Source of the DNA: Synergistaceae bacterium | Lineage (GTDB): Bacteria; Synergistota; Synergistia; Synergistales; Aminithiophilaceae | Reading direction: 5' to 3' | DNA length: 64,000 nt | Assembly: GCA_016756725.1 (NCBI GenBank) | Contig: JAESII010000005.1 | Span: 78,996-142,995, forward strand | Part shown: piece after piece, positions 1 to 64,000 of the stretch | How the letters are laid out: every line of letters begins with the position of its first letter | Position numbering within the stretch: the stretch's first letter is position 1 | Translations under genes and position numbers: made by a program | The notes under the pieces: model-generated | The model's database searches: none | Told to the model about the DNA's origin: nothing | What the model saw: only the letters and a program-made list of their open reading frames with translations

Positions 1-184
1 CGATCCAGCAGGGCATGGCGTGGATGTAGCAGTCCCTGCGGGGGTGGACGCCCGGTTTGGCCGGGAGCTCCACCAGCCCCTCGCCCTTGAGGCGCCACCC
101 CTCCTCGACGCCCGCCATGACCTCTCCCATGGTGATCCCCAGCGACTGGACGTTGTCCTGGGAAAGCCAAAGTGCCTCTGCCAT
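1..184 (-). CDS. Ornithine cyclodeaminase/mu-crystallin family protein (N-terminal part, runs off window)
   Basis: Manual translation of the minus strand from ATG 184: MAEALWLSQDNVQSLGITMGEVMAGVEEGWRLKGEGLVELPAKPGVHPRRDCYIHAMPCW. RBS GGAGGAG upstream. The 'P.K..+HP....+HAMP' pattern is typical of the OCD N-terminus. Confidence 0.7.
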   Translation of the reverse strand, partial: MAEALWLSQDNVQSLGITMGEVMAGVEEGWRLKGEGLVELPAKPGVHPRRDCYIHAMPCWI

Positions 185-353
185 CGTCGACTCCCTCCCT
201 TTGCGTGAAAATTCCAAAACAGCCTGATGGGCCTACTTTCCCTGCCTCGGGGCACCCTGTCAAGGCCAGCGGCCCTTGAGAAAAGGGAAGGGCCGGGCGA
301 TAATGAAATTCAGGATTGCATCCGTTGGAGACCTGCTGAAAAAAAAGGAGGAG

Positions 354-1361
354 ATGACCGTGTCGTCCAAGTTCCGCGTCTTAGCCCTGTCTCTCTGCTG
401 TGTGGCCCTCCTGGCCAGGGGAGCCTTTGCCGCAGGCAGCCTCAACGCCTACACCATCATGCCCGAGAAGTACGCCGCCCAGGTCTTCGAGGCCTTCACG
501 GCCGAGACGGGAATCAAAGTCAACTTCATGCGCTTTTCGTCCGGCGAGGCCCTCGCCCGGGTCGTAGCCGAGAAGGACAACCCCCAGGTCGACGTCATCC
601 TCGGCGGCCCCGCCGACACCTATGAGGCGGGCGTCAAGGAGGGCGTCTTCGAGGCCTACCGGCCCGCCGGAGCCGATGCCATTCCCGAGAGATTCCGTTC
701 CCCCGACGATTACTGGACGGGCCTGGGGATCATCCCCCTCGTCTTCCTGACGAACGCCAAGTTCCTCGAGGAAAAGGGCCTGGAGGCTCCCGCCTCCTGG
801 GAGGACCTCCTCGATCCGGCCTACCGGAACGGCCTCCAGATGGCCGACGCACGGACGTCGGGTACGGCGACGGAACGCATCTACTCGCTGGTGAGGATCA
901 TGGGCGAAGACGAGGCCTTCGCTTACCAGAAGAAGCTCCACCAGAACGTTCAAATGTACACCAAAAGCGGTGCCGGCGGGGCCATGCCCATCGCCACGGG
1001 CCAGGCCGCCTCGGGCATCTTCTACATCGTCGACGCCCTGGAGATCCAGCAGCAGGGCTATGACGTCGTGATCAGCTATCCCAAGGAGGGAGTCTCCTTC
1101 GGGATCGAGGCGACGGGCATCGTCAAGGGTGCCAAGAACATGGAGAGCGCCAGGGCCTTCGTCGACTGGGCCACGTCCAAGGCCTTCGCCCGGCTCCTCG
1201 TGGACCGCAAGATCAACTACATCCCGACTCGGACCGACGTGGAGTCCACCAACCCGGCCCTGGACATCTCGGGTGTGACCCTCATCGAGACCGATGTGGC
1301 CTGGAAGGGAGCCAATCGCCAGGCCTTCGTCGACCGCTGGATCAACGAGGTCATCAAGTAG
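354..1361 (+). CDS. ABC transporter substrate-binding protein (Fe3+/AfuA/FbpA-like)
   Basis: Signal peptide, 'FTAETGIKVNF', 'SSGEALAR..AEKDNPQVDV', 'PASWEDLLDP', 'TSGTA'; RBS AGGAGG before ATG 354. Confidence 0.85.
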   Translation: MTVSSKFRVLALSLCCVALLARGAFAAGSLNAYTIMPEKYAAQVFEAFTAETGIKVNFMRFSSGEALARVVAEKDNPQVDVILGGPADTYEAGVKEGVFEAYRPAGADAIPERFRSPDDYWTGLGIIPLVFLTNAKFLEEKGLEAPASWEDLLDPAYRNGLQMADARTSGTATERIYSLVRIMGEDEAFAYQKKLHQNVQMYTKSGAGGAMPIATGQAASGIFYIVDALEIQQQGYDVVISYPKEGVSFGIEATGIVKGAKNMESARAFVDWATSKAFARLLVDRKINYIPTRTDVESTNPALDISGVTLIETDVAWKGANRQAFVDRWINEVIK

Positions 1362-1383
1362 CCAGAGCTCGTCGCCCTGATCT

Positions 1384-1410
1384 CCCCGGTCGGAGGGCTT
1401 CTGACCGGGG
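1384..1410 (+). terminator. Intergenic hairpin after the SBP gene (mRNA-stabilising or partial terminator)
   Basis: Inverted repeat ccccggtcgga...tctgaccgggg. Confidence 0.45.
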
Positions 1411-1432
1411 CTTCATCCTAAGGAGTCCTCTC

Positions 1433-3133
1433 ATGGTCTTATCCGTCTTTTCCTCTCTGTCGGCGAGGTCCGATTCGCCCTTCCGCCGCGACCGGGCCCT
1501 CCTTCCGGCGCTCATCGCCATCTGGCTGGCACTGGGTCTTTTCGTGCTCTATCCCCTGTTCCGTCTTTTTCTCGTCACTTTCGTCACCGACGGCCGCCTC
1601 TCCTTCGCCAACGTGGCCGCCGTTCTCGGCAACTGGTACGATCGCCGGGCCTTCCTGAACAGTCTCTGGCTGGCGACGGCCGTTTCCCTGTCGGGCACCT
1701 TCCTGGGCTATCTCTACGCCTTCGCCGTGACGCGCATCCCCATGCCCATCTGGCTCAAAGGGGCCCTCGGAGCGGTGACGACGCTGCCCCTCATCTCGCC
1801 GCCCTTCACGAGCAGCATCGCCCTCACCTTGTCGCTGGGGCCCAACGGCATGCTCCTCAAGCTGCTCGGTCTGGGCCATCTCAACTTCTACGGCTTCTGG
1901 GGGACCTGGATCTCCGAGACGCTGACCTACTTTCCCGTGGCCTTCCTGACCCTCACGGCCGTCCTGGGTGCCATCGACCCCAACCTGGAGGATGCCGGTC
2001 TCTCTCTGGGGGCCACGCCGGGCCGGGTCTTTCGGACCGTCACCTTTCCCCTGTCGACGCCGGGAATTGCCAATGCGGTCCTGCTCCTTTTCGCGAGCTC
2101 CCTGGCTGATTTCGCGACTCCCCTTGTGCTGGGTGGTCACAGCTTTCCCGTTCTGCCCACCCAGGCCTACCTCCAGATCACGGGCCTCTACGACCTCCGC
2201 GGCGGGGCGGCCCTCTCTTTTCTCCTGCTCCTGCCGGCCATGGCCGTCTACCTGGCCCAGCGCTTCTGGGTGGGCAAGAAGAGCTACGTCACCATCTCGG
2301 GCAAGACGGGGAGCCGGTCGACCTACAAAAGCGTGGGACGGGCTGCCGAAGGGGCCGTCCTCCTTGCCTGCTTCGCCCTGGCTGCCTTCATCCTCTACCT
2401 CTACGCCATCATCCTCTGGGGGGCCCTCGTCCGGGTCTGGGGGGTCGACAACAGCCTGACGCTGGAGAATTTCCGCTACGTCTTCACCCACGGCCGGAAG
2501 GCCATCGTCGACACCCTCAAGATCGCCGCCGTGGCGACGCCCCTGGGCGGCCTCATGGCCGTCGTCGTCGGCTTCATCGCCCAGAGGAAGACCTTCTTCG
2601 GCAACCGGGCGATGGAATTTGTGGCCATGCTCAACTACGCCCTGCCTGGGACGGTCGTCGGCATCGCCTATGTTATCGCCTTCAACCAGAGGCCCATCGT
2701 CCTGACGGGGACGATGACGATCCTCGTCGCGGCCTACATGTTCCGCTATCAGGCCGCGGGCATCCGTTCCGTCATCGCCTCCCTCCACCAGATCGACCGT
2801 TCCATGGAGGAGGCCTCGGCGAGTCTCGGTGCCGGAACGACGCGGACCTTCATCCGCGTCACCCTGCCTCTCGTCGTCCCCGCCGTCCTCATGGGGATGC
2901 GCTATCTCTTCATTCACTGCATGACGGCCATCAGTGCCACCATCTTCCTCGTCTCTGTCCGATGGAGCCTGCTGACGACGCGCATCCTCGAGTGCATGAC
3001 GGAGCTTCAGTTCGCTCAGGCCTGCGCCTTTTCGGTGGTGCTGATCCTGATCGTCTTCGCCGCGACGGCCTGCATGGTCGGCCTGACCCGTCTGGCGACG
3101 CGGCGTATTTCCGGTGAAGGGGGGTCGGCCTGA
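1433..3133 (+). CDS. ABC transporter permease (FbpB/AfuB-like, duplicated TM domain)
   Basis: Two EAA-like loops (LEDAGLSLGA, MEEASASLGA) and many hydrophobic helices. Confidence 0.9.
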   Translation: MVLSVFSSLSARSDSPFRRDRALLPALIAIWLALGLFVLYPLFRLFLVTFVTDGRLSFANVAAVLGNWYDRRAFLNSLWLATAVSLSGTFLGYLYAFAVTRIPMPIWLKGALGAVTTLPLISPPFTSSIALTLSLGPNGMLLKLLGLGHLNFYGFWGTWISETLTYFPVAFLTLTAVLGAIDPNLEDAGLSLGATPGRVFRTVTFPLSTPGIANAVLLLFASSLADFATPLVLGGHSFPVLPTQAYLQITGLYDLRGGAALSFLLLLPAMAVYLAQRFWVGKKSYVTISGKTGSRSTYKSVGRAAEGAVLLACFALAAFILYLYAIILWGALVRVWGVDNSLTLENFRYVFTHGRKAIVDTLKIAAVATPLGGLMAVVVGFIAQRKTFFGNRAMEFVAMLNYALPGTVVGIAYVIAFNQRPIVLTGTMTILVAAYMFRYQAAGIRSVIASLHQIDRSMEEASASLGAGTTRTFIRVTLPLVVPAVLMGMRYLFIHCMTAISATIFLVSVRWSLLTTRILECMTELQFAQACAFSVVLILIVFAATACMVGLTRLATRRISGEGGSA

Positions 3134-4170
3134 TGGCTGTCCGTCTTGATCTCCAAGAGGTCTCCAAGGTCTTCCAGAAGGACCGCGAGTCGGTCCGCGC
3201 CGTCGACGCCGTCTCTCTCTCCGTCGACCCCGGCGAGATGGTCACCTTTCTCGGGCCCTCGGGGTGCGGCAAGACGACGACGCTGCGCATGGTGGCCGGT
3301 TTCGAGAGCCCTTCCGAGGGGCTCATCTCCCTCGACGGGAAGGACGTGACGCCCCTGCCCGTCAACCGTCGCGACATGGGCTTCGTCTTCCAGAATTACG
3401 CCCTCTTTCCCCACATGAGCGTCTTCGAGAACGTCGCCTACGGTCTGCGCGTCAAGGGGACGGCCGAGGGCGACATCCGGCGCAAGGTGCGGGAAGGGCT
3501 CGACCTGGTGGGTCTCCAGAAGGCAGAGCGCCGTTTCCCCAACCAGCTTTCCGGCGGCGAGCAGCAGCGGGTGGCCCTGGCCCGCGTCCTCGTCCTCGAG
3601 CCCCAGGTGCTCCTCATGGACGAGCCCCTCTCCAACTTGGATGCCAAGCTCCGCATCCACATGAGGACCGAGATCCGGCGCATCCAGAAACATCTCGGCG
3701 TCACCTGTCTCTATGTGACCCACGACCAGAGCGAGGCCCTCACCCTTTCGGACCGGATCATGGTCATGAACCGGGGCCGCGTCGAGCAGATCGGGACGCC
3801 CTTCGAGATCTACAGCGATCCCCGTTCCCTCTTCGTGGCCGATTTCATCGGCCAGGCCAACGTGATTCCCGGCAAGGTCCACTCCGTCGAGGGCGACCGC
3901 CTCGCCGTGTGTCTCTTCGACCGTCTTTTCCCGGTTCGGGCCGTCAAGGGCGAGACCTTCCGCCCCGAGATGGCCGTGGCTGTCGTGGTCCGTCCCGAAA
4001 ACCTGCTCCCCTCCGACGAGGGGCTCCCCGGCACGGTCCGTACGGCGACCTTCCTGGGCGGTCGCGTCGAGTACGAGGTTCTCCTTCCTTCCGGTCAGAC
4101 TGTCCTCTCCTCCGATCCCTATCTGCCGGGCCAGGCCATGCGGACGATGAGCGGCGGCAGCAGGAGATAG
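3133..4170 (+). CDS. ABC transporter ATP-binding protein (FbpC/PotA-like), C-terminus possibly truncated
   Basis: Walker A GPSGCGKTT, LSGGEQQR signature, LLMDEP, TOBE-like tail; overlaps the convergent gene by 52 bp. Confidence 0.9.
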   Translation: MAVRLDLQEVSKVFQKDRESVRAVDAVSLSVDPGEMVTFLGPSGCGKTTTLRMVAGFESPSEGLISLDGKDVTPLPVNRRDMGFVFQNYALFPHMSVFENVAYGLRVKGTAEGDIRRKVREGLDLVGLQKAERRFPNQLSGGEQQRVALARVLVLEPQVLLMDEPLSNLDAKLRIHMRTEIRRIQKHLGVTCLYVTHDQSEALTLSDRIMVMNRGRVEQIGTPFEIYSDPRSLFVADFIGQANVIPGKVHSVEGDRLAVCLFDRLFPVRAVKGETFRPEMAVAVVVRPENLLPSDEGLPGTVRTATFLGGRVEYEVLLPSGQTVLSSDPYLPGQAMRTMSGGSRR

Positions 4171-5186
4171 ACGGTGAAGAGGCGGACCAGGTGAAGGAGG
4201 CTCACCCTCAGGGGATCGCCGCCGAGGTCCTCGGTGATGGCCGCCAGCTGGGTGATGCCGCCCGGCGAGGTGGCGAGGAGGCAGGTCATGAAATCCCAGC
4301 CCGAAAGGCGACGGACCATGAAGGCGAGGGCGAAGCCCCAGAGGAGCATGACGGCCGTGATGGCCAGGGTGGGCAGGAAGATCCGCATCAGCAGGGCCAC
4401 CGTATCGGCAGTGGCCGTCAGGCCGATGATGGACCCGAGGCCGAGCTGGGCGACGTCGCGGCTGACTTTGGGCAGCCCCCTCATCGGAAGGGCGAAATAG
4501 GAGGCCACTCCCGTGAAGGCCATGGCTCCGACGAATCCCCCGGCCGGGATGGCGATGCCGTTTCCCACGAGGCCTCCCGAGACGGCCAGGGCGACGGCCG
4601 TCAGGAGGGGGCCGTCAGGCCGCCATTCCTCTTTCTTGGCGGGTCGGGGTTTCTTGCCGGGCGGGGTCCCCGCGCCGTCGACGAGCCGGAAGGTGGAGTA
4701 CTTCCGGGCGACGACGGGAATGGTGAGCATGGCCGAGGCGAGACGGCAGAACTGCATGATCGCCACCATGGCAGCGTCGGCGCCGAAGGTGAAGGCCAGC
4801 AGGCTCATCTCGGCCAGCCCCCCCGGCACGGTCCCGAGGAGGGCCGTGGCGAGGTCCATGCCGAAGAAACGGAAGAGGACCCAGCCGAGCAGGAGGGGGA
4901 GCGAGAGCCACCACCCCGAGGCGAGGAGGGAGACGACGCGCATCTCCTTGACGATCCGGTCGGCCTCCTTGGTCACGCGGAGGCCGATAAAAAGCCCCAG
5001 GATGATCTGAAGGACGACGCTGAGGCCGGCCGGGGCTTCCTGCGGGCCCCAGCCGGCGACGGCAAAAAAGGCCGCCGAGATCATGCCGCCCATCATGGGG
5101 GCGGCAGGCATCCTGACGGCCCTCATGAGGAGCCATCCGGGGACGGCGACGAGAAAGACCGATGAGACGGTGACGAGCCAGTTCAT
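4119..5186 (-). CDS. AbrB-family duplicated membrane protein
   Basis: Two repeats of 'TALL.T.PGG..E/QM....G.D...V..+Q/H..RL'. Confidence 0.8.
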   Translation of the reverse strand: MNWLVTVSSVFLVAVPGWLLMRAVRMPAAPMMGGMISAAFFAVAGWGPQEAPAGLSVVLQIILGLFIGLRVTKEADRIVKEMRVVSLLASGWWLSLPLLLGWVLFRFFGMDLATALLGTVPGGLAEMSLLAFTFGADAAMVAIMQFCRLASAMLTIPVVARKYSTFRLVDGAGTPPGKKPRPAKKEEWRPDGPLLTAVALAVSGGLVGNGIAIPAGGFVGAMAFTGVASYFALPMRGLPKVSRDVAQLGLGSIIGLTATADTVALLMRIFLPTLAITAVMLLWGFALAFMVRRLSGWDFMTCLLATSPGGITQLAAITEDLGGDPLRVSLLHLVRLFTVYLLLPPLIVRMAWPGR

Positions 5187-5271
5187 GGAGGGACCTCCGG
5201 AATCGATGTTGCCGTCTATCCTAACAGGTTTGTCCCCGACGATCCTGAAAGATCGTTCATCTCGGGGCCAT

Positions 5272-6390
5272 TCAGCTCAGGAAAGCCAGCAGCAGTCCCC
5301 CGGCCAAAACGGAGCCGATCTGACCCGATACGTTGGCTCCGACGGCGTGCATGAGCAGGAAGTTGCTGGCGTCGACCTGCTGACCCAGGCGCTGGACGAC
5401 GCGGCTCGACATGGGGAAGGCGCTGATGCCGGCGGCGCCGATCATGGGGTTGATCCGTTGATTCTCGCTGAGGAAGAGGTTGAGGACCTTCGCCGAAAGG
5501 ACGCCGCCGGCCGTGTCGAGGATGAAGGCCACCAGCCCCATGGAGATGATGAGGAGCGTTTCGGGGCGGATGAAACGGTCGCCGGTCATGACGGCGGAGA
5601 TGGAAAAGCCCAGAAGGATGGTGACGATGTTGGCCAGCTCGTTCTGGGCCGCCCGGGAGAGCCGGTCCGTACAGCCGCTGACGCGAAGGAGGTTGCCGAA
5701 CATGAGAAAGCCCAGGAGGGCCACCGAGGCGGGGGCGATGAGGCCGGCCACGACGGTGACGGCGATGGGAAAAGCGATGAGGCGCTTCCGGGAGATCTCG
5801 CGGTGGGCGTAGACCATCTTCATCGACCGCTCCTTGGCCGTCGTCATGAGGCGGATGACGGGCGGCTGGATGAGGGGGACCAGGGCCATGTAGGTGTAGG
5901 CCGCCACGGAGATGGGACCCAGCAGATGAGGGGCGAAGCGGTTGGAGACGTAGATCGACGTGGGGCCGTCGGCGGCGCCGATGATGCCGATCGAGGCCGA
6001 CTCGTGAAGGTCGAAGCCCAGCAGGAGGGCCAGCCCCATGGTGAGGAAGATCCCGGCCTGGGCGGTGAGGCCGAAAAGAAACATGCGCGGGTTGGCCAAA
6101 AGGGGCGTGAAGTCGCACATGGCGCCGACGGCGATGAAGATCAGCAGGGGAAAGAGCTCCGTTTCGATGCCGACGCGAAAGAGCATGGAGAGGGCCCCCT
6201 CGGTGAGGCCCTGGGTGAGGGCCGACGAGAGGGGCAGATTGACGAGAAGGGTGCCGAAGCCCATGGGCAGGAGCAGATTGGGCTCGAAATCCTTGGCGAT
6301 GGCCAGGTACATGAGGGCCAGGCCGACGCCGGTCATGACGACCTGCTGCCAGGTCAGGGCGATGAGGGGTGCGGCAAGGGATGAGAGCAT
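5272..6390 (-). CDS. oadB: Na+-translocating carboxybiotin decarboxylase beta subunit (OadB/GcdB/MmdB family)
   Basis: Motifs FEPNLLLPMGFG, SIGIIGAADGPTSIY, AAYTYMALVPLIQPP, NPMIGAAGISAFPMS, HAVGANVSGQIGS. Confidence 0.9.
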   Translation of the reverse strand: MLSSLAAPLIALTWQQVVMTGVGLALMYLAIAKDFEPNLLLPMGFGTLLVNLPLSSALTQGLTEGALSMLFRVGIETELFPLLIFIAVGAMCDFTPLLANPRMFLFGLTAQAGIFLTMGLALLLGFDLHESASIGIIGAADGPTSIYVSNRFAPHLLGPISVAAYTYMALVPLIQPPVIRLMTTAKERSMKMVYAHREISRKRLIAFPIAVTVVAGLIAPASVALLGFLMFGNLLRVSGCTDRLSRAAQNELANIVTILLGFSISAVMTGDRFIRPETLLIISMGLVAFILDTAGGVLSAKVLNLFLSENQRINPMIGAAGISAFPMSSRVVQRLGQQVDASNFLLMHAVGANVSGQIGSVLAGGLLLAFLS

Positions 6391-6599
6391 TTCGTCCGGG
6401 AGCCTCCTGTTCGACTGATGTCTTCAGTGATCTCGTTCCATTTCGCTCCTGATCGGACCAAAAGTCAAGGGTCTCACCGCCGTGGGCGCCGAGAGGCCGT
6501 CGCGGTGTCCCGGAGGAGAGGAAAGCCCCCGAAGACCCGGTCGGGGCCTTTGTTGTTCCTATTATGGAGTATTTCTCCGCAGGTTTACTAAGAGGCATA

Positions 6600-6628
6600 T
6601 TGTATGACTTCCGGTTCAGGAGTACGAT
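6600..6628 (+). promoter_or_regulatory. Sigma70-type promoter of the RiPP operon
   Basis: TTGTAT-17 bp-TACGAT about 80 bp upstream of the precursor ATG; RBS GGGAGG near 6692. Confidence 0.6.
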
Positions 6629-6706
6629 GAAAAATGTCCTCCGGCAGGATCCCGCCGTAACCGTCCGTTCCGCAGGATTCAGAAAGAAGATGGGAGGGGT
6701 CTCCCC

Positions 6707-6997
6707 ATGTCCGTCGAGAGCGCCCAGGATTTTCTGGACAAGGTCAAAAGCGATGACGCGTTCCGCCAGGCCCTTGAGCAGGCCGCCAGTGATGAAGCCC
6801 GCAAGAAGCTCGTCGCCGAGTCCGGATTCGATTTCACCAAGGAAGAGCTGAAGGAAGCCGCCGGCGTTACCGGCGGTCCTCAGAAGATCGACGAGAAGGA
6901 TCTTGAAGCCGTGGCCGGCGGCGGCGCAGCCGCCTGGGTCAGCGCCACGGGATCGGCCGCCGCCGGAGCCATCGGCGCCGCCGCCGCCGCCATCTAG
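6707..6997 (+). CDS. Nif11-like leader RiPP precursor (72-aa leader, 24-aa core)
   Basis: MSVESAQDFLDKVKSD..FR..L....GFDFTKEELK...DLEAVAGG matches Nif11-type leaders with a double-Gly cleavage site; core GAAAWVSATGSAAAGAIGAAAAAI at 6923-6994; first gene of the operon. Confidence 0.92.
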   Translation: MSVESAQDFLDKVKSDDAFRQALEQAASDEARKKLVAESGFDFTKEELKEAAGVTGGPQKIDEKDLEAVAGGGAAAWVSATGSAAAGAIGAAAAAI

Positions 6998-7087
6998 GTT
7001 TCCGCTCCGAAACAGCTGCCCTGCCGGGGGGCTTCTCGTGTTCACGATTCCGATGACATCCCGAAGGACCCTAAAGCGAGGTATCTC

Positions 7088-8338
7088 ATGGACACCCTTA
7101 CCGTTCCTGTCCTTTTCCGCGGCCAGAGTCACCGCTCCGCCAAGGTCTGCCTGGCCGGCGCGAGGCGGTCCCGGTCTCCCGAGGAGACATACGGAGCCGT
7201 TCGCCCTCTCATGGAGACCATCGGAGCCACCCGTGTCGCCGACATCACCGGCGTCGATCGGATCGGCATTCCCGTCGCGGCCGTCGTTCGCCCCCTCGCT
7301 CCCATTCAGGTCTACTCCTGGGGTAAGGGGACGACGCTCCTTCAGGCCAAGATCTCGGCCATGATGGAGGCCCTCGAACGGCACGGCGGCGAAAGAGCCG
7401 ACCCACCCTCGGTCCGCCTGCCCTATGACGCCCTTGAGGGGCCCAGGATCGCCCTGGAGGACCTGCCCCTCAAGAAGGACCATCTCTTCTCACCCCGTCT
7501 TCCGGAGCGCTGGACGGCAGGCTGGGACCTGATGACGGGCGAGGAGGTCTACGCTCCCCTCCAGCTCGTGCGCCTCTCCTTCCGCCGCGATCTGCCCGGC
7601 GAGACCGAGTCCTTCCAATGCACCTCCAACGGCCTCTCGGCGGGCAACAGCTTCGTCGAGGCCCTCTGTTCGGGGCTCTACGAATGCATCGAACGTGACG
7701 CCGTGACCTGCTGGGAGCTTCATAACCGCTCCCGGGGGCTGACCCTGCCGGGGCGGGTTGTCGACGCCGACGGCATCGACAACCCCGATCTGGCCGACCT
7801 CATCGCCCGCTGCCGCCGGGCCGACGTGGAGGTCCTTTTCCTGGACTGCACGGCCGACACGGCCGTCCCCACCTATGTCTGTTACCTCCAGGACCGGATT
7901 CATCCCCACTGGGGGCTCTATCACGGCAGGGGCACCCATCTCAACCCCCATATCGCCCTGAGTCGGGCCCTCACCGAGGCGGCCCAGGGACGGGCGGCCT
8001 ACCTCCTCGGCGGCCATGACGGCGCCTCCCTGGAGACCCAGGGAACGGTGGCCTTCGGGACGGGTGTCTCCCTGACCCTGAGGGCACAAGCCCTCGAGAA
8101 GGCACCCGCTCCCGGCGCGGACGAGGAATGTGACACCTTCGAGGAGGACGTCCACCTCATCCTGAACAGGCTGGCCCGGGTGGGCATCGGTCGGGCCCTG
8201 GTCTGGGACCTGACGGACCCGGACCTTGCCGTTCCCGTCATCCGCCTTGTCGTGCCCGGCCTCGAGGGATGGCGGATGCACCACTATGCCCCGGGCCGAC
8301 GGGGCCGCGCCTGCGCTGAAGGGGGGTGGAAACCGTGA
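7088..8338 (+). CDS. ycaO: YcaO-family enzyme (TfuA-associated, thioamide-forming type)
   Basis: GKG...AKISAMMEALER; TSNGLSAGN..EA..SGLYECIERDA ATP-binding motif; RALTEAAQ; C-terminal VVPGLE; adjacent to TfuA. Confidence 0.92.
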   Translation: MDTLTVPVLFRGQSHRSAKVCLAGARRSRSPEETYGAVRPLMETIGATRVADITGVDRIGIPVAAVVRPLAPIQVYSWGKGTTLLQAKISAMMEALERHGGERADPPSVRLPYDALEGPRIALEDLPLKKDHLFSPRLPERWTAGWDLMTGEEVYAPLQLVRLSFRRDLPGETESFQCTSNGLSAGNSFVEALCSGLYECIERDAVTCWELHNRSRGLTLPGRVVDADGIDNPDLADLIARCRRADVEVLFLDCTADTAVPTYVCYLQDRIHPHWGLYHGRGTHLNPHIALSRALTEAAQGRAAYLLGGHDGASLETQGTVAFGTGVSLTLRAQALEKAPAPGADEECDTFEEDVHLILNRLARVGIGRALVWDLTDPDLAVPVIRLVVPGLEGWRMHHYAPGRRGRACAEGGWKP

Positions 8339-9702
8339 CGGTCGCCGTCTTTCTCGGGCCCTCCCTGCCCCTGGAGAAGGCCCGGGAGCTTCTTGATGCC
8401 CGCTATCTCCCGCCTGCCCGTCACGGCGACGTGCTCCGCCTCGTCCGGGAGGGGGCCGTCGAGGCCATCGTCCTCATCGACGGAGCCGAGTTCGGCACCG
8501 GCCCCCTGGTCTGGCACAAGGAGATCCTGGCCGCCCTCGACAGGGGGATCGCCGTCTTCGGCGCCGCCGGGTCCGGGGCGGTCCGCGCCGCCGAGCTGGC
8601 CCGATGGGGCATGAGGGGGTTCGGCGAGGTTTACCGCCTCTACAGCGAGGAGGTGCTCGACGGCGACGATGCCGTGGCCTCTCCGTCGCTCTTTCAAAAC
8701 GGACGGTGGCGCCGTCTGGCCGAACCTTTCGTCAATGTCCGGGCCACCGTCGAGAAGGCCCGACGGGAGGGCCTTCTCGACGAGAACGAAGAGGAGCTCC
8801 TCCTTGCGTCGGCTGGAGCCCTCTTCTACCGGGACCGCACCGTCGAGGCGATCCTGGATCGGGCCGTCGCCTCCGGCGCCATGGCCGGAGAGAGGGCCCG
8901 GACGGTCGAAGGGCTGCTCCGCGACGGTTATGTCGACGTCCAGGCCCGCGACGCCGAAGCGCTCCTGGGCCATCTGGCCCGCCAGGGTCTGGGCGAAAGG
9001 CCCGAGGGGCCTCCCTCGACGGAATGGAAGGAATCTCACGTTTTCCGCCGCCTCGTCGAGGAGGAGCGCCAGGAATCGGTCGGTTCCGTTACGCTGAGGA
9101 CAGGCGAAATCGCCGCCTGGGGGGCCCTGGCCCGGCCCGAGGGTTTCGAGGCGGCCCGGCGCGGGCTGAACCGCTTTCTCGGCCTCGAGCTGGCCCGTCA
9201 GAGAGATCTTCGCGTCACCGACGACGAGATTGACCTGGAGGCGACCCGCTTCAGGCGGAGAAAGGGCCTCGCCGACGAGGCCGCCTTCCGCCGGTGGCTC
9301 GGGGCGAACCACCTCGACGACGAGGGCTACCGACGCCTCATGGAGGACGAGGCGACGCTGAGCCGCCTCCGTCACTGGCTCTTCGTGACGGAGCGCTTCG
9401 GCACGCCCGTGAGGGCCCTCCTCGACGAGATGCGCCTCGAGGGGACCTACGAGGCCACGGCGGCCGAAGCGGCCCGGGCCTACGACCTCTTTCGGACCCT
9501 CTGCGGCGATCTCCGCGAGGAGGCGGCCGATCTGGGAAGCCGCGAGGACTTCTTCGCCGCCTATGTCCAGGCCCATCTCCTTCCCCGGATGGACCGCAGC
9601 TTCCTGGCCTGGTGCGAGGAGATGGGCATCGACAGGGGCCGCGCCCTTTTGCACGCCCTCGTCCGCGAGGGGCTCCGCCGCTTTTGCGACGGTCTGGGCT
9701 AA
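8335..9702 (+). CDS. tfuA: TfuA-like protein with long C-terminal extension
   Basis: VFLGPSL, PPARHGD, LIDG, VWHKEIL, RAAEL..WGMRGFGEVY; GTGA overlap with ycaO stop (alternative start 8326). Confidence 0.88.
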   Translation: MTVAVFLGPSLPLEKARELLDARYLPPARHGDVLRLVREGAVEAIVLIDGAEFGTGPLVWHKEILAALDRGIAVFGAAGSGAVRAAELARWGMRGFGEVYRLYSEEVLDGDDAVASPSLFQNGRWRRLAEPFVNVRATVEKARREGLLDENEEELLLASAGALFYRDRTVEAILDRAVASGAMAGERARTVEGLLRDGYVDVQARDAEALLGHLARQGLGERPEGPPSTEWKESHVFRRLVEEERQESVGSVTLRTGEIAAWGALARPEGFEAARRGLNRFLGLELARQRDLRVTDDEIDLEATRFRRRKGLADEAAFRRWLGANHLDDEGYRRLMEDEATLSRLRHWLFVTERFGTPVRALLDEMRLEGTYEATAAEAARAYDLFRTLCGDLREEAADLGSREDFFAAYVQAHLLPRMDRSFLAWCEEMGIDRGRALLHALVREGLRRFCDGLG

Positions 9703-9713
9703 GAGGGCTGACC

Positions 9714-11186
9714 GTGCCTTCGCGGCCTGAGGTCGTCCGTCTTGTCGGCACCAACCGGGCCCTGACGGCTCAGGTCTTCGAGGAGAACTTTCGTTTCGCC
9801 CTCGGCGGTTCGCTGTCCCTTCGCACCGCCTCGGTCCCGATGGACCCCAAGGAAAATCCGGCCTTTTTCGACGCCGGTGACTTCTTCGCTCCCAACTACG
9901 AGATCCAGCCTCTCGTTCCCTGGCTTCTTGCCCGCCGCGAGGCCCTCGGGAAGGCCCAGCGCCTTCTTTTCGTCGCCCACGCCCCGGGAGGCATGGCCTG
10001 GGTCTGGCGCCTCCTGGCGCCTCTGCTGAGGCCCGGGGACCGCATCGTCGCCCCCAGTCCGCATGCCGCCTCGGTCATCGCCTGGCTCGAGCCGTCGCTG
10101 GAGCCCTTCGTCCGCGTCATCGGCCACCCCATCCCCGGCCCGACCGGGGATGACCTTTCCGGTGAACCCGCCTTCCTCTACCTGGGGCGGATCAGGCCGG
10201 AAAAGTGCCTTCACCAGCTCATCGACGGCTACGCCCTCTTCAGGAGCCGCCGACCCGGTCCGCCTTTGATCATCGCCGGCCCCCTTCACGATGACGACGA
10301 CGGCCGTCCCCTCTCCTACGTGATGGCCCTCAGGCGCCGGGCCGCCCGCCTCGGCCTGGAGAGCTCGGTTCTCTTTCCCGGTCCCCTGAGGGGAAGAATG
10401 AAGGAGGCGGCCCTGGCCGGGGCCCTGGGGCTCTGTAATCTCTCTCTCTCCCTGGAGGAGTCCTTCGGGAAGGCTCCCGCCGAGGGCCTCGTCCGGGGCC
10501 TGCCCGTCCTGGCCACGACGTGGAGCGCCTTTCCGGAGATGCTCCGGTCCCGGGGCGTCTTCGTCCCCTGCCGGAAAGGAGCGGGGAGCCGGACCGTCGA
10601 TGCCGGCGAGATCGCATCGGGTCTGGAGGCCCTCCTGGATCGGGGCCGTCTCGACCCGCTTCGTGATGGGGCCAACCCCTACGCTCCGGCTGCCGTCGGC
10701 GGCGCCTACGAAAAGCTCCTGACCGAGGCCCTTGAGGAGAGCAGCCTAAGGGCCCCTTCAGGCCGTCTCGGGGCCCTTGACAGGGTTGCTCCCCTCTGTG
10801 GCCTGTCCTGGGAGGAGCTCTTCGGCTTTCACCGCGACGAATGTTCGCGCAGGCTGAAGCGGATGGCCGGTAAAGAGGCGGCCGCCTACGGGCGGGCCGA
10901 GAGGATCCAGGGCATTCTGGCCCTCTCCCTTCAGGAGGATCTGACGGCCCTTTTCGCCCACGATGGCGTCGTCTTCTCGGGACAGAACCTCTCCCTGCCC
11001 CTCGACGGGACGGAAAGTCCCCTCCTTCGTGGAGCGGCACGGGGTGAAGCCAGTCTGGCCTCCCGTCTTGCCTCCGTGGCGGCTCTCGCCGAAGAGGGGG
11101 AGGTCGCCGAGGGGCGCCGTCTCCTGGAGGCCCTGCCCGAGGGGGGGGTGTCCTTCGCGCCTTTGCCGCCGTCCGTCTGGCCCTGA
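9714..11186 (+). CDS. GT-B (GT4-like) glycosyltransferase, 5' part; frameshifted at G8 tract 11141-11148
   Basis: YLGRIRPEK and ESFGKAPAEGL..GLPVLAT...FPEML GT4 motifs; GTG start 9714 inferred. Confidence 0.78.
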   Translation: MPSRPEVVRLVGTNRALTAQVFEENFRFALGGSLSLRTASVPMDPKENPAFFDAGDFFAPNYEIQPLVPWLLARREALGKAQRLLFVAHAPGGMAWVWRLLAPLLRPGDRIVAPSPHAASVIAWLEPSLEPFVRVIGHPIPGPTGDDLSGEPAFLYLGRIRPEKCLHQLIDGYALFRSRRPGPPLIIAGPLHDDDDGRPLSYVMALRRRAARLGLESSVLFPGPLRGRMKEAALAGALGLCNLSLSLEESFGKAPAEGLVRGLPVLATTWSAFPEMLRSRGVFVPCRKGAGSRTVDAGEIASGLEALLDRGRLDPLRDGANPYAPAAVGGAYEKLLTEALEESSLRAPSGRLGALDRVAPLCGLSWEELFGFHRDECSRRLKRMAGKEAAAYGRAERIQGILALSLQEDLTALFAHDGVVFSGQNLSLPLDGTESPLLRGAARGEASLASRLASVAALAEEGEVAEGRRLLEALPEGGVSFAPLPPSVWP

Positions 11187-11524
11187 AGGAGGGCGACGCA
11201 GGCGGAGCCCTCCGGGCCTGGGCGGCCAGGCCCGGAGTCTGGTCCGAGAAAGAGGAGGGAGGGGCCTGGCTCCGCATGGGCGCTGAAATCGCCCGCTTCG
11301 GCGGATCTCCCGCGGCCCGGGCCGTTCTTCCTGTCCTGAAGGACTGGTGCCGTCGTTTCCCCGACGGGCCCGAGACGGGGGCCGTGGCCCTGGGCTGGTG
11401 TCTGGCGGCCCTGGCCGGCGACGTCGCCGAGGAAGGCCGGGAGGCCCTGAACCTGGCCCGAGCCCTCCTGCCCGAGGGAGAGCTGCTCCGCCGTCTCGAT
11501 TCCGTCCTTTTGGGGGTGTGCTGA
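11147..11524 (+). pseudogene. C-terminal helical (TPR-like) continuation of the glycosyltransferase in the shifted frame
   Basis: Open frame from 11147 (GVLRAFAAVRLALKEGDAGGALRAW...) joins ORF 11276-11524; adding one G to the G8 tract gives a single 603-aa ORF 9714-11524. Confidence 0.65.
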
Positions 11525-13140
11525 AAACGGGAACGCTGCTGCTCTGCCATCTGCCCTTTGCTCCGGCCACGCCGCCTCATCTGGCCCTGCCCGTCCTCGC
11601 CGGTTACCTCCGGTCACGGGGATGGCCGGTACGCTGCTGGGACGGCAACAACGCCTTTGTCCACCGAGTCGGCCGACCGGAGGCCGTCGCCGCTGGCCGG
11701 GAGCGTCTGGCAGCCCTTCGCGGCCGTCCCGAGAGGCCGGCCTGGGCGGACCGGACCGAGGCGGTCCTCGCCCGCCTGGGAGACCGCGTCGCCTGCCTCG
11801 ACCGCCCCGAGGTCTTCGTCTCGGCCCGGGAGCGGAACCTGGCCCTCGAGGCCGTCCTCGACCTGGCCTCGCTGGGAAAGAGGGAGCGGGTCCTCTTTGA
11901 CCGGGTCAGCAACGGTCTCGGCCTCCTTTCGCCGTCGTCGCCCTACTCGCTGAAGGCCTCCCTCGAGGCGGCTTCCGCCTTCGATCTCCTGGAGGGCTTT
12001 TTCGAGGACGAGCTCCTGCCTCTGGCCGACGGCACCGTCTCCGTCGCGGGCCTTTCCGTCTCCTTCGCCGAGCAGTTCCAGCCAGCCCTCCGGGCGGCGA
12101 GGGTCCTGAAGGCCGCGAGGCCGGAGTTGCCCGTCTACCTGGGCGGCTCCTTCGTCTCCTATCATCTGCGGGACGTCGGCGACAGCCTTTTCGACCTCGT
12201 TGACGGCGTCGTCATCGGTGACGGCGAGAGGGCCCTCGAGGAGATCCTGCGCCGGGAGGAGGGCGGCAGCCGGGGGGAGCCCGCCATCGCCGGCCTGGTG
12301 ACGCGGACCAGGCCCTTTGAGGGACCCGCTCAGGCCCCCCCTTTGACAGAGCTTCCCGATCCCGATTTCTCCGACTTTCCGCCGCGGCGCTACTTTTTCC
12401 CCGAGGGCCGGGCCATCCTTCCCCTGCGTTTTTCCCGGGGCTGCTGGTGGAACCGCTGCGCCTTCTGCCGCGGTTACAGCGGCACCTACGACCGGGCCGA
12501 GCCGTCCTTCCTCGTCGACCAGCTCCTGCGCCTTGCCGGCCGGACCCGGGCGCGGTCCTTCATCCTCTCCGACGCCTGCCTCTTGCCGGAAGTCCTCTAC
12601 GGTTTCGCCCAGCTTTTGACGGAACGGGGCTCTTCCTTCCTCTGGAACGCCCACTTCCGCTTTCACCCCTCGTTGACGCTGGAGAAGATCGTCCTTCTCC
12701 GGCAGGCCGGGTGCAGCCGCCTCTTCCTGGGCCTCGAAGCCTTCTCGGACCGCCTGCTGACGCTGATGGACAAGGGGATCACGACGGAGCTGATCGACCG
12801 CAACCTCCGCGACCTGGCCTGGGCGGGGATGGACGTTTTCCTCTACGTCATCGTCGGTTTCCCCACCGAGACGGAGGAGGAGGCCCGCGAGGGCTTCCGG
12901 CGACTGAAGAGACATCTCGACGAGGGTCTTTCGGCGACGGTCCAGTTCAACCCCTTCATCCTCTTTCCCGATTCTCCCGTCGGGAGGGCCCCAGAGAAGT
13001 ACGGCATCGGGGAGGTCCTTTGCGACGAGAGAGAGGATCTCCTCGCCCCGGCCCGATCCTATCGGGGGCCGGGGATGACGCCTTCCCGAGCCGTCGAACT
13101 GGCCGGGGAGTTCTCCCGCGTCCTGTCGTCATCATCGTGA
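11518..13140 (+). CDS. B12-binding radical SAM enzyme 1 (putative RiPP methyltransferase)
   Basis: N-terminal cobalamin-binding-type fold (PHLALPVLAGYL, GLSV.F..Q, GG, GDGE), RGCWWNRCAFC, GLE, IVGFPTET; start overlaps the previous stop. Confidence 0.85.
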   Translation: MLKTGTLLLCHLPFAPATPPHLALPVLAGYLRSRGWPVRCWDGNNAFVHRVGRPEAVAAGRERLAALRGRPERPAWADRTEAVLARLGDRVACLDRPEVFVSARERNLALEAVLDLASLGKRERVLFDRVSNGLGLLSPSSPYSLKASLEAASAFDLLEGFFEDELLPLADGTVSVAGLSVSFAEQFQPALRAARVLKAARPELPVYLGGSFVSYHLRDVGDSLFDLVDGVVIGDGERALEEILRREEGGSRGEPAIAGLVTRTRPFEGPAQAPPLTELPDPDFSDFPPRRYFFPEGRAILPLRFSRGCWWNRCAFCRGYSGTYDRAEPSFLVDQLLRLAGRTRARSFILSDACLLPEVLYGFAQLLTERGSSFLWNAHFRFHPSLTLEKIVLLRQAGCSRLFLGLEAFSDRLLTLMDKGITTELIDRNLRDLAWAGMDVFLYVIVGFPTETEEEAREGFRRLKRHLDEGLSATVQFNPFILFPDSPVGRAPEKYGIGEVLCDEREDLLAPARSYRGPGMTPSRAVELAGEFSRVLSSSS

Positions 13141-13166
13141 ACGGATCTTTCGAAGGAGGTCTTCAG

Positions 13167-15041
13167 ATGTTGTCCCCGTCTCGGGGCGATCTTCAGGGCA
13201 TCACCCTGATCATCCCCCCCATCAGCGCTCCGACCCGGCCCTACCCGAGTGTCCCCCAATTGGCCGGGTATCTCCGCCGCAAGGGAATTCCCGTGAGGGC
13301 CCTTGACGCCAACATCGCCTTCTGCCGCCACTTCCTCCGCGGCGAGAGACTGGACGAAGGGATCGCCTACGGACTGGACCGGCTCCGGACCCTGGACGGC
13401 CAGGACAGCCTGGCTTATGCCGAGATGGTCGAATATCTCTCCCTGGCCCGGGCCGGAGCCATCGTCGATCACTTCGGGCCGGAGCGCTTCCGGGCCTACA
13501 TCGAGAGGCGCGAGGCCATGCCCCGAGAGCTGCAGGGCAAGATTCTCGACGTCGCCTCCCGACTGATTCTGGCCTCCCACTTTCCCGAGTCGATCCGTCA
13601 CAACGACGAGGACATGCAGTTCGCCGGCCGGGGCAACCCCTATTCGAGCGCCTACCTCCTCGAGGCGTCCCGGGAGGAGGGTCTTTTCGGCTCCTTCTTC
13701 GAGACCTGGCTCGCCCCCCTGCTGCGCTCTGAGAGGCCTCTCATCGCCGGCCTTTCCGTCGTCTTTCCCGGCCATATCGTGCCGGCTCTGCGCATCGCCC
13801 GGGCCATCCGCAGGCTCTCGCCCTCGACGGCCATCGTCTTCGGCGGTCCCTTCGTCATGTTCCATCTCTCCCGGGCCCCCCAGGACAGTTTTTTCGACCT
13901 TATCGACTACATGATCGCCGGCGACGGCGAGGTGCCCCTGGCGGCCCTCTACGAGGCGCTCCGTCAGGGCTCGCGGGATCTCTCCTCCGTTCCGGGGCTC
14001 ATCTACCGCGAGGGGGGGCTGAGGCGATCCAACCCCGAAGGGCCCCACCTTCCCATGGACGAGGCCTGCACCGACTACAGCGACTTTCCCCTCGGGGACT
14101 ACTACCGTCACCCCAAGGATCCCTTCGCCTTCTTCCGCCTCTCCCGGGGCTGCTCCTGGGCGCGCTGCGCCTTCTGCCGGACCGAGACGCCGCTCATCTC
14201 CTGCTACCAGGAGGGCGATCCTGACCGCCTCTTCGAGCAGGTCCGAAGGCAGGTCGAGGAAAGAGGGACGGTCTTTTTCCCCTTCACCGACGACGAGGCC
14301 TCACCGGAGCGGGTCGAGGCCTTCGCCCGGCGCGTCATCGATGAAAAGCTCCCCATCGAATGGTCCATCAACATGCGCATGGACAGCCGCGTCACCCTGG
14401 AGAGGTGCCGCCTCTTCCGCGAGGCGGGCTGCATCAACCTCATCATGGGCCTCGAGAGTTTCCATGACCGGCTGCTGAAGCTCATCGCCAAGGGGATCAC
14501 CGTCCCTCTCATCGAGCGGGTCCTCTCCAACGTCTCCTGGTCGGGCCTGCGGGCGGGCATCTACATGATTGTCGGCCTGCCGACGGAGACCGTCGACGAG
14601 GCCGAGGAGTCCTTCCGACGCATCTTCGCCTACTGCCGCGACGGCGACGTGAGCTATGTCTTCTACTCGCCCTATCAGGTCCTGAGCGACTCGCCCATCG
14701 GCCGTGATCCCCGCCGCTACGGCATCACCGACCTCAACGTGCCCGAGACTCTCGACCTGGACCCGCCCAACGTCTGGTTCCGGGGCGAGGGGATGACGCG
14801 GATCGACTCCTTCTCCCTCATGCAGCGCTACAGCTGGGCCATCTGGAGGGCTCTCGGCAAGAGGACGCCGCCGGCCCTGACGAGTCTCCGTCTCGGCGGT
14901 GAGGAGGTCGTCTTTCACTACGATCTCGGCGAGATGGCCCGGAAAATCAGCGAGAACGTCGAACCCTATCTGGCCTTTGGCGAATACCTCGAAAACGGAA
15001 GAAGGGCCGCTCTCGGACTGGCGCGGAGGGCGACGCCGTGA
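13167..15041 (+). CDS. B12-binding radical SAM enzyme 2
   Basis: RBS AAGGAGG before ATG 13167; PQLAGYL, GLSV, GDGE, SRGCSWARCAFC, GLES, IVGLPTET. Confidence 0.87.
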   Translation: MLSPSRGDLQGITLIIPPISAPTRPYPSVPQLAGYLRRKGIPVRALDANIAFCRHFLRGERLDEGIAYGLDRLRTLDGQDSLAYAEMVEYLSLARAGAIVDHFGPERFRAYIERREAMPRELQGKILDVASRLILASHFPESIRHNDEDMQFAGRGNPYSSAYLLEASREEGLFGSFFETWLAPLLRSERPLIAGLSVVFPGHIVPALRIARAIRRLSPSTAIVFGGPFVMFHLSRAPQDSFFDLIDYMIAGDGEVPLAALYEALRQGSRDLSSVPGLIYREGGLRRSNPEGPHLPMDEACTDYSDFPLGDYYRHPKDPFAFFRLSRGCSWARCAFCRTETPLISCYQEGDPDRLFEQVRRQVEERGTVFFPFTDDEASPERVEAFARRVIDEKLPIEWSINMRMDSRVTLERCRLFREAGCINLIMGLESFHDRLLKLIAKGITVPLIERVLSNVSWSGLRAGIYMIVGLPTETVDEAEESFRRIFAYCRDGDVSYVFYSPYQVLSDSPIGRDPRRYGITDLNVPETLDLDPPNVWFRGEGMTRIDSFSLMQRYSWAIWRALGKRTPPALTSLRLGGEEVVFHYDLGEMARKISENVEPYLAFGEYLENGRRAALGLARRATP

Positions 15042-16864
15042 CGGAGGAGATCCTCCTTCTGGGACCGCCCTGCGATGGGCCTTACGGTCCGGCGGCGGCC
15101 CTGCCTCAGCTCGCGGGCCATCTCCGGAGGCAGGGCCTGCCGGTGCGGGCCGTTGACGCCAACGCCGCCTTCTTCCGCCATCACTTCACGGACCGGGCCC
15201 TCCCGGGCGGCCTTGAGCGCGGGGCGGACCGTCTCGAGGCCCTGGCGTCCCGGAAGAGTCTCTCCTTCGGCGCGATGATGGAATACCTCGCACTCGCCAA
15301 GGCGGCTCTCGTCCTCCGGCGGGGAGGGCCCGAGCTGGTGGCCCGCGCCCTCGATCGGGACAGAAAGATGGCTGGATCCCTGAGGAGCCTCCTTTTCGAG
15401 AGCCTTTCCAGGTTCATCGATGGCGGAACCTTCCCGGAGAGCCTCTGGAACGTGGGGGAGGCCATCTTCTACGAAGGGGGGAGCCCCTACGGAACCGATT
15501 CCGTCCTTGAGGGGGTTTCGGGGCCCAGCCTCTTCGGCGATTTCTTCGAAACCTTCGTCGACGGCCTCACCCTTTCCCGGCCCAGGCTGGCGGGAATATC
15601 CGTCACCTATGCCAGCCAGGCCATGGCGGCCTTCCGCCTGGCCAGGGCGCTGAAAGGACGCTTTCCCGGCCTTTTCGTCGTCCTCGGCGGGGCCTTCGTC
15701 ACCCTCCACCTGAGCCGGACGGAGCGGACCGATTTTTTCCGCCTCGTCGACGGCCTGGCCGTCGGTGACGGTGAGAGGACGCTGGAAAAGGCCTATGCCG
15801 TCCTCGGCGCCCGAGGGGACCTGGCCACGGTGCCGGGCCTCGTCTTCGTCCGCCGGGGAGAGCTCGTCCGGGTACCTCCCGCGCCGCCGACGCCGCTGGA
15901 AGCGACCGGTCCCGAATGGAGCGATTTCCCCGAAGAGGATTATTATCGTGACGGGAGCGGCGATGTGACCGGTTTCCGCCTCTCCCGGGGCTGTTCCTGG
16001 GCGCGCTGCGCCTTCTGCCGGACCGAAGAGGCCTTCATCGCCCACCGCGACCGGGTTGACCGGGCCCATTTCGCCCGTCTCAAGGAGCTCCTGGGAGAAG
16101 GAGGGCGTTCCGTCGCCTTCGGCGACGACGAGGCCGACGCCGATCTCCTCGAGGCCTTTTCCCGATGGGTACTCGACGAGGGACTCTCCTTCGGCTGGAC
16201 CGTCAACGCCCGGATCGGCCCGGGCCTCACCCTGGAGCGGTGCCGCCTTTTCCGTCGGGCCGGCTGCAGGCGGCTCGTCGTCGGCATCGAAAGTCTCGAC
16301 GACGCCCTCCTGGCTCTGATGCGCAAGGGGACGACGGTCTCTCTCATCGAGAGGACCCTCTCCAACCTGGCCTGGGCGGGCCTGCCCGTGGGGGCCTACA
16401 TGATCGCCGGTTTTCCGACGGAGACGGAAAACCGGGCCCGCCGTTCCTTTGAGAGAATCGGCCGCCTCCGCGACGAGGGGCTGGTGAGTTCCGTCTTCTA
16501 TTCGGCCTTTCAGATTGCCCCCGGTTCGGCCGTGGCCGAAAGGCCGGAAGACTTCGGCATCACGGCGATCCGTTACCCTTGCGGGGCCGATCTGAACCCT
16601 CCGGCCGTCGATTTCGAGGGACCGGGGATGAGCCGGCAAAGGGCCTTCGCCCTCTGCCAGGACTTCGGGGCCTCTTTCCAGAGACGGACCCCGCCTGAGG
16701 AGGGGGTGCCGGAGAGCGTCGTCGTGGGTGCGAGGAGGATCAGGCTGACCTTCCCCCTTGATGAAGTGGCCGGGGCGATCCGACGCTTTGCCCCGCCCCA
16801 TCTGGATTTTTTCGGCTATATCGAAAGGGGAGAGGCGATCTGTCCGCCCCTGAAGCGCCCCTGA
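15038..16864 (+). CDS. B12-binding radical SAM enzyme 3
   Basis: PQLAGHL, GISV, GDGE, SRGCSWARCAFC, GIES, IAGFPTET; GTGA overlap with the previous gene. Confidence 0.87.
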   Translation: MTEEILLLGPPCDGPYGPAAALPQLAGHLRRQGLPVRAVDANAAFFRHHFTDRALPGGLERGADRLEALASRKSLSFGAMMEYLALAKAALVLRRGGPELVARALDRDRKMAGSLRSLLFESLSRFIDGGTFPESLWNVGEAIFYEGGSPYGTDSVLEGVSGPSLFGDFFETFVDGLTLSRPRLAGISVTYASQAMAAFRLARALKGRFPGLFVVLGGAFVTLHLSRTERTDFFRLVDGLAVGDGERTLEKAYAVLGARGDLATVPGLVFVRRGELVRVPPAPPTPLEATGPEWSDFPEEDYYRDGSGDVTGFRLSRGCSWARCAFCRTEEAFIAHRDRVDRAHFARLKELLGEGGRSVAFGDDEADADLLEAFSRWVLDEGLSFGWTVNARIGPGLTLERCRLFRRAGCRRLVVGIESLDDALLALMRKGTTVSLIERTLSNLAWAGLPVGAYMIAGFPTETENRARRSFERIGRLRDEGLVSSVFYSAFQIAPGSAVAERPEDFGITAIRYPCGADLNPPAVDFEGPGMSRQRAFALCQDFGASFQRRTPPEEGVPESVVVGARRIRLTFPLDEVAGAIRRFAPPHLDFFGYIERGEAICPPLKRP

Positions 16865-16931
16865 CGGCGTCCCCTTCCGGGGAAGGCCGTCGTCGGAGGG
16901 CCGTGAAGGCGAACCGAGGGAGGTGAAGGAG

Positions 16932-18224
16932 ATGGCTCATGAGACGAAGCTCTTTCGCAAGAAGGCTCTGGACCGGCTCTCGTCGCCGGAGCAGATGGAC
17001 CGGACGATGTCCTTCGTCGGTCCCCGGGCCTGGATCCTGCTGCTGGCCTCCCTGGTCCTGATGGGAGGGCTCCTCTTCTGGGGCTTTTTCGGCTCCCTGT
17101 CGACGAAGGTCACCGGGGCCGGAATCCTGCTCGGCATGGGGGAGGTCGTCGAAGTGAGTCCCCGCGAGGGGGGCCGCGTCCTGAGCCTGGCCTCGGGGCT
17201 GAACCGGTATGTTCAGAAGGGGACCATCCTGGCCGAGATCGATCAGATCGCGATGGAGCAGCAGCTCGAAGAGGCCGAGCGGGAACTGGAGGATCTGAGA
17301 AACCAGCTCCTCCGGGCCGAACAGAGCGAGGCCTCGAGAAAGCGCTACGAATCGGACTACACCGAAAGCCAGCGCCGGACCCTCCAGACCTCCATCCTTT
17401 CCGCCAGGGACCGGGCCCGAAGACTCGAGGAGATGGAGAAGAAATATCGCGGCCTCTACGAGCGCCAGCTCGTGACGGAGGGGGAGTACCTCGACGTCCG
17501 TGACCGCTACGACCAGGCTGTCCAGGACATCCTCCGCTACGAGGAAAACCTGGCCAAGCTGCCCGTCGCCACCGTCGAGTCCCGCACCCAGTGGGAGAGG
17601 GAGCAGCGCGACCTGGCCTACCAGATCGTCCAGATGGAGGAGCGCGTCCGCCAGTACGCGACGAAGCTGGAGGAAAACAAAAGCCTCGTCAGCCCCGTTT
17701 CGGGGTTCGTCATCGGCGTCTACAAGAACACGGGCGAGATGGTCGCCGCCGGCGAGACGGTTTACGTCATCGAGGAGGCCGGCCCGGCCCAGAGCGGGAG
17801 CGAGGCGGAGCTCTTCGCCCAGGTCTACGTGCCCACGGCCCAGGGCAAGAAGGTCCGTCCCGAGATGGAAGCCCTCGTGACGCCGACGGTCGTGAAGCGC
17901 GAAGAGTACGGCTCGATCCGGGGCCGCGTCCTTTTCGTCTCCGACGCTCCCGTCTCGCGGAAGACGATGCTCCGTTTCCTGGGCAACGAGGACCTGGTCG
18001 ACCAGCTCTCCCGTGACGGATCGCCCATCGGCGTCTACGTGGAGCTCCTCGATTCGGACGAGACCGAAAGCGGCTACGTCTGGACCTCGGGGAAGGGTCC
18101 GTCGATCACGATCGACCGCAATTCGGTCTGTTCTGTCGAGATCGTGACGCGCCGCCAGAAGCCGATCACCCTCGTTCTGCCCTTCCTCCGGAAATGCCTT
18201 CTCGGCGTCGGAGAGGGACAATGA
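16932..18224 (+). CDS. NHLP/Nif11 bacteriocin secretion membrane-fusion protein (HlyD family)
   Basis: LFRKKALDRLSSPEQMD N-terminus, coiled coil, 'GKKVRP.M...V.P..VKREEYGSI.G.V', 'SGYVWTSGKGP'. Confidence 0.92.
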   Translation: MAHETKLFRKKALDRLSSPEQMDRTMSFVGPRAWILLLASLVLMGGLLFWGFFGSLSTKVTGAGILLGMGEVVEVSPREGGRVLSLASGLNRYVQKGTILAEIDQIAMEQQLEEAERELEDLRNQLLRAEQSEASRKRYESDYTESQRRTLQTSILSARDRARRLEEMEKKYRGLYERQLVTEGEYLDVRDRYDQAVQDILRYEENLAKLPVATVESRTQWEREQRDLAYQIVQMEERVRQYATKLEENKSLVSPVSGFVIGVYKNTGEMVAAGETVYVIEEAGPAQSGSEAELFAQVYVPTAQGKKVRPEMEALVTPTVVKREEYGSIRGRVLFVSDAPVSRKTMLRFLGNEDLVDQLSRDGSPIGVYVELLDSDETESGYVWTSGKGPSITIDRNSVCSVEIVTRRQKPITLVLPFLRKCLLGVGEGQ

Positions 18225-20428
18225 GAACTTTCAGGAAATCTCCGGCTCCCCTTCGGTGGTCCTCAGGCCGGGGGCGGGTGAAGACGCCGACCCTGCTTCA
18301 GATGGAGGCAACCGAGTGCGGTGCCGCCGCCCTGGGGATCGTCCTCGGTTACTACCGGCGCTTCGTCCCCCTCGAGAAGCTCCGCGAGGAGTGTGGCATC
18401 ACCCGCGACGGCAGCAAGGCGAACAACGTCCTTCGGGCCGCACGGCGCCACGGGATGGAGGCCGAAGGCTTCCGCGTGGAGACCGAGGATCTGCCTCAGC
18501 TTCCTTTGCCCCTGATCCTCTTCTGGAAGTTCAACCATTTCCTCGTCCTCGAGGGAATGAAGGGGTCCAAGGTCTTTCTCAACGATCCCGCCGCCGGGCC
18601 CGTCGTCGTCGACCGTGAGAGCTTCGACCGCGACTTCACCGGCGTGGTCCTTTCCCTCGTTCCAGGCCCCGACTTCGTGGCCCAGGGGAGCCCCAAAAGG
18701 CCCTGGCAGGCCCTGGGCCAGCGTCTCAAGTCGGTCTGGACGATGCTCCTTTTCGCCGTCGTCGCCGGCCTGGGGCTGGTCATTCCCGGCCTGCTGGTGC
18801 CGGGGCTCTATCAGGTCTTTCTCGACGAGATCCTCGTCTCTTTCCAGCCGGGCTACTTCAAGCCGCTGCTGCTCTTTCTCCTCGCCCTGGGGCTGACCCA
18901 GGGGGTGCTGACGCTGCTTCAGCAGCATGCCCTGCTCCGGCAGGAGATGGCCCTGGCCGTGGGCCAGTCGCTGCGCTTTTTTCTCCACGTCCTGCGTCTG
19001 CCCTATGCCTTCTTCGTCCAGCGCTTCAGCGGCGAGGTGGGCAACCGGGTGGCCCTGAACGACCAGATCGCCACGACCCTCTCCCGCCAGCTGGCGACGA
19101 CGGTGCTGAGCTGCTCGACGCTGGTCTTCTTCTTCGTCGTCATGGTCGGCTATTCGCCGACGATCGCCCTCATCGGCGTCGGCGCCGCCCTGGCCAACGT
19201 GGCTCTCCTCCTGTCCGTCAACCGGCGCCGGGCCGACCTGAACGAGCGGATTCTCGCCGACCGGGGCAAGTTCACGGGCATCGCCATGAGCGGCCTTCAG
19301 CTCATCGAGACCATCAAGGCCACGGGGGGCGAGGACGATCAGTTCGCCCGCATCGCCGGGCACCTGACCAAGTCGAAGCGTGGCCAGATCGAGATGGGCT
19401 TTTTCAATACCCTCATCGAGCCCGTCCCCTCTCTTCTGGCCTCCCTCGTCGCTGCCACCCTCCTCTGTCTCGGCGGCCTCCAGGTCATGGAGGGCGTCCT
19501 CACCCTGGGCATGCTTCTGGCCCTGCAGACGCTGATGACGAATTTCCTCAATCCCGTGGGCCAGCTCGTCGACCTGAGCGCCACCTTCCAGACCGTCCAG
19601 GGGACGCTGAACCGTCTCGAAGACGTGCTGCGCTATCCCGCCGACTCGTCCTGGCAGCCCCGGGAGGAGGACGGCCGCGAGAGGGACCCGAAGGCCGCCG
19701 TTCCCTTCCGCCTCACCGGTCGGCTCGAGCTGCGGGGCCTCACCTTCGGCTATTCCCGCCTCGACGCGCCGCTGATCGAGGACTTCTCCCTCACCTTGAG
19801 GCCGGGAGCGAGGATCGCCCTCGTCGGCGGTTCGGGATCGGGCAAGTCGACGATCGCCAAACTCGTCTGCGGCCTCTTCGAACCCTGGTCGGGGGAGGTT
19901 CGCTTCGACGGCATTCCCCTGAGGGAGATCGACCGGGAGAGACTGGCCCGGTCCTTCTCCTTCGTCGATCAGGACATCGTCCTCTACGAGGGAACGGTCC
20001 GGGAGAACCTCACCCTCTGGCGCGAGGGGATTCCCGAGGCGTGGCTCGTCGAGGCCTGCCGCGACGCGGCCATCCACGACGAGATCGCCGCCCGGCCCAA
20101 GGGATACGACTCCCTCGTCGAGGAGAACGGCCGCAACTTCAGCGGCGGCCAGAGACAGCGCCTCGAGATCGCCCGGGCCCTCGTCATGGGGCCTTCGCTG
20201 CTCGTCATGGACGAGGCGACGAGCGCCCTCGATACCCAGACGGAACGTCTCGTCGACGCCGGACTGAGACGCCGCGGCTGTTCCTGCCTCATCGTGGCCC
20301 ACCGGCTCTCGACGATCCGCGACAGCGACGAAATCATCGTCCTCGACCACGGCAAGGTCGTCGAACGGGGCGACCACGAATCGCTCATGGCTCTCTGCGG
20401 CCGCTACCGGTCGCTCATCGAGAACTGA
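18221..20428 (+). CDS. NHLP-family ABC exporter with C39 peptidase domain (leader removal)
   Basis: TPTLLQMEATECGAAAL (catalytic Cys), WKFNHFLV (His), GGSGSGKST, FSGGQRQR. Confidence 0.93.
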   Translation: MRTFRKSPAPLRWSSGRGRVKTPTLLQMEATECGAAALGIVLGYYRRFVPLEKLREECGITRDGSKANNVLRAARRHGMEAEGFRVETEDLPQLPLPLILFWKFNHFLVLEGMKGSKVFLNDPAAGPVVVDRESFDRDFTGVVLSLVPGPDFVAQGSPKRPWQALGQRLKSVWTMLLFAVVAGLGLVIPGLLVPGLYQVFLDEILVSFQPGYFKPLLLFLLALGLTQGVLTLLQQHALLRQEMALAVGQSLRFFLHVLRLPYAFFVQRFSGEVGNRVALNDQIATTLSRQLATTVLSCSTLVFFFVVMVGYSPTIALIGVGAALANVALLLSVNRRRADLNERILADRGKFTGIAMSGLQLIETIKATGGEDDQFARIAGHLTKSKRGQIEMGFFNTLIEPVPSLLASLVAATLLCLGGLQVMEGVLTLGMLLALQTLMTNFLNPVGQLVDLSATFQTVQGTLNRLEDVLRYPADSSWQPREEDGRERDPKAAVPFRLTGRLELRGLTFGYSRLDAPLIEDFSLTLRPGARIALVGGSGSGKSTIAKLVCGLFEPWSGEVRFDGIPLREIDRERLARSFSFVDQDIVLYEGTVRENLTLWREGIPEAWLVEACRDAAIHDEIAARPKGYDSLVEENGRNFSGGQRQRLEIARALVMGPSLLVMDEATSALDTQTERLVDAGLRRRGCSCLIVAHRLSTIRDSDEIIVLDHGKVVERGDHESLMALCGRYRSLIEN

Positions 20429-20443
20429 GGGGAGGGGAGGATC

Positions 20444-23350
20444 ATGGACAGCCGGCTCGAATCGCTCACGTCCCGCGGCACGGAATGGACCCTTCTCTCC
20501 CGCCTGGGGGAGCCTCTGGGAGGAAGACAGCCCTTTCTCGTCGTCGTCGAGGGCATCGTCGACGTCCGGGGCGTCGTCCTCTCCGACGACAGGCCCTGGG
20601 GACCGCGGGAACCGCTCCTTTCTCTTGCCGCCGGGGACGTCCTCTGGGACGTCGACGGAATGATCGCGGGCTACGGCCTGGAGCTGACGGCCCGGGACAG
20701 GGCCCGCCTCGTGGCGGTCCCCTGGGCGGTCCTCGAAAAGTGGGCCTCCGATCCCGAGCGGCGCCAGACCCTTCTTGCCCTGGCCGAGAACTTCCTGGGC
20801 CGTTTCGCCGCGACGCTGAGCCGCAAGGCCACTCCCGGTTCTGCGCCGGTGAAGGCTCCCGAAGAGGGAGAACACTCCTTTGAGGCCGGCGAGCTGCTGG
20901 CTTCTCCCGAGGGGGCCCCCTGGGCCTCTCCGGTCGGGGGCGAGCTCCTTCTTCTGGGCACCGAATCGCCCGGTGAGGGCCCCTTTTTCGCCGGGGCCGG
21001 CCTCTGGCTTCGGACCCTCTCGGAAGGGGCCGTCCAGTGGCTTCCGGCCTCGGAAATCGCAAGACAGATCCCTCTCGGGGAGCTGCTCCGGCGAAGCCTG
21101 GCTCTCTTCTGGCGTCTCGCCTCCGTCGAGGCCCGCCTCGATCTGGCCGATCAGTGGAACGTCTCCCGTACCATGGCCGCCCTCGGCCGGGAGCGTTTCA
21201 AGGGAGCCCTGGCCAATCTCGGGACCATCCTCTCCCGGGGCGAGGAACGCAAGGCGGCCCCGGCCGAGACGCCCTGGCTCAAGATCGGCGCCCGCCTCGG
21301 CGAAGCGATGGGCTTCAGCCTGCCCCGGGATCTGCAGAATCCCCAGGAGATCACCTCAGCCGAGGACCTGGGCCGTGCCCTGAGCCTGAGGGTCCGCAAG
21401 GTGGCCCTCGAAAAGGGCTGGTGGCGCAAGGAGGGTCTGCCCCTCATCGCCTTTGCCGGCGACGACGAGCCCCTGGCCCTCATTCCCCGAGGACGGCGCT
21501 ATCACCTCTACAGGCCCGGCGACGGCTCGGAGGCTCCCGTCACAGCCGTCGAGGCCGCGGCGATCGCCGAAGAGGCCTTCGCCGTCTACCGCCCCCTGCC
21601 GGCGGGCAGCCTGAAGAAAGGGGACCTCTTCTCCTTCGGTCTTTTCCGTTCCGGCGGCGAACTCCTCTTGGCCTTCGTCGTCGCCGTCGTCATGGGCGGC
21701 CTGGGCCTTCTCGTGCCCGTCATCAACGGCAAGGTCTTCCAGGACCTCATCCCCGCCGCGGAGCGGGGCGAGATCGTCGATACCTTCCTGATCCTCGTCG
21801 CCCTCGCTCTGACGACGGCGCTGCTCCGGCTCTTTCAGCAGCTCTCCCTCTTCCGCGTCGAGAGCCGCATGGACCACGATCTGGAGACGGCCCTCTGGGA
21901 CCGGCTGCTGCGGCTGAAGGCGACCTTCTTCCGTCGCTACTCGGCCGGCGACCTGGCCAACCGCGCCTTCGGTCTCTACTCGGTCCATCAGTACATGAGC
22001 CAGTCGGCCCGCACGGTGGTCACCAGCTTCGTCTTTTCTCTGCTCTATCTGGCCCAGATGTTCTATTACGACTGGAAGGTCGCCCTCGCCGCCGCGGCCT
22101 GTCTGGCCTGTCTCGGCGCGGCCATGGCCCTGGCCGGCCTGGTGCAGATCCGTTACCAGCGGAAGATGGTGGCCCTCCAGAACCGGCTGAGCGGCATGGT
22201 CCTCCAGATCCTGTCGGGACTGAACAAGATCCGCGTCGCCGCCGCCGAAGAGCCCGCCTTCGCCCGGTGGGCCAACCTCTTCGGCTCCCAGCGGCTCTGC
22301 AACTACCGGTCCGGCCGGGCCGTGGCCATCCTCAGCGGCTTCGCCTCGGCCTTTCCCGCCCTCTGTGCCGTCATCATCTTTCTTGTCATCATGTACGGCC
22401 GCGTCGGCTATCCCGACGAGATGGGCCAGGCCTACGACCTGGGTCGCTTCGTCAGCTTCTGGTCCGCCTACGGCGCCATGCAGGGCGCCTTCCTGAGTCT
22501 CGTCTCGACGGTGATGACCCTCTTCGCCGTCCTCCCCCTCTACGAGGCGCTCTCCCCCGTTCTCGACGAGGAGCCCGAGGTGGGCGACCTCAAAGCCGAT
22601 CCCGGCCTTCTCCGGGGCAAGATCGATCTCTCCTCCGTCACCTTCCGCTACGACAGGGAGGCGCCCATCCTCTTCCAGAACCTCTCCCTGTCGGTGAAGC
22701 CCGGCGAGTTCCTGGCCCTTGTCGGTCCCTCGGGATCGGGCAAGTCGACGATCATCCGCCTCCTTTTGGGCTTCGAGTTTCCCGAAAGGGGCGACGTCTT
22801 CTACGACGACAAGCCGCTGAAGGACATGGACCTCCGCAAGGTCCGCTCCCAGATCGGCGTCGTCCTTCAGCAGGGGGGGGTCATCGCCGGCGACCTTTTC
22901 TCCAACATCGTCTGTTCCCGGCCCCTCTCGATCGACCAGGCCTGGGAGGCGGCCCGCATCGCCGGCCTCGACGAGGATATCAAGGCCATGCCCATGGGCA
23001 TGCACACGATGATCACCGAAGGGGCCAACACCCTCTCGGGCGGTCAGCGGCAGCGGCTGGCCATCGCCAGGGCTGTCGTGGCCAGGCCGTCGATCCTGCT
23101 TTTCGACGAGGCCACATCGGCCCTGGACAACCGCACTCAGGACGAAGTCTCCCGCAGTCTGGAACAGCTCCAGGCGACGCGGATCGTCGTGGCCCACCGC
23201 CTCTCGACGATCCGCAACGCCGACCGCATCGCCGTCATCGCCGGCGGCGCCGTGGCCGAAGAGGGGACCTTCGACGAGCTGATGGAACGGCGGGGGCTCT
23301 TCTACGAGCTCAGTCTCCGCCAGATGACGGGAGAGGAGGCACGATCGTGA
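20444..23350 (+). CDS. NHLP-family second ABC transporter (inactive peptidase-like domain, degenerate N-terminal regulatory domains)
   Basis: 'RVRKVALEKGWWR...PL', WDRLLRL..FFRRYSAGDL, GPSGSGKST, LSGGQRQR. Confidence 0.9.
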   Translation: MDSRLESLTSRGTEWTLLSRLGEPLGGRQPFLVVVEGIVDVRGVVLSDDRPWGPREPLLSLAAGDVLWDVDGMIAGYGLELTARDRARLVAVPWAVLEKWASDPERRQTLLALAENFLGRFAATLSRKATPGSAPVKAPEEGEHSFEAGELLASPEGAPWASPVGGELLLLGTESPGEGPFFAGAGLWLRTLSEGAVQWLPASEIARQIPLGELLRRSLALFWRLASVEARLDLADQWNVSRTMAALGRERFKGALANLGTILSRGEERKAAPAETPWLKIGARLGEAMGFSLPRDLQNPQEITSAEDLGRALSLRVRKVALEKGWWRKEGLPLIAFAGDDEPLALIPRGRRYHLYRPGDGSEAPVTAVEAAAIAEEAFAVYRPLPAGSLKKGDLFSFGLFRSGGELLLAFVVAVVMGGLGLLVPVINGKVFQDLIPAAERGEIVDTFLILVALALTTALLRLFQQLSLFRVESRMDHDLETALWDRLLRLKATFFRRYSAGDLANRAFGLYSVHQYMSQSARTVVTSFVFSLLYLAQMFYYDWKVALAAAACLACLGAAMALAGLVQIRYQRKMVALQNRLSGMVLQILSGLNKIRVAAAEEPAFARWANLFGSQRLCNYRSGRAVAILSGFASAFPALCAVIIFLVIMYGRVGYPDEMGQAYDLGRFVSFWSAYGAMQGAFLSLVSTVMTLFAVLPLYEALSPVLDEEPEVGDLKADPGLLRGKIDLSSVTFRYDREAPILFQNLSLSVKPGEFLALVGPSGSGKSTIIRLLLGFEFPERGDVFYDDKPLKDMDLRKVRSQIGVVLQQGGVIAGDLFSNIVCSRPLSIDQAWEAARIAGLDEDIKAMPMGMHTMITEGANTLSGGQRQRLAIARAVVARPSILLFDEATSALDNRTQDEVSRSLEQLQATRIVVAHRLSTIRNADRIAVIAGGAVAEEGTFDELMERRGLFYELSLRQMTGEEARS

Positions 23351-24651
23351 TCGCGAAAACAGGAAGATTCCTCGTCGTCGCCCTGATCGGTCTCCTCCTA
23401 GGGGCCCTTCCGGCCCTGGCCGGACCGGATCGGTTTCCCCTCGACCTGGAGTCCTATCTCCTCAAGGTGCTCAAGGCCAACCCCTCCATCAGGGCGGACC
23501 GGCTCAAGGCCCAGGCCTTGAGGGAGGACGCCCGCCTGACTGTGGCCAACCAGAGGACCAACGTCTCCGTCGCCGGTTCCGTCGAGCGTTGGACCTACTA
23601 CCCCGGGCGGCGCAGCGACCAGACCCTGTCGCTGGTGCTGCGCCAGAACGTCGACGTCTCCGGCCTCTACGGGGCGACGGAGCGGAAGGCCCTCTACGCC
23701 TACCGGATCGGCCTCTACGATTATGCCGCCACGATCAACGCCGTCCTCGCCGCTGCCGAGGAGGCCTACTGGAAGGCGGGCTATGCCCGCAGGAAGGTGA
23801 TCCTCCTTGAAGAGATCGTCGAGGAGCGCCTCAAGGCGCTCGATCTGCTGGAACTCCAGCTGAGACAGAAGCTCGTCACCGCCATCGACAGGAACAAGGG
23901 ACGGGTCAATCTCGAGGAGGGACAGCTGGCCCTGGAGGAGGCCCGTTTGGCCGAGCTGCTGGCCCTGGAGGACATGGCCCGCTACGTCGGCCTGTCAGGA
24001 TTTTGCCCTGCCGAAGTTCCCGAAGACGCCTTCGGCCTTCCCGGAGATCTGGCCACCGTTCTCGAGACCAACCCCCAGCTCGCCTCGGCCAGAACGGCCG
24101 TCGACTACGCCCGGGCCGGCCTGGCCGTCGCCGCCAGGGGCAAGGCCCCGACGGTGCAGCTCCAGGGGACCTACCGGCTCTGGACGGACTACACCTCCCC
24201 CTATTCGGATCAGGAGGAGGGGGAGTGGGAGCTCCTTCTCTATGTCGACTTTCCCCTCGTCGACGGAGGCAAGGTCGCCGCCGACGTGAGAAAGAACACA
24301 AACCTCGTCGACGAGGCCATTCAGCGCCTCAGGGACGGCGAAGACGAGGTGACCCTTCTCTACCGTCAGGCCAGCCAGGAGTGGCATTCGGCCATGCGCA
24401 AGGCCGAGCTCCTGAAACGCCAGCAGCGCTATGCCGGAGAAAACCGGGAAAGCACCTGGATTCTCTTCCAGGAGCGCCTGAAGGACACGCTGGCCCTCAT
24501 GGACGCCTTCGAGAAGGACCAGCAGGCCCAGACCCAGCTCGTCGAGGCCCTCCTCAACATCCGTCTTGCCGAGGTGAAGGCCCGCAAGGCCCTGGGGGCC
24601 TACCTCGACGACGTGCCCCGCGACGTGCTGGAAGGGGGCGGCCTGCCGTGA
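23347..24651 (+). CDS. TolC-family outer-membrane efflux protein
   Basis: Signal peptide, two helical OEP-like repeats (NP.+.A, 'FPLVDGG'); GTGA overlap with the ABC gene. Confidence 0.8.
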   Translation: MIAKTGRFLVVALIGLLLGALPALAGPDRFPLDLESYLLKVLKANPSIRADRLKAQALREDARLTVANQRTNVSVAGSVERWTYYPGRRSDQTLSLVLRQNVDVSGLYGATERKALYAYRIGLYDYAATINAVLAAAEEAYWKAGYARRKVILLEEIVEERLKALDLLELQLRQKLVTAIDRNKGRVNLEEGQLALEEARLAELLALEDMARYVGLSGFCPAEVPEDAFGLPGDLATVLETNPQLASARTAVDYARAGLAVAARGKAPTVQLQGTYRLWTDYTSPYSDQEEGEWELLLYVDFPLVDGGKVAADVRKNTNLVDEAIQRLRDGEDEVTLLYRQASQEWHSAMRKAELLKRQQRYAGENRESTWILFQERLKDTLALMDAFEKDQQAQTQLVEALLNIRLAEVKARKALGAYLDDVPRDVLEGGGLP

Positions 24652-25751
24652 CGGATCTCCTCACCGCCGAGAGCCGGCCCTGCCTCAAGGGGAGCGCCAT
24701 GGCCGTCGGCCTGCCCGGCGACGGCCTTCTCTTCCCCTTCCTGCCCCGCCCGGAGGCTCAGCTTCTGGCCGTCGCGCCCTGGCAGAAGGCCTTCTTTCAG
24801 CTCCTCGACGGCGAGCGAACCCTGAAGGAAATTGCTGCCCTGCTGCCCCTCTTCGGCCATGAGGTGAGCCTTGCCGAGGTACTTGCCTTCGTCCGCGACC
24901 TCGACAGCCGCCTCCTCCTCGAGGAGGGGAGGGACGGCGCCAAGGAGGACCGCTACAGTCGTCAGCGTCTCTTCTTCGGCGCCTGGCGCAGGCGGGGCCG
25001 TTCCTTCGCCCAGGAGGCCCAGAAGCGGCTCGCCTCCAGCCGCGTCGTCCTCTTCGGCGTCGGCGGGGGCGGCTGTCATGTCCTCCAGAGTCTGGCTTCC
25101 TTCGGCCTGGGCGGCATCACCGTCGTCGACGGTGACGTTGTGACGCCGTCGAATCTGAACCGCCAGTGCCTCTACCGCCCCGATGACGTGGGCCGCTCCA
25201 AGATCGATGTCCTCCGCCGGGAACTGCCCCGGATCAACGGGGACGTCGCCTTTTCCTTCGTCGACCGGGTCATGAGGGGGGCTGAGGACTTCGCATCCCT
25301 CATCGCCGACGCCGACCTGGCCATCCTCACCGCCGATTCGCCGCGCCAGTCCATCTTCGGCTGGTTCGACGACGCCCTCTTCCGCGTCTTTCGCCCCGGC
25401 CTCTTCACCGCCGGCGTCAGCCTCGGGGGGCTCTCCCTGGGCCCTCTCGTCGTCCCCGGCGAGACGGCCTGCTACCGTTGCTCCCTGCCGCCGTGGACGC
25501 CCGATTTCGACCGGCCCGAGGTGAAAGTCCTCAACGGCGCCTACCGCCACGGCGTCATCGCCCCCCATCTGGCCGTCCTGGGGGGGCTCATGGCCCTTGA
25601 GACGGTCCGCTTCCTCACTGGTTTCGAGGAACCCCTCACCCGAGGAGCCCGTCTCGGCCTCGATCTCTCCCGGTGGGAGGCGGTGCGGACGCCCCTTTCG
25701 GCCCGGCCCGGGTGCCGGTGCCACCGAGCCGAAAGGGGGGATGGGCCCTGA
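24648..25751 (+). CDS. ThiF/E1-family adenylyltransferase with N-terminal winged-helix (RRE-like) domain
   Basis: LLDGERTL.EI winged-helix region; RYSRQ, GVGGGG, DGDVV..SNLNRQ, GPLVVPGETACYRC. Confidence 0.85.
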   Translation: MTDLLTAESRPCLKGSAMAVGLPGDGLLFPFLPRPEAQLLAVAPWQKAFFQLLDGERTLKEIAALLPLFGHEVSLAEVLAFVRDLDSRLLLEEGRDGAKEDRYSRQRLFFGAWRRRGRSFAQEAQKRLASSRVVLFGVGGGGCHVLQSLASFGLGGITVVDGDVVTPSNLNRQCLYRPDDVGRSKIDVLRRELPRINGDVAFSFVDRVMRGAEDFASLIADADLAILTADSPRQSIFGWFDDALFRVFRPGLFTAGVSLGGLSLGPLVVPGETACYRCSLPPWTPDFDRPEVKVLNGAYRHGVIAPHLAVLGGLMALETVRFLTGFEEPLTRGARLGLDLSRWEAVRTPLSARPGCRCHRAERGDGP

Positions 25752-26548
25752 AGCTGACCCTTCACGGAGGAACCGTCGCCTGCGACGTCATCGGCGACGG
25801 GCCTCCCCTGCTCTTTCTCAACGGCCTGGGCATGCCCCGCTCCGGCTGGAGCCGCGTCGTGGCGTCCCTCAAAAGCCCCTGCCGGGCCATCCTCGTCGAC
25901 CCCCCCGGCTCCGGCGAGAGCGACGATCCCCGGGGCCCCCTCTCCATCGCCTCTCTGGCCGACGACGCATCCCGGCTTCTCGAGGCTCTGGCCGTCGGCG
26001 AGGTCTTCCTCGCGGGCACCTCCATGGGCGGCTTCGTGGCCCTTGAGATGGCCCGGCGACACCGACACAGGACAAGAGGGATGGTGCTCTTCTGCACTCC
26101 CTCCCGTCTCGACGGGTGGGGCCGCTTTCAGATCGAGACCTGGCTCAAGCTGCGTCGTGAGGGAGCCTCTCCGGAATCGCTCATCCGCCTCCAGCTGGCT
26201 GCGACGCTCTCGTCCTCTCTCTTCGACCGTCTGGCGACGGTGGAGGCCATGGTCGCCTTCTTCGTCGACCATCAGGAGGAACTGGGCCAGAGCGACGGCG
26301 CCTTCGTCGCCCAGGCCCAGGCCTGTCTCGACTTCGACGGAGGGCCCTTCCTGGGCGACATCGACTGTCCGGCCCTCGTCGTCGCCGGCGGCGCGGACCG
26401 CATGGTGCCGCCCGCTCAGGCCGAGGCCCTCCACCGCGGCCTCAGGAGAAGCCGTTTCCTTCTCCTGCCCGACGGGGGACATGCCCTGGCCGTCACGGAA
26501 AGCGCCGCCATGGCGGCGGCGATCGATTCCCTCCTGGCGGCCTCCTGA
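25748..26548 (+). CDS. Alpha/beta hydrolase
   Basis: GTSMGG nucleophile elbow, DRMVP acid, GGH His; start inferred as CTG overlapping the ThiF stop (ORF track start 25673). Confidence 0.85.
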   Translation: MKLTLHGGTVACDVIGDGPPLLFLNGLGMPRSGWSRVVASLKSPCRAILVDPPGSGESDDPRGPLSIASLADDASRLLEALAVGEVFLAGTSMGGFVALEMARRHRHRTRGMVLFCTPSRLDGWGRFQIETWLKLRREGASPESLIRLQLAATLSSSLFDRLATVEAMVAFFVDHQEELGQSDGAFVAQAQACLDFDGGPFLGDIDCPALVVAGGADRMVPPAQAEALHRGLRRSRFLLLPDGGHALAVTESAAMAAAIDSLLAAS

Positions 26549-26563
26549 ACCCTGCTTCAAGGC

Positions 26564-26600
26564 AAAAGAGGAGGCCGGCCCCTCAGGGGCCGGCCTCCTC
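26564..26600. terminator. Rho-independent terminator between the convergent RiPP operon and fhs
   Basis: Perfect 15-bp IR gaggaggccggcccc-tca-ggggccggcctcctc preceded by AAAA (U-tail on the minus strand). Confidence 0.85.
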
Positions 26601-26621
26601 AGTCCTGATCGGGTGGCGGGC

Positions 26622-28298
26622 CTAGAAGAGGCCCGAGATCCGTCCCTTTTCGTCGACGTCGATGGAGAGAGCCGAGGGTTTCTTGGGCAGGCCCGGCATG
26701 GTCATGATACTGCCCGTGACGGCCACGAGGAAGCCTGCACCGGCCGAGACCCGCACCTCACGGACGGTGACGGTGAAGTTCCGGGGGCGCCCCTTCTTGG
26801 CCGGGTCGTCGGAGAGGGAGGCCTGGGTCTTGGCCATGCAGACCAGCAGGTGATCCAGGCCGAGGGTGCTCACCGTCTTCAGGTCCTTTTCGGCCTGGTC
26901 GGTGAAGGCGATGCCGTCGGCGCCGTAGATCCTGGTGGCGATGAGGGCCATTTTCTCCTTGGGCGGGAGGGACGCGTCGTAGAGGTAGTGGAAGTCGTTG
27001 GGCTGATCGCAGGCCGCGATGATCTTCTCGGCCAGATCGGCACCGCCCTCGCCGCCCTTGGCCCAGACTTCGGAGAGGGCCACGGGAGCTCCCAGGGCGC
27101 GGCATTTCTCCTCGACGAGCTTGAGCTCCTCGGCCGTGTCGGTGGGGAAGGCGTTGATGGCGACGACGACGGGCAGGCCGAAGCTCTTCACGTTCTCGAT
27201 GTGCTTTTCCAGGTTGGGGATGCCGGCGGCCAGGGCCTCCATGTTGATCTCGCCCAATTTGTCCTTCGTCACGCCGCCGTGCATCTTGAGGGCCCGCACG
27301 GTGGCGACGATGACGACGGCGTTGGGCTTGAGGCTGGCGAGGCGGCATTTGATGTCGAGGAACTTCTCGGCCCCCAGGTCGGCGGCGAATCCCGCCTCGG
27401 TGACGAAGTAGTCGGCCAGCTTGAGGCCGTACCTGGTGGCCATGACGCTGTTGCAGCCGTGGGCGATGTTGGCGAAGGGGCCGCCGTGGATGAAGGCCGG
27501 CACGCCCTCAAGGGTCTGGACGAGGTTGGGCTTGAGGGCGTCCTTGAGGAGCATGGCCATGGCTCCCTGAGCTCCCAGGTCGCCGGCGGTGACGGGCTTG
27601 TCGTCGTAGGTGTAGGCCACGATGATCCGGGCGAGGCGCTCCTTGAGGTCGCCGATGCCCGACGAGAGGCAGAGGATGGCCATGACTTCGGAGGCGACGG
27701 TGATGTCGAAGCCGTTCTCCCGGGGCACGCCGTTCGGTTTGCCGCCGAGGCCGATGACGATGTTGCGGAGGGCGCGGTCGTTCATGTCCATGACGCGGCG
27801 CAGGGCGATGCGGCGGGGGTCGATGTTGAGCTCGTTGCCCTGTTGGAGGGAGTTGTCGATCATGGCGGCCAGCAGGTTGTGGGCGGCCGTGATGGCGTGG
27901 ATGTCGCCGGTGAAGTGGATGTTGATGTCCTCCATGGGGACGACCTGGCTGTGGCCGCCGCCGGCAGCCCCGCCCTTGACGCCGAAGACAGGTCCGAGGG
28001 AGGGTTCACGGAGGGCCAGAGCCGTCTTCTTGCCCAGCTTGGCCAGTCCCTGGGCGAGGCCGACGGTGGTCGTCGTCTTGCCCTCGCCTGCGGGGGTGGG
28101 CGTGATGGCCGTGACGAGGATCAGCTTCCCGTCGGGATTGCCCTTGATCTTATCCCACAGGTCGAAGGAGACCTTGGCCTTGTACTTGCCGTAGTGTTCC
28201 AGGTCGTCCTCGGCGATGCCGAGCTTGGCGGCGATGGCTTCGATCGGTTCCATCCGGCACTGCTGGGCGATTTCGATGTCCGAGAGATGCTGGCTCAT
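26622..28298 (-). CDS. fhs: Formate--tetrahydrofolate ligase
   Basis: [58 protein letters not shown]; RBS AAGGAGG. Confidence 0.97.
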
Positions 28299-28416
28299 GT
28301 TGGACCTCCTTGGGGGCCTAAAATGGTGGAACGCACCGAACATATTAGCATAAACTAGACTAAAAGTAAGTATTTTTACTGAGAGAGGAAGGGGTAGCCT
28401 CCCCTCTCCGGAGCGG

Positions 28417-30447
28417 CTATCTCTTTTCCCAGGCTCTGTCTACGGCCCCGGCGACGACGTCGTCGGCGGGAATGTAGGGGAGGGTGATGTGGTAGCTGCC
28501 GGGGTACTTGGCGTTCACCTCGGCGCTGACCTCGACGGCGTGCTCGCAGCGGCCCCAGGCCCGGCGGGCGACGCCGCCCAGGACGTCCCACATCATGGCC
28601 GACTTGAGGATTTCGTCGGTCTTCTCCGTCCCGTCGAGGAGCATGCCGAAGCCGCCGTTGATGACCTTGCCGATGCCGACGCCGCCTCCGTTGTGAAGGG
28701 CGCAGAGGGTCATGCCCCGGGCGGCGTTGCCGGCAAAGCACTGGGTGGCCATGTCGGCACAGATGTTGCTGCCGTCTTTGATGTTGGACGTCTCCCGGTA
28801 GGGCGAGTCCGTGCCGGAGACGTCATGATGGTCGCGGCCGAGCATGACGGGGCCGATCTCGCCCTTGCGGACCATGTCGTTGAACTTGAGGGCGATCTTG
28901 GTCCGCCCCTCGGCGTCCTGGTAGAGGATGCGGCACTGTGTGCCGACGACGAGGCTGTTCTTCTCGGCGTCGCGGATCCAGACCCAGTTGTCGAAGTCCT
29001 GGCTGCGGCGGTTGGGGTCGATGCACTCCATGGCGGCCCTGTCCGTCTTGCGCAGGTCCTCGGCGTCGCCGCTCAGGCAGCACCAGCGGAAAGGTCCGTA
29101 GCCGTAGTCGAAGAGGACGGGGCCCATGATGTCTTCGACGTAGGAGGGCCAGATGAACCCGTCGTGGGTGTTCTCGCCGTTCCGGCAGATCTCCGTGACG
29201 CCGGCGTCGAAGACGGCCCGCATGAAGGAGTTGCCGTAGTCGAAGAAGTAGGTGCCCCGGTCGACGAGGGTCTTGATCACCTCGTAGTGGAGGCGGAGCG
29301 TCTCGTCGACGCGGCGGCGGAACTCTTCGGGGTTGTCGCGGAGCATGGCCGTGCGCTCGTCGAAGGAGAGGCCCACGGGGCAGTAGCCTCCGTCGTAGGG
29401 GGCGTGGCAGGAGGTCTGGTCCGAGAGAAGGGGGATCTCGATGCCCTTGTCGACGGCGTACTGGAGGAGGTCGACGATGTTCCCGTGGTAGGCGATGGAG
29501 AGGGCCTGCTTCTTCTCCTGGGCCTCCCGGGCCATGGAAAAGGCCTCTTCGCAGCTCTCGGCCACGGCCGTGACCCAGCCCTGACTGCGGCGCGTCTCGA
29601 TGCGGGAGGCGTCCACCTCGGCGATGATGCCGACGCCTCCGGCGATCTCGATGGCCTTGGGCTGGGCGCCGCTCATGCCCCCCAGGCCGGAGGAGATGAA
29701 GAGGATTCCGGCGAGGTTCTCCTTGGGACCGACGCCGAGGCGCTGGCGCGCGGCGTTGAGGAGGGTGTTGAAGGTGCCGTGGACGATGCCCTGGGGGCCA
29801 ATGTACATCCAGCCGCCGGCCGTCATCTGGCCGTAGTTGGTCACGCCGAGCTGCATGGCCCGGTGCCATTCGGTCTGGTTGTCGAAGATGCCGACGAGAA
29901 GGCCGTTGGTGACGATTACCCGGGGGGCCTCGGGGCGGGACCGGAAGAGCCCCAGGGGATGGCCGCTCTCGATGACGAGGGTCGTGTCGTCGGTCAGCTC
30001 TTCGAGGTACTTCTTGATGAGGCGGTACTGGAGCCAGTTCTGGCAGACCTGGCCCGTCTCGCCGTAGGTGACGAGCTCATAGGGGTAGAGGGCGATCTCG
30101 AAGTCGAGGTTGTTGTCGATCATGACCTGGAAGGCCTTGCCGGCGAGGCACTTGCCCTTGTACTCGTCGATGGGCCGGCCCCAGATCCTTCCCTCGGGGC
30201 GGAAGCGGTAGGCGTAGATCCGGCCCGTCGTGCGAAGCTCCTCCATGAACTCGGGAGCCAGCGTCGCGTGGTGCTCCTCGGGGACATAGCGGAGGGCGTT
30301 CTTCAGGGCCAGCTCCGTCTCCTGGCGGTTGAGGTTCCACCCTCTGTCGGGAGCCCGGCGGATGGCGGGGACAAACGGGGGATGGTCCGGTAGAGCCCCA
30401 TCGAGCTTGATCGTCATGGCCGCACCGATCGTGGCGTTGCTTTCCAT
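28417..30447 (-). CDS. hutU: Urocanate hydratase (long form)
   Basis: [61 protein letters not shown]. Confidence 0.95.
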
Positions 30448-30535
30448 CGATGATCCCTCCTGTTGTTGTTCCGTCCCGTCCCGAAGGGGGCGGGTGTTGT
30501 CTATGACCGATCCGGGACCGCCCCGGACGTGAGCG

Positions 30536-31273
30536 TTAGAGAAGCCTGCTGAGGCGGGCCGAGGCCTCTTGCAGGGAAGTGACGGTCTTTTCTTCGCGGC
30601 CGGTGAAGCTGGCAGCCAGTCCGGCCAGGCCGAGCTGGGCCACGAAGAGGCCCCGCCTGTCGAAGAGGGGGACGCTGATGTCGCCGGCGTTGGCGATCCA
30701 TTCCTCACGGCTGTAGGCGTAGCCGCGGCGGACGATCTCGTCGAGTTCAGCCCTGAGGGCCAGCCTGTCCGTGCCCTCGGGCAGGCTGCCTGCGAAGATC
30801 CTCTCCCTCAGGCCGGCCGGGGAGAAGGCCAGAAGGACCTTGCCCGTGGCGCCGGCGTGAACGGGAACGGGCATCCCCCGATGGGCGACGAATTTGACGG
30901 CCATGGGCGGGTCGACGGCGTGGATGCACCGTCCCTCCAGCCCCTCGAGGACGGAGAGGATGCAGGTCTTGTCCGTTTCGGCCACGAGCCGTTCCATCTC
31001 GGGCGAGGTGATGCGGATCAGCTCGTCGTAGAAGAGGTTGCGGTTATTGAGAAGAAAAAAGCCCACCGACGGGCGGAACTGTTCCGTTCCGGCCTCGCGG
31101 TGGACCCACTCCTCTTTCTCCAGGGAGGAGAGAAGGCGGTGGAGGGTGCTCCGGGGGATGGCGATGCGCGCTTCGATCTCGCGCAACGTCAGCGTTTCCC
31201 CCGAGGAGCAGAGGAGCTCCATGATCCGAGCGATCCGTCCGACGGCATCGAGCTTTTCCTTTCTCTCGGCCAT
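30536..31273 (-). CDS. IclR-family transcriptional regulator
   Basis: HTH 'IPRSTLHRLLSSL', 'HAGATGKVLLAF', 'EIVRRGYAYS.EE'; RBS GGAGGA. Confidence 0.9.
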   Translation of the reverse strand: MAERKEKLDAVGRIARIMELLCSSGETLTLREIEARIAIPRSTLHRLLSSLEKEEWVHREAGTEQFRPSVGFFLLNNRNLFYDELIRITSPEMERLVAETDKTCILSVLEGLEGRCIHAVDPPMAVKFVAHRGMPVPVHAGATGKVLLAFSPAGLRERIFAGSLPEGTDRLALRAELDEIVRRGYAYSREEWIANAGDISVPLFDRRGLFVAQLGLAGLAASFTGREEKTVTSLQEASARLSRLL

Positions 31274-31289
31274 GTCTTCCTCCAAAAAT

Positions 31290-31304
31290 GGGACAAAATG
31301 TCCC
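31290..31304. promoter_or_regulatory. Palindromic operator candidate (IclR autoregulation)
   Basis: gggaca-aaa-tgtccc located between the promoter and RBS of the IclR gene. Confidence 0.5.
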
Positions 31305-31324
31305 GAATTTTTGCGTCCCATCCA

Positions 31325-31353
31325 ACGATAGCCAAAAGAGGCCTTTTTGTCAA
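31325..31353 (-). promoter_or_regulatory. Sigma70 promoter of the iclR-hutU operon
   Basis: TTGACA-17 bp-TATCGT on the minus strand. Confidence 0.65.
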
Positions 31354-31366
31354 CGTCGGCCAAGGG

Positions 31367-31394
31367 TAAACGATGGGAAGGAAATAACCGATAC
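31367..31394 (+). promoter_or_regulatory. Sigma28 (FliA/SigD) promoter of the flagellin gene
   Basis: TAAA-16 bp-ACCGATAC versus consensus TAAA-N15/16-GCCGATAA. Confidence 0.7.
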
Positions 31395-31504
31395 AGAAAG
31401 GACGAAACGGGGTGTCGTGCCGGCCCGAGGCACGGCTGCCTTCGGGCAGGGCGGGCCCGCCCTGCCCCTGTTTTCCCAGAACGCTGCTCCCCAGGAGGAT
31501 GACG

Positions 31505-34500
31505 ATGAGAATCCATCACAACCTCTCGGCCCTCATCGCGGGCATGGGATTGAAGAAAACGCAGAAGGCGGCGGAAAAGAGCCTGGAACGCCTTTCCTCG
31601 GGGCTGCGGATCAACTCCGCTGCCGACGATGCGTCGGGTCTGGCCGTTTCGGAGAAGATGCGCTCCCAGATCCGCGGTCTCGACCAGGCCGTGCGCAACG
31701 CCCAGGACGGCATCTCCCTCCTCCAGACGGCCGAGGGGGGGCTGAACGGGATCCATTCCATCCTGCAGCGCATGCGGGAGCTTTCCGTCCAGGCTGCCAA
31801 CGACACCCTCACGGCCGGGGATAGGGGGCAGATCCAGCTCGAGATCGACGAACTGACCAGGCAGATCGACGCCATCGCCAGCCAGACCCAGTTCAACAGA
31901 AAGAAGCTTCTCAACGGCGATGTGGCCGTCCTCTGGAGCACGTCAACGCGCGACATCGATGTCGTCGTCTCCGGCACGCTTCAGACGAAGGACCTTCTGG
32001 GCAATGTCAGGTCGGCGGCGGGAAACTACAAGCTGACCTTCAACGCCGTCAGCGAGGGGCGGGAGAACATCCAGAAGAGCAACATCTTCTACCTCAAGCA
32101 CGGAACCCGTCAGAGCCAGGTCGCCATCGACGAGAGATCGGGCCTGACGGCGGTGACGGCCCTCAACATGGTCGAGGGCGTCTGGAGCCTGGAGACGCGG
32201 GAGACGCCCTTCGGCGGGATCCGCTACTACGTCGGCAACGCCGATTCCGATCCGGCCGGTGTCGGGGCCTCCCTGTCCGTCTCGCCCACGCCCAACATCG
32301 TCTCGCCCGGTACCTACGATCTGCGCTTTTCCGACGTCGTCCCCATGATGGCCGATTTCGACGCCGCCCTGGCCGCCGGCGTCGTCGAGGGCGTCAACAT
32401 GAGCAGCCGCGGGGCGAGCTCCGACTTCGACGCCCGGTTTGACATCGGCGCCGATCTGGCCGGAGCGCCGTCGGCGTCGCTCGTCTACCGCAACGACGTC
32501 AGCGGCGGCGGCTCCGTGAGCGCCACCGGTGCCGCCGCCGACGTCTCCCTCGCCACGAACGGAGCCAACGGCGTCAATCTCTTCACCCACTATGCCGTCA
32601 CGGGGACGGACCGGCGCGACCTCATGGCAGGCGACGTGACCCTCACCGAGAGCTACGTGACCCACCACAGCGCCGTCATGACCGTCAACCTCGACTACCG
32701 GGCCGCCGACGACACGACGGCGGTCATCAGCTACCGCACGTCGTCGGCGGGAAATACCGTCACGGCCGTGAGCAACTACCAGGCGGCGGCCGGAGCCACC
32801 CTCGACATCGGCGGCACGGTCATCGCCATCGGCGGGATGAACATGGACGAAATCGCGGCGGCCGTCAACGGCGAGAGCCCAACGACGGGCGTGACCGCCT
32901 CCCTGGTCGTCATCGGGGGGCAGGGCCGGCTCCAATTGTTCAACGGCAGCGGGTCGGACGTGACGGTGACGGAAAACGGCGTCGGTCCCGTCGGTCTGGG
33001 CCTGGCCGGGACGGCCGGGGCAGGGGACTCCCTGATCGGCGCTAACCGGGACTACAACAGGTCCACCACCGTTGCCGTCAACGGCCAGGATCTGGCCGGC
33101 CTGGCCTCTGTCCTCGACGGCATGACGGGGATCTCGGCGTCCCTCGTCGGCGGCGGTCCGACTCAGATCAGCCTGACCGGTGAGGCCAACTACCACGTCG
33201 TTCTGTCGGCGGCGGGGAACGTGAACGGCGAGCTCGCTTTGAACCATACCTTCAACGGCGGCGGAAGCCATCTTTCCGCCCAGGTCTGGCACAACCACAG
33301 CCTCACGGCGGCAACGGCGGGACAGGACCTGGCCACGATGGCTTCGACGCTGCAAAACTCCCTGGGAGCGGCCTTCGGCATGGCCGGCGGTGGCTCCTTT
33401 TCCGTCTCGACGACGACGGCCGGGGGTCTTCACGGGCTGAGCCTCGCCAACAGCAGCTTCTACCAGGTCAGCCTGACGGGGACGGCCATGAACGAGCTGA
33501 GAACGGGCAGCTACGTCTCGGGAACGTCCACCCTGGCCCGAGGGGCTTCGCTTGCGACGGGAAACAGGGTCTACGTGAACCATGACGTCACCGTCGCGAC
33601 GGCCGACGCCGACGCCCTTGCCGTCGCGTCGGCTCTGAACACGGCCGTCAACGGCGCCCTGGCCGGTGACGCTCTGGTGAACAACAACGGGCTCAATCCC
33701 TTCTCGATCGTTTCCGCCGGCGACACGAGGCAGCTCCGTCTGTCCAGTGCCGCCGCATCGGGCTACCGCATGGCCGTCACGGCGGGGACGGACGGGTCGC
33801 TGGCCGAGGTCTGGGGCGGCGCGACGGGAGCCGATCGGGGAGGGGCCTCCGTCGACGGCCAGGTTCTGGACCACAACAGGCAGACCACCTTCAACGTGGC
33901 GGGCCTGAACATGGAAGAGGCCTTCGCCGCCCTTGACGGCGACGGCCGGATGGCTCTGACCTGGACGGCCGAACCGGACCACGGTGCCGGAACACATCAG
34001 GGTCGCCTCCTCATCGAGAATGTCTCCTCCGGAGCCGGCCGGCGCCGCCTGTCCCTGACCCAGGCCGGAACGGACCAGGGCAATGGGACGGACGCCCTGA
34101 GAAAGCTCTTCGAGGCGACAGGCGCTTTCTATTCCGCCGAGAACTCCGGCGTCCATACCGTATCCTCCCAGACCCTCCAGGCCCACGACAGCCTGACGGT
34201 CCAGATGACCTGGGACGGCAACAGGGCCTCCGACGGGAGCCGCTACAACGGGACGGCCTCGGCCCAGCTCTGGGAGGGAGGCGCCGCAGGAGGAGGGACG
34301 TCGGACCAGAACGCCTCCGCCCTCAGCGCCGCTCTGGGGCTGGCCGGATTTTTCACCAGCTTCGTCGTCGCCGACGGCGACCCTCACGGCTCCGACTTGG
34401 CGGCGAACGACTCCTGGATGACCTTCACCAGCGCCAACGTGGCCGGCACGAGGGACACCCTGGGCCTGACTCTCTATGACGGCCTCTACGCCGATGGGGG

Positions 34501-37339
34501 GAACAACAACGGCGTCACGACGGGCATCACCTACGCCTTCAACGACGGCGTCCTCGACGGACGTTCGCTGGCGATCAACCAGCTCGTGCGCACCGGAGCC
34601 GGCATCGGCGGGTCGGCGAGCCTGGCCCACAACGTCGATTTCGGCTCCGTCGGCTCCAGCACGTCCTTCACCTACGGAGAGCGGCGGGACGCCGGAGCCT
34701 ACTGGGACAATACGGCCTCCGTCCCCTCCTGGTACAGCCACGCCTACTACGGCGGAGACAGCACCTACTATTTCGGGAGCGGCGCCGCCGCCGACGACGT
34801 GGTCCGCCAGGCCGAAGTCTACCGGCAGAACGACATCAACGCCTCGCTCATGTTCGAATATGACAACGGCATCCTCTCCGTCCGGGCCAAGGGCTTCGGC
34901 CGCGACGGCGTCGAGCTGGCGGCCAGCCACGACGAGACGCCCTACGAACTGACGGCGGCCCAGTTCGCACAGCTCGCCGCCGGAGCGGATGTGACCCTCC
35001 ACGGCATCCGTTTCACCAACCTCCAGATCGATACGGGCCGCCTCTCGGCGGGCGACAAGTTCGTCGTCAACGTGGCGGCGGCGGCCAAGCTCGACGGCCT
35101 CAACGGAACGCCTGCAGTCGCCGGCGCCTTCCAGTCGACGGCCAATATCGCCGTCGACGGCGACCCCTTCCGCCAGAGGCGCGACGGCGAGTGGGGCGCC
35201 CTGGGCCAGTACCGTCTGGCCGAGGGCGCCGAGAACGGCCGGACCCTCAATCTCCTCGGCTACTACATCGATCCCCTCAACGGCAGCAGCGATATTCCCG
35301 GCCTGGGCTACTACAACGGAACGCTCATCGTCCAGGTCGGGGGAGGGGGCTTTGCCGCCGGGAGCACCGTGGGAGAGCCCGACGGCACCGGGGCCTCTTC
35401 CCACAGGATCCGGGCCGAGATCAACTACCAGGGCGACACGCGCCCCTCGGCGGGGGCCCTCGTCACGAGCGCCTTCTTCGACAGGATGGAAAAGGGCGAG
35501 AGCAGCGACCTGAAGGATTTCATCGGCGGCATCGGCCATGCCAACTACCGCTACGGCATGCGGGGCGACGGGACCTACGGTCCCCTGAACGAGGCCGGAA
35601 GCGAGACCTACAGCAAGCTCAACGCGTCGCTCATCTTCGACGTCATCGAAGTCATGGCCGATTCCCTCCGCTTCCGGGTCCAGGGACATGTCATCGACCG
35701 CGACGGGAACCAGTGGTACGTGGAGGACGAGGAATTCGGTCTCAACACGACGGCCAACACGTCGAAAAACTCCTCCGTCCAGCCTCCCGTCATCCCCGCC
35801 GAGGTGACGGACCCCGTCGTGCTCTTCCGCGATGCCGCCTTCGGCGGGCTCTTTTTCGACGAGTTCACCCTGGGAGCCACGGAAAACTGGGCCGTCGGCG
35901 ACCGGTTCACCCTCTCCATGACGGCCAGCGGCTTCATCGACGGCCTGAGCGAGAGCGAGCAGCAGACCAACCCCGCCGCCGCTCCCGATACGGACGAGAT
36001 CAACCTCTTCTCCGACAACCGGGGGACCAACATGCCCCACACCTTCCGCTTCAACGAGGGCGTTTTGGACCATTCCCGCGTCGATCTGGGCCTCTACCAG
36101 CTGGCCAGCAACCTGGCCAAGCCCAACAGTGACCATTTCCACCGCGATCAGGTCATGGACGGCAGGCTCTCCCTCTCCTTCGGCGACTACCACCCCGATC
36201 TGGACGATACCGTCGATGAATCGCTCACCTTCGAGGTGGTCTACGAGCGGGGCATGGACGCCGGCGTGGCCCACTACTACAGCCGTCTCGAGGATATCGC
36301 CCAGTTCCACGACGGGAACGGACGGTTCCTTCTCGACGACTTCGCGGAGCAGCTGACGATCCGCTCCGGCGATCGGGAGACGGCCGTCGGCCTGGGGAGC
36401 CGCGACGAGATCGGCAGGCTGGCCGAGGCCATTTCGGAGAGGATCTGGCTCGATCTGCTTCTCCAGAGCGACGGCAGGCTCCGCGGCGAGGGCGACACCG
36501 TACCCTACGGATACAGGCCGGGCCTGCTCGACAGGAAAGACCGCAACCGCATCCTTCAGTTCGTCAACAGCGTGCCGGGGCCGAGCGGGAACGAATCGGT
36601 CGTGGGGACCTTCCTGGCCCACTCGGTCCTGCCCGGAGCCGATAGCCAGCTCAAGTTCTTCGGCAGCGAGGAGCTCCTGAAGGCCCTGGGGTTCGCCACC
36701 ATCCAGGAGGCCTCCAACGCCCGGTTCCGTGTCAGCGTCAGCGACGCTCACAGCGGCAGGACCGTGTCGGGCGGCACGGCCGTCGAGGCGGGAAGCCGCG
36801 CCCACGGCCTCATCGCCGACGGGATCGCCCTCGATATCGCCGGCGACATCGGACTCGACAGCGTCCGCTACAACGCCCTGAGCGGCACCTTCAGGGCCGG
36901 CACGGAGGCGACCTTCCATCGCCACGTCCACCTCGTCGACACGGCGGCCAAACTCCAGATCGGCGCCAACGAGAAGGAGGAGGCGACGCTGACCCTGGGC
37001 GACATGAGGGCCAAAGCCCTCGACGTCGACAATCTCGACGTGCGGAAAAGAGAGAGCGCGGCCCGGAGCATCACCCGCCTCGACAGCGCCATCGGCCGCG
37101 TCTCGACGCAAAGGGCCCTGATCGGAGCTCAGATCAACCGCCTCGATCACACCATCGCCAACCTTTCGACGACGTCGGTGAACCTCACGGCGTCGCGGTC
37201 GCGGATCGTCGACGCCGACATGGCCCGGGAGATGATGAACTTCACGAAGGTCAACATCCTCCTCCAGGCGGGCGCCTCCGTCGCCGCCCAGGCCAACCAG
37301 CTGCCTCAGGCGATCCTTCAGCTCCTGAACCGTTCCTGA
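31505..37339 (+). CDS. fliC: Giant flagellin (1944 aa)
   Basis: N-terminal MRIHHN..LERLSSGLRINSAADDASGLA..LQRMRELSVQAAN; C-terminal LQIGAN..RALIGAQINRL..SRIVDADMAREMM..QANQLPQ..LQLL. Confidence 0.95.
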   Translation: MRIHHNLSALIAGMGLKKTQKAAEKSLERLSSGLRINSAADDASGLAVSEKMRSQIRGLDQAVRNAQDGISLLQTAEGGLNGIHSILQRMRELSVQAANDTLTAGDRGQIQLEIDELTRQIDAIASQTQFNRKKLLNGDVAVLWSTSTRDIDVVVSGTLQTKDLLGNVRSAAGNYKLTFNAVSEGRENIQKSNIFYLKHGTRQSQVAIDERSGLTAVTALNMVEGVWSLETRETPFGGIRYYVGNADSDPAGVGASLSVSPTPNIVSPGTYDLRFSDVVPMMADFDAALAAGVVEGVNMSSRGASSDFDARFDIGADLAGAPSASLVYRNDVSGGGSVSATGAAADVSLATNGANGVNLFTHYAVTGTDRRDLMAGDVTLTESYVTHHSAVMTVNLDYRAADDTTAVISYRTSSAGNTVTAVSNYQAAAGATLDIGGTVIAIGGMNMDEIAAAVNGESPTTGVTASLVVIGGQGRLQLFNGSGSDVTVTENGVGPVGLGLAGTAGAGDSLIGANRDYNRSTTVAVNGQDLAGLASVLDGMTGISASLVGGGPTQISLTGEANYHVVLSAAGNVNGELALNHTFNGGGSHLSAQVWHNHSLTAATAGQDLATMASTLQNSLGAAFGMAGGGSFSVSTTTAGGLHGLSLANSSFYQVSLTGTAMNELRTGSYVSGTSTLARGASLATGNRVYVNHDVTVATADADALAVASALNTAVNGALAGDALVNNNGLNPFSIVSAGDTRQLRLSSAAASGYRMAVTAGTDGSLAEVWGGATGADRGGASVDGQVLDHNRQTTFNVAGLNMEEAFAALDGDGRMALTWTAEPDHGAGTHQGRLLIENVSSGAGRRRLSLTQAGTDQGNGTDALRKLFEATGAFYSAENSGVHTVSSQTLQAHDSLTVQMTWDGNRASDGSRYNGTASAQLWEGGAAGGGTSDQNASALSAALGLAGFFTSFVVADGDPHGSDLAANDSWMTFTSANVAGTRDTLGLTLYDGLYADGGNNNGVTTGITYAFNDGVLDGRSLAINQLVRTGAGIGGSASLAHNVDFGSVGSSTSFTYGERRDAGAYWDNTASVPSWYSHAYYGGDSTYYFGSGAAADDVVRQAEVYRQNDINASLMFEYDNGILSVRAKGFGRDGVELAASHDETPYELTAAQFAQLAAGADVTLHGIRFTNLQIDTGRLSAGDKFVVNVAAAAKLDGLNGTPAVAGAFQSTANIAVDGDPFRQRRDGEWGALGQYRLAEGAENGRTLNLLGYYIDPLNGSSDIPGLGYYNGTLIVQVGGGGFAAGSTVGEPDGTGASSHRIRAEINYQGDTRPSAGALVTSAFFDRMEKGESSDLKDFIGGIGHANYRYGMRGDGTYGPLNEAGSETYSKLNASLIFDVIEVMADSLRFRVQGHVIDRDGNQWYVEDEEFGLNTTANTSKNSSVQPPVIPAEVTDPVVLFRDAAFGGLFFDEFTLGATENWAVGDRFTLSMTASGFIDGLSESEQQTNPAAAPDTDEINLFSDNRGTNMPHTFRFNEGVLDHSRVDLGLYQLASNLAKPNSDHFHRDQVMDGRLSLSFGDYHPDLDDTVDESLTFEVVYERGMDAGVAHYYSRLEDIAQFHDGNGRFLLDDFAEQLTIRSGDRETAVGLGSRDEIGRLAEAISERIWLDLLLQSDGRLRGEGDTVPYGYRPGLLDRKDRNRILQFVNSVPGPSGNESVVGTFLAHSVLPGADSQLKFFGSEELLKALGFATIQEASNARFRVSVSDAHSGRTVSGGTAVEAGSRAHGLIADGIALDIAGDIGLDSVRYNALSGTFRAGTEATFHRHVHLVDTAAKLQIGANEKEEATLTLGDMRAKALDVDNLDVRKRESAARSITRLDSAIGRVSTQRALIGAQINRLDHTIANLSTTSVNLTASRSRIVDADMAREMMNFTKVNILLQAGASVAAQANQLPQAILQLLNRS

Positions 37340-37365
37340 GGCAGAGGCCCGTGGAGGGATTTCAA

Positions 37366-37397
37366 AAGAGGGAAGGGCCCTGAGGCCCTTCCCTCTT
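37366..37397 (+). terminator. Terminator after flagellin
   Basis: IR aagagggaagggcc-ctga-ggcccttccctctt. Confidence 0.8.
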
Positions 37398-37423
37398 GCC
37401 CTATAATGGCCTCGGAGGACGCC

Positions 37424-40400
37424 ATGACGCTGAAGGCAGAACTGCTCGGACCGCCCCGTTTCCACGTTGACGGCATCGACCTTGTCTTTCCCTTCCGCAA
37501 GGTCGAGGCGATGGCCTGCTACCTTCTCGTCGAGAGAAAGGCCACCCGGGAGACACTGATGGACCTCTTCTGGGGCGACCGCGACGGCGACCTGGCCTCG
37601 CGCAACCTCCGCAATGCCCTCTATGAGCTGCGCAAGATCTTCCCTCCCGGCGTCATCCTCTCCCAGGGCCAGCAGGTTCTCGTCGGCGACGGCGTGAGTC
37701 TCGACATCGACGACATCGGGCCAGAGACGGCCGATGCCTTCGCCTCCTGTCCCGTGAGACCCTTCTTGGAGGGCTTTTCCCTGCCTTCCTGTCCCCGCTT
37801 CGAGGAGTGGCTCCGTCAGACCCGGTCTCTTTTCGACCGGCGCCGCCGGCGCCTGATGCGCGATCTCGGACTTTCCCGGCTGGAAGGGGGGGCCTTCGAC
37901 GGGGCCCTGTCCTGTCTGGAGCCGCTTTTCGCCGCCGATGATCTCGATGAGGAGGCAGCCCGTCTCCTCATGACCGCCTACGCCGCCCTGGGCCGGCGCC
38001 GCGAGCTGATCCGGGTCTACGGCCACCTTGAGGAACGACTCCGGGAGGAACTGGCCGTGGCTCCCTCGCCGGAGACGGTCCTGCTCTGCGAGTCGCTCCT
38101 GTCCCAGGATGACGGAGCCCTGAAGCCGACCGATGAGACGCCGGCGAAGGACCTCTTCTTCGGCCGCGTCGCCGAACTGAGGGAGGCAGCGGCTTTCCTC
38201 GCCCCATCGGGTGCCCTTCGCTCCCTTTTCGTCTCCGGCGAGGCCGGCGTGGGCAAAAGCCTCTTCGTCGCCGAACTCCTTCATTCCCTGGCCGGCGATA
38301 TCCTGACCCTCCGCTGCGGAGCCGTCCGCAGCGACGAACGTCACCCTCTTTTGCCCTGGAACGACCTTCTCGAGGATCTCGCCTCCCGCGTCGACATCGA
38401 TTCCCTCGATTTTCCGCCCGCCCTCCGCTCCCTTCTGGCCGAGAGTTTTCCCTCCCTGGCGACGGCGACGACGGCCTATCATCCGGCCGGTCCCGAGAGA
38501 CTCGGCGTCGCCCTGGCCCGCCTTTTCGACAGCCTCTCGGGCCGCAGGCCTCTGGCTGTCGTCTTTGAAGATCTCCAGTGGTTCGACGACGAGTCCTTCG
38601 AGGTCCTCGAGAGCTTCCTGCTCCACCGTCCCGGGCCGCTTCTCGTGGTCGCCACCACCCGACACCGTCCCACCTGCCGGGGCCGGGAGATCTTCCGCTC
38701 CTGTTCCCGTGCCGGCCGGTGCCGGTTGAAGGAGATGGAGCTCTCCCGCTTCTCCCGTCCCGAGACGGAGGCCTTCTGCCGCCGGGTGCTTCCCGAGGGA
38801 AGCCTCGACGAGGAGGGGCTGATCCGCCTCTATGGCCTCACCGACGGTCTGCCCCTCTTTCTGGCCCGCCTTCTTCGTCTCGTCGCCGCCGGCCGGTCCC
38901 TGGACGCCGTTCCCGACAGCCTGGCCGAGGTCCTCGAGGAACGCCTAGACGGGCTTTCCCAAGAGGAGCGCTCCCTGCTGGAGCACCTCGCCATTTTCAC
39001 GACCCGCGCCGAATGGGATCTGCTGCGGCGTTTCACGGGCCTTTCCGAGGCGGCCCTGACGGGGCTCGTCGAGGGGCTGAGGGAAGCCGACCTTCTCGCC
39101 GAGAGCCTCGACGAGGGAGACCGGCTTCACATCGTCTTCAGCCATGATCTGGTCCGGGAGCACCTTTACCGTGCTCTTTCCGAGGCCCGACGCCGCCTCC
39201 TGCATGGCCGCATGGCCCGGGTTCTCATGGACGACCTCGGTGACCGCCGGTGGAACGACCTTCTCTGTTCCCGCATCATCGGCCATTGCCGCCGCGCCTC
39301 GATGGACGTGGAGGAGATGGAGTACTCCCTGAGAAAGCTCAAGCTTCACATCCACCTCAACTACGAACTCTTCCCCCTCCTCAGCGACGAGATCCTGCGG
39401 AGTGCCTCCTCGGCCTTCGAGGGCAAGAAGTACACCCGGGAACAGCTGAACGGACTGCGCCGTCTTTTGCAGTCCATCCGTCGCGACAGGGGGCCGACCG
39501 AAGAGGTGGCACGTCTGGAGGCGGCCTTTCAGGCCATCAGCGGCGGTTATCTCCTCTGGTGGGGGGACTACGGACAGGGCCGGCTTCTCGTCGACAAGGC
39601 CCTCCAGTGGGCCCGCCAGGCCGGCCAGGACGACCTCGTCCTCGATTGCCTCCAGCACCTCTGCTACTACGCCATTCAGATCGAGGAGGGGGCCCTTCTG
39701 GAGCGGCAGGGGCGTCTCCTGCTTGAAGCGGCGGCGGCGGCCGGACGGGAACCCTTCCGGGGGGCGGGGCTGCGCTTTTTCGCCATGGGGCAGGTCTTTC
39801 AGGGAAACTACGGGGGCGGGGCCGGTGCCCTGCGGGCCTCGATCGACCGCTTCCTCGCCATCGAGGCCCTCGACGAGCCCTATACCCTCCAGGTGGCGGC
39901 GGCCCAGAATTACCTGGGCGACATCGCCCATCGCCAGGGCCGGCTGCGGGAGGCCCTGGCCCTCTACCAGGCCTCCATCGACCGCTGCGCCGACGAGGGA
40001 ATCTACCGGGGGCTCTGCTGTTTTCACAGCAACGCCGCCCACGTGGCCTTCGATCTGGGCGACGAGAACCTTTTCGAGAGCCATCTCGCCGCCGCTCAGG
40101 CCCTGCAGGGGGGGAGAGAGAGCTGGCGCGGCAACGGCGTCCTCTTCAGCCTCCTTGCCCTGAGCGCGTCACGACGGGGAGACGAGACGATCGCTCTGGA
40201 GGCCCTCAGCCAGGCCGACCGCCTCGCCAACGATCTGAAGAAGCGCTTCTGGCAGGCCCTGCAGCTCGAGGTTAAGGGACGGATCAAAGGGGAAGCCCCT
40301 GAGGGGAGCCTTCTCGGCCAGGAGCTGGACGACGGCCGAACCTATCTGGAAGGGGCTCTCGGTCACTACCAGGTCATGGCAATGAGTCACAAGATCGATT

Positions 40401-40498
40401 CCGTCAGGGCGGCCCTCACACAACGGGGCGCATCGGCGGGCCCCGGAACCTCGGGGGGCAGGGGAAATGAAAGAAGAGGAGAGAACGGAAAGGGATGA
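37424..40498 (+). CDS. SARP/BTAD-AAA ATPase-TPR transcriptional activator
   Basis: wHTH 'RETLMDLFW..ASRNLRNALY', BTAD 'DEEAARLLM.AY..G', Walker A GEAGVGKS, Walker B VFEDLQW, 'FSHDLVRE'; TATAAT at 37402. Confidence 0.85.
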   Translation: MTLKAELLGPPRFHVDGIDLVFPFRKVEAMACYLLVERKATRETLMDLFWGDRDGDLASRNLRNALYELRKIFPPGVILSQGQQVLVGDGVSLDIDDIGPETADAFASCPVRPFLEGFSLPSCPRFEEWLRQTRSLFDRRRRRLMRDLGLSRLEGGAFDGALSCLEPLFAADDLDEEAARLLMTAYAALGRRRELIRVYGHLEERLREELAVAPSPETVLLCESLLSQDDGALKPTDETPAKDLFFGRVAELREAAAFLAPSGALRSLFVSGEAGVGKSLFVAELLHSLAGDILTLRCGAVRSDERHPLLPWNDLLEDLASRVDIDSLDFPPALRSLLAESFPSLATATTAYHPAGPERLGVALARLFDSLSGRRPLAVVFEDLQWFDDESFEVLESFLLHRPGPLLVVATTRHRPTCRGREIFRSCSRAGRCRLKEMELSRFSRPETEAFCRRVLPEGSLDEEGLIRLYGLTDGLPLFLARLLRLVAAGRSLDAVPDSLAEVLEERLDGLSQEERSLLEHLAIFTTRAEWDLLRRFTGLSEAALTGLVEGLREADLLAESLDEGDRLHIVFSHDLVREHLYRALSEARRRLLHGRMARVLMDDLGDRRWNDLLCSRIIGHCRRASMDVEEMEYSLRKLKLHIHLNYELFPLLSDEILRSASSAFEGKKYTREQLNGLRRLLQSIRRDRGPTEEVARLEAAFQAISGGYLLWWGDYGQGRLLVDKALQWARQAGQDDLVLDCLQHLCYYAIQIEEGALLERQGRLLLEAAAAAGREPFRGAGLRFFAMGQVFQGNYGGGAGALRASIDRFLAIEALDEPYTLQVAAAQNYLGDIAHRQGRLREALALYQASIDRCADEGIYRGLCCFHSNAAHVAFDLGDENLFESHLAAAQALQGGRESWRGNGVLFSLLALSASRRGDETIALEALSQADRLANDLKKRFWQALQLEVKGRIKGEAPEGSLLGQELDDGRTYLEGALGHYQVMAMSHKIDSVRAALTQRGASAGPGTSGGRGNERRGENGKG

Positions 40499-41196
40499 AG
40501 TCGATGAAGACGATCGGACTGATCGGCGGCTTGAGCTGGGAATCGAGCCGCGACTACTACCGTGTCATCAACGAGGAGGTGGCCTCCCGCCTGGGAGGGC
40601 TCCATTCGGCGGAGTGTGTCATGACCTCCCTCGATTTCGCGCCCCTCGCTCAGGCCATGGCCGACGGGGACTGGGAGATCTGCCGGCGCCGCGTCATCAA
40701 CTCGGCTGAAAGGCTCAGGGAGGCCGGAGCGGAGGTGCTCCTGATCTGCTCCAACACGATGCATCGTTACGCCGGTGACGTCGAAGCGGCGACGGGACTG
40801 CCCCTGCTTCACATCGTCGACGCCATCGGGCGGGCGGCGACGGAGAGGGGGCTTACCCGGGTGGGGCTCCTGGGGACCCGTCCCCTCATGGAGGCCGATC
40901 ACTACCGGGGGAGGATGGAGGAGCGGTGGGGGCTTTCGACCCTGATCCCCGGCGAGGACGAGCGGGAGACGATCAATCAGGTCATCTTCGGCGAACTCTG
41001 CCGCGGCATCGTCCGCGAACCCTCGCGCGACCTGTTCCTGAAGATCATCGACGGTCTTGCCGACCGGGGGGCCCAGGGCATCGTCCTGGGCTGCACGGAG
41101 ATTCCCATGCTCGTCCGAGAGGGCGACAGTCCCCTGCCACTCTTCGACTCCATGACGCTTCACGCAAGAGGGGCCGTCGATTTCTCCCTGGCCTGA
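40495..41196 (+). CDS. Aspartate/glutamate racemase family (YgeA/RacX-like)
   Basis: MKTIGLIGGLSWES, ICSNTMH and LGCTE (both catalytic Cys). Confidence 0.92.
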   Translation: MKSMKTIGLIGGLSWESSRDYYRVINEEVASRLGGLHSAECVMTSLDFAPLAQAMADGDWEICRRRVINSAERLREAGAEVLLICSNTMHRYAGDVEAATGLPLLHIVDAIGRAATERGLTRVGLLGTRPLMEADHYRGRMEERWGLSTLIPGEDERETINQVIFGELCRGIVREPSRDLFLKIIDGLADRGAQGIVLGCTEIPMLVREGDSPLPLFDSMTLHARGAVDFSLA

Positions 41197-41325
41197 GGAT
41201 CCTGCCTGAAAAAGGAAGGCTCAGGCAGCGCCGTGATCTCCCTCGGTCATCCAGGCCCCTTCCCGTCGGCGCGAAGGGGCCTCTGTCGTGGTATCATCGC
41301 TCCTAACGAAACCGGAGGTGAAGCC

Positions 41326-42426
41326 ATGGGCTGGAAGAAGCGGATGTCTCAGGCTGTCAGGGAGATGGAGTTCGCCGAATACGGGAGTTTCTTTGAGGAT
41401 CGGCCGGTGATCGTCGACTGCGCCTTGGGAACGAATCCTCTCGGTTCACCGGAATCGGTCGCGGAAGGGCTGGCTCAAGCCTCCTGCTGGGATGTCGGCC
41501 TCTATCCCGGCGATGATCTGCCGCTTCGGCGCCTTCTGGCCGACTATTGGGGCCGTTCCTTTTCCCCCGAAGAGGTCGTCCTGGGCACGGGCTCGATCGG
41601 CCTTCTCGTGGCGATGGCGCGGACCTTCTGCGCTCCCGGAGCCTCCGTTCTCGGCGTGAGCCCCCAGTTTCCCGACGGCCCCATGCACGTTCAGTTTTCC
41701 GGCGCAGCCTACCGGCCTCTTTCACTGGTTCCTCCCGACTATCGGCTTCATCTGTCTCGCCTGAGGGAGGCGCTGACGGGTGAGGAGTCTCTCGTCTACC
41801 TCGACAGGCCCCACAACCCGACGGGACAGGTTCCTCCTCTGGCCGAAGTTCAGACTCTGGCGGAAGCCTGCGAGACGACAGGAAGTCTTCTCGTCGTCGA
41901 TGAGGCCTACGGCGATTATCTGCCTCCCCAAGAGTCGGCGCTCAATCTGCGCCATGCCTCCCTCATCGTCCTCCGTTCCTTTTCCAAAGGCTGGGGGCTG
42001 GCGGGAATCCGGGCCGGCTATGCCGTCATCCGCGATGACGAAGCCCGTCGTTTCATGAAAAAAACGATGCCCCCCTTTTCGCTCAATGCCGTCGCCATGC
42101 GCCTTCTTGCCACCGTCCTCAAAGACGATGCCTTTCTTCTCCGCTCCAGAGAGGCCGTGAAAGCCGTGAAAGCGCCCCTCCTGGCTTCCATCGAGGCGAC
42201 ACCCCGCTTCTCCGTCGCGGCGACTCACGCTGAAGTGCCGATTTTTCTCCTCTCCTCTCATATCGACGGCGACAATCTCTACGACCGTCTCATGAGCGAG
42301 GGAATCCGGACCGAGGCGGGAACGTGCTTTGACGGTTTAGGGGCCCAAAGTGTCCGCGTCCGCGTTCCTGCGCCCGATCAGGTCGATCTTTTTCTCGAGC
42401 GTTGGCATGGCGCCGTTGGAAGTTGA
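41326..42426 (+). CDS. Class I/II PLP-dependent aminotransferase (HisC-like)
   Basis: PHNPTG, VVDEAYGDY, RSFSKGWGLAGIRAGY; RBS GGAGG; extended -10 TGgTATCAT upstream. Confidence 0.85.
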   Translation: MGWKKRMSQAVREMEFAEYGSFFEDRPVIVDCALGTNPLGSPESVAEGLAQASCWDVGLYPGDDLPLRRLLADYWGRSFSPEEVVLGTGSIGLLVAMARTFCAPGASVLGVSPQFPDGPMHVQFSGAAYRPLSLVPPDYRLHLSRLREALTGEESLVYLDRPHNPTGQVPPLAEVQTLAEACETTGSLLVVDEAYGDYLPPQESALNLRHASLIVLRSFSKGWGLAGIRAGYAVIRDDEARRFMKKTMPPFSLNAVAMRLLATVLKDDAFLLRSREAVKAVKAPLLASIEATPRFSVAATHAEVPIFLLSSHIDGDNLYDRLMSEGIRTEAGTCFDGLGAQSVRVRVPAPDQVDLFLERWHGAVGS

Positions 42427-42481
42427 CAAGGTCCCCGGGGTGTTATGGGCTCCCCGCAAAGCCGTTGTCGGCAATATTTCC

Positions 42482-42516
42482 CCTGCCTACCCCGTCAAGT
42501 CGTCGGCAGGTTTTTT
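42482..42516 (+). terminator. Terminator after the aminotransferase
   Basis: cctgcc...ggcagg followed by TTTTTT. Confidence 0.5.
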
Positions 42517-42797
42517 GTCCTCTTGAAACGAGGACCGGACCGGTTTCCCTGAAAGGAGGATTACCCGTGGACGTCCTTTCCCAGACGAGGGTGAGCGCTC
42601 TTTGTCTTGTACCGCCTGATGTTTCGGGGCCCTCCTAGCCGGTCGACTTTTTAGTCGCCGAGGTCAGGAAGAGGGGAACTCCCGGAAGGGGGTTCCCCTC
42701 TTTCCTCCAAGGCGGAGCGACCGAGGGCCTCGGGAATGACCGAGAGCCCTGATGAGAATAGATGTGTCTATCCTGGAGTGGAAAGGTGTGAGTTGAG

Positions 42798-43937
42798 ATG
42801 AGTCCAGCCGCAGAGAGAGACAAAGGGTTTTTCGGGAGAATGATGGCTTCCTCGTCCTACAAAAAGTTTATTCTTCCCGGACTGGTGTCTCAGTCGGTCG
42901 TCGTGGCGGGGGGATATGGAACGGGGCGTGAGCTAGTCGAGTATTTCGTGAGCTACGGAAGCCTGGGGGGCATCCTGGGGATGGGTCTCGTCACGACCCT
43001 TCTCTGGTCCCTCGTTTTCGCCGTCAGCTATGAGTTCGCCCGCACCTTTAAGGTCTACGACTACCGCAGCTTCTTCAAGGAGCTTCTCGGTCCGGGATGG
43101 GTGCTCTACGAGGCCTGCTACATCGTCCTTCTCCTCATCGTCCTCGGCGTCGTCGGGGCCACGTCCGGCAGCATCTTCATGCAGTCCTTCGGCCTTCCGC
43201 CCCTTGTCGGCGCGGCGCTCTTCCTCGGCGGCGTGGCCACGCTGACCTTCTTCGGCAGCTATGTCATCGAAGTGGCCATGTCCTGGTGGTCGTACCTTCT
43301 TTATGCCGTCTTCTTCGTCTTTCTTCTTGTCGGCCTCTCTCAGGTGGGCGGTCAGATCGGGGCCAATCTCTTTTCCGGCGAGATCAAGGAAGGGTGGGCC
43401 CTGGGCGGATTCAAGTACGCCTTCTACAACATGGGGACTTTTCCGGCCATTCTCTTTGCCCTGAACTACATCGAAAACCGTAGGGAAGCCCTCCTTTCCG
43501 GGGTGATGACGGCCGTCATCACGATCCTTCCCGGCTTCTTTCTCTACCTCGTCATCATGGGTTTCTACCCCTCCATTCTCGACACGGAGCTCCCCACCTA
43601 CGCCATCCTCGAGTCGATCGCGCCCTGGCTTCTGCCGGTCTACATGGTCGTTCTCTTCGGGACGATGATCGAGACCGGTGCCGGGTTCATCCACGCCGTG
43701 AACGAGCGGATCAACTCCTGGCTCGTCGACCGCAAGGGGGCGGGACTGACCCGGGCCAACCGCGGCTTCCTCGGCGGCGTCATGGCTCTCGTCGGTCTGG
43801 GCATCGCCTCTTTCGGCCTGATCGGTCTCATCGCCAAGGGCTATGGAACGATCAGCTGGGGCTTTTTCCTCCTTCACGGAGTGGCCCTCTTCACCCTGGG
43901 GATCTACAAGATCAGCAGAAAGAACGCCGCCCGCTGA
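42798..43937 (+). CDS. YkvI-like membrane transporter
   Basis: 'GGYGTGRELVEYF', about 10 TM helices, 'FGLIGLIAKGYG'. Confidence 0.75.
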   Translation: MSPAAERDKGFFGRMMASSSYKKFILPGLVSQSVVVAGGYGTGRELVEYFVSYGSLGGILGMGLVTTLLWSLVFAVSYEFARTFKVYDYRSFFKELLGPGWVLYEACYIVLLLIVLGVVGATSGSIFMQSFGLPPLVGAALFLGGVATLTFFGSYVIEVAMSWWSYLLYAVFFVFLLVGLSQVGGQIGANLFSGEIKEGWALGGFKYAFYNMGTFPAILFALNYIENRREALLSGVMTAVITILPGFFLYLVIMGFYPSILDTELPTYAILESIAPWLLPVYMVVLFGTMIETGAGFIHAVNERINSWLVDRKGAGLTRANRGFLGGVMALVGLGIASFGLIGLIAKGYGTISWGFFLLHGVALFTLGIYKISRKNAAR

Positions 43938-43964
43938 CGGCGTAGAAAAACGGAGGCAGTGGCC

Positions 43965-45356
43965 ATGGATTGGAAGGCACTTGTGCCGCACACGAGCAAG
44001 TCGATCGCCCGCAGCGGCGAGATCATCGACAGAGAAGGCGGAGTCCTGCCCGGCGCGATGGCCATCAAGTACTTTCCCATGGCCGTCGAGAGAGGCCAGG
44101 GGTCTCTCGTCTGGGACGCCGACGGCAACCGCTACATCGATTTTCTGACCAGCGCCGCCGTCTACAACGTCGGTCACTGTCACCCCGCCGTCGTCGAGGC
44201 CGTGCGGGATCAGGTCGGCAGGCTTCAGAACTACACCATCGTCTATTTCTACAACGACAGGCCGATCCGCCTTGCCGAAGAGCTCATCAGGACGATGCCG
44301 GGGACCTTCCCGAAGAAGGCGACCTTCGCCTTTTCCGGCTCCGACGGCGTCGACGGGGCCATCAGGGCGGCCCGTTCCTTCACCGGACGGAGGCAGGTGC
44401 TTGCCTTCAGGAACTCCTATCACGGGATGACGACGACCTCCCTTTCCGTGACGGGCATCGTCGGCCAGGCCGTCAAGGACCGCATCTGTCCCGACCCCAA
44501 CGTGGTCTTTCTCGAATACCCCGATCCCTACAGGAACTCCTGGGGTATCGACGGGTACAGGGACCCCGAGGCTCTGACCGAGGCAGCCATGGCGGCCGTC
44601 GAAGAGGCCGCCGCAACCCATCGGGGCGACGTGGCGGCCCTGCTCATCGAGCCGGCCCAGGGTGACGGCGGCATGCTCTTTCCCCCCCGTTCCTTCATGA
44701 AGGCCCTCAGGGAACTGACGGAGCGGGAGGGGATCGTCTTCATCGACGAGGAGGTCCAGACCGGCCTGGGTCGCAGCGGCAGGTGGTGGGCCATCGAGCA
44801 CGACGACGTCGTGCCGGATCTGATCGTATCGGCCAAGGCCCTCGGCGGCGGGCTCCCTCTTTCGGCCATCCTGGGCCGGGCCGAAATTCTCGACAGTCTA
44901 CCCTCGCCGCTTCTGGCCTACACCCACACGGGTCACGCCGTGAACTGCGCTGCTGCCGAGGCCACCCTGGCCGTCATCCGCGCCGAGGCCTTGACGGAAA
45001 AGGCCGAGGAAAAGGGTCGCCGCCTGGCCGACTGGTTCCGTGAACGGGCACGGCGCTATCCCTTCATCGGCGACATCCGCCAGAGAGGGCTGCTGATGGG
45101 CGTCGAAATCGTCTCCGACAGAAAGACGAAGGCGCCCGACAAGGCCATGGCTCTCAGAATCTCCTGGGCTGCCTGGGAGCGAGGCCTTCTGCTCATCACC
45201 TTCGGAAGGGACGGCAACGTCCTCCGCCTGGCCCCGCCGCTGAACATTCCCGAAGACCTCTTCGTCGAGGCCCTGGAGATGATCGACGGCGCCCTTGACG
45301 ACGCCTCTTCGGGCCGCGTCTCCGACGAGATCCTGGCCCACCTCAAGGGATGGTAG
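43965..45356 (+). CDS. Class III PLP enzyme, probable amino-acid racemase (BAR/Ile-2-epimerase-like) rather than GabT
   Basis: DFLTSAAVYNVGH, SGSD, SYHG, EPAQGDGG, DEEVQTGLGRSG, AKALGGG. Confidence 0.8.
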   Translation: MDWKALVPHTSKSIARSGEIIDREGGVLPGAMAIKYFPMAVERGQGSLVWDADGNRYIDFLTSAAVYNVGHCHPAVVEAVRDQVGRLQNYTIVYFYNDRPIRLAEELIRTMPGTFPKKATFAFSGSDGVDGAIRAARSFTGRRQVLAFRNSYHGMTTTSLSVTGIVGQAVKDRICPDPNVVFLEYPDPYRNSWGIDGYRDPEALTEAAMAAVEEAAATHRGDVAALLIEPAQGDGGMLFPPRSFMKALRELTEREGIVFIDEEVQTGLGRSGRWWAIEHDDVVPDLIVSAKALGGGLPLSAILGRAEILDSLPSPLLAYTHTGHAVNCAAAEATLAVIRAEALTEKAEEKGRRLADWFRERARRYPFIGDIRQRGLLMGVEIVSDRKTKAPDKAMALRISWAAWERGLLLITFGRDGNVLRLAPPLNIPEDLFVEALEMIDGALDDASSGRVSDEILAHLKGW

Positions 45357-45384
45357 AGGACGTAAGGCCGACCGTTCCAACAGG

Positions 45385-45430
45385 ACAAAAGGAGGAGGCC
45401 CCGGGTTTTCCCGGGGCCTCCTCCTTTTGT
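45385..45430. terminator. Bidirectional terminator
   Basis: Perfect IR acaaaaggaggaggccccggg-tttt-cccggggcctcctccttttgt. Confidence 0.9.
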
Positions 45431-45544
45431 CGGTAGGTTTTGGATTATCCTGGAGGTTGGCAGGCCACAACACGAAGGGCTCGGCTTGTCCCCACAGAAG
45501 GTGATCCGGGCAGCAGTCCAGAGCATAAGGATCAGTGGCGTTCG

Positions 45545-46231
45545 TTACAGTGAGGAATCAGACGCACCGACGAGTCCTTTCAAAGCATCCTCTACGGAAC
45601 AGGCCTTGTCGGAAGGGAGTATTTCAAATACTTTGTCGACATATGTATAATCACTATAGCCTAGTCTGGCTAAAGGCTTGATTCTGGCGATGTCAATCTT
45701 GTTGTCGGATCCAATGTAGTTATCGTCGATGTAAATGCTAATTGCTTCTCCAATTATAATATCAACAGTTCCATGGGTGCCCTTGCCCGGTAATCGCAAG
45801 GTCTGGGTATATCTGCACTCAATTTGAACAGGAGAGCCTTCAATGCTATATGGCTTGACTGAATTGGATTTAATTTTCTTGATTCCTGCTGCCTCAAACT
45901 CATCTATTTCTGAGTTGAATGGCGATGCAGTTATGTTCATTTCCTGGGACATATGATATGGAACCATGCCACAGACAAATTCTCCAGTTTCCTCAATGTT
46001 GACGGTGGTGTCTTTGCGCCTCCCATTGTGGTTTTGGTTTATGGAAATCATAACGTAATATGGATCAAAAGTTAGATTTTGAAACTGACTATAAGGAGCA
46101 AGGTTGGGAATGCCATCTTTGCTTATAGTGGAAACCCATGCAATTGGCCTCGGCACGCAACATGATTTTATAGGCACTTTGAGTAATTCCTGGTTTTTTT
46201 GATTAGGGTAGTAAATCATTTTGGCCTCCAA
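45545..46231 (-). CDS. Flavin reductase-like (DIM6/NTAB) protein, AT-rich
   Basis: VPRPIAWVST..G..NLAPYS, KDT..NI..TGEFV, PLARLG. Confidence 0.88.
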   Translation of the reverse strand: MEAKMIYYPNQKNQELLKVPIKSCCVPRPIAWVSTISKDGIPNLAPYSQFQNLTFDPYYVMISINQNHNGRRKDTTVNIEETGEFVCGMVPYHMSQEMNITASPFNSEIDEFEAAGIKKIKSNSVKPYSIEGSPVQIECRYTQTLRLPGKGTHGTVDIIIGEAISIYIDDNYIGSDNKIDIARIKPLARLGYSDYTYVDKVFEILPSDKACSVEDALKGLVGASDSSL

Positions 46232-46293
46232 TTTAATATTAAATTTTAATATTTTTTTCTTGTAATTTTGATGGATAAGCTGAAAAATTTCAT

Positions 46294-47631
46294 CTAGTAA
46301 AAGAATTTAAAAGTAACAGCAGCAATTGGTGTAATAAAGATCAATGCCAGTATCGTTCTTTCGACGGAGATGATGACAATGTCTTTGATGGTAAGCGGAA
46401 TGTTAGATGCCGCAATTAATGGAACAGTTGACGCGAGCTTTATTACCTGGACGGCAGTGAGCAGGCTGACTACATATTTTACAAAGTCAGAAGAGTTAAT
46501 GACAGTCAATACGGGCAAATACATTTCTGCGACACCAATGAAAGCTGCCTTCGCTACAAGAAGAGCATCTGGAATCTGTAGAAGCAAAGTCAAAGGGTAA
46601 AAAGCATATCCCAAGTAATCGAAAACCGGCGTTTTATTGACTAGCAAAAGACCAAAGAGCCCGATGGACATAAAGTGCGGCAAAACCTCGAGAGCCAGGC
46701 CAAATCCGTTTTTCAGGTTTTTTGATACGTTTTTAAGTATCTTGCCGCCGTTGTTGCATATGGTTACGCCTTCTCCCAATGCTCCTGAAAAGAGGTTGCC
46801 TTCGATCTCTTCCTCCGGGTAGCCTTCTTCATTAAGATAGTAGGTGTCTGGGAGTTTGCTGAGAGGGTAAATCCTGGCCGTTACTGCAGTAACCATGAAT
46901 GTGACAACAAGGGCCGTAACAAAAAATGGTATCCACATATTCATCAGGCCTATAGTTTTAACGACAACGATCATGAAGGAAATGTCGACAAGGGAAAAAC
47001 CCGTCGCAATGATAGCCGCTTCTCTCGTGGTGTATTTTCTGTTGGTGTACATGATGTTGGTGACCATGATCCCCATGCCTGTGCTTCCCACAAAGGATGT
47101 GACAGCATCGACAGCTGATCTTCCTGGGGTCTTGCACATTCTTCTCATGAAGGGTCGCACTAGATGTCCAACAAAATCAATAAATCCATAATCAATCAAA
47201 AAGGTCAAAAACATGGCCCCAAACAGAAACATAGCTCCGACATTAATTGCAAGCACGTTAAATAGAAACGGGGCATATTCTTTTTGAAGAATTAAGTTCG
47301 GTCCGACTTGGAAGAATACCATAATGCTTACGATTGCGCCAATGACTTTGGATATGGTGAAGAATATATTAGAGCTGGTTTTGTTCCATGTCTTTCTGTA
47401 AAATGGCATAATTGATGCAATAATAATTGTTACAAAAGCATAGAGCTTGAAGCTCTGAGGCGATGCCTTGATTAGTGTGGATACTAAATATTCTATGGGT
47501 ATTGTTGTTCTGCCTCCGACATTGATGGGGCAAAAGAAAACAAAAACAGCGATAGCGCCAAATGCGAAGAACTTTAAAACGTCAATTGTGGCTAATTTGG
47601 TGTTGGTGCTGTTCCCTTTTGTCTTATCCAT
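46294..47631 (-). CDS. YjiH-family (Gate domain) transporter, AT-rich
   Basis: 'PGRSAVDA..SFVGS', 'YTTREAAIIATGFS'; RBS GGAGG before MDKTK. Confidence 0.82.
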   Translation of the reverse strand: MDKTKGNSTNTKLATIDVLKFFAFGAIAVFVFFCPINVGGRTTIPIEYLVSTLIKASPQSFKLYAFVTIIIASIMPFYRKTWNKTSSNIFFTISKVIGAIVSIMVFFQVGPNLILQKEYAPFLFNVLAINVGAMFLFGAMFLTFLIDYGFIDFVGHLVRPFMRRMCKTPGRSAVDAVTSFVGSTGMGIMVTNIMYTNRKYTTREAAIIATGFSLVDISFMIVVVKTIGLMNMWIPFFVTALVVTFMVTAVTARIYPLSKLPDTYYLNEEGYPEEEIEGNLFSGALGEGVTICNNGGKILKNVSKNLKNGFGLALEVLPHFMSIGLFGLLLVNKTPVFDYLGYAFYPLTLLLQIPDALLVAKAAFIGVAEMYLPVLTVINSSDFVKYVVSLLTAVQVIKLASTVPLIAASNIPLTIKDIVIISVERTILALIFITPIAAVTFKFFY

Positions 47632-47693
47632 TGCTATGTCCTCCGTTTCTTGTTGGAGTGCCTGCTTTTTATTCACTGGCAGTTTCTGGCGGC

Positions 47694-49997
47694 TCAATGA
47701 CTATCTCCTGTTGTCCTGGAAAACATGACCTGTTCCTGACCCCCCCTTCCCGTTTTATTTGACTCCCGCTCCGCCAGGGCGGCGATGATCCGCTCCGGGG
47801 TGAGGGGAAGCTCGGTCAGTTCCGTGACGAGGGCCCTGTTGACGGCGTTCACGACGGCGGCGGCCGTCGGAACGGTGCAGATTTCGCCGATGCTCTTGGC
47901 GCCGTAGGGGCCGCCCGGTTCATGCTCCTCGATGAGAAGGACGTCGACGGGAGGCATGTCGGGGGCGTTGACGAGGGGATAGCGGCTGAACCGGTCGTTT
48001 TTGGGTCTTCCGGACCGGTCGTAGGCGAGTTCCTCCGAGAGGGCCATGCCGAGGCCCATCTGGACGCCACCGTAGATCTGTCCCTTCAGGAGGCGGGGGT
48101 TGATGGCCTTGCCCACGTCGTGGACGGCGAGGAAGTCGGTGACCCGGGAGAGTCCCGTCAGGCAGTCCACCTCCACCTCGGCGAAGTGAACGCCGAAGGA
48201 GGCGGGGTTGGCCTTGGGGGCGTAATTGTGGTAGATGCCCACCTCCTGGCGAAGGACCTTGGCGATGAGGCAGACGGCGTCGCCGTAGGAAAGCCTCTTG
48301 CCGTCGTCGAAGCGGACCTCTCCGTCAAGTTCGATCCCCTCGGCGTCTTTTCCCGTCGCCTCGGCGATCTGGTCTCGGAAGAGGGTCTTCAGTTTTTCCG
48401 CGGCCTCGTAGGCGCAGGCGCCGCAGACGTAGGTGACGCGGCTGGCCACGCAGCCCACGTCGAAGGGGGCCGTCTGGGTGTCGCCTTCGGTGACGACGAT
48501 TCGCGAAGGGTCAAGGCCGAGGACCTCGCCGGTAATCTGGGCGACGACGGTGAGGGTGCCGTTGCCCAACTCGTGGAGGCCGGCGTTGACGAGAAGAGTT
48601 CCGTCCTCACAGAGGCGGATGGCCATGGAGAGGAAGTCGGGGTAGGGTGACCCGAAATAGCCGTTGCCGTGGGTCGCGCAGGCGAGGCCTACGGCACGGC
48701 GGTAACGGCCGTCGCCGGGTTCGGCGGCGATCCGTTCGTTCCACCGGAAATGCTCCATGCCCTTGAGAAGGCAGTCCTTGATGCGGGCGTTTCCCAGAGG
48801 CGGGGCGCCGGTGGGGTCGAGATCGCCCGGTTCGACGAGGTTCTTCAGCCTCAGTACGGCCGGGTCGAGAGCGAGCTTTCTGGCCAGCAGGTCGATGTGG
48901 ATTTCTGTGATGGCGTGGATCTGGGGAGACCCGTAGCCGCGGCAGGCGCCGCTGGGCGTCGTGTTCGTGAACGTCGTCCGGGTCCGGAAGGTCTGGGAAG
49001 GGATGCGGTAGAGGCGGAAAAGCTTCTTGCCCATGGCCATGGCGACGCGGTGTCCTCCCGTCGCGTAGGCTCCGGCGTCGACGACGACATCCGTCTCTCT
49101 GTGGAGGAAGTACCCCTCGCCGTCGACGACGGTTCTAACCGTTCCCACCGAAGCGGCGCGGGTCCTCGTGGCGTTGATCGTCTCGTTGCGGTCCAGGTTG
49201 AGCTGGACCGGCAGTCCCGTTGCCAGGGTCATGAGGGCGCAGGCCGGTTCGATCATGACTTCCTGCTTGCCGCCGAAGGTCCCGCCCATGGGGGCCTTGA
49301 TGACTCGGACCCGGTTGATGGGACGGTCGAAGAGCTCGGACAGGACGAAGCGGACGGTGAAGATCATCTGACAGGGCGACTGGACTACGAGGACGTCGTC
49401 GTAGTCGAGGTGGCTCCGGCAGATGTGGTTCTCCATGGCGGCGTGATGGATCTTGGGTGTCCGCACCGTCGTCGTCAGTTCGGCGTGGCCCTCCCTTGGG
49501 GCCGCTCCTTCGCCGCAGGAAAGCCGCCCCTCGACGATCTGGGGAAAGCCGTCGCGAAAGGAGGGGGCCGACAGGGCCGTGACGGGGTCTGTGACGGCCT
49601 CGAAGGGTTCGATGTCGACCCGGACCAGGGCCGCGGCCCTCCGGGCCGCCTCGTCCGTCTCGGCCAGGACGGCGCCGATCATGTCGCCGACGAAGAGGGG
49701 GCGGTCCGTGAAGACGGGCTGATCTTTCAGGTCCTGCTGATCGGGCAGGAAAAGGGCGCTGTTGTAGCGCCTCCTGGGGCTGTCCTCGGCGGTGAAGAGG
49801 CGGATGAAGCCCGGGACCTTCGCGGCTTCAGTCCCGTCGATGGCCTTGACGCGGCCGTGGGCGACGGGAGAGAGGAGAAGCCTGGCGTGGCAGGTTCCGC
49901 CGGGTCTCAGGTCGGCCAGATAGCGCATCTGGCCCGAGACTTTCTGGACGATGTCGTTGCGGGCGATATCGCGGCCGACGTACCGCAGATCACTCAT
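47694..49997 (-). CDS. Xanthine dehydrogenase/aldehyde oxidoreductase family molybdopterin subunit
   Basis: GGTFGGKQ, RGYGSPQ, ELGNG, ASR, DVGKAINP..GQI.GG, GAKSIGE, LPLTPER. Confidence 0.92.
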   Translation of the reverse strand: MSDLRYVGRDIARNDIVQKVSGQMRYLADLRPGGTCHARLLLSPVAHGRVKAIDGTEAAKVPGFIRLFTAEDSPRRRYNSALFLPDQQDLKDQPVFTDRPLFVGDMIGAVLAETDEAARRAAALVRVDIEPFEAVTDPVTALSAPSFRDGFPQIVEGRLSCGEGAAPREGHAELTTTVRTPKIHHAAMENHICRSHLDYDDVLVVQSPCQMIFTVRFVLSELFDRPINRVRVIKAPMGGTFGGKQEVMIEPACALMTLATGLPVQLNLDRNETINATRTRAASVGTVRTVVDGEGYFLHRETDVVVDAGAYATGGHRVAMAMGKKLFRLYRIPSQTFRTRTTFTNTTPSGACRGYGSPQIHAITEIHIDLLARKLALDPAVLRLKNLVEPGDLDPTGAPPLGNARIKDCLLKGMEHFRWNERIAAEPGDGRYRRAVGLACATHGNGYFGSPYPDFLSMAIRLCEDGTLLVNAGLHELGNGTLTVVAQITGEVLGLDPSRIVVTEGDTQTAPFDVGCVASRVTYVCGACAYEAAEKLKTLFRDQIAEATGKDAEGIELDGEVRFDDGKRLSYGDAVCLIAKVLRQEVGIYHNYAPKANPASFGVHFAEVEVDCLTGLSRVTDFLAVHDVGKAINPRLLKGQIYGGVQMGLGMALSEELAYDRSGRPKNDRFSRYPLVNAPDMPPVDVLLIEEHEPGGPYGAKSIGEICTVPTAAAVVNAVNRALVTELTELPLTPERIIAALAERESNKTGRGGQEQVMFSRTTGDSH

Positions 49998-50797
49998 GAC
50001 CGGACCTCCTTCAGATGGCGCCAGAGATCGTCGCCCAGGCCCCGGACGGCGACCCGCTTGTAGGCGAGGGAGGCTCGGGTCGGGATGGCCCTTTCGACGG
50101 CCTCCGTCAGGGCGTCGAGGAAGGCCTCTCTGGAGGGGCCTGCGAGAAGGGCCTGGGCCTTTTCGGCGCGGACCGGGGAGGGGGCGAGGGAGCCGAGGAC
50201 GAGGTGTCGGCCCAGAGCCAGACTGAGCTTCGAGATGGCCACGGCCCGACGGCTGCCGACCTTGAAGAAGGCCGACGGTCCGGTCCCGTCGGGGATGGCG
50301 AAGGCGAGGAGGAACCGGTCCGGACCGAGGACGGTCTTTCCCGGGGCGGTGACGAGGGCACCGACGGGAAGGCGCTCCTGTCGGCCTTGGTAGTCCTCGA
50401 CGAGGGCCTGGGCGTCGAGGGCGCAGAGGGCGGCCGTGCCGTCGGCGGCGGCCGAGGCGTTGGCGACGTTCCCCCCCAGGGTGGCCCGGTTGCGGATCTG
50501 CGTCGATCCCATGGAGGCGGCGGCCATGACGAGGGCCTGAGCCTTTTCCTGGAGGAGGGGCGAGGCCTCGATCTCAGCGAAGGTCACAGCCGCTCCGACA
50601 AGGGTTTCTCCGGGATGCTTTTCAAGGATCCGCATCGCCTCCAAGGAGGAGATGTCGATCAGGTCCGGCTCTTCGTCGGGGTGTTCGTGAAGGTGAAGGA
50701 CCAGGTCCGTGCCGCCGGCGATGAGGCAGGCCTTTCCCCTTCCCTCGGCAAGGCGGGCGCGGAGCTCTTCGAGAGTGCGGGCGACGGCGGCCGTCAC
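49994..50797 (-). CDS. Molybdo-hydroxylase FAD-binding subunit
   Basis: IAGGTDL, QIRNRATLGGN..NAS.AAD. Confidence 0.9.
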   Translation of the reverse strand: MTAAVARTLEELRARLAEGRGKACLIAGGTDLVLHLHEHPDEEPDLIDISSLEAMRILEKHPGETLVGAAVTFAEIEASPLLQEKAQALVMAAASMGSTQIRNRATLGGNVANASAAADGTAALCALDAQALVEDYQGRQERLPVGALVTAPGKTVLGPDRFLLAFAIPDGTGPSAFFKVGSRRAVAISKLSLALGRHLVLGSLAPSPVRAEKAQALLAGPSREAFLDALTEAVERAIPTRASLAYKRVAVRGLGDDLWRHLKEVRS

Positions 50798-51258
50798 GAG
50801 CGGCTCAGCCTTTCGGCGCCGTCCAGGACGGCTTCGACGATGGGCAGGTAGCCCGTGCAGCGGCAGAGGTTACCTTCGAGGGCGCGGCAGACCTCGTCTC
50901 TCGTCGGATGGGGGTTCGCGTCGAGGAGGGCCTTGGCGGAAAGGATCATGCCCGGCGTGCAGAAGCCGCACTGAACGGCATCGTGATCGATGAAGGCCTG
51001 CTGCAGGGGGTGCAGCGTCTCCTCGGCGATTCCCTCCAGAGTCGTCACCGATTTGCCGTCCATCTGAAAGGCCAAAGTCGTGCAGGACGTCACGGCCTTT
51101 CCGTCTACGATGACGGTACAGGCACCACATTCTCCCTCGGAACAGCCCTCTTTGACGCTAGTCAGGCCCAAGCCGTTCCGCAGAAGATCGACAAGGCGCG
51201 TCGTCGGGGCCACGTCGGCCTCGTGGAGGCGCCCATTGACGGTGATCGATATTTTCAC
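50794..51258 (-). CDS. Molybdo-hydroxylase 2Fe-2S subunit
   Basis: KEGCSEGECGACTV, QCGFCTPG, GNLCRCTGY. Confidence 0.93.
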   Translation of the reverse strand: MKISITVNGRLHEADVAPTTRLVDLLRNGLGLTSVKEGCSEGECGACTVIVDGKAVTSCTTLAFQMDGKSVTTLEGIAEETLHPLQQAFIDHDAVQCGFCTPGMILSAKALLDANPHPTRDEVCRALEGNLCRCTGYLPIVEAVLDGAERLSRS

Positions 51259-51447
51259 GGACCATCCCCCCGATCGTGCTTTCTCCAGAAAACGGGCACG
51301 TCTTTCTGGCTGGTGTGAGAAGTCTACCCCCGGACCGTCAAAAAAACGTCAATTACCGCCTAACGAGGTGTCCTTTGTCAACATCCCTCCGCCATGGGAT
51401 AATGAATGACCGGCACCGAGAGGAATCGGTCCGATGGAGGTGCTTCA

Positions 51448-53097
51448 ATGGAAGGTGTCATCAGGATTCTCGATTTGAGTTATGAAGAGCTGCGCTCCCT
51501 CTTCGAGGAGCGTTACGGCGAGCCCGCCTTTCGCGCCGACCAGGTCGGCGCCTGGATCTACCGCAAACGCCTTTTCGATGTCAACGTAATGACCGATCTT
51601 TCCCTGGCCCTGAGGGAGCGGTTGGCCCCCGAGGTGGACTGCCGCCCTCCTTACCTGGCCAAGGATGTGACCTCCGAAAGGGACGGGACGAAGAAATACC
51701 TCTGGCGTCTCGATGACGGCGAGACCGTCGAATCGGTGTTGCTCGTCCACGACAACCGGAAGACGGCCTGTCTCTCCACCCAGGTCGGCTGTCCCCTGGC
51801 CTGTGCCTTCTGCGCCACCGGCCAGGGAGGCTATGTCCGCGACCTCTCGGCCGGGGAGATCGTCGGCCAGTTTCTGGCCATGGAGGCCCAGCTGGGTCAG
51901 GACATCGCCAACATCGTCTTCATGGGCATGGGCGAGCCTCTTCTCAACGTCGAGGCCCTGCTGAAGGCCATCGCCATCCTGAACCACCCCAAGTTTCGAG
52001 GGATGGGGATCCGCCGTTTCACCGTTTCCACGGCGGGCATTGTCCCCGCCATCCGCCGCCTTGCCCAGGAGGCTCCCGGCGTCGGCCTCTCCATTTCTCT
52101 CCACGCTCCCAATGACGGGCTGCGGAGCCGTCTCATGCCCGTTGACCGGCGCTACCCTCTGGGTGCCCTCATGGCGGCCCTGCACGATTATCAGGAGCGG
52201 ACGGGAAACCGCGTCTCCTTCGAATATCTCCTTCTGGCCGGCGTCAACGATGAGCCGGCCCATGCCAGGGACCTGGCGGCCCTCATTTCGGGTCTGAAGG
52301 CCTACGTGAACCTCATCCCCTTCAATGCCGTCGAGGGCACTGACTTCCGCCGGTCTTCCCGGGCGAGAATCGAGACCTTCCGGCAGGAGCTTCAGGCTTT
52401 GGGCGTCGAAGTCGAGGCCAGGTCCGAAAAGGGCGGCGACATCGATGCCGCTTGCGGCCAGCTCCGCCGCCGCGAGGCCTCTGGCGGAAGCCCTTCTGCC
52501 CTCCGAGAGGGAGGCCGCGACGGCAGGCCCCGCCGCGAGGGTGGCCCCCGAGAGGGAGGCCGCGACGACAGGTCCCGCCGGGAGGGCGGTTCCCGAGAGG
52601 GAGGCCGCGATGACAGGCCCCGCCGCGAGGGTGGCCCCCGAGAGGGAGGCCGCGACGACAGGCCCCGCCGCGAGGGCGGTTCCCGAGAGGGAGGCCGCGA
52701 TGACAGGCCCCGCCGCGAGGGCGGTTCCCGAGAGGGAGGCCGCGACGACAGGCCCCGCCGCGAGGGTGGCCCCCGAGAGGGAGGCCGCGACGGCAGGCCC
52801 CGCCGCGAGGGCGGTTCCCGAGAGGGAGGTCGCGACGACAGGCCCCGCCGCGAGGGTGGCCCCCGAGAGGGAGGTCGCGACGACAGGCCCCGCCGCGAGG
52901 GTGGCCCCCGAGAGGGAGGTCGCGACGACAGGCCCCGCCGCGAGGGCGGCCCCCGAGAGGGAGGCCGCGATGACAGGCCCCGCCGCGAGGGAGCACCTCG
53001 TAAAGAGGGGAAGCCAGATCGCGACTTTGCCTTCTCCCGTTTCACCGACGGCAAGGGGAAGGGTCGGAAAAGCCCGAGGCCTGGCAAGAAGAGGTGA
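51448..53097 (+). CDS. rlmN: 23S rRNA/tRNA m2A methyltransferase RlmN with long repetitive C-terminal tail
   Basis: STQVGCPLACAFCATG, MGMGEP, SLHAP, DIDAACGQL; RBS GGAGG. Confidence 0.93.
   Translation: MEGVIRILDLSYEELRSLFEERYGEPAFRADQVGAWIYRKRLFDVNVMTDLSLALRERLAPEVDCRPPYLAKDVTSERDGTKKYLWRLDDGETVESVLLVHDNRKTACLSTQVGCPLACAFCATGQGGYVRDLSAGEIVGQFLAMEAQLGQDIANIVFMGMGEPLLNVEALLKAIAILNHPKFRGMGIRRFTVSTAGIVPAIRRLAQEAPGVGLSISLHAPNDGLRSRLMPVDRRYPLGALMAALHDYQERTGNRVSFEYLLLAGVNDEPAHARDLAALISGLKAYVNLIPFNAVEGTDFRRSSRARIETFRQELQALGVEVEARSEKGGDIDAACGQLRRREASGGSPSALREGGRDGRPRREGGPREGGRDDRSRREGGSREGGRDDRPRREGGPREGGRDDRPRREGGSREGGRDDRPRREGGSREGGRDDRPRREGGPREGGRDGRPRREGGSREGGRDDRPRREGGPREGGRDDRPRREGGPREGGRDDRPRREGGPREGGRDDRPRREGAPRKEGKPDRDFAFSRFTDGKGKGRKSPRPGKKR
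52504..52998 (+). repeat. Coding tandem repeat, 11 x 45 bp (REGGRD[D/G]R[P/S]RREG[G/A][P/S])
   Basis: Near-identical contiguous 45-bp units, counted from the DNA and protein sequences. Confidence 0.95.
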
Positions 53098-53100
53098 CGC

Positions 53101-53142
53101 AAAAGGAGATCCGGAAAGCCTGAGCTTTCCGGATCTCCTTTT
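53101..53142. terminator. Bidirectional terminator
   Basis: aaaaggagatccggaaagc-ctga-gctttccggatctcctttt. Confidence 0.9.
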
Positions 53143-53165
53143 GCAGGTCGTCGCCGAGGGGGGAA

Positions 53166-53855
53166 TTACTTCGCCTTGGCGATGAGGGCGTTGAGTTCTT
53201 TCAGCAGGGGCTGAATCTTCGAGGATTGGGCCCGGCTGTCCAGGGCCTGATGGGCTGTCGTGGCCTTGCCCCAGTAGACGGTGTTGGCGTTCTCGTCGAC
53301 GCTGACGGCGGCACCTTCCAGAGAGAGGCCGGCGAAAAGCCCCTTGCTCATGGAGTAGCTGTAGATGGAGGCCTGGAGCTTGCCGTCTGTAGCGGCCTGG
53401 GCACTCCGCCCCATGGGGCCTGCCGCGACGGCGAAGTCCCCGCCGAGGGTGACCTTGTTGCCGACGAAGCCCTCCATCCCCCGGTCATTGGTGATGACCA
53501 GGACGAGGGCCGTCGACTGGACGCCGATCTGGAGTCCCCAGGAGGCCCCGGCGATGGTGATGAAGTTGGGGCCGTACCAGCGCTTCGTCTTGGGGTCGTA
53601 CTTGACGAGGAGTCCCTCTCCGTAACGGCCGCCGAAGACGAGGCCGGCCTTGTAGACGTTGGGGAATATGGCGACGCCGCGGGCGTTGGAGAGGAGGTGG
53701 GCCATATGTTCCACGTCCTGCTGGGCTGCCATGTCCTGAAGGACCTTGACGGAACCGGAGATGCGCGATTCCGGAGAGTCGGCCAGGGCCGGAAGGGCCG
53801 TTAAGGTCACGATGAGGACCAGAAGGCCGATGGCAAAGACAAGCTGTTTTTTCAT
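53166..53855 (-). CDS. SYLF/YSC84 lipid-binding domain exported protein
   Basis: Signal peptide; 'KAGLVFGGRYG.G', 'GLQIG', 'AAGP.GR', 'YS.SKGLFAG.SLEG'. Confidence 0.88.
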   Translation of the reverse strand: MKKQLVFAIGLLVLIVTLTALPALADSPESRISGSVKVLQDMAAQQDVEHMAHLLSNARGVAIFPNVYKAGLVFGGRYGEGLLVKYDPKTKRWYGPNFITIAGASWGLQIGVQSTALVLVITNDRGMEGFVGNKVTLGGDFAVAAGPMGRSAQAATDGKLQASIYSYSMSKGLFAGLSLEGAAVSVDENANTVYWGKATTAHQALDSRAQSSKIQPLLKELNALIAKAK

Positions 53856-53982
53856 GATGATCCACTCCTTGGCGGGTCAAGTTTGAATTCAGACTAACTT
53901 GGGCCAGTTTAACACTGACTAGCGACCTTTGCCACTGCGCCTCTTGAGGAAGGTGGCGGAAGAGAAGGAGGCGGGAGGCCCG

Positions 53983-55983
53983 TTACCAGCCGCCACCTCC
54001 ACCACCTCCGCCACCTCCGCCGGACGAGCCTCCGCCGCCGAAGCCGGAACTGGAGCCGGGAGCAGAAGAGGCTGCCCCAATAGCGCCGCCGAGGCTGGAG
54101 GTGAGGTTCGAGGTCATGGAGGCGACGCCGGCGGCGTGCCAGCTCGCCGTTCCCGCATACCAGGCCGGTTCGTAGCCCCTCTCGGCGAGGACGGACTCGA
54201 AGTGCTGGGCCCATTCCTTCTCGACGTCGAGGGCGATGGCCCAGGGGAGAAGTTTCTCGAATTGTTCCGGCGTGTCCGACGGCAGGGTGACGTCGGCGAA
54301 ACGGCGGATCCGTTCCTTCTCCGCCACGGAAAGGTAGAGTTTGAGCCCTTCGAGCTCGTCGAGCAGTTCCCGTCCCTTAGGGGTCACGTTGCCCATGATG
54401 CGGATGAAGAGGTAGTTGACGACAAAGGCTCCGACGATGGCGACGGCGAAGGCGGGAGAGAGCTCCTCGGCGGAAAGGACGGCTCCGATCAGTCCGGAAA
54501 AGGCAAAGAGGAGGGCCATGACGAGAAGGACCAGGCCCTTCATCGCCGGTTTGAACCGCTTGAGCCGCAGCCCTTTCTTCAGACTGGCGAAGGCGTTTGT
54601 GAAGAGGAAGGCCGCGAAAAGGCTCCAAAGGGCCAGCCAGAGGACGGAGAAAAGGCCGTCGAAACTGGCCCGGTTGGCCAAAAGCAGGCCGCCGAAGAGG
54701 GTCAGGGAGAGAACAAAACCTGCCAGGCTGGACAGGATGTTGCGTCTGAGGTAGTCGGGAAGGTGGCCGTTGACGCGGTCTTTCAGGCTCTCCCGGACGG
54801 TGTGGAAGGTCTCCTTGTCGCTGTCTCGGGTGAAGTCAAGCTCGTCGCGGCTGCCGAAGAGCGCGGACAGGAAGAACCGCTCATCTCCTCCGGCAGCGTC
54901 TCCTTTGATCTTGCGCAGACGGAACTTGCCGGCCACCTTTCTGCCCAGGGCCTTGGGGAGGACGGAACCCAAGGCGCTTTCGATCTCTTCGATGATGAGG
55001 TGGCCCTTGACGGCCAGGTCGATGAGAGAAGCCGTGACGGCGCCGTCATTGAAGCGGCGGTGCATCAGCCGCGAGGCGAGGGCCGGACTGATGCCTGGGG
55101 GCGGTTCGAAGCGGGCGAAGATCGGCCCGCCCTGGAGGTCTTTGCCGTAGCGTCGCCAGGCGGCGACGTAGTAGACGACTAAGAGAGCCAGGGCGAGAAA
55201 GGGCGCGATATTAAGGAGGAAGGGCGATGGCGGCCGGTTCAGCCTGAGCTGTTCCGCCGAAGGGATGACGTGTCCTTTGTCGAAGGCGACGGCGACGGTC
55301 AGGCCCTCGCCCGCGTCGAGACGGGCCGTCGTCTGAAAGAGGGCCTCGTTTCCCTCGAGGGACCAGCGCCCCCTGGAGGCTGTGGAGCCCTCGGGCCCGG
55401 TGAAGAGGAGGGCCTTTCGCGCCTCGACCCCCTCAGGGAGGATCACCCGGGCCAGGGCCCGGTTGATGGGGAACTGCCAGCCGTTGCCCGTCACGTTCCA
55501 GTAGACCTCGTCATGGTCCTCGAAAAAGCCGACCTGCCCCGTCGTCCGGTAGGTGATGCGATAGACTCGCGTTCCCGTCGGGACATACCGATCGGTGCTG
55601 CCGATGCGGATACGCACGCCGCCTGACCGGTCCGTCACCTCGTAGGGTTCCTTCCTTCCGTCGAGGGTCACGGCCAGGACCTTGAAACCGACACGGTACC
55701 GTTTCCCGTCGACCGTCCTGTAGGTGGTGGGGAAATCGCGGAAGATGCCGTGGCGGATGCTGCGGCCCTCGACGTTGATGTGGAGGTTCTCCTCGACGAC
55801 GAGGCTCCCGCTCTCGTCAACGGTGACGGTGCTGTCAAAAAGGACGATCTCCTCGGCTGCCGAAGCGGGCAGTCCGACGACGACGAGAGTCAGGATCAGG
55901 AGAAGGCCGGCAAGGAGCGGGGCGGCCGGGATGAGCGGACAGTGTCTCTGGCGGGGCCGCCGGAACAGGTTCAAGGCCATCAC
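53983..55983 (-). CDS. DUF2207-type membrane protein
   Basis: 'HGIFRDFP', 'DEVYWNVTG.GW.FPI', 'FEKLLP.A.ALDV..EW', Gly-rich GGGGGW C-terminus. Confidence 0.85.
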   Translation of the reverse strand: MMALNLFRRPRQRHCPLIPAAPLLAGLLLILTLVVVGLPASAAEEIVLFDSTVTVDESGSLVVEENLHINVEGRSIRHGIFRDFPTTYRTVDGKRYRVGFKVLAVTLDGRKEPYEVTDRSGGVRIRIGSTDRYVPTGTRVYRITYRTTGQVGFFEDHDEVYWNVTGNGWQFPINRALARVILPEGVEARKALLFTGPEGSTASRGRWSLEGNEALFQTTARLDAGEGLTVAVAFDKGHVIPSAEQLRLNRPPSPFLLNIAPFLALALLVVYYVAAWRRYGKDLQGGPIFARFEPPPGISPALASRLMHRRFNDGAVTASLIDLAVKGHLIIEEIESALGSVLPKALGRKVAGKFRLRKIKGDAAGGDERFFLSALFGSRDELDFTRDSDKETFHTVRESLKDRVNGHLPDYLRRNILSSLAGFVLSLTLFGGLLLANRASFDGLFSVLWLALWSLFAAFLFTNAFASLKKGLRLKRFKPAMKGLVLLVMALLFAFSGLIGAVLSAEELSPAFAVAIVGAFVVNYLFIRIMGNVTPKGRELLDELEGLKLYLSVAEKERIRRFADVTLPSDTPEQFEKLLPWAIALDVEKEWAQHFESVLAERGYEPAWYAGTASWHAAGVASMTSNLTSSLGGAIGAASSAPGSSSGFGGGGSSGGGGGGGGGGGW

Positions 55984-56018
55984 CTCCGGGAGGAGTTCAA
56001 ATACCCATTGGGGTACTG

Positions 56019-56046
56019 TTGACAGCGACTCCAGGTTTCCTATACT
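56019..56046 (+). promoter_or_regulatory. Sigma70 promoter of trx-ccdA
   Basis: TTGACA-16 bp-TATACT. Confidence 0.7.
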
Positions 56047-56096
56047 GGGACCGAGGGCCGTTCCCTCTCGGCCCAGAAGGGAAGGAGCGTGACTCT

Positions 56097-56510
56097 ATGT
56101 CCAAGTCTGTCAGGATCCTCGTGGTGCTGCTCATAGTCCTAGCTTTCGGCGGTGTCCTCTTTCTTAAGGGGCAGAAGGAGGCCCCTACGGCGGTGGCGGA
56201 AGTCGATGATCAGGCTTCCCTCCCCAGGCTGATCGATCTCTCGACATCGAACTGCCCTGCCTGTAAGGCCATTCTGCCTCACGTGGAGCAGCTCGGAAAA
56301 GACTATGCCGGAGCCCTTGACGTTCAGGTCGTCGACGTCTGGGAGAATCCGGCCCTCGGCGAGAAGTATCAGGTCCGCTACGTGCCGACTCTGGTGCTCC
56401 TCGATGAGAAGGGAGAGGTCCTGGAGCGCCGCGAGGGCTACATGCCTCTGGAGGATCTGGAGGCGATGATCAAAGCCCGCGGCATCACCCGTCCCGGAGC
56501 CGGTTCCTGA
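56097..56510 (+). CDS. Membrane-anchored thioredoxin
   Basis: N-terminal TM segment, CPAC, 'VPTL'. Confidence 0.88.
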   Translation: MSKSVRILVVLLIVLAFGGVLFLKGQKEAPTAVAEVDDQASLPRLIDLSTSNCPACKAILPHVEQLGKDYAGALDVQVVDVWENPALGEKYQVRYVPTLVLLDEKGEVLERREGYMPLEDLEAMIKARGITRPGAGS

Positions 56511-56512
56511 CC

Positions 56513-57208
56513 ATGTCGGGTCTGATCGGGTCCGTCGCCCTGGCCCTGGAGAGTTCGGGAGGCCTCGTCGTCGGGGCTTCCCTCCTCTGGGGAATGATGA
56601 GCGTTCTTCTGAGCCCCTGCAGCCTCGTCTTTATCCCTCTCGTCGTCGGTTTCGTCGATTCCCAGGAGAATATCACGACGCGGCGGGCCTTTCTCATCTC
56701 CCTCTGCTTCGGTCTGGGCGTGCTGGCCAATCTGGCCGTCGTCGGTCTGGCCGTGGCCACGGCAGGGCGTCTTCTGGCCGATCTGGCCCGGTACACGACC
56801 TATTTCGTCGCCGTCGTCTTCCTCCTAGTGGGGCTCCATCTTCTGGATGTCATCAAGCTGCCGGGGATGACGAGTTCCGTCCGCACCGAGCGGAAAGGCC
56901 TCAAGGGCGCCCTGATTCTTGGCCTTCTTTCGGGGATGGCTCTGGGGCCCTGTACCTTGGCCTATTCGGCGCCGATCCTGATGCTCGTCCTCAAGTCGGC
57001 CGCCGCAAGCGTGCTCCGCAGCCTGGTGATCCTCGGGGCCTACGCCCTCGGTCACGTGGGTGTTCTCGTCTTCTGCGGCACCTTCGCCGGTTTCGTCCAG
57101 GGCTTTCTTCAGTGGGATGCCCAGTCGAAGGGGACGAAACGGATCAACCAGGTCTGCGGCATCCTGGTGATCCTTGCCGCCCTTTATCTCGTCTACACGG
57201 CCCCCTGA
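56513..57208 (+). CDS. ccdA: CcdA/DsbD-beta family protein
   Basis: LSPC..IPL and GPCT Cys motifs, about 6 TM helices. Confidence 0.82.
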   Translation: MSGLIGSVALALESSGGLVVGASLLWGMMSVLLSPCSLVFIPLVVGFVDSQENITTRRAFLISLCFGLGVLANLAVVGLAVATAGRLLADLARYTTYFVAVVFLLVGLHLLDVIKLPGMTSSVRTERKGLKGALILGLLSGMALGPCTLAYSAPILMLVLKSAAASVLRSLVILGAYALGHVGVLVFCGTFAGFVQGFLQWDAQSKGTKRINQVCGILVILAALYLVYTAP

Positions 57209-57220
57209 GGGGAAAGAAGC

Positions 57221-57268
57221 ACGGGAAAGGCAGGGGGCTCCCTCAGGGGAGCCCCCTGCCTTTCCCGT
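57221..57268. terminator. Bidirectional terminator overlapping the nudC stop
   Basis: acgggaaaggcagggggctccc-tcag-gggagccccctgcctttcccgt. Confidence 0.85.
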
Positions 57269-58031
57269 CATGGGTTTTGAGGAAGTCCTCGATGAGCTTC
57301 CGGGCGATGCTGAAGGAGGGGGGGAAGTCGGGCATTTCCTCAGGACTGAACCACCGGGCGTCGACGATTTCTCTCCCGTCGATGGCGATCTCCCCCGATT
57401 TCCATCGGGCCTTGAAGCCCACCATGAGAGACCTTGGAAAGGGCCAGGGCTGGCTGCCGAAATAGCGGATGTCCTGGACCTCGATGCCCACCTCTTCCCG
57501 GATCTCCCGGATGATGGTGGTCTCCAGCGATTCTCCGGCCTCGACGAAACCGGCCAGGACGGAGTAGCGGCCCGGAGGGAAGTGGGGACTCCGGCCCAGC
57601 AGGATTTTCCCGTCCCTTTCGACGGCGACGATGACGGCAGGAGCGATGACGGGGAAGACGACATTGTCGCAGGAAGAGCAGAGGAGGGCCTTCTCTTCGG
57701 GGTGGTCGGCGAGAGCATGACCGCAGCGGCCGCAGAAACGGTTCATTCGGTGCCAGTCCATGAGATGAAAGGCCTTGCCTGAGAGGAAGAAGAGACTCTC
57801 GTCGAGCCGTCCCCAGAGGGAGCGGCGGCTGACGAAAGTCATGCCCTCAGGTGCCTCCGTCCCGAGGGGCACTTCCGCCCAGGAAAGCCCCTCCCTGTCG
57901 GGATGGCGCAGGTCGAGAAAGGGGAGGTCGTTCAGGGAGGCCTCATCCGCCCCGGGCAGGGAGGGATTCCCCTCCTTGCGGAGCAGGAGGTCGTCGCCGC
58001 GGAAGACGAAAAAGGGATCCGTTCCTCTCAC
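57243..58031 (-). CDS. nudC: NAD(H) diphosphatase
   Basis: Zn ribbon CGRC..CSSC, Nudix box GFVEAGESLE..REIREEVG, SQPWPFPRSLM. Confidence 0.93.
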   Translation of the reverse strand: MRGTDPFFVFRGDDLLLRKEGNPSLPGADEASLNDLPFLDLRHPDREGLSWAEVPLGTEAPEGMTFVSRRSLWGRLDESLFFLSGKAFHLMDWHRMNRFCGRCGHALADHPEEKALLCSSCDNVVFPVIAPAVIVAVERDGKILLGRSPHFPPGRYSVLAGFVEAGESLETTIIREIREEVGIEVQDIRYFGSQPWPFPRSLMVGFKARWKSGEIAIDGREIVDARWFSPEEMPDFPPSFSIARKLIEDFLKTHDGKGRGLP

Positions 58032-58801
58032 CGGTCGTTACCGCCTCTGGCCCGGACCAGTTCTCGACGGCAGGCCTGAAAGAGGAGTGTCGCCTCAAGG
58101 CTGATGGCGATGTACTGGAAGCCCTCTTCGGCCTTGCGCCGGGCCTCGTCGCCGTCAAGAAGGAAGGTTCCTGCGGCCTTGCCGTGTCTACGGGCCAGGC
58201 GCAGCACCTCACGGGAGGCTTCTTCGACCCGTTCGTGATGGACCTGGCCGGGGATGCCCATGGATTGGGACATGTCGAAGGGACCGAAGAAGACGACGTC
58301 GATGGCCGGCTCGGAGAGGACGTCGTCAAGGGCGTGCAGTCCCTCAAGGCTTTCGCACTGGACGACGACAAGAGTTTCCTCGTTGGAGCGTCGGGAATAC
58401 TCCTCCGTCGGGACAGCTCCGTAGTCACCCGCACGGGGCAGGGCCAGGCCCCTCTTGCCAAGAGGGTGGTACTTGCTGCCGGCGATGACCTCCCGGGCCT
58501 CGTCGCGGCTGGTGACCTGGGGGACCTGAATGCCCTGGGCACCGACGTCCAGAGCCCGGAGCAGCGCCTGAGGGCTGCTGTCGGCGACGCGGACGATCGG
58601 CGTCAGGCTGCGGGTCTCGGCGGCGCGGACCAGCCCCTGCAGAGTCTCCGGCGAGGACGGCCCGTGTTCTGTGTCGAGGATGACGAAATCGAAACCGGCG
58701 ATCCCCAGGATCTCGACCGTTTCCGGCGAGGGAATAACGGAAAAAGCGCCGAAAGCCGTCTTGCCCTCACGGAGCCGTCGCTTGAGATGATTTTTGAACA
58801 T
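58028..58801 (-). CDS. HpcH/HpaI (GarL-like) aldolase
   Basis: GFDFVILDTEHG, LDVGAQGI.VP, GKRG, FGPFDMS. Confidence 0.88.
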   Translation of the reverse strand: MFKNHLKRRLREGKTAFGAFSVIPSPETVEILGIAGFDFVILDTEHGPSSPETLQGLVRAAETRSLTPIVRVADSSPQALLRALDVGAQGIQVPQVTSRDEAREVIAGSKYHPLGKRGLALPRAGDYGAVPTEEYSRRSNEETLVVVQCESLEGLHALDDVLSEPAIDVVFFGPFDMSQSMGIPGQVHHERVEEASREVLRLARRHGKAAGTFLLDGDEARRKAEEGFQYIAISLEATLLFQACRRELVRARGGNDR

Positions 58802-58935
58802 GACGCACCTCCTCTAGAGCTATTTTAGCCTGCCTGAGCCGTTTCGTCTTGCTTCCCCGACTTGACCTTGGTCGAAGGAGAATCTACAATTATTCAAGAA
58901 ATTAAAAAAGATTATATCTCCTGGAAAAGAAACCG

Positions 58936-59553
58936 ATGAATCCCTCCCCGCGCAGCGCCCTTTCGGGGGTGCTCGTCGTTTTCTACGTTGTCCTTGCCGG
59001 CAAGTTCTTCGGCCCTTCGACGACCTTCGCCCGTCTGGCGGCCTCCATGGAAGGTCTCGTCGCACCGGAACACGTGGCCTCCCTCGCCTATTTCGAACGT
59101 AACGGCTTCAAGGTCGACTGGCCGATGCTCTTTGTCACCGGTATCGCCCTGGGGGGCTTTCCTCTGCCCCCTTGCAGGGGGAACCTTCAAGGTTCAGGCT
59201 GTGCTGGACATGTGGGGCCGTCGCTTCGGCTTCAGGCCCCTCTTGCGGGGACTTGCGGTTTTCGCCGGAGGTGTGCTGGCCATCATCGGGGCCCGCATGG
59301 CCGGTGGCTGTCCCGGCGGCCATGGCCCGAGTGGCACCGTGCAGCTTGCGCTGGGGAGCCTCATTTCGCTCGCCTTCCTCTTTGTCGGCGGCATCGTCAC
59401 GGCCCGTCTCGTCTACGGGAAGGGAGAAACTGGGGCAAGGTCTTCCTCTTTGGTGACGTTGACGGCGGCGATTTCCTCTGGCTTGCCGGCTCTCTCGTCG
59501 CCGGCGTGGCCCTGTTGCGCTGGATCGAATGCCACGAAAGGGGAATCGTCTAG
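58936..59553 (+). pseudogene. YeeE/YedE (thiosulfate/sulfur transporter) pseudogene
   Basis: DWPMLFVTGIALG then +1 frameshift in G6 (59151-59156) to AFL...GARMAGGCPGGHG; followed by an apparent C-terminal remnant of a second YeeE half. Confidence 0.7.
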
Positions 59554-59608
59554 CCTTATCGGAATGACCTGGTCCAATCGCAACGCGTTGCTGGAAGGGG
59601 GGAGTCCC

Positions 59609-60361
59609 TTGTCGAACGGAAGGACCTTGGCTGAGCGGATCGGCAGGGCGAAACGCGTCGTCGCCTTCACCGGTGCCGGCATGAGCACTGAATCGGGGCT
59701 GGCCGACTTCCGGTCCTCCCGGGGACACTGGAAGCGGTACGACCCTCTCGCGATGGCCTCCGTCGAGGCCCTTCAGAGCCGGTCGCCGGCCTTTTATGAC
59801 TTTTACCGCATGCGCATTGAGGCTCTCTCGGGCGTTGAGCCTCACCAGGGTCACCGGGTCCTGGCCCGTTGGGAGGATGAGGGGCGTCTTCAGGCGGTGA
59901 TCACCCAGAACGTCGACCGCCTCCATCAGGCGGCCGGGTCTCGGCGCGTCGTGGAGTTGCACGGTAACCTGAGGGAGGTCTCCTGCACCCAGTGCCGGCA
60001 GCGCTTCCCATCGACAGTTCTCCTTGAGCGGGTCGACTGCGCCCTCTGTGGAGGGGCTTTGCGCCCTGCCGTGGTCCTTTTCGGCGAGCATCTTCCCGGA
60101 GGGCCCTTCGCCGAGTCGGAGGAGCTCGCTGAGAGCTGCGATCTTCTGCTCGTCCTGGGATCTTCCCTCACCGTCTCGCCGGCCAATGTCTTTCCCGGCA
60201 TCGCCCAGTCGGGCGGGGCCGATCTGGTTATCGTCAACCGGGGTGCAACGCCCTATGACGGGCGGGCCGATCTGGTCATCGACGGCGCCATCGGTGAGGT
60301 GCTGGCTGCGGCCGATGGCTGTCTGAGAGAGGCCGGCCATGCCGGCGGACAGGAGGGATGA
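59609..60361 (+). CDS. cobB: Sir2-family NAD-dependent deacylase
   Basis: TGAGMSTESGLADFRS, ITQNVDRLH, ELHG, two CxxC, LGSSL.V.PA; TTG start inferred (or 59627). Confidence 0.9.
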   Translation: MSNGRTLAERIGRAKRVVAFTGAGMSTESGLADFRSSRGHWKRYDPLAMASVEALQSRSPAFYDFYRMRIEALSGVEPHQGHRVLARWEDEGRLQAVITQNVDRLHQAAGSRRVVELHGNLREVSCTQCRQRFPSTVLLERVDCALCGGALRPAVVLFGEHLPGGPFAESEELAESCDLLLVLGSSLTVSPANVFPGIAQSGGADLVIVNRGATPYDGRADLVIDGAIGEVLAAADGCLREAGHAGGQEG

Positions 60362-60543
60362 CGATGGAAGACCGAAAGGACCAGACTGCCCTTATGAGGG
60401 AGCTGAAAGAGGAGGTCAAGCGGCTGAAAGAAAAGCAGGCCCTTCTTTTCGACCGTCTTGACGTCTTGGAGAGGCGCCTGGGGCACCTCGAAAAGCCTGA
60501 CGAGTCTCTCCCGGTCGTCGACCGGGAGGAGGGGCGCTGCTGA
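60358..60543 (+). CDS. Small coiled-coil hypothetical protein
   Basis: RBS GGAGGG, ATGA overlap with cobB, heptad pattern. Confidence 0.55.
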   Translation: MTMEDRKDQTALMRELKEEVKRLKEKQALLFDRLDVLERRLGHLEKPDESLPVVDREEGRC

Positions 60544-60553
60544 GAAACGCAAC

Positions 60554-60580
60554 GTGGCCGAGGCATCTTGCCTCGGCCAC
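60554..60580. terminator. Terminator between the small ORF and the tRNA cluster
   Basis: gtggccgaggca-tct-tgcctcggccac. Confidence 0.75.
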
Positions 60581-60590
60581 TGTAATCAGC

Positions 60591-60666
60591 TGGCAGTCCC
60601 TAGGGGATTCGAACCCCTGTCGACGGGCTGAGAACCCGCTATCCTAGACCACTAGACGAAGGGACC
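60591..60666 (-). tRNA. tRNA-Glu(CTC)
   Basis: Reverse complement GGTCCCTTCGTCTAGTGG...GCGGG-TTCTCAG-CCCGT...GGTTCGAATCC...GCCA. Confidence 0.95.
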
Positions 60667-60810
60667 GCGTCGGTGATCGAAATTCTACGACAGGAAGGCC
60701 CCCGTTGTAAAGGGGAGGAGTGAATTTTCCTCCCTCCCCAAGAACTCTGTGTCCTTAGGAGGATCAAGATGGAACGGGCCCCCTGCCGAAGCAAGGAGCC
60801 CATTCCCAAT

Positions 60811-60886
60811 TGGCAGTCCCTAGGGGATTCGAACCCCTGTCGACGGGCTGAGAACCCGCTATCCTAGACCACTAGACGAAGGGACC
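60811..60886 (-). tRNA. tRNA-Glu(CTC), identical second copy
   Basis: Same 76-nt sequence as 60591-60666. Confidence 0.95.
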
Positions 60887-60919
60887 ATCGAAAACGCCGC
60901 AGACGCGACGGTTCTTTCA

Positions 60920-60993
60920 TGGCTGGGGAACGTGGATTCGAACCACGATTACCTGATCCAGAGTCAGGCGTCCTGCCGTTAGACGATTCCCCA
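60920..60993 (-). tRNA. tRNA-Gln(CTG)
   Basis: Reverse complement TGGGGAATCGTCTAACGG...CCTGA-CTCTGGA-TCAGG...GGTTCGAATCC...GCCA. Confidence 0.95.
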
Positions 60994-61238
60994 TCATTCG
61001 AGGCTGGGGGAGCCCCGTTCGCGAGAGATGGTAACATGAATTTGTCGGCGGTGCAACCCTGCGGGGTGAGACTCCTTTCCCTTCCGGCGTCTTCTGAATC
61101 AGGCGGTGTTTCCCGGAAGCGATTCCGCGAGTCGGCGTCCCCGATCTCCCGATGGTGTAGAATAGGCACGAGGCAGCGGGCCGGAGAGAATCCGGCATGG
61201 CAGATAAATGGTGAAGAATTTCGGGAGGTGGCTCTTTC

Positions 61239-62510
61239 ATGAATGTGGAACGTGCGGCCTATCAGGAGATGCTGCGGAAGCGTCCGCTCAACGTTCAGGC
61301 GGCCTACGGCGGTGAGCCCGTCGGCCTGGTCAGCGGACGGGACGTTTTCGGGGCGGCGAAGAAGGCCGGCGCGATTGTGCTCGCCGCCAATGCCAGGAAC
61401 CCCCTGACCATCAAGGGTGTCCTCCGGGCGGCGAAGAAGCTGGACGCCGCCGTCGTCCTCGAGCTGGCCAAGTCGGAGTCGACCTACTGTGCCAGCACCT
61501 TCGAGAACATGGTGGACTATGCTGTCCGCTATTCGGCCGAGCTTGGCCATGGCGTCCTCTTTGCCCTTCATATGGACCACTATGCCGTCAAGTCCCATGA
61601 CGATCTTCTTAAGTCCATCGCCCAGATCCGGATGGCCATGGAGAAGGGCTGGACCTCGGTGGCCATCGACGCCTCCCACAGCCCCGACTGGGAGAACCTC
61701 TGCTTCACCCGGGACGTGGCGATGCACATCCCCCCCTACATCGGCCTTGAGGTCGAGGTGGGGGAGATTAAGGGCGCAGGTGAAGTCTCGACACCCGAGG
61801 AGGCCCTCTTCTTCGTCGGCGGGCTCAACGCCTGGGGCGTCTTCCCCGACCTTCTGGCCATTTCCAACGGCTCCCTCCACGGGACATACGACCCCACGAT
61901 GGGACAGGTCGAGGGGATTGATCTGGAGGCGACGAAGGCCATCGCCGACGCCATCGCCCCCTACGGCGTTTCCATCGCCCAGCACGGTATTTCCGGGACG
62001 CCCCTGGGAAAGTGCAGCCTCTTCACCCGCTACGGAATCAACAAAGGCAACGTGGCCACCCTTTTCCAGAACGTCCTCTTTGGCCTGAAGATGGACCCCG
62101 AGACGGGCAATGCCGTCACCGAAGAGGGGAGCTACGTCAAGGAGGTTGACAGAGGCATTCCCGTCGAGCTCTGGGAGCGGATCGTAGCCTGGGCGGACGA
62201 GAAGGGATATTCCCGTAAGAGCGGCGATTACAAGAAGGCCAACAAGCCCTTCGGCGACGAAATCCTGGCCCTGCCTCAACCCGTTCAGGATCGGATCGTC
62301 GACGAGACCGAGGCTTGGGCCGAGAAGTTCATTAAGGCTTTCAAGGCCGAGGGAACGGCTGAGGCTGTGCTGGATCTCATGGCGACCAGGGCGGACCACA
62401 ACTGCGCGCCCGAGCGCAAGATCCTCCATGACCGATCGGAGTTCACGCCTGAAAAGGCTCCCGACTACCATGTCGGCCCGTTGGCTGACGGAAAGGATTA
62501 CTCCGACTGA
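61239..62510 (+). CDS. fba: Class II fructose-bisphosphate aldolase
   Basis: HMDH, IDASH, EVEVGEI, AISNGSLHG, AQHG.SG, K.NVAT. Confidence 0.88.
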   Translation: MNVERAAYQEMLRKRPLNVQAAYGGEPVGLVSGRDVFGAAKKAGAIVLAANARNPLTIKGVLRAAKKLDAAVVLELAKSESTYCASTFENMVDYAVRYSAELGHGVLFALHMDHYAVKSHDDLLKSIAQIRMAMEKGWTSVAIDASHSPDWENLCFTRDVAMHIPPYIGLEVEVGEIKGAGEVSTPEEALFFVGGLNAWGVFPDLLAISNGSLHGTYDPTMGQVEGIDLEATKAIADAIAPYGVSIAQHGISGTPLGKCSLFTRYGINKGNVATLFQNVLFGLKMDPETGNAVTEEGSYVKEVDRGIPVELWERIVAWADEKGYSRKSGDYKKANKPFGDEILALPQPVQDRIVDETEAWAEKFIKAFKAEGTAEAVLDLMATRADHNCAPERKILHDRSEFTPEKAPDYHVGPLADGKDYSD

Positions 62511-62617
62511 GCCGAAAAATCAGGTTTTGCGTTGACCCGAGGCCCGGGGAGGGCGGAAGCTCTCCCCGTTTTTCGTGCGCTCGTGGTACTATGACTATTC
62601 GAATGGGAGGTGATGCC

Positions 62618-64000
62618 TTGGCCAAATCCAAGCCAAGAAGGCGCCGCAGCGGCAAGTCCTCTGCCGGTGCCGACGGTCTGCGCGTGATCCCCTTGGGGGG
62701 ACTGGGGCAGATCGGCAAGAACTGCACGTTATTCGAGTACGGTGAGGATCTCGTGATGGTCGACTGCGGACTCATGTTCCCCGAAGAGGACATGTTGGGC
62801 ATCGATTTTGTCATCCCCGACGTGAGCTACGTCGAAGAGCGCAAGGATCGTCTCCGGGGAATCGTCGTGACCCACGGTCACGAGGATCACATCGGAGCTC
62901 TTTCGTTCGTCCTTCCCCGTCTCGATGTTCCTGTTTACGCCACGAAGCTAACATTGGGCCTGATCCGGAACAAATTAAAGGAGGCGGCGCCGACCTACGA
63001 GCCCCGTTTCCATGAGATAAGGGCAGGAGACGTTGTCGAGCTCGGGGCCTTCAGCTTCGAGTTCATCGCCGTCTGTCACTCCATTCCCGACGGGGTGGGG
63101 CTGGCTATCCACACGCCTCTTGGAACCATCGTCCATACGGGCGACTTCAAGCTCGATCCGACGCCCATCGACGGCCGGATCACCGACTACAGCACTTTCG
63201 CCGAGCTGGGCAGGCGTGGCGTGTTGCTCATGATGTCTGACTCGACGAACGTGGAACGGTCCGGTTTCACCCACTCGGAACGTCTCGTGGGCCGCACGCT
63301 GGAGGAGATTTTCCGCCTCCACCGGAACAAACGCATCGTCCTCGCCACCTTTGCCAGCAACCTTCACCGGGCCCAGCAGGTCTTCGATACGGCCTCCCGT
63401 TTCAACCGGAAGGTCGTCCTCATGGGCAGGAGCATGGTCAACAACGTCGAACTCGCCCGTGAGCTGGGCTATCTCGATGTCGAGGACAGCCTGATCGTCA
63501 CGCCCCAGGAAGTTGACAGAATCCCCCACAACAGACTCGTCGTCCTTACGACGGGGAGCCAGGGGGAACCTTTCTCCGGCCTGGTGCTGATGAGCAAGGG
63601 GGAGCATCACCATATCAAGCTCTCCGAAAAGGATCTCGTCGTCGTCAGCGCGACGCCCATCCCCGGCAACGAGAAGCTCGTGAGCCGCACCGTCAACCGC
63701 CTTTTCGCCTGCGGCTGCGATGTCGTCTACGAACGGGAAAAGGAGATCCACGTCTCCGGCCATGCCGCTCAGGAGGAGCTCAAGATGCTTCTGGCCATCG
63801 TCAGGCCCCGTTATTTCGTGCCCGTTCATGGCGAGTACCGCCACCTTGTCCGTCACAGCCAGCTCGCTCAGGACATGGGGCTGCCGGCAAAGAACGTCTT
63901 TCTCCTCCAGAACGGCGATGTCCTCCAGATCAGCAAGGAAAAGGCCCAGATCAAGGGCAACGTCTCCGTCGGGAGCATCCTCGTCGACGGCCGTGTCTTG
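62618..64000 (+). CDS. rnj: Ribonuclease J (partial, runs off window)
   Basis: Manual translation from TTG 62618 (RBS GGGAGG): IPLGGLGQIGKN, THGHEDHIG, HSIPD, HTGDFK, TGSQGEP, HVSGHA, PVHGEYRH. Confidence 0.93.
   Translation, partial: MAKSKPRRRRSGKSSAGADGLRVIPLGGLGQIGKNCTLFEYGEDLVMVDCGLMFPEEDMLGIDFVIPDVSYVEERKDRLRGIVVTHGHEDHIGALSFVLPRLDVPVYATKLTLGLIRNKLKEAAPTYEPRFHEIRAGDVVELGAFSFEFIAVCHSIPDGVGLAIHTPLGTIVHTGDFKLDPTPIDGRITDYSTFAELGRRGVLLMMSDSTNVERSGFTHSERLVGRTLEEIFRLHRNKRIVLATFASNLHRAQQVFDTASRFNRKVVLMGRSMVNNVELARELGYLDVEDSLIVTPQEVDRIPHNRLVVLTTGSQGEPFSGLVLMSKGEHHHIKLSEKDLVVVSATPIPGNEKLVSRTVNRLFACGCDVVYEREKEIHVSGHAAQEELKMLLAIVRPRYFVPVHGEYRHLVRHSQLAQDMGLPAKNVFLLQNGDVLQISKEKAQIKGNVSVGSILVDGRVL

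Follow-up and report, generated by a model that had tools for sequence, protein, structure and literature searches.

Clusters that combine a Nif11-type precursor with TfuA and YcaO were listed in 2021 (PMC8120280), and those of the genus Desulforegula also appear in that survey (Malit et al. 2021; PMC8120280). In 2022 Ayikpoe et al. expressed Tha-1 of Desulforegula conservatrix Mb1Pa in E. coli and obtained a single thioamide, with neither glycosylation nor methylation seen (PMC9576775). Among clusters of this kind it is Tha-1 alone for which mass spectrometry showed a thioamide, its location in the peptide not being assigned (PMC9576775). The locus described here had been called an apparently uncharacterised class in a first-pass annotation; these reports overturn that description, and the cluster belongs, as a variant, to a thioamitide type that has hardly been studied, rather than to a wholly new class.

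The cluster was compared with Tha-1 by eye from the table of that paper, without alignment and with gene order taken as table order. Both have a Nif11 leader with a double Gly and a core with a small-residue start, Trp5-Val6 and a Gly/Ala-rich tail, and they share the first five gene types (precursor, YcaO, long TfuA, glycosyltransferase and radical SAM enzyme). The YcaO (about 421 aa) and long TfuA (about 454 aa) of Tha-1 are similar in length to those of the cluster, its glycosyltransferase (about 629 aa) has the N-terminal motif of the cluster's glycosyltransferase family, its radical SAM methyltransferase (about 570 aa) has an N-terminus similar to that of a cluster radical SAM enzyme, and both systems have NHLP-type transporters. 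In contrast, Tha-1 has two precursors ending in Cys-Gly-Trp and one radical SAM enzyme, whereas the cluster has one precursor, without Cys and ending in Ala5-Ile, and three radical SAM enzymes. For expression of Tha-1 a ThiS was supplied together with a short ThiF of about 224 aa that has no N-terminal peptide-binding domain; the cluster has a 367-aa ThiF with such a domain (RRE), a hydrolase and no ThiS. The three separately conserved radical SAM enzymes, the RRE-ThiF and the hydrolase are new relative to Tha-1.

Thioviridamide-type thioamitides (thiostreptamide S4; PMC8153245) resemble the cluster in their YcaO and TfuA pair and small hydrophobic core. The phosphotransferase, HopA1-like protein and flavin decarboxylase required in that type (PMC8153245) were not found among the 14 cluster open reading frames, and the Nif11 leader and type I export also set the cluster apart. 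Because the core is without a C-terminal Cys (no Cys in 28 cores), no AviCys ring is expected, and the earlier exclusion of this type stands. Polytheonamide-type proteusins have a long structured leader and C39 export, as in the cluster. Polytheonamide and aeronamide (PoyB, PoyC; PMC11285071) also have a Gly/Ala/Val-rich hydrophobic core and several B12-radical SAM enzymes. The cluster differs from them in its 24-residue core, its Cx4Cx2C motif and its TfuA–YcaO pair; only Nif11 leader families were matched, rather than a nitrile-hydratase-like leader, and an epimerase-type radical SAM enzyme is absent, which bears out the earlier separation from this type too. Bottromycin clusters hold YcaOs and an alpha/beta hydrolase, a further likeness. 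Bottromycin has three B12-radical SAM C-methyltransferases (PMC11285071) and the cluster likewise has three class B radical SAM enzymes, but bottromycin has a follower peptide and is without TfuA, a Nif11 leader or a glycosyltransferase. MccB, PaaA, GrcB and IndF are like the cluster ThiF in joining an RRE to an adenylation domain with ATP motifs; in the accessible parts of the sources none is described with TfuA–YcaO (PMC12596934, PMC12150305), and the cluster core does not end in Asn, Glu or Cys.

Gene set and regulatory elements

All coordinates are positions in the window, the whole stretch of 64,000 nucleotides that was analysed; the feature studied spans 6600 to 26600 (Table 1). The named genes all lie on the + strand, from 6707 to 26548, and form a set of ~20 kb. 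Matches above curated cut-offs were obtained for Nif11, YcaO, TfuA, GT1/GT4, Radical_SAM (three), the NHLP export triad, OEP/TolC, ThiF and Abhydrolase_1, so that the gene set named earlier is real. Seven of the 12 junctions can be read as overlaps of 4–13 nt, two are gaps of 11–15 nt and two are gaps of 58 and 90 nt, in agreement with the earlier description of the genes as co-directional and mostly coupled. One of the seven overlap readings requires a CTG start (the ThiF–hydrolase junction counts only if the hydrolase uses it), and the junction between the first and second radical SAM genes may alternatively be read as a 26-nt gap.

Table 1. Features of the locus, with positions in the window and supporting matches.
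Feature	Position	Strand	Support or remark
Probable promoter, TTGTAT-N17-TACGAT	6600..6628	+	Hexamers and spacing recur in G002 / L014
Probable 5' leader carrying a conserved motif, CCT(C/T)CGGC(A/G)G, and a GGAG(G) ribosome-binding site	6635..6706	+	Alignment
Precursor, 96 aa	6707..6997	+	PF07862, TIGR03798
YcaO, 416 aa, thioamide-forming type	7088..8338	+	PF02624
Long TfuA, 458 aa, TfuA domain and C-terminal extension	8326..9702	+	PF07812; overlaps ycaO
GT4-fold glycosyltransferase with helical C-terminal domain	9714..11524	+	PF00534; 603 aa in close strains
B12-binding radical SAM enzyme 1, 540 aa	11518..13140	+	PF04055; PF02310 just under cut-off
B12-binding radical SAM enzyme 2, 624 aa	13167..15041	+	As enzyme 1; solved relatives TokK, CysS
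B12-binding radical SAM enzyme 3, 608 aa	15038..16864	+	As enzyme 1
NHLP-type HlyD adaptor	16923..18224	+	TIGR03794, 286 bits (cut-off 156)
C39 peptidase-ABC transporter (predicted leader cleavage, export)	18221..20428	+	TIGR03796, 990 bits (cut-off 853)
Second NHLP ABC subunit	20444..23350	+	TIGR03797, 809 bits (cut-off 709)
TolC-like outer-membrane channel	23347..24651	+	PF02321
ThiF-like adenylyltransferase, 367 aa, N-terminal peptide-binding (RRE-like) domain	24648..25751	+	MccB/PaaA match
Alpha/beta hydrolase, about 266 aa	25748..26548	+	PF00561; start uncertain, CTG 25748 or GTG 25712/25718
15-bp hairpin separating cluster from convergent fhs gene	26568..26600	.	Folding z -5.6

The sigma70 promoter annotated earlier fails a consensus scan, which found no promoter, but both hexamers and their 17-nt spacing recur in another genome carrying the cluster (G002; L014). 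A GAGTA..T box is present in seven aligned upstream regions. Folding of the 5' leader was not significant (z from -0.5 up to 0.4), and no Rfam family matched it. The hairpin taken for a strong terminator of the operon is indeed strong; its U-tract, however, lies on the - strand (in this copy on the - strand only) and serves fhs.

Precursor, export and predicted modification of the core

The precursor, the sole Nif11 match in the genome, consists of a 72-aa leader ending in double Gly and a 24-aa core, G-A-A-A-W-V-S-A-T...G-A5-I. Across 28 distinct precursors 12 of the 24 core positions are invariant, positions 7 and 11 are always Ser/Thr and the C-terminal residue is always Ile; Ser7, Thr9 and Ser11 are conserved, and Trp5 equally so. 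The core is hydrophobic (GRAVY 1.32) and its only carboxylate is that of Ile24. It is under purifying selection as judged by pN, which is lower in the core than in the leader in six of seven pairs (core pS up to 0.94; kin not independent), one pair (L059) showing the opposite. With all three NHLP profiles above their cut-offs and the Cys, His and Asp motifs of the C39 peptidase present, the export system is of NHLP type I; the transporter can be expected with high confidence to cut after the double Gly and to export the peptide through HlyD and TolC.

The best solved relative of the YcaO is the methanogen YcaO 6pe3 (E 8e-51), with MusD, TruD and LynD behind (E 6e-29 to 6e-24), and its ATP motifs are invariant in 12 sequences. 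TfuA matches structure 6xp8 (Z 28.7, rmsd 2.1); its extension likely forms a SurA-like helical part at about residues 275–355, all matches being weak (SurA_N_3 in four of 12 members, best E 4e-4; TIGR04500, E 7e-6; 3rgc, Z 7.2; SurA 8qpv, E 0.09). Adjacent ycaO and tfuA genes with intact motifs and a precursor beside them place the cluster, by its genes, among thioamitides in the broad sense. TfuA uses thiocarboxylated ThiS, according to work cited in PMC8153245. No ThiS-like open reading frame was found inside the cluster, and ThiS/MoaD and a separate ThiF are encoded elsewhere in the genome; YcaO and TfuA would very probably put sulfur into the backbone via this ThiS carrier. The earlier proposal of a hydrophobic peptide that is made with a Nif11 leader, is secreted and bears one or more backbone thioamides is supported as a prediction.

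The B12-binding matches (PF02310) of the three radical SAM enzymes lie just below the Pfam cut-off (30.8, 28.7 and 28.6 versus 32.1), and their TIGR03975 scores (130, 111 and 76) are far below the TIGR03975 cut-off of 282. The radical SAM motif is invariantly Cx4Cx2C, whereas that of PoyC is Cx7Cx2C; all three have a B12-type N-terminal domain and a domain order that fits B12-radical SAM C-methyltransferases. Each forms its own supported clade spanning two genera, so all three have been kept; tblastn found no further close radical SAM enzyme in the genome, and CobS is present. B12-radical SAM enzymes also catalyse chemistry other than methylation; those of the cluster would probably C-methylate different residues, e.g. 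Val6, Ile17, Ile24, Thr or Ala.

The glycosyltransferase is one of a wide family that has no name (92 near-full-length representatives) and for which a literature search found no published activity. It might add a sugar to a hydroxyl, a tentative assignment, although no hydroxyl position is common to all cores that it accompanies (window, L049 and Tha-1); transfer to Trp5 or to a thioamide sulfur is doubtful. O-glycosylation and methylation of the product are kept as predictions because neither was seen with Tha-1 and the hydroxyl residues are no more conserved than Trp5.

Activation of the C-terminus

The ThiF protein was listed earlier but given no role, though it is the most distinctive enzyme of the set. 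Its best solved relatives are MccB (E 1e-34) and PaaA, ahead of ThiF, and its RRE was placed by alignment with PaaA (from profile position 5) rather than by a dedicated RRE search. The GxGGxG, NLxRQ, Lys and ADxP motifs and the Zn cysteines are conserved in 16 sequences, and there is no Cys at the thiamine-ThiF crossover position; an N-terminal RRE with intact adenylation motifs points to a catalytic RRE-ThiF. This resemblance to MccB and PaaA, with the peptide-binding domain and intact ATP motifs, makes it likely that the enzyme activates the C-terminal Ile carboxylate of the core; as Ile ends all 28 cores, the C-terminal Asn of microcin C type substrates is not available. A precedent is IndF, which adenylates a C-terminal Ile and closes it onto Trp (PMC12150305); the IndF ring has four residues, and a Trp5-Ile24 ring here would have 20. 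In related Nif11-YcaO-TfuA clusters with Ala-rich tails an asparagine-synthetase-like enzyme stands in place of ThiF, and that family has been shown to modify C-terminal carboxylates (PMC13060819). On balance the RRE-ThiF would bind the leader and adenylate Ile24; the activated end would then most likely be closed into a ring by a side chain (Ser7, Thr9, Ser/Thr11 or Trp5), or be capped by an outside nucleophile. The hydrolase (Ser92, Asp217 and His245 invariant in 5/5; solved relatives esterases and enol-lactonases) could conceivably transfer or proof-read the activated acyl group.

It is less probable that ThiF has no part in modifying the final peptide and docks the leader for YcaO or the radical SAM enzymes, or serves sulfur supply by activating ThiS made elsewhere or by turning the end of the precursor itself into a transient thiocarboxylate; the product would then be a linear, thioamidated and methylated peptide with a free C-terminus, near the first-pass picture. 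All ATP-binding motifs are conserved in the cluster ThiF, and docking-only ThiF-like proteins usually lose them. ThiF-like proteins of YcaO pathways are often docking partners without catalysis (PMC12596934; docking-only forms also in PMC6511847), ThiS/ThiF pairs are present in other Nif11-TfuA-YcaO clusters (PMC8120280, Fig. S20) and the use of thiocarboxylated ThiS by TfuA points the same way, but thiF is 16 kb from ycaO and adjoins the hydrolase gene, an RRE is unneeded for ThiS, the genome has its separate ThiF and ThiS, and type-B clusters have YcaO-TfuA with no ThiF match in the loci examined.

Residence, integrity and overall reading

The cluster is present in five of 268 Synergistota genomes searched, and the identical 13-gene order was found in all four other genomes with a close YcaO, all of them Synergistota. 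It lies at the same site in G002, and a deletion scar with most of the cluster lost is present in the sister species G001, which upholds the earlier view of long residence. Ranked against 1556 roughly called genes, its genes lie at percentiles 44–90 for GC3 and 51–88 for codon adaptation, within the genome's range, as the host-like composition noted by eye had implied. The precursor gene is covered by RNA contigs of two studies, and 25–28 of 30 bins of the locus are covered by RNA contigs; in two RNA runs the precursor has a contig of its own, at depths of 301 and 100 respectively, the other locus contigs being at 3–14 (a weak hint). The cluster is apparently transcribed in anaerobic communities. 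Literature searches turned up no description of a peptide natural-product cluster in Aminithiophilus.

In this copy the glycosyltransferase carries a frameshift in a stretch of eight G near 11141, a break overlooked when the gene was correctly recognized earlier; an 82-aa open reading frame (11276–11524) is its tail, and P0063 matches both pieces (96% and 98%). Run X1, possibly the source of the sequence, agrees with the break, the gene is in frame in six of seven sequencing runs covering the site (those six from four other studies), and an intact copy is known from Aminithiophilus ramosus, a cultured species. The glycosyltransferase is probably truncated in the window's strain. The frameshift in the window and X1, the deletion in G001 and carriage by so few genomes of the phylum would fit a cluster decaying in this lineage with little or no finished product, but this is very unlikely: apart from the glycosyltransferase gene all 12 are complete and keep their motifs intact, the in-frame runs span four studies, the core is under purifying selection, and RNA contigs cover the precursor and most of the locus bins.

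Least probable of all is a linear azol(in)e peptide, with or without thioamides, in which YcaO and the E1-like ThiF cyclodehydrate Ser/Thr to oxazolines: YcaO with an E1-like protein is the standard azoline set-up, Ser7/Thr9/Ser11 are conserved and TIGR03604 and TIGR03882 match, but the RRE-ThiF retains its ATP motifs, the TIGR03604 score (128 bits, cut-off 219) and the closeness to thioamidating 6pe3 reject a cyclodehydratase-type YcaO, tfuA overlaps ycaO, Tha-1 gave a thioamide (PMC9576775), no dehydrogenase was found among the 14 open reading frames scanned and the core is without Cys.

The genes, their conserved order, the catalytic motifs and the selection on the core are observed. The favoured reading, held with moderate confidence, is that the cluster would be an enlarged Tha-1-type ribosomal-peptide operon for an exported, hydrophobic, 24-residue peptide with at least one backbone thioamide, predicted also to bear C-methylation, glycosylation and a C-terminus that is capped or closed into a ring; use as a membrane-active antimicrobial is marginally favoured. 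It is a speculative extension that the cluster represents a Nif11-thioamitide subclass with an Ala-rich tail closed into a large ring by the RRE-ThiF, multiple C-methylation by three non-redundant B12 enzymes, glycosylation of Trp5 or thioamide S by an unnamed family of GT4 enzymes with helical repeats and, over the wider group, a C-terminal activator swappable between ThiF and the asparagine-synthetase-like enzyme; the SurA-like chaperone domain of the long TfuA would hold the hydrophobic precursor, replacing an RRE. Tha-1 is apparently the only member of this precursor family examined, and that test ended at one unlocated thioamide. With a single strongly conserved precursor and seven tailoring enzymes the cluster offers a natural-product lead, and it gives a handle on the role of a widespread unnamed glycosyltransferase family, on whether a catalytic ThiF cooperates with TfuA-YcaO, and on the purpose of the long-TfuA extension.

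Gene content and boundaries of the cluster

The cluster comprises 13 plus-strand genes, and family searches of the window bore out the gene set named in the first-pass annotation: a 96-residue Nif11 precursor, a YcaO and a TfuA protein, a GT4 glycosyltransferase, three radical-SAM enzymes (rSAMs) with B12-binding domains, an NHLP export triad (HlyD, C39-ABC and ABC), a TolC-like channel, a ThiF protein and an alpha/beta hydrolase. The triad matched TIGR03794, TIGR03796 and TIGR03797, every one above its cut-off; the B12-binding matches of the three rSAMs lay a little below the Pfam cut-off. Most gene junctions overlap or are nearly in contact.

Coordinates of the features discussed (window positions unless a locus is named)
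Feature	Position	Strand	Remark
Segment absent from G001	~6500 to 24825
Region of the Rfam search	6380-7100
CCT(C/T)CGGC(A/G)G	6638-6652		just 3' of the likely start site
Start of precursor RNA contigs	6650-6652
Cluster	6707-26548	+	13 genes
Run of eight G	near 11141		glycosyltransferase frame change
Stop of glycosyltransferase frame	11186
82-residue ORF	11276-11524		glycosyltransferase tail
Flagellin	31412-37339	+	1975 residues
Regulator	37406-40498		1030 residues, BTAD/AAA/TPR
Low-GC island	45500-47700		two genes on the - strand
Scar in G001	L089:1500-3000 (G001:C38)		480-codon open frame

The sigma70 promoter proposed previously did not pass a consensus scan upstream of the precursor (0 sites), but G002, a genome of the window's genus, also has TTGTAT-N17-TACGAT, the spacer differing in sequence. 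The closing hairpin, taken to be a strong terminator, was indeed strong in a folding test, but its U-tract lies on the strand from which the convergent fhs is read. No riboswitch is claimed, because the Rfam search gave only a chance-level match and the 5' leaders folded no better than shuffled sequences. The motif CCT(C/T)CGGC(A/G)G is shared by two genera between which the remainder of the 5' leader diverges, and it may be a regulator site or a 5' hairpin. Elsewhere in the window, a flagellin whose two terminal domains are normal but whose middle is very long is followed by a regulator, and an island of low GC content (0.40-0.48 versus about 0.65) was observed.

Precursor and maturation enzymes

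The precursor is the sole Nif11 match in the genome (assembly 83% complete). Its 24-residue core, numbered from Gly1 after the double Gly, is invariant at 12 positions (Gly1, Trp5, Ala8, Thr9, Ala16, Gly18, Ala19-23 and Ile24) among 28 distinct precursors, in all of which positions 7 and 11 are Ser or Thr. Without modification, the window core has a calculated monoisotopic mass of 1956.006 Da. Synonymous differences in the core reached 0.94 per site versus 0.12 for non-synonymous differences, and the core was better conserved than the leader in six of seven pairs, a comparison that is no statistical test because the sequences are kin. Cleavage after the second Gly is supported by more distant precursors, since these retain Trp5 and carry Ser or Asn at position 1. 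A leader-Trp motif gave 48 matches in metagenomes, ten belonging to the window cluster type and nine related; the other 29 were set aside as other leader peptides or chance. The related precursors are hydrophobic with Trp5, and five adjoin YcaO, four adjoin an asparagine-synthetase-like gene and one lies with YcaO, TfuA and the glycosyltransferase (profile E 5e-156). High-GC metagenome loci (L044, L049, L050, L052, L063, L069, L070, L079 and L080) were also observed, with Nif11 precursors of the pattern xxx[E/D/T]W[V/A]...Ala tail that adjoin YcaO, tandem YcaO-like genes, TfuA, full-length asparagine synthetase or the same glycosyltransferase.

The closest solved relative of YcaO is the thioamidating methanogen enzyme 6pe3, and the ATP motifs are kept. 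The first 225 residues of TfuA match 6xp8 (Z 28.7); its extension gave four weak, concordant SurA-like signals, a lead that it may hold the precursor. The three rSAMs share 34-42% identity pairwise and are retained as three functions, because each has a supported clade of its own that spans two genera. In the hydrolase, which is similar to esterases, the Ser-Asp-His triad does not vary.

A frameshift overlooked in the first-pass annotation interrupts the glycosyltransferase (9714-11524), the last 125 residues of which lie in another frame. A 603-residue protein of close strains matches both pieces (96% and 98%), which rules out the 82-residue ORF as a separate gene or RRE, and the enzyme has 615-633 residues in four related genomes. 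Runs with small shares were left aside; of the eight sequencing runs compared, seven covered the site. Because six of them (X2, X3, X4, X5, X8 and X20, from four studies) are in-frame and X1, a possible source of the same DNA, agrees with the frameshifted form, the break is probably real but limited to the window strain; it is predicted to spare the sugar-binding domains and to remove part of the helical tail.

At E <= 1e-30 the glycosyltransferase family numbers 153 representatives. Among the 150 listed, 92 are 560-750 residues long, and ExFGxxxxE is kept in 54 of these 92; no NCBIfam model scored above its cut-off. The family (proteins P0085-P0181) is wide and unnamed, some members being fusions of 890-1100 residues, and in P0146 the fusion partner is an aminoglycoside-phosphotransferase-like domain. 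The predicted model (mean pLDDT 60) gave no Foldseek match at E < 0.001, and the weak GlgM and SenB rows obtained with it were rejected as evidence of function. The likeness to SenB, a selenosugar synthase, is weak (Foldseek E 1e-3 on the poor model; TIGR04047 E 2e-7, far below cut-off) and may at most hint that the sugar is transferred to sulfur.

Proposed pathway and role of ThiF

The chemical steps that we infer as most likely would begin with thioamidation of the precursor by YcaO and TfuA, with sulfur from a ThiS encoded elsewhere, C-methylation by the rSAMs and glycosylation by the glycosyltransferase. ThiF would activate Ile24, followed by ring closure onto a side chain or by capping, and the double Gly would be cut and the peptide exported. 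A ThiS within the cluster was ruled out, no such ORF being found there; separate ThiF and ThiS/MoaD genes lie elsewhere in the genome.

The window ThiF is not of the thiamine type. Its best solved matches are MccB and PaaA, the PaaA alignment spanning the N-terminal peptide-binding part; it conserves every adenylation motif and lacks the crossover Cys. The C-terminus at Ile24 is the only carboxylate of the window core, and in sister clusters an asparagine-synthetase-like enzyme stands in place of ThiF, a swap that fits a common need to activate a carboxylate. This argument is weakened by the many asparagine-synthetase-type sister cores that also contain Asp or Glu, and the main rival reading is that ThiF acts in docking only or in sulfur supply. 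If ThiF does activate Ile24, candidate partners for ring closure are Ser7, Thr9, Ser/Thr11 or Trp5. Cutting by the C39 domain coincides with export, which makes the N-terminal amine an unlikely choice for a ThiF in the cytosol.

Distribution, expression and relation to known thioamitides

When 268 genomes of the phylum were searched with the window YcaO, 18 matched, five of them (genome G000 included) at E <= 6e-169, and the glycosyltransferase family was limited to the same five (4/176 among near-complete genomes). The entire gene order is identical in all four other genomes with a close YcaO. The carriers are all Synergistota (Synergistaceae, Aminiphilus and Aminithiophilus ramosus). An rSAM2-alignment scan of the species-genome collection returned three loci, all in Synergistota carriers already found, so this route led to no distant clusters. 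A second cluster type was observed in this phylum at seven loci (L022, L024, L025, L026, L028, L030 and L031, in genomes G006, G015, G024, G029, G040 and G054), with YcaO, a long TfuA, an NHLP export triad, TolC and, at six loci, an asparagine-synthetase-like gene without the N-terminal glutaminase start. Its 1-10 Nif11 precursors have varied hydrophobic cores with terminal Ala runs, a few being Pro-rich instead; Trp5 and members of the glycosyltransferase family were absent from all seven loci.

The host-like composition and long residence noted at first pass were upheld. Codon use is host-like (against a rough reference gene set), and in G002 the cluster occupies the site that it has in the window, with oadB and fhs on either side; in the other genus the neighbours differ. 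G001, also of the window's genus, retains a deletion scar that joins truncated remnants of ThiF and the hydrolase. These three observations rule out recent horizontal arrival, and the cluster has long been resident in the window's genus, with occasional loss.

In each of two RNA runs, which come from different studies, one contig is restricted to the precursor gene (depth 301 and 100), other contigs of the locus having depth 3-14, and two DNA runs over the locus showed no comparable step at the precursor. An abundant short precursor transcript is thus a hint rather than a measurement, because the evidence is contigs and not reads, from runs found using the cluster region, with no silent control and with DNA carry-over possible.

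Malit et al. (2021; PMC8120280) list Nif11-TfuA-YcaO clusters, among them those of Desulforegula, which have NHLP transporters; ThiS/ThiF, an epimerase or B12-rSAMs occur in other clusters, and the Fig. 4 legend names GT4, MoeB and RRE. In Ayikpoe et al. (2022; PMC9576775), the Tha-1 cluster of D. conservatrix was expressed, with one thioamide, unlocated, and no other modification. Tha-1 encodes two Nif11-type precursors (Trp5 cores), YcaO, TfuA, a glycosyltransferase, an rSAM methyltransferase, ThiS and ThiF. These clusters contradict the earlier view of an uncharacterised RiPP class. By eye, in the table of PMC9576775, the long TfuA, glycosyltransferase family and rSAM subfamily agree in length and N-terminus with those of the window, whereas the ThiF of Tha-1 is a short protein without the N-terminal domain that the window ThiF has. 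Searches of the open-access literature gave no description of the enlarged enzyme set or of a Synergistota product. Judged from sequence, the window cluster belongs to the Tha-1 thioamitide type, of which it is a new and well-conserved variant; it adds three enzyme functions to that type and is probably expressed.

Follow-up and report, generated by a model that had tools for sequence, protein, structure and literature searches.

A 13-gene YcaO-TfuA cluster with a single Nif11-leader precursor in the Synergistota, a probable thioamide peptide pathway of the Tha-1 type

The precursor gene and its operon

The window analysed here is a stretch of 64,000 nucleotides from an anaerobic bacterium of the Synergistota. 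Aminiphilus and Synergistaceae are the names borne by relatives in its order, and the window GT4 aligns with an Aminithiophilus ramosus protein at statistics identical to those for the same-genus genome G002. An open reading frame on its forward strand (6707-6997) translates into a protein of 96 residues, in which a leader ending in LEAVAGG is followed by a core of 24 residues. This precursor gene heads an operon of 13 genes; the twelve that follow lie on the same strand, with junctions that overlap or are short. The locus comprises the following features:

6600..6628, forward: promoter-like site (-35 TTGTAT, 17 nt, -10 TACGAT), read by eye
6636..6648, forward: 5' arm of a putative RNA helix, located just after the promoter-like site where transcription is predicted to start (centroid fold, shuffles, covariation)
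6707..6922, forward: Nif11 leader, 72 residues, double-Gly end (PF07862 and TIGR03798, both above cut-off)
6923..6997, forward: core of 24 residues and stop, with the codon of the invariant Trp5 (6935-6937) and an Ala tract at the C-terminus
7020..7032, forward: 3' arm of the putative helix, 23 nt past the precursor stop
7088..8338, forward: YcaO, predicted thioamide type (PF02624)
8326..9702, forward: TfuA (PF07812) with an extra C-terminal region of ~240 residues, partly SurA-like
9714..11524, forward: GT4 glycosyltransferase of a 600-680-residue subfamily, frameshifted in this assembly
11518..13140, forward: B12-dependent radical SAM enzyme 1, CX4CX2C
13167..15041, forward: B12-dependent radical SAM enzyme 2, CX4CX2C
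15038..16864, forward: B12-dependent radical SAM enzyme 3, CX4CX2C
16923..24651, forward: NHLM-type export module of HlyD, C39-peptidase ABC, second ABC and TolC-like proteins (TIGR03794, TIGR03796 and TIGR03797 above cut-off; OEP)
24648..25751, forward: ThiF-family adenylyltransferase whose N-terminal peptide-binding region is MccB/PaaA-like
25748..26548, forward: alpha/beta-hydrolase with Ser-Asp-His motifs

The leader scores well above the cut-offs of both Nif11 models (55.3 bits against 23.8 for PF07862, and 66.9 against 32.3 for TIGR03798), bearing out the leader type proposed in an initial annotation of this DNA, and together with the double-Gly site and the linked C39/NHLM exporter this places the protein among the Nif11-leader RiPP precursors. 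Two competing frames were rejected, one on the opposite strand that is open over 97 codons and has no start, and an overlapping one of 95 residues from 6564; the HMM match and the conserved homologues belong only to the forward frame from 6707. The initial annotation had also spoken of a single precursor. In the genome that holds the window (G000, 83% complete) it is indeed the sole Nif11 protein above cut-off, and a motif scan found no second double-Gly precursor there that could act in trans.

The core is made up of 13 Ala, four Gly, two Ser, two Ile and one each of Trp, Val and Thr (GRAVY 1.33; monoisotopic mass, unmodified, 1956.006). As originally described, it has neither Cys nor charged residues, hence no cationic ones, and carries a single Trp and the hydroxyl residues S7, T9 and S11. 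It ends in Ile after a poly-Ala stretch, and the C-terminus is its only carboxyl group. Across the homologues of equal length (14/14), the core averages 79% identity to the window protein and the leader 72%; this conservation of the core rules out a low-complexity accident. The C39 peptidase has its Cys and His motifs, and the exporter would likely cut after the double Gly and secrete the 24-mer. No immunity gene is evident at the cluster, nor does it hold an epimerase.

The two arms flanking the precursor gene would form a stem of 13 bp, which was matched by 10 of 500 shuffles. Stems of 13-19 bp are present in seven Synergistota loci (the window, L016, L024, L025, L026, L050 and L051), six of them at no more than 10 of 500 shuffles and one weakly (64 of 500); no such helix was seen in nine precursors of other lineages. 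In the helix alignment 94% of 101 cells are paired, as against 41-60% when the arms are slid, and 5 of 15 pairs are changed on both sides, a covariation result that is inflated, given that the structure was drawn from these same related sequences. Support comes only from the contiguous-stem and pair tests: the whole-region MFE z-score is -0.4, the whole-flank duplex test mostly failed to reach significance, and the one Rfam match is at chance level (E 0.75). The A and T columns of the -10 element are invariant in all seven aligned loci, and a promoter scan returned 0 sites, the candidate being too far from its consensus. Contigs from RNA libraries of two studies (6650-6892 and 6652-7016, one with adapter sequence at 6650) lie inside the helix, which hints weakly at a discrete precursor RNA, since contigs can show neither ends nor levels. 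Contig depths in the RNA runs are 301 and 100 for the precursor and 4-14 for the other listed pieces, figures from which genes cannot be ranked. We suggest that the helix probably stabilises or releases an abundant precursor mRNA.

Precursors at 70-84% identity occur in 4 of 60 relatives, and in all four close relatives fetched, other members of the Synergistota, the 13 genes stand in identical order. The distribution is patchy: the other genome of the same genus (99% complete) gave no precursor match. Related clusters were found in Desulfovibrionaceae (with GT4 and three radical SAM enzymes; a ThiF of the cluster type was not found), in Desulfocapsa (including ThiF and the hydrolase), in Desulfatiglans (precursor and enzymes split over two contigs of one genome) and in Ca. 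Vecturithrix. When used as a search query, the long TfuA turned up in 16 of 268 Synergistota genomes and in 2 of 401 genomes of the phylum Desulfobacterota. The cluster has a GC content of 66-71%, compared with ~63% for the contig, and this composition gives no clear sign of recent transfer.

Core comparison and the glycosyltransferase

The initial annotation had noted that a GGG run makes the cleavage register ambiguous by one residue, which is true of the precursor taken alone but is settled by its homologues. In each of the 26 precursor-type proteins listed, Trp falls precisely on position +5 counted from the double Gly, while position +1 varies, being Ser or Asn in 9 of these 26 and Lys, Thr or Arg in further loci. 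We therefore infer that the core begins at the third Gly. The same comparison narrows two other statements. Uncharged is a fitting description of the window core, but close homologues have Asp4 and others Glu4, Lys1 or Arg1; positions 1-4 are variable and may be charged, and it is from position 6 onward that the nine GT4-linked cores are free of charge. Likewise, the lack of Cys is a property of the window core and does not define the family, the cores of the Tha-1 system (see below) ending in Cys-Gly-Trp.

Cores were sorted by the genes visible in the fetched stretch, leaving aside 35 HMM hits in which the site or the core was unclear, and an Ala tail was defined as three or more Ala among the last six residues. 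All nine cores with YcaO and GT4 have such a tail, as do 44 of the 52 with YcaO and TfuA only, three of the four in loci at contig ends, and 3 of the 78 in stretches without YcaO. The tail thus accompanies YcaO-TfuA in 53 of 61 cases, versus 3 of 78 where the fetched stretch has no YcaO, and each of these three belongs to a genome that has a cluster of this kind close by or on a different contig.

Trp5 follows a different gene. It is present in 9/9 cores with YcaO and GT4, in 1/52 with YcaO and TfuA only, in 4/4 at contig ends and in 9/78 with no YcaO seen; the four at contig ends stand in loci where the break leaves no GT4 visible. A GT4 orthologue was found in 5 of 268 Synergistota genomes, precisely the five that hold a Trp5 cluster, and in four of the five outside genomes, the fifth (G064) being the one whose core lacks Trp, in a draft assembly whose contig stops within the cluster. 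This correlation should be interpreted with caution, as the combined Trp5 and GT4 label requires only two changes on the YcaO and TfuA trees and may reflect shared ancestry; the GT4-linked cores were, moreover, collected through similarity to the query precursor. Searches starting from GT4 gave no new clusters: sets of 201 and 151 genomes each yielded the centre genome alone, and a set of 87 yielded nothing. A plasmid search gave no match.

With E-values limited to 1e-30, the GT4 subfamily comprises 90 representatives, and a PDB search with its profile returned generic GT-B enzymes only. Trp5 is common to all GT4-linked cores and no Ser/Thr column is, which makes Trp the better candidate for the glycosylation site. 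By analogy with NAI-112, a RiPP with an N-glycosylated Trp according to the available text of PMC10373908, GT4 may attach a sugar to the Trp5 nitrogen, a tentative proposal to which we give slightly less than even chances. The initial annotation had favoured Ser/Thr as sugar sites. Such an O-linkage, with Trp5 serving for recognition or activity, is the less probable, though possible, arrangement: all nine GT4-linked cores have at least one Ser/Thr, S7 and T9 are retained in most Synergistota cores, and O-linked RiPPs are commoner than N-linked ones in the literature available to us, but no Ser/Thr column extends across lineages as the invariant Trp5 does, and Ser/Thr are also frequent in sister clusters that lack GT4. 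An enzyme that N-glycosylates Trp, if that is what this GT4 does, would be rare, with NAI-112 as the sole RiPP precedent in the accessible part of that source.

In the window the GT4 gene is frameshifted in a run of eight G (11141-11148), with two reading frames around the run and the last ~125 residues cut off; close homologues are unbroken at 603-641 residues. Contigs of four other studies carry one extra G (G9) in the run, and the sequencing run possibly behind the window DNA does not show it, a combination that looks like a strain allele, possibly produced by slippage, rather than a plain assembly error. The change may switch glycosylation off in this strain.

Probable thioamidation, methylation and C-terminal activation

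The count of about eight tailoring genes given in the initial annotation stands, comprising YcaO, TfuA, GT4, three B12-dependent radical SAM enzymes, ThiF and the alpha/beta-hydrolase; so does the absence of lanthionine and thiazole machinery, none of which is among the 13 genes. The YcaO protein scores 203 bits with TIGR03266 and 128 with the SagD-type model, both below cut-off. Its best PDB sequence match is the methanogen YcaO MJ1094, which is nearer than TruD/LynD, and the C-terminal PxP is absent. The TfuA gene overlaps that of YcaO, and the TfuA model matches the solved structure 6xp8 with a Z score of 28. With adjacent YcaO and TfuA beside the precursor and a YcaO of non-azoline type, the cluster is, by its gene content, a thioamitide cluster in the broad sense. 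Thioamidation, which had been named as a suitable chemistry for this backbone, is consistent with the methanogen-like YcaO and its TfuA neighbour, and by analogy the pair would very probably thioamidate the precursor backbone; that the site lies within the Ala/Gly tail is a reading we favour with less assurance. YcaO could instead work with ThiF as an E1 partner and convert Ser/Thr to oxazolines, giving a linear azoline peptide. The three Ser/Thr of the core and the presence of both a YcaO and a ThiF-fold protein in the cluster would allow this, but TfuA adjoins and overlaps YcaO, there is neither a PxP tail nor a dehydrogenase, YcaO is nearer the methanogen enzyme than TruD/LynD, and the related Tha-1 system yielded a thioamide in the work described in PMC9576775; we regard azoline formation as highly improbable.

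The extra C-terminal region of TfuA shows weak matches to SurA_N_3 and TIGR04500. In the predicted structure, residues 270-357 match SurA and trigger factor with a Z score of 7.1, which is close to background, a Foldseek search with the extension (modelled within the full protein) gave no match, and in the Atlas the TfuA cluster alone was matched (0.76). The modelled likeness to SurA raises the idea, which we put forward with some reserve, that this region could hold the hydrophobic substrate.

All three radical SAM enzymes have a B12-binding domain. Their best-scoring family is TIGR03975, that of the RiPP B12-dependent radical SAM C-methyltransferases, at 76-130 bits against a cut-off of 282, and they carry CX4CX2C in place of CX3CX2C, as do all cluster homologues checked. 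Given these features, methylation is assigned by family likeness only; C-methylation of the peptide by at least one of the three appears likely.

The ThiF-family protein had played no part in the interpretation of the initial annotation. Its best PDB sequence match is MccB (1.6e-31), ahead of MoeB (2e-24); in sequence and predicted fold it matches MccB and PaaA over the full length (~360 columns), and its ATP motifs are intact. It resembles MccB, PaaA, GrcB and IndF in joining a peptide-binding domain to an active ThiF domain, as outlined in the accessible text of PMC12596934, and by analogy it probably acts on the peptide C-terminus, activating the carboxyl group. None of the outcomes described there for these four enzymes fits directly, since the core has no C-terminal Asn, Glu, Cys or nearby Trp. 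The nucleophile could be a Ser/Thr hydroxyl, an amine or a sulfide, and the acyl group may be passed on or trimmed by the hydrolase.

GrcB and IndF are the ThiF enzymes credited with ring formation in the available part of PMC12596934, and IndF forms a Trp-Ile indolylamide (section 3.5). With its one Trp and Ile end, the window core could in principle be closed in the same way, from the C-terminal Ile to the indole nitrogen of Trp5, as a 20-residue ring; the distance from Trp to the end, however, is 3 in IndA, 19 here and 11 to 24 across the homologues, and G061 keeps Trp5 while a cluster-type ThiF was not found there with this query, making such a ring improbable. ThiF might also leave the peptide untouched and activate a ThiS-type carrier that supplies sulfur for TfuA. 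ThiS and ThiF-rhodanese genes adjoin Trp5 precursors in L063, thioamitide YcaO-TfuA pairs at times work with ThiF/ThiS according to the literature available to us, ThiS-family genes lie elsewhere in G000, and the other ThiF/MoeB match of that genome holds two TGA stops. Such a role in sulfur relay is nonetheless unlikely: the protein has the MccB/PaaA N-terminal domain that is absent from MoeB and ThiF, scanning 15 cluster stretches for a ThiS pattern gave no convincing candidate, and the minimal YcaO-TfuA clusters do without such a ThiF.

Relation to known systems and the proposed pathway

Among known systems, the nearest is the Tha-1 cluster from Desulforegula conservatrix (described by Ayikpoe et al., 2022, in PMC9576775), for which the accessible text reports one thioamide by MS in E. 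coli, at a site that was not located, and no detectable modification, neither sugar nor methyl, by its glycosyltransferase and radical SAM enzyme in that host. Common to both are a Nif11-type leader with AGG at its end, an Ala/Gly/Val-rich core with Trp at +5, and genes for a precursor, YcaO, TfuA, a glycosyltransferase and a radical SAM methyltransferase. In the same source, Tha-1 has two precursors ending in Cys-Gly-Trp, one listed radical SAM enzyme, and ThiS/ThiF accessions that lie far from the cluster's own, whereas the present cluster has one Cys-free precursor, three radical SAM enzymes, and an MccB-like ThiF and an alpha/beta-hydrolase within it. With Trp at +5, an Ala/Gly-rich core and YcaO, TfuA, GT and radical SAM genes, it falls into the Tha-1 subgroup by core and gene set. 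The reading of the whole that we hold with good, if not the highest, confidence is a thioamide peptide pathway of the Tha-1 type with a single Nif11-leader precursor. The genome survey of Malit et al. (2021; PMC8120280) presents Nif11-like GG precursors beside YcaO-TfuA and names GT4, MoeB and dedicated transporters in its Figure 4 legend and text; the Synergistota are not mentioned in its main text or in one supplementary text file, and these parts hold no analysis of Trp5 or Ala-tail cores. In the open-access literature, this type of cluster appeared only in that survey and in the Tha-1 work, and the Synergistota clusters, the link between Trp5 and GT4 and the RNA helix were not found described.

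Peptides of the thioviridamide type, with thiostreptamide S4 as the example accessible to us, also carry several YcaO-TfuA thioamides in a linear Ala-containing tail; they differ in needing an AviMeCys ring made from Cys, together with dehydratases and His methylation, all absent here, as well as in leader and export. The window core has no Cys, and genes for an AviCys decarboxylase or dehydratase are not among the 13. Proteusins such as polytheonamide combine a long double-Gly leader of the NHLP type with a hydrophobic core of small residues, B12-dependent radical SAM C-methyltransferases and a radical SAM epimerase. In the present cluster only Nif11 models match the leader, three radical SAM enzymes with B12 domains stand beside YcaO-TfuA, and neither an NHLP leader nor a radical SAM epimerase was found. 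An MccB-like enzyme is shared with the microcin C type, but the core ends in Ile in place of Asn, and there is neither an azoline-type YcaO with a dehydrogenase, as in LAPs, nor a Lan dehydratase/cyclase with Cys, as in lanthipeptides. Judged by its genes and core, the cluster is therefore not of the thioviridamide, proteusin, LAP, lanthipeptide or microcin C type.

We suggest the following order of events. On the leader-bound peptide, YcaO and TfuA would replace oxygen by sulfur in backbone amides, probably in the Ala-rich tail; the three radical SAM enzymes would add C-methyl groups, GT4 would possibly add a sugar at Trp5, and the MccB-like ThiF would activate the C-terminal carboxyl group, with cleavage by the C39 peptidase and export to follow. 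In thiostreptamide S4, thioamides in an Ala-containing tail protect from proteolysis (bioRxiv 10.1101/2020.12.17.423248, in the part available). The likeliest role for the product, to which we would assign even chances, is that of a secreted, protease-resistant antagonistic peptide. The membrane-active peptide that the initial annotation suggested on the grounds of hydrophobicity would be a speculative alternative for a core free of cationic residues in a cluster that lacks an epimerase. That the product represents a new RiPP class, namely a linear poly-Ala peptide with thioamides, several C-methyl groups, a GT4-made Trp N-glycoside, a ThiF-made C-terminal closure, a SurA-like substrate-binding module on TfuA and a phase-variable sugar switch in the G run, is doubtful as a combination. 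The cluster itself is real and conserved, and more heavily tailored than the one partly tested member of the Tha-1 group. It is a good natural-product lead, having a single precursor, a simple core and a relative in the same genus whose genome is complete, and the comparison yields predictions at the level of residues: sugar at Trp5, sulfur in the Ala tail, and activation of the sole carboxyl group.

Two predicted thioamide-peptide systems are present among Synergistota from digesters and oil fields. The second, a minimal sister system that came to light in the search with the long TfuA (L100-L116; e.g., G015:C1:111975-120613, G054:C51 and G507:C33), consists of YcaO, the long TfuA and an NHLM exporter accompanied by as many as ~11 Nif11 precursors, which are hypervariable and hydrophobic and have poly-Ala ends or, in some cases, Pro-rich cores instead; three genomes contain both the GT4 type and the minimal type. 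Other variants were seen in related loci. An APS-kinase gene lies between the radical SAM genes in the Vecturithrix (L034:16816-17352) and Desulfatiglans (L097:6689-7213) clusters, and a PP-loop protein follows ThiF in the latter (L097:10702-11823); sulfur supply or extra tailoring are possible roles. Locus L063 (478-2717 and 2923-7877) combines two Trp5 precursors and two YcaO matches with a divergent sulfur relay of ThiS and ThiF-rhodanese. At L030:6420-12180 and L042:548-4654, two or three CX4CX2C B12-dependent radical SAM enzymes of the same kind come directly after Nif11 precursors whose cores are rich in Ala and lack Trp, with no YcaO in the fetched stretch, which would fit a methylation-only variant.

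Further observations concern the genome and the remainder of the window. The ThiF/MoeB match at G000:C7:29565-30224, with its two TGA codons, is a broken gene or an assembly error. A segment at 46001-48000 has a GC content of 44%, against ~64% around it, and is possibly a foreign insert. A flagellin of 1975 residues (31412-37339, forward) contains a very large insert and matches a flagellinolysin (HExxH) model weakly near its C-terminus. Finally, a protein of 1030 residues (37406-40498, forward), 11 kb from the cluster, shows weak matches to TOMM kinase/cyclase and AfsR-type regulator models and is a possible regulator.
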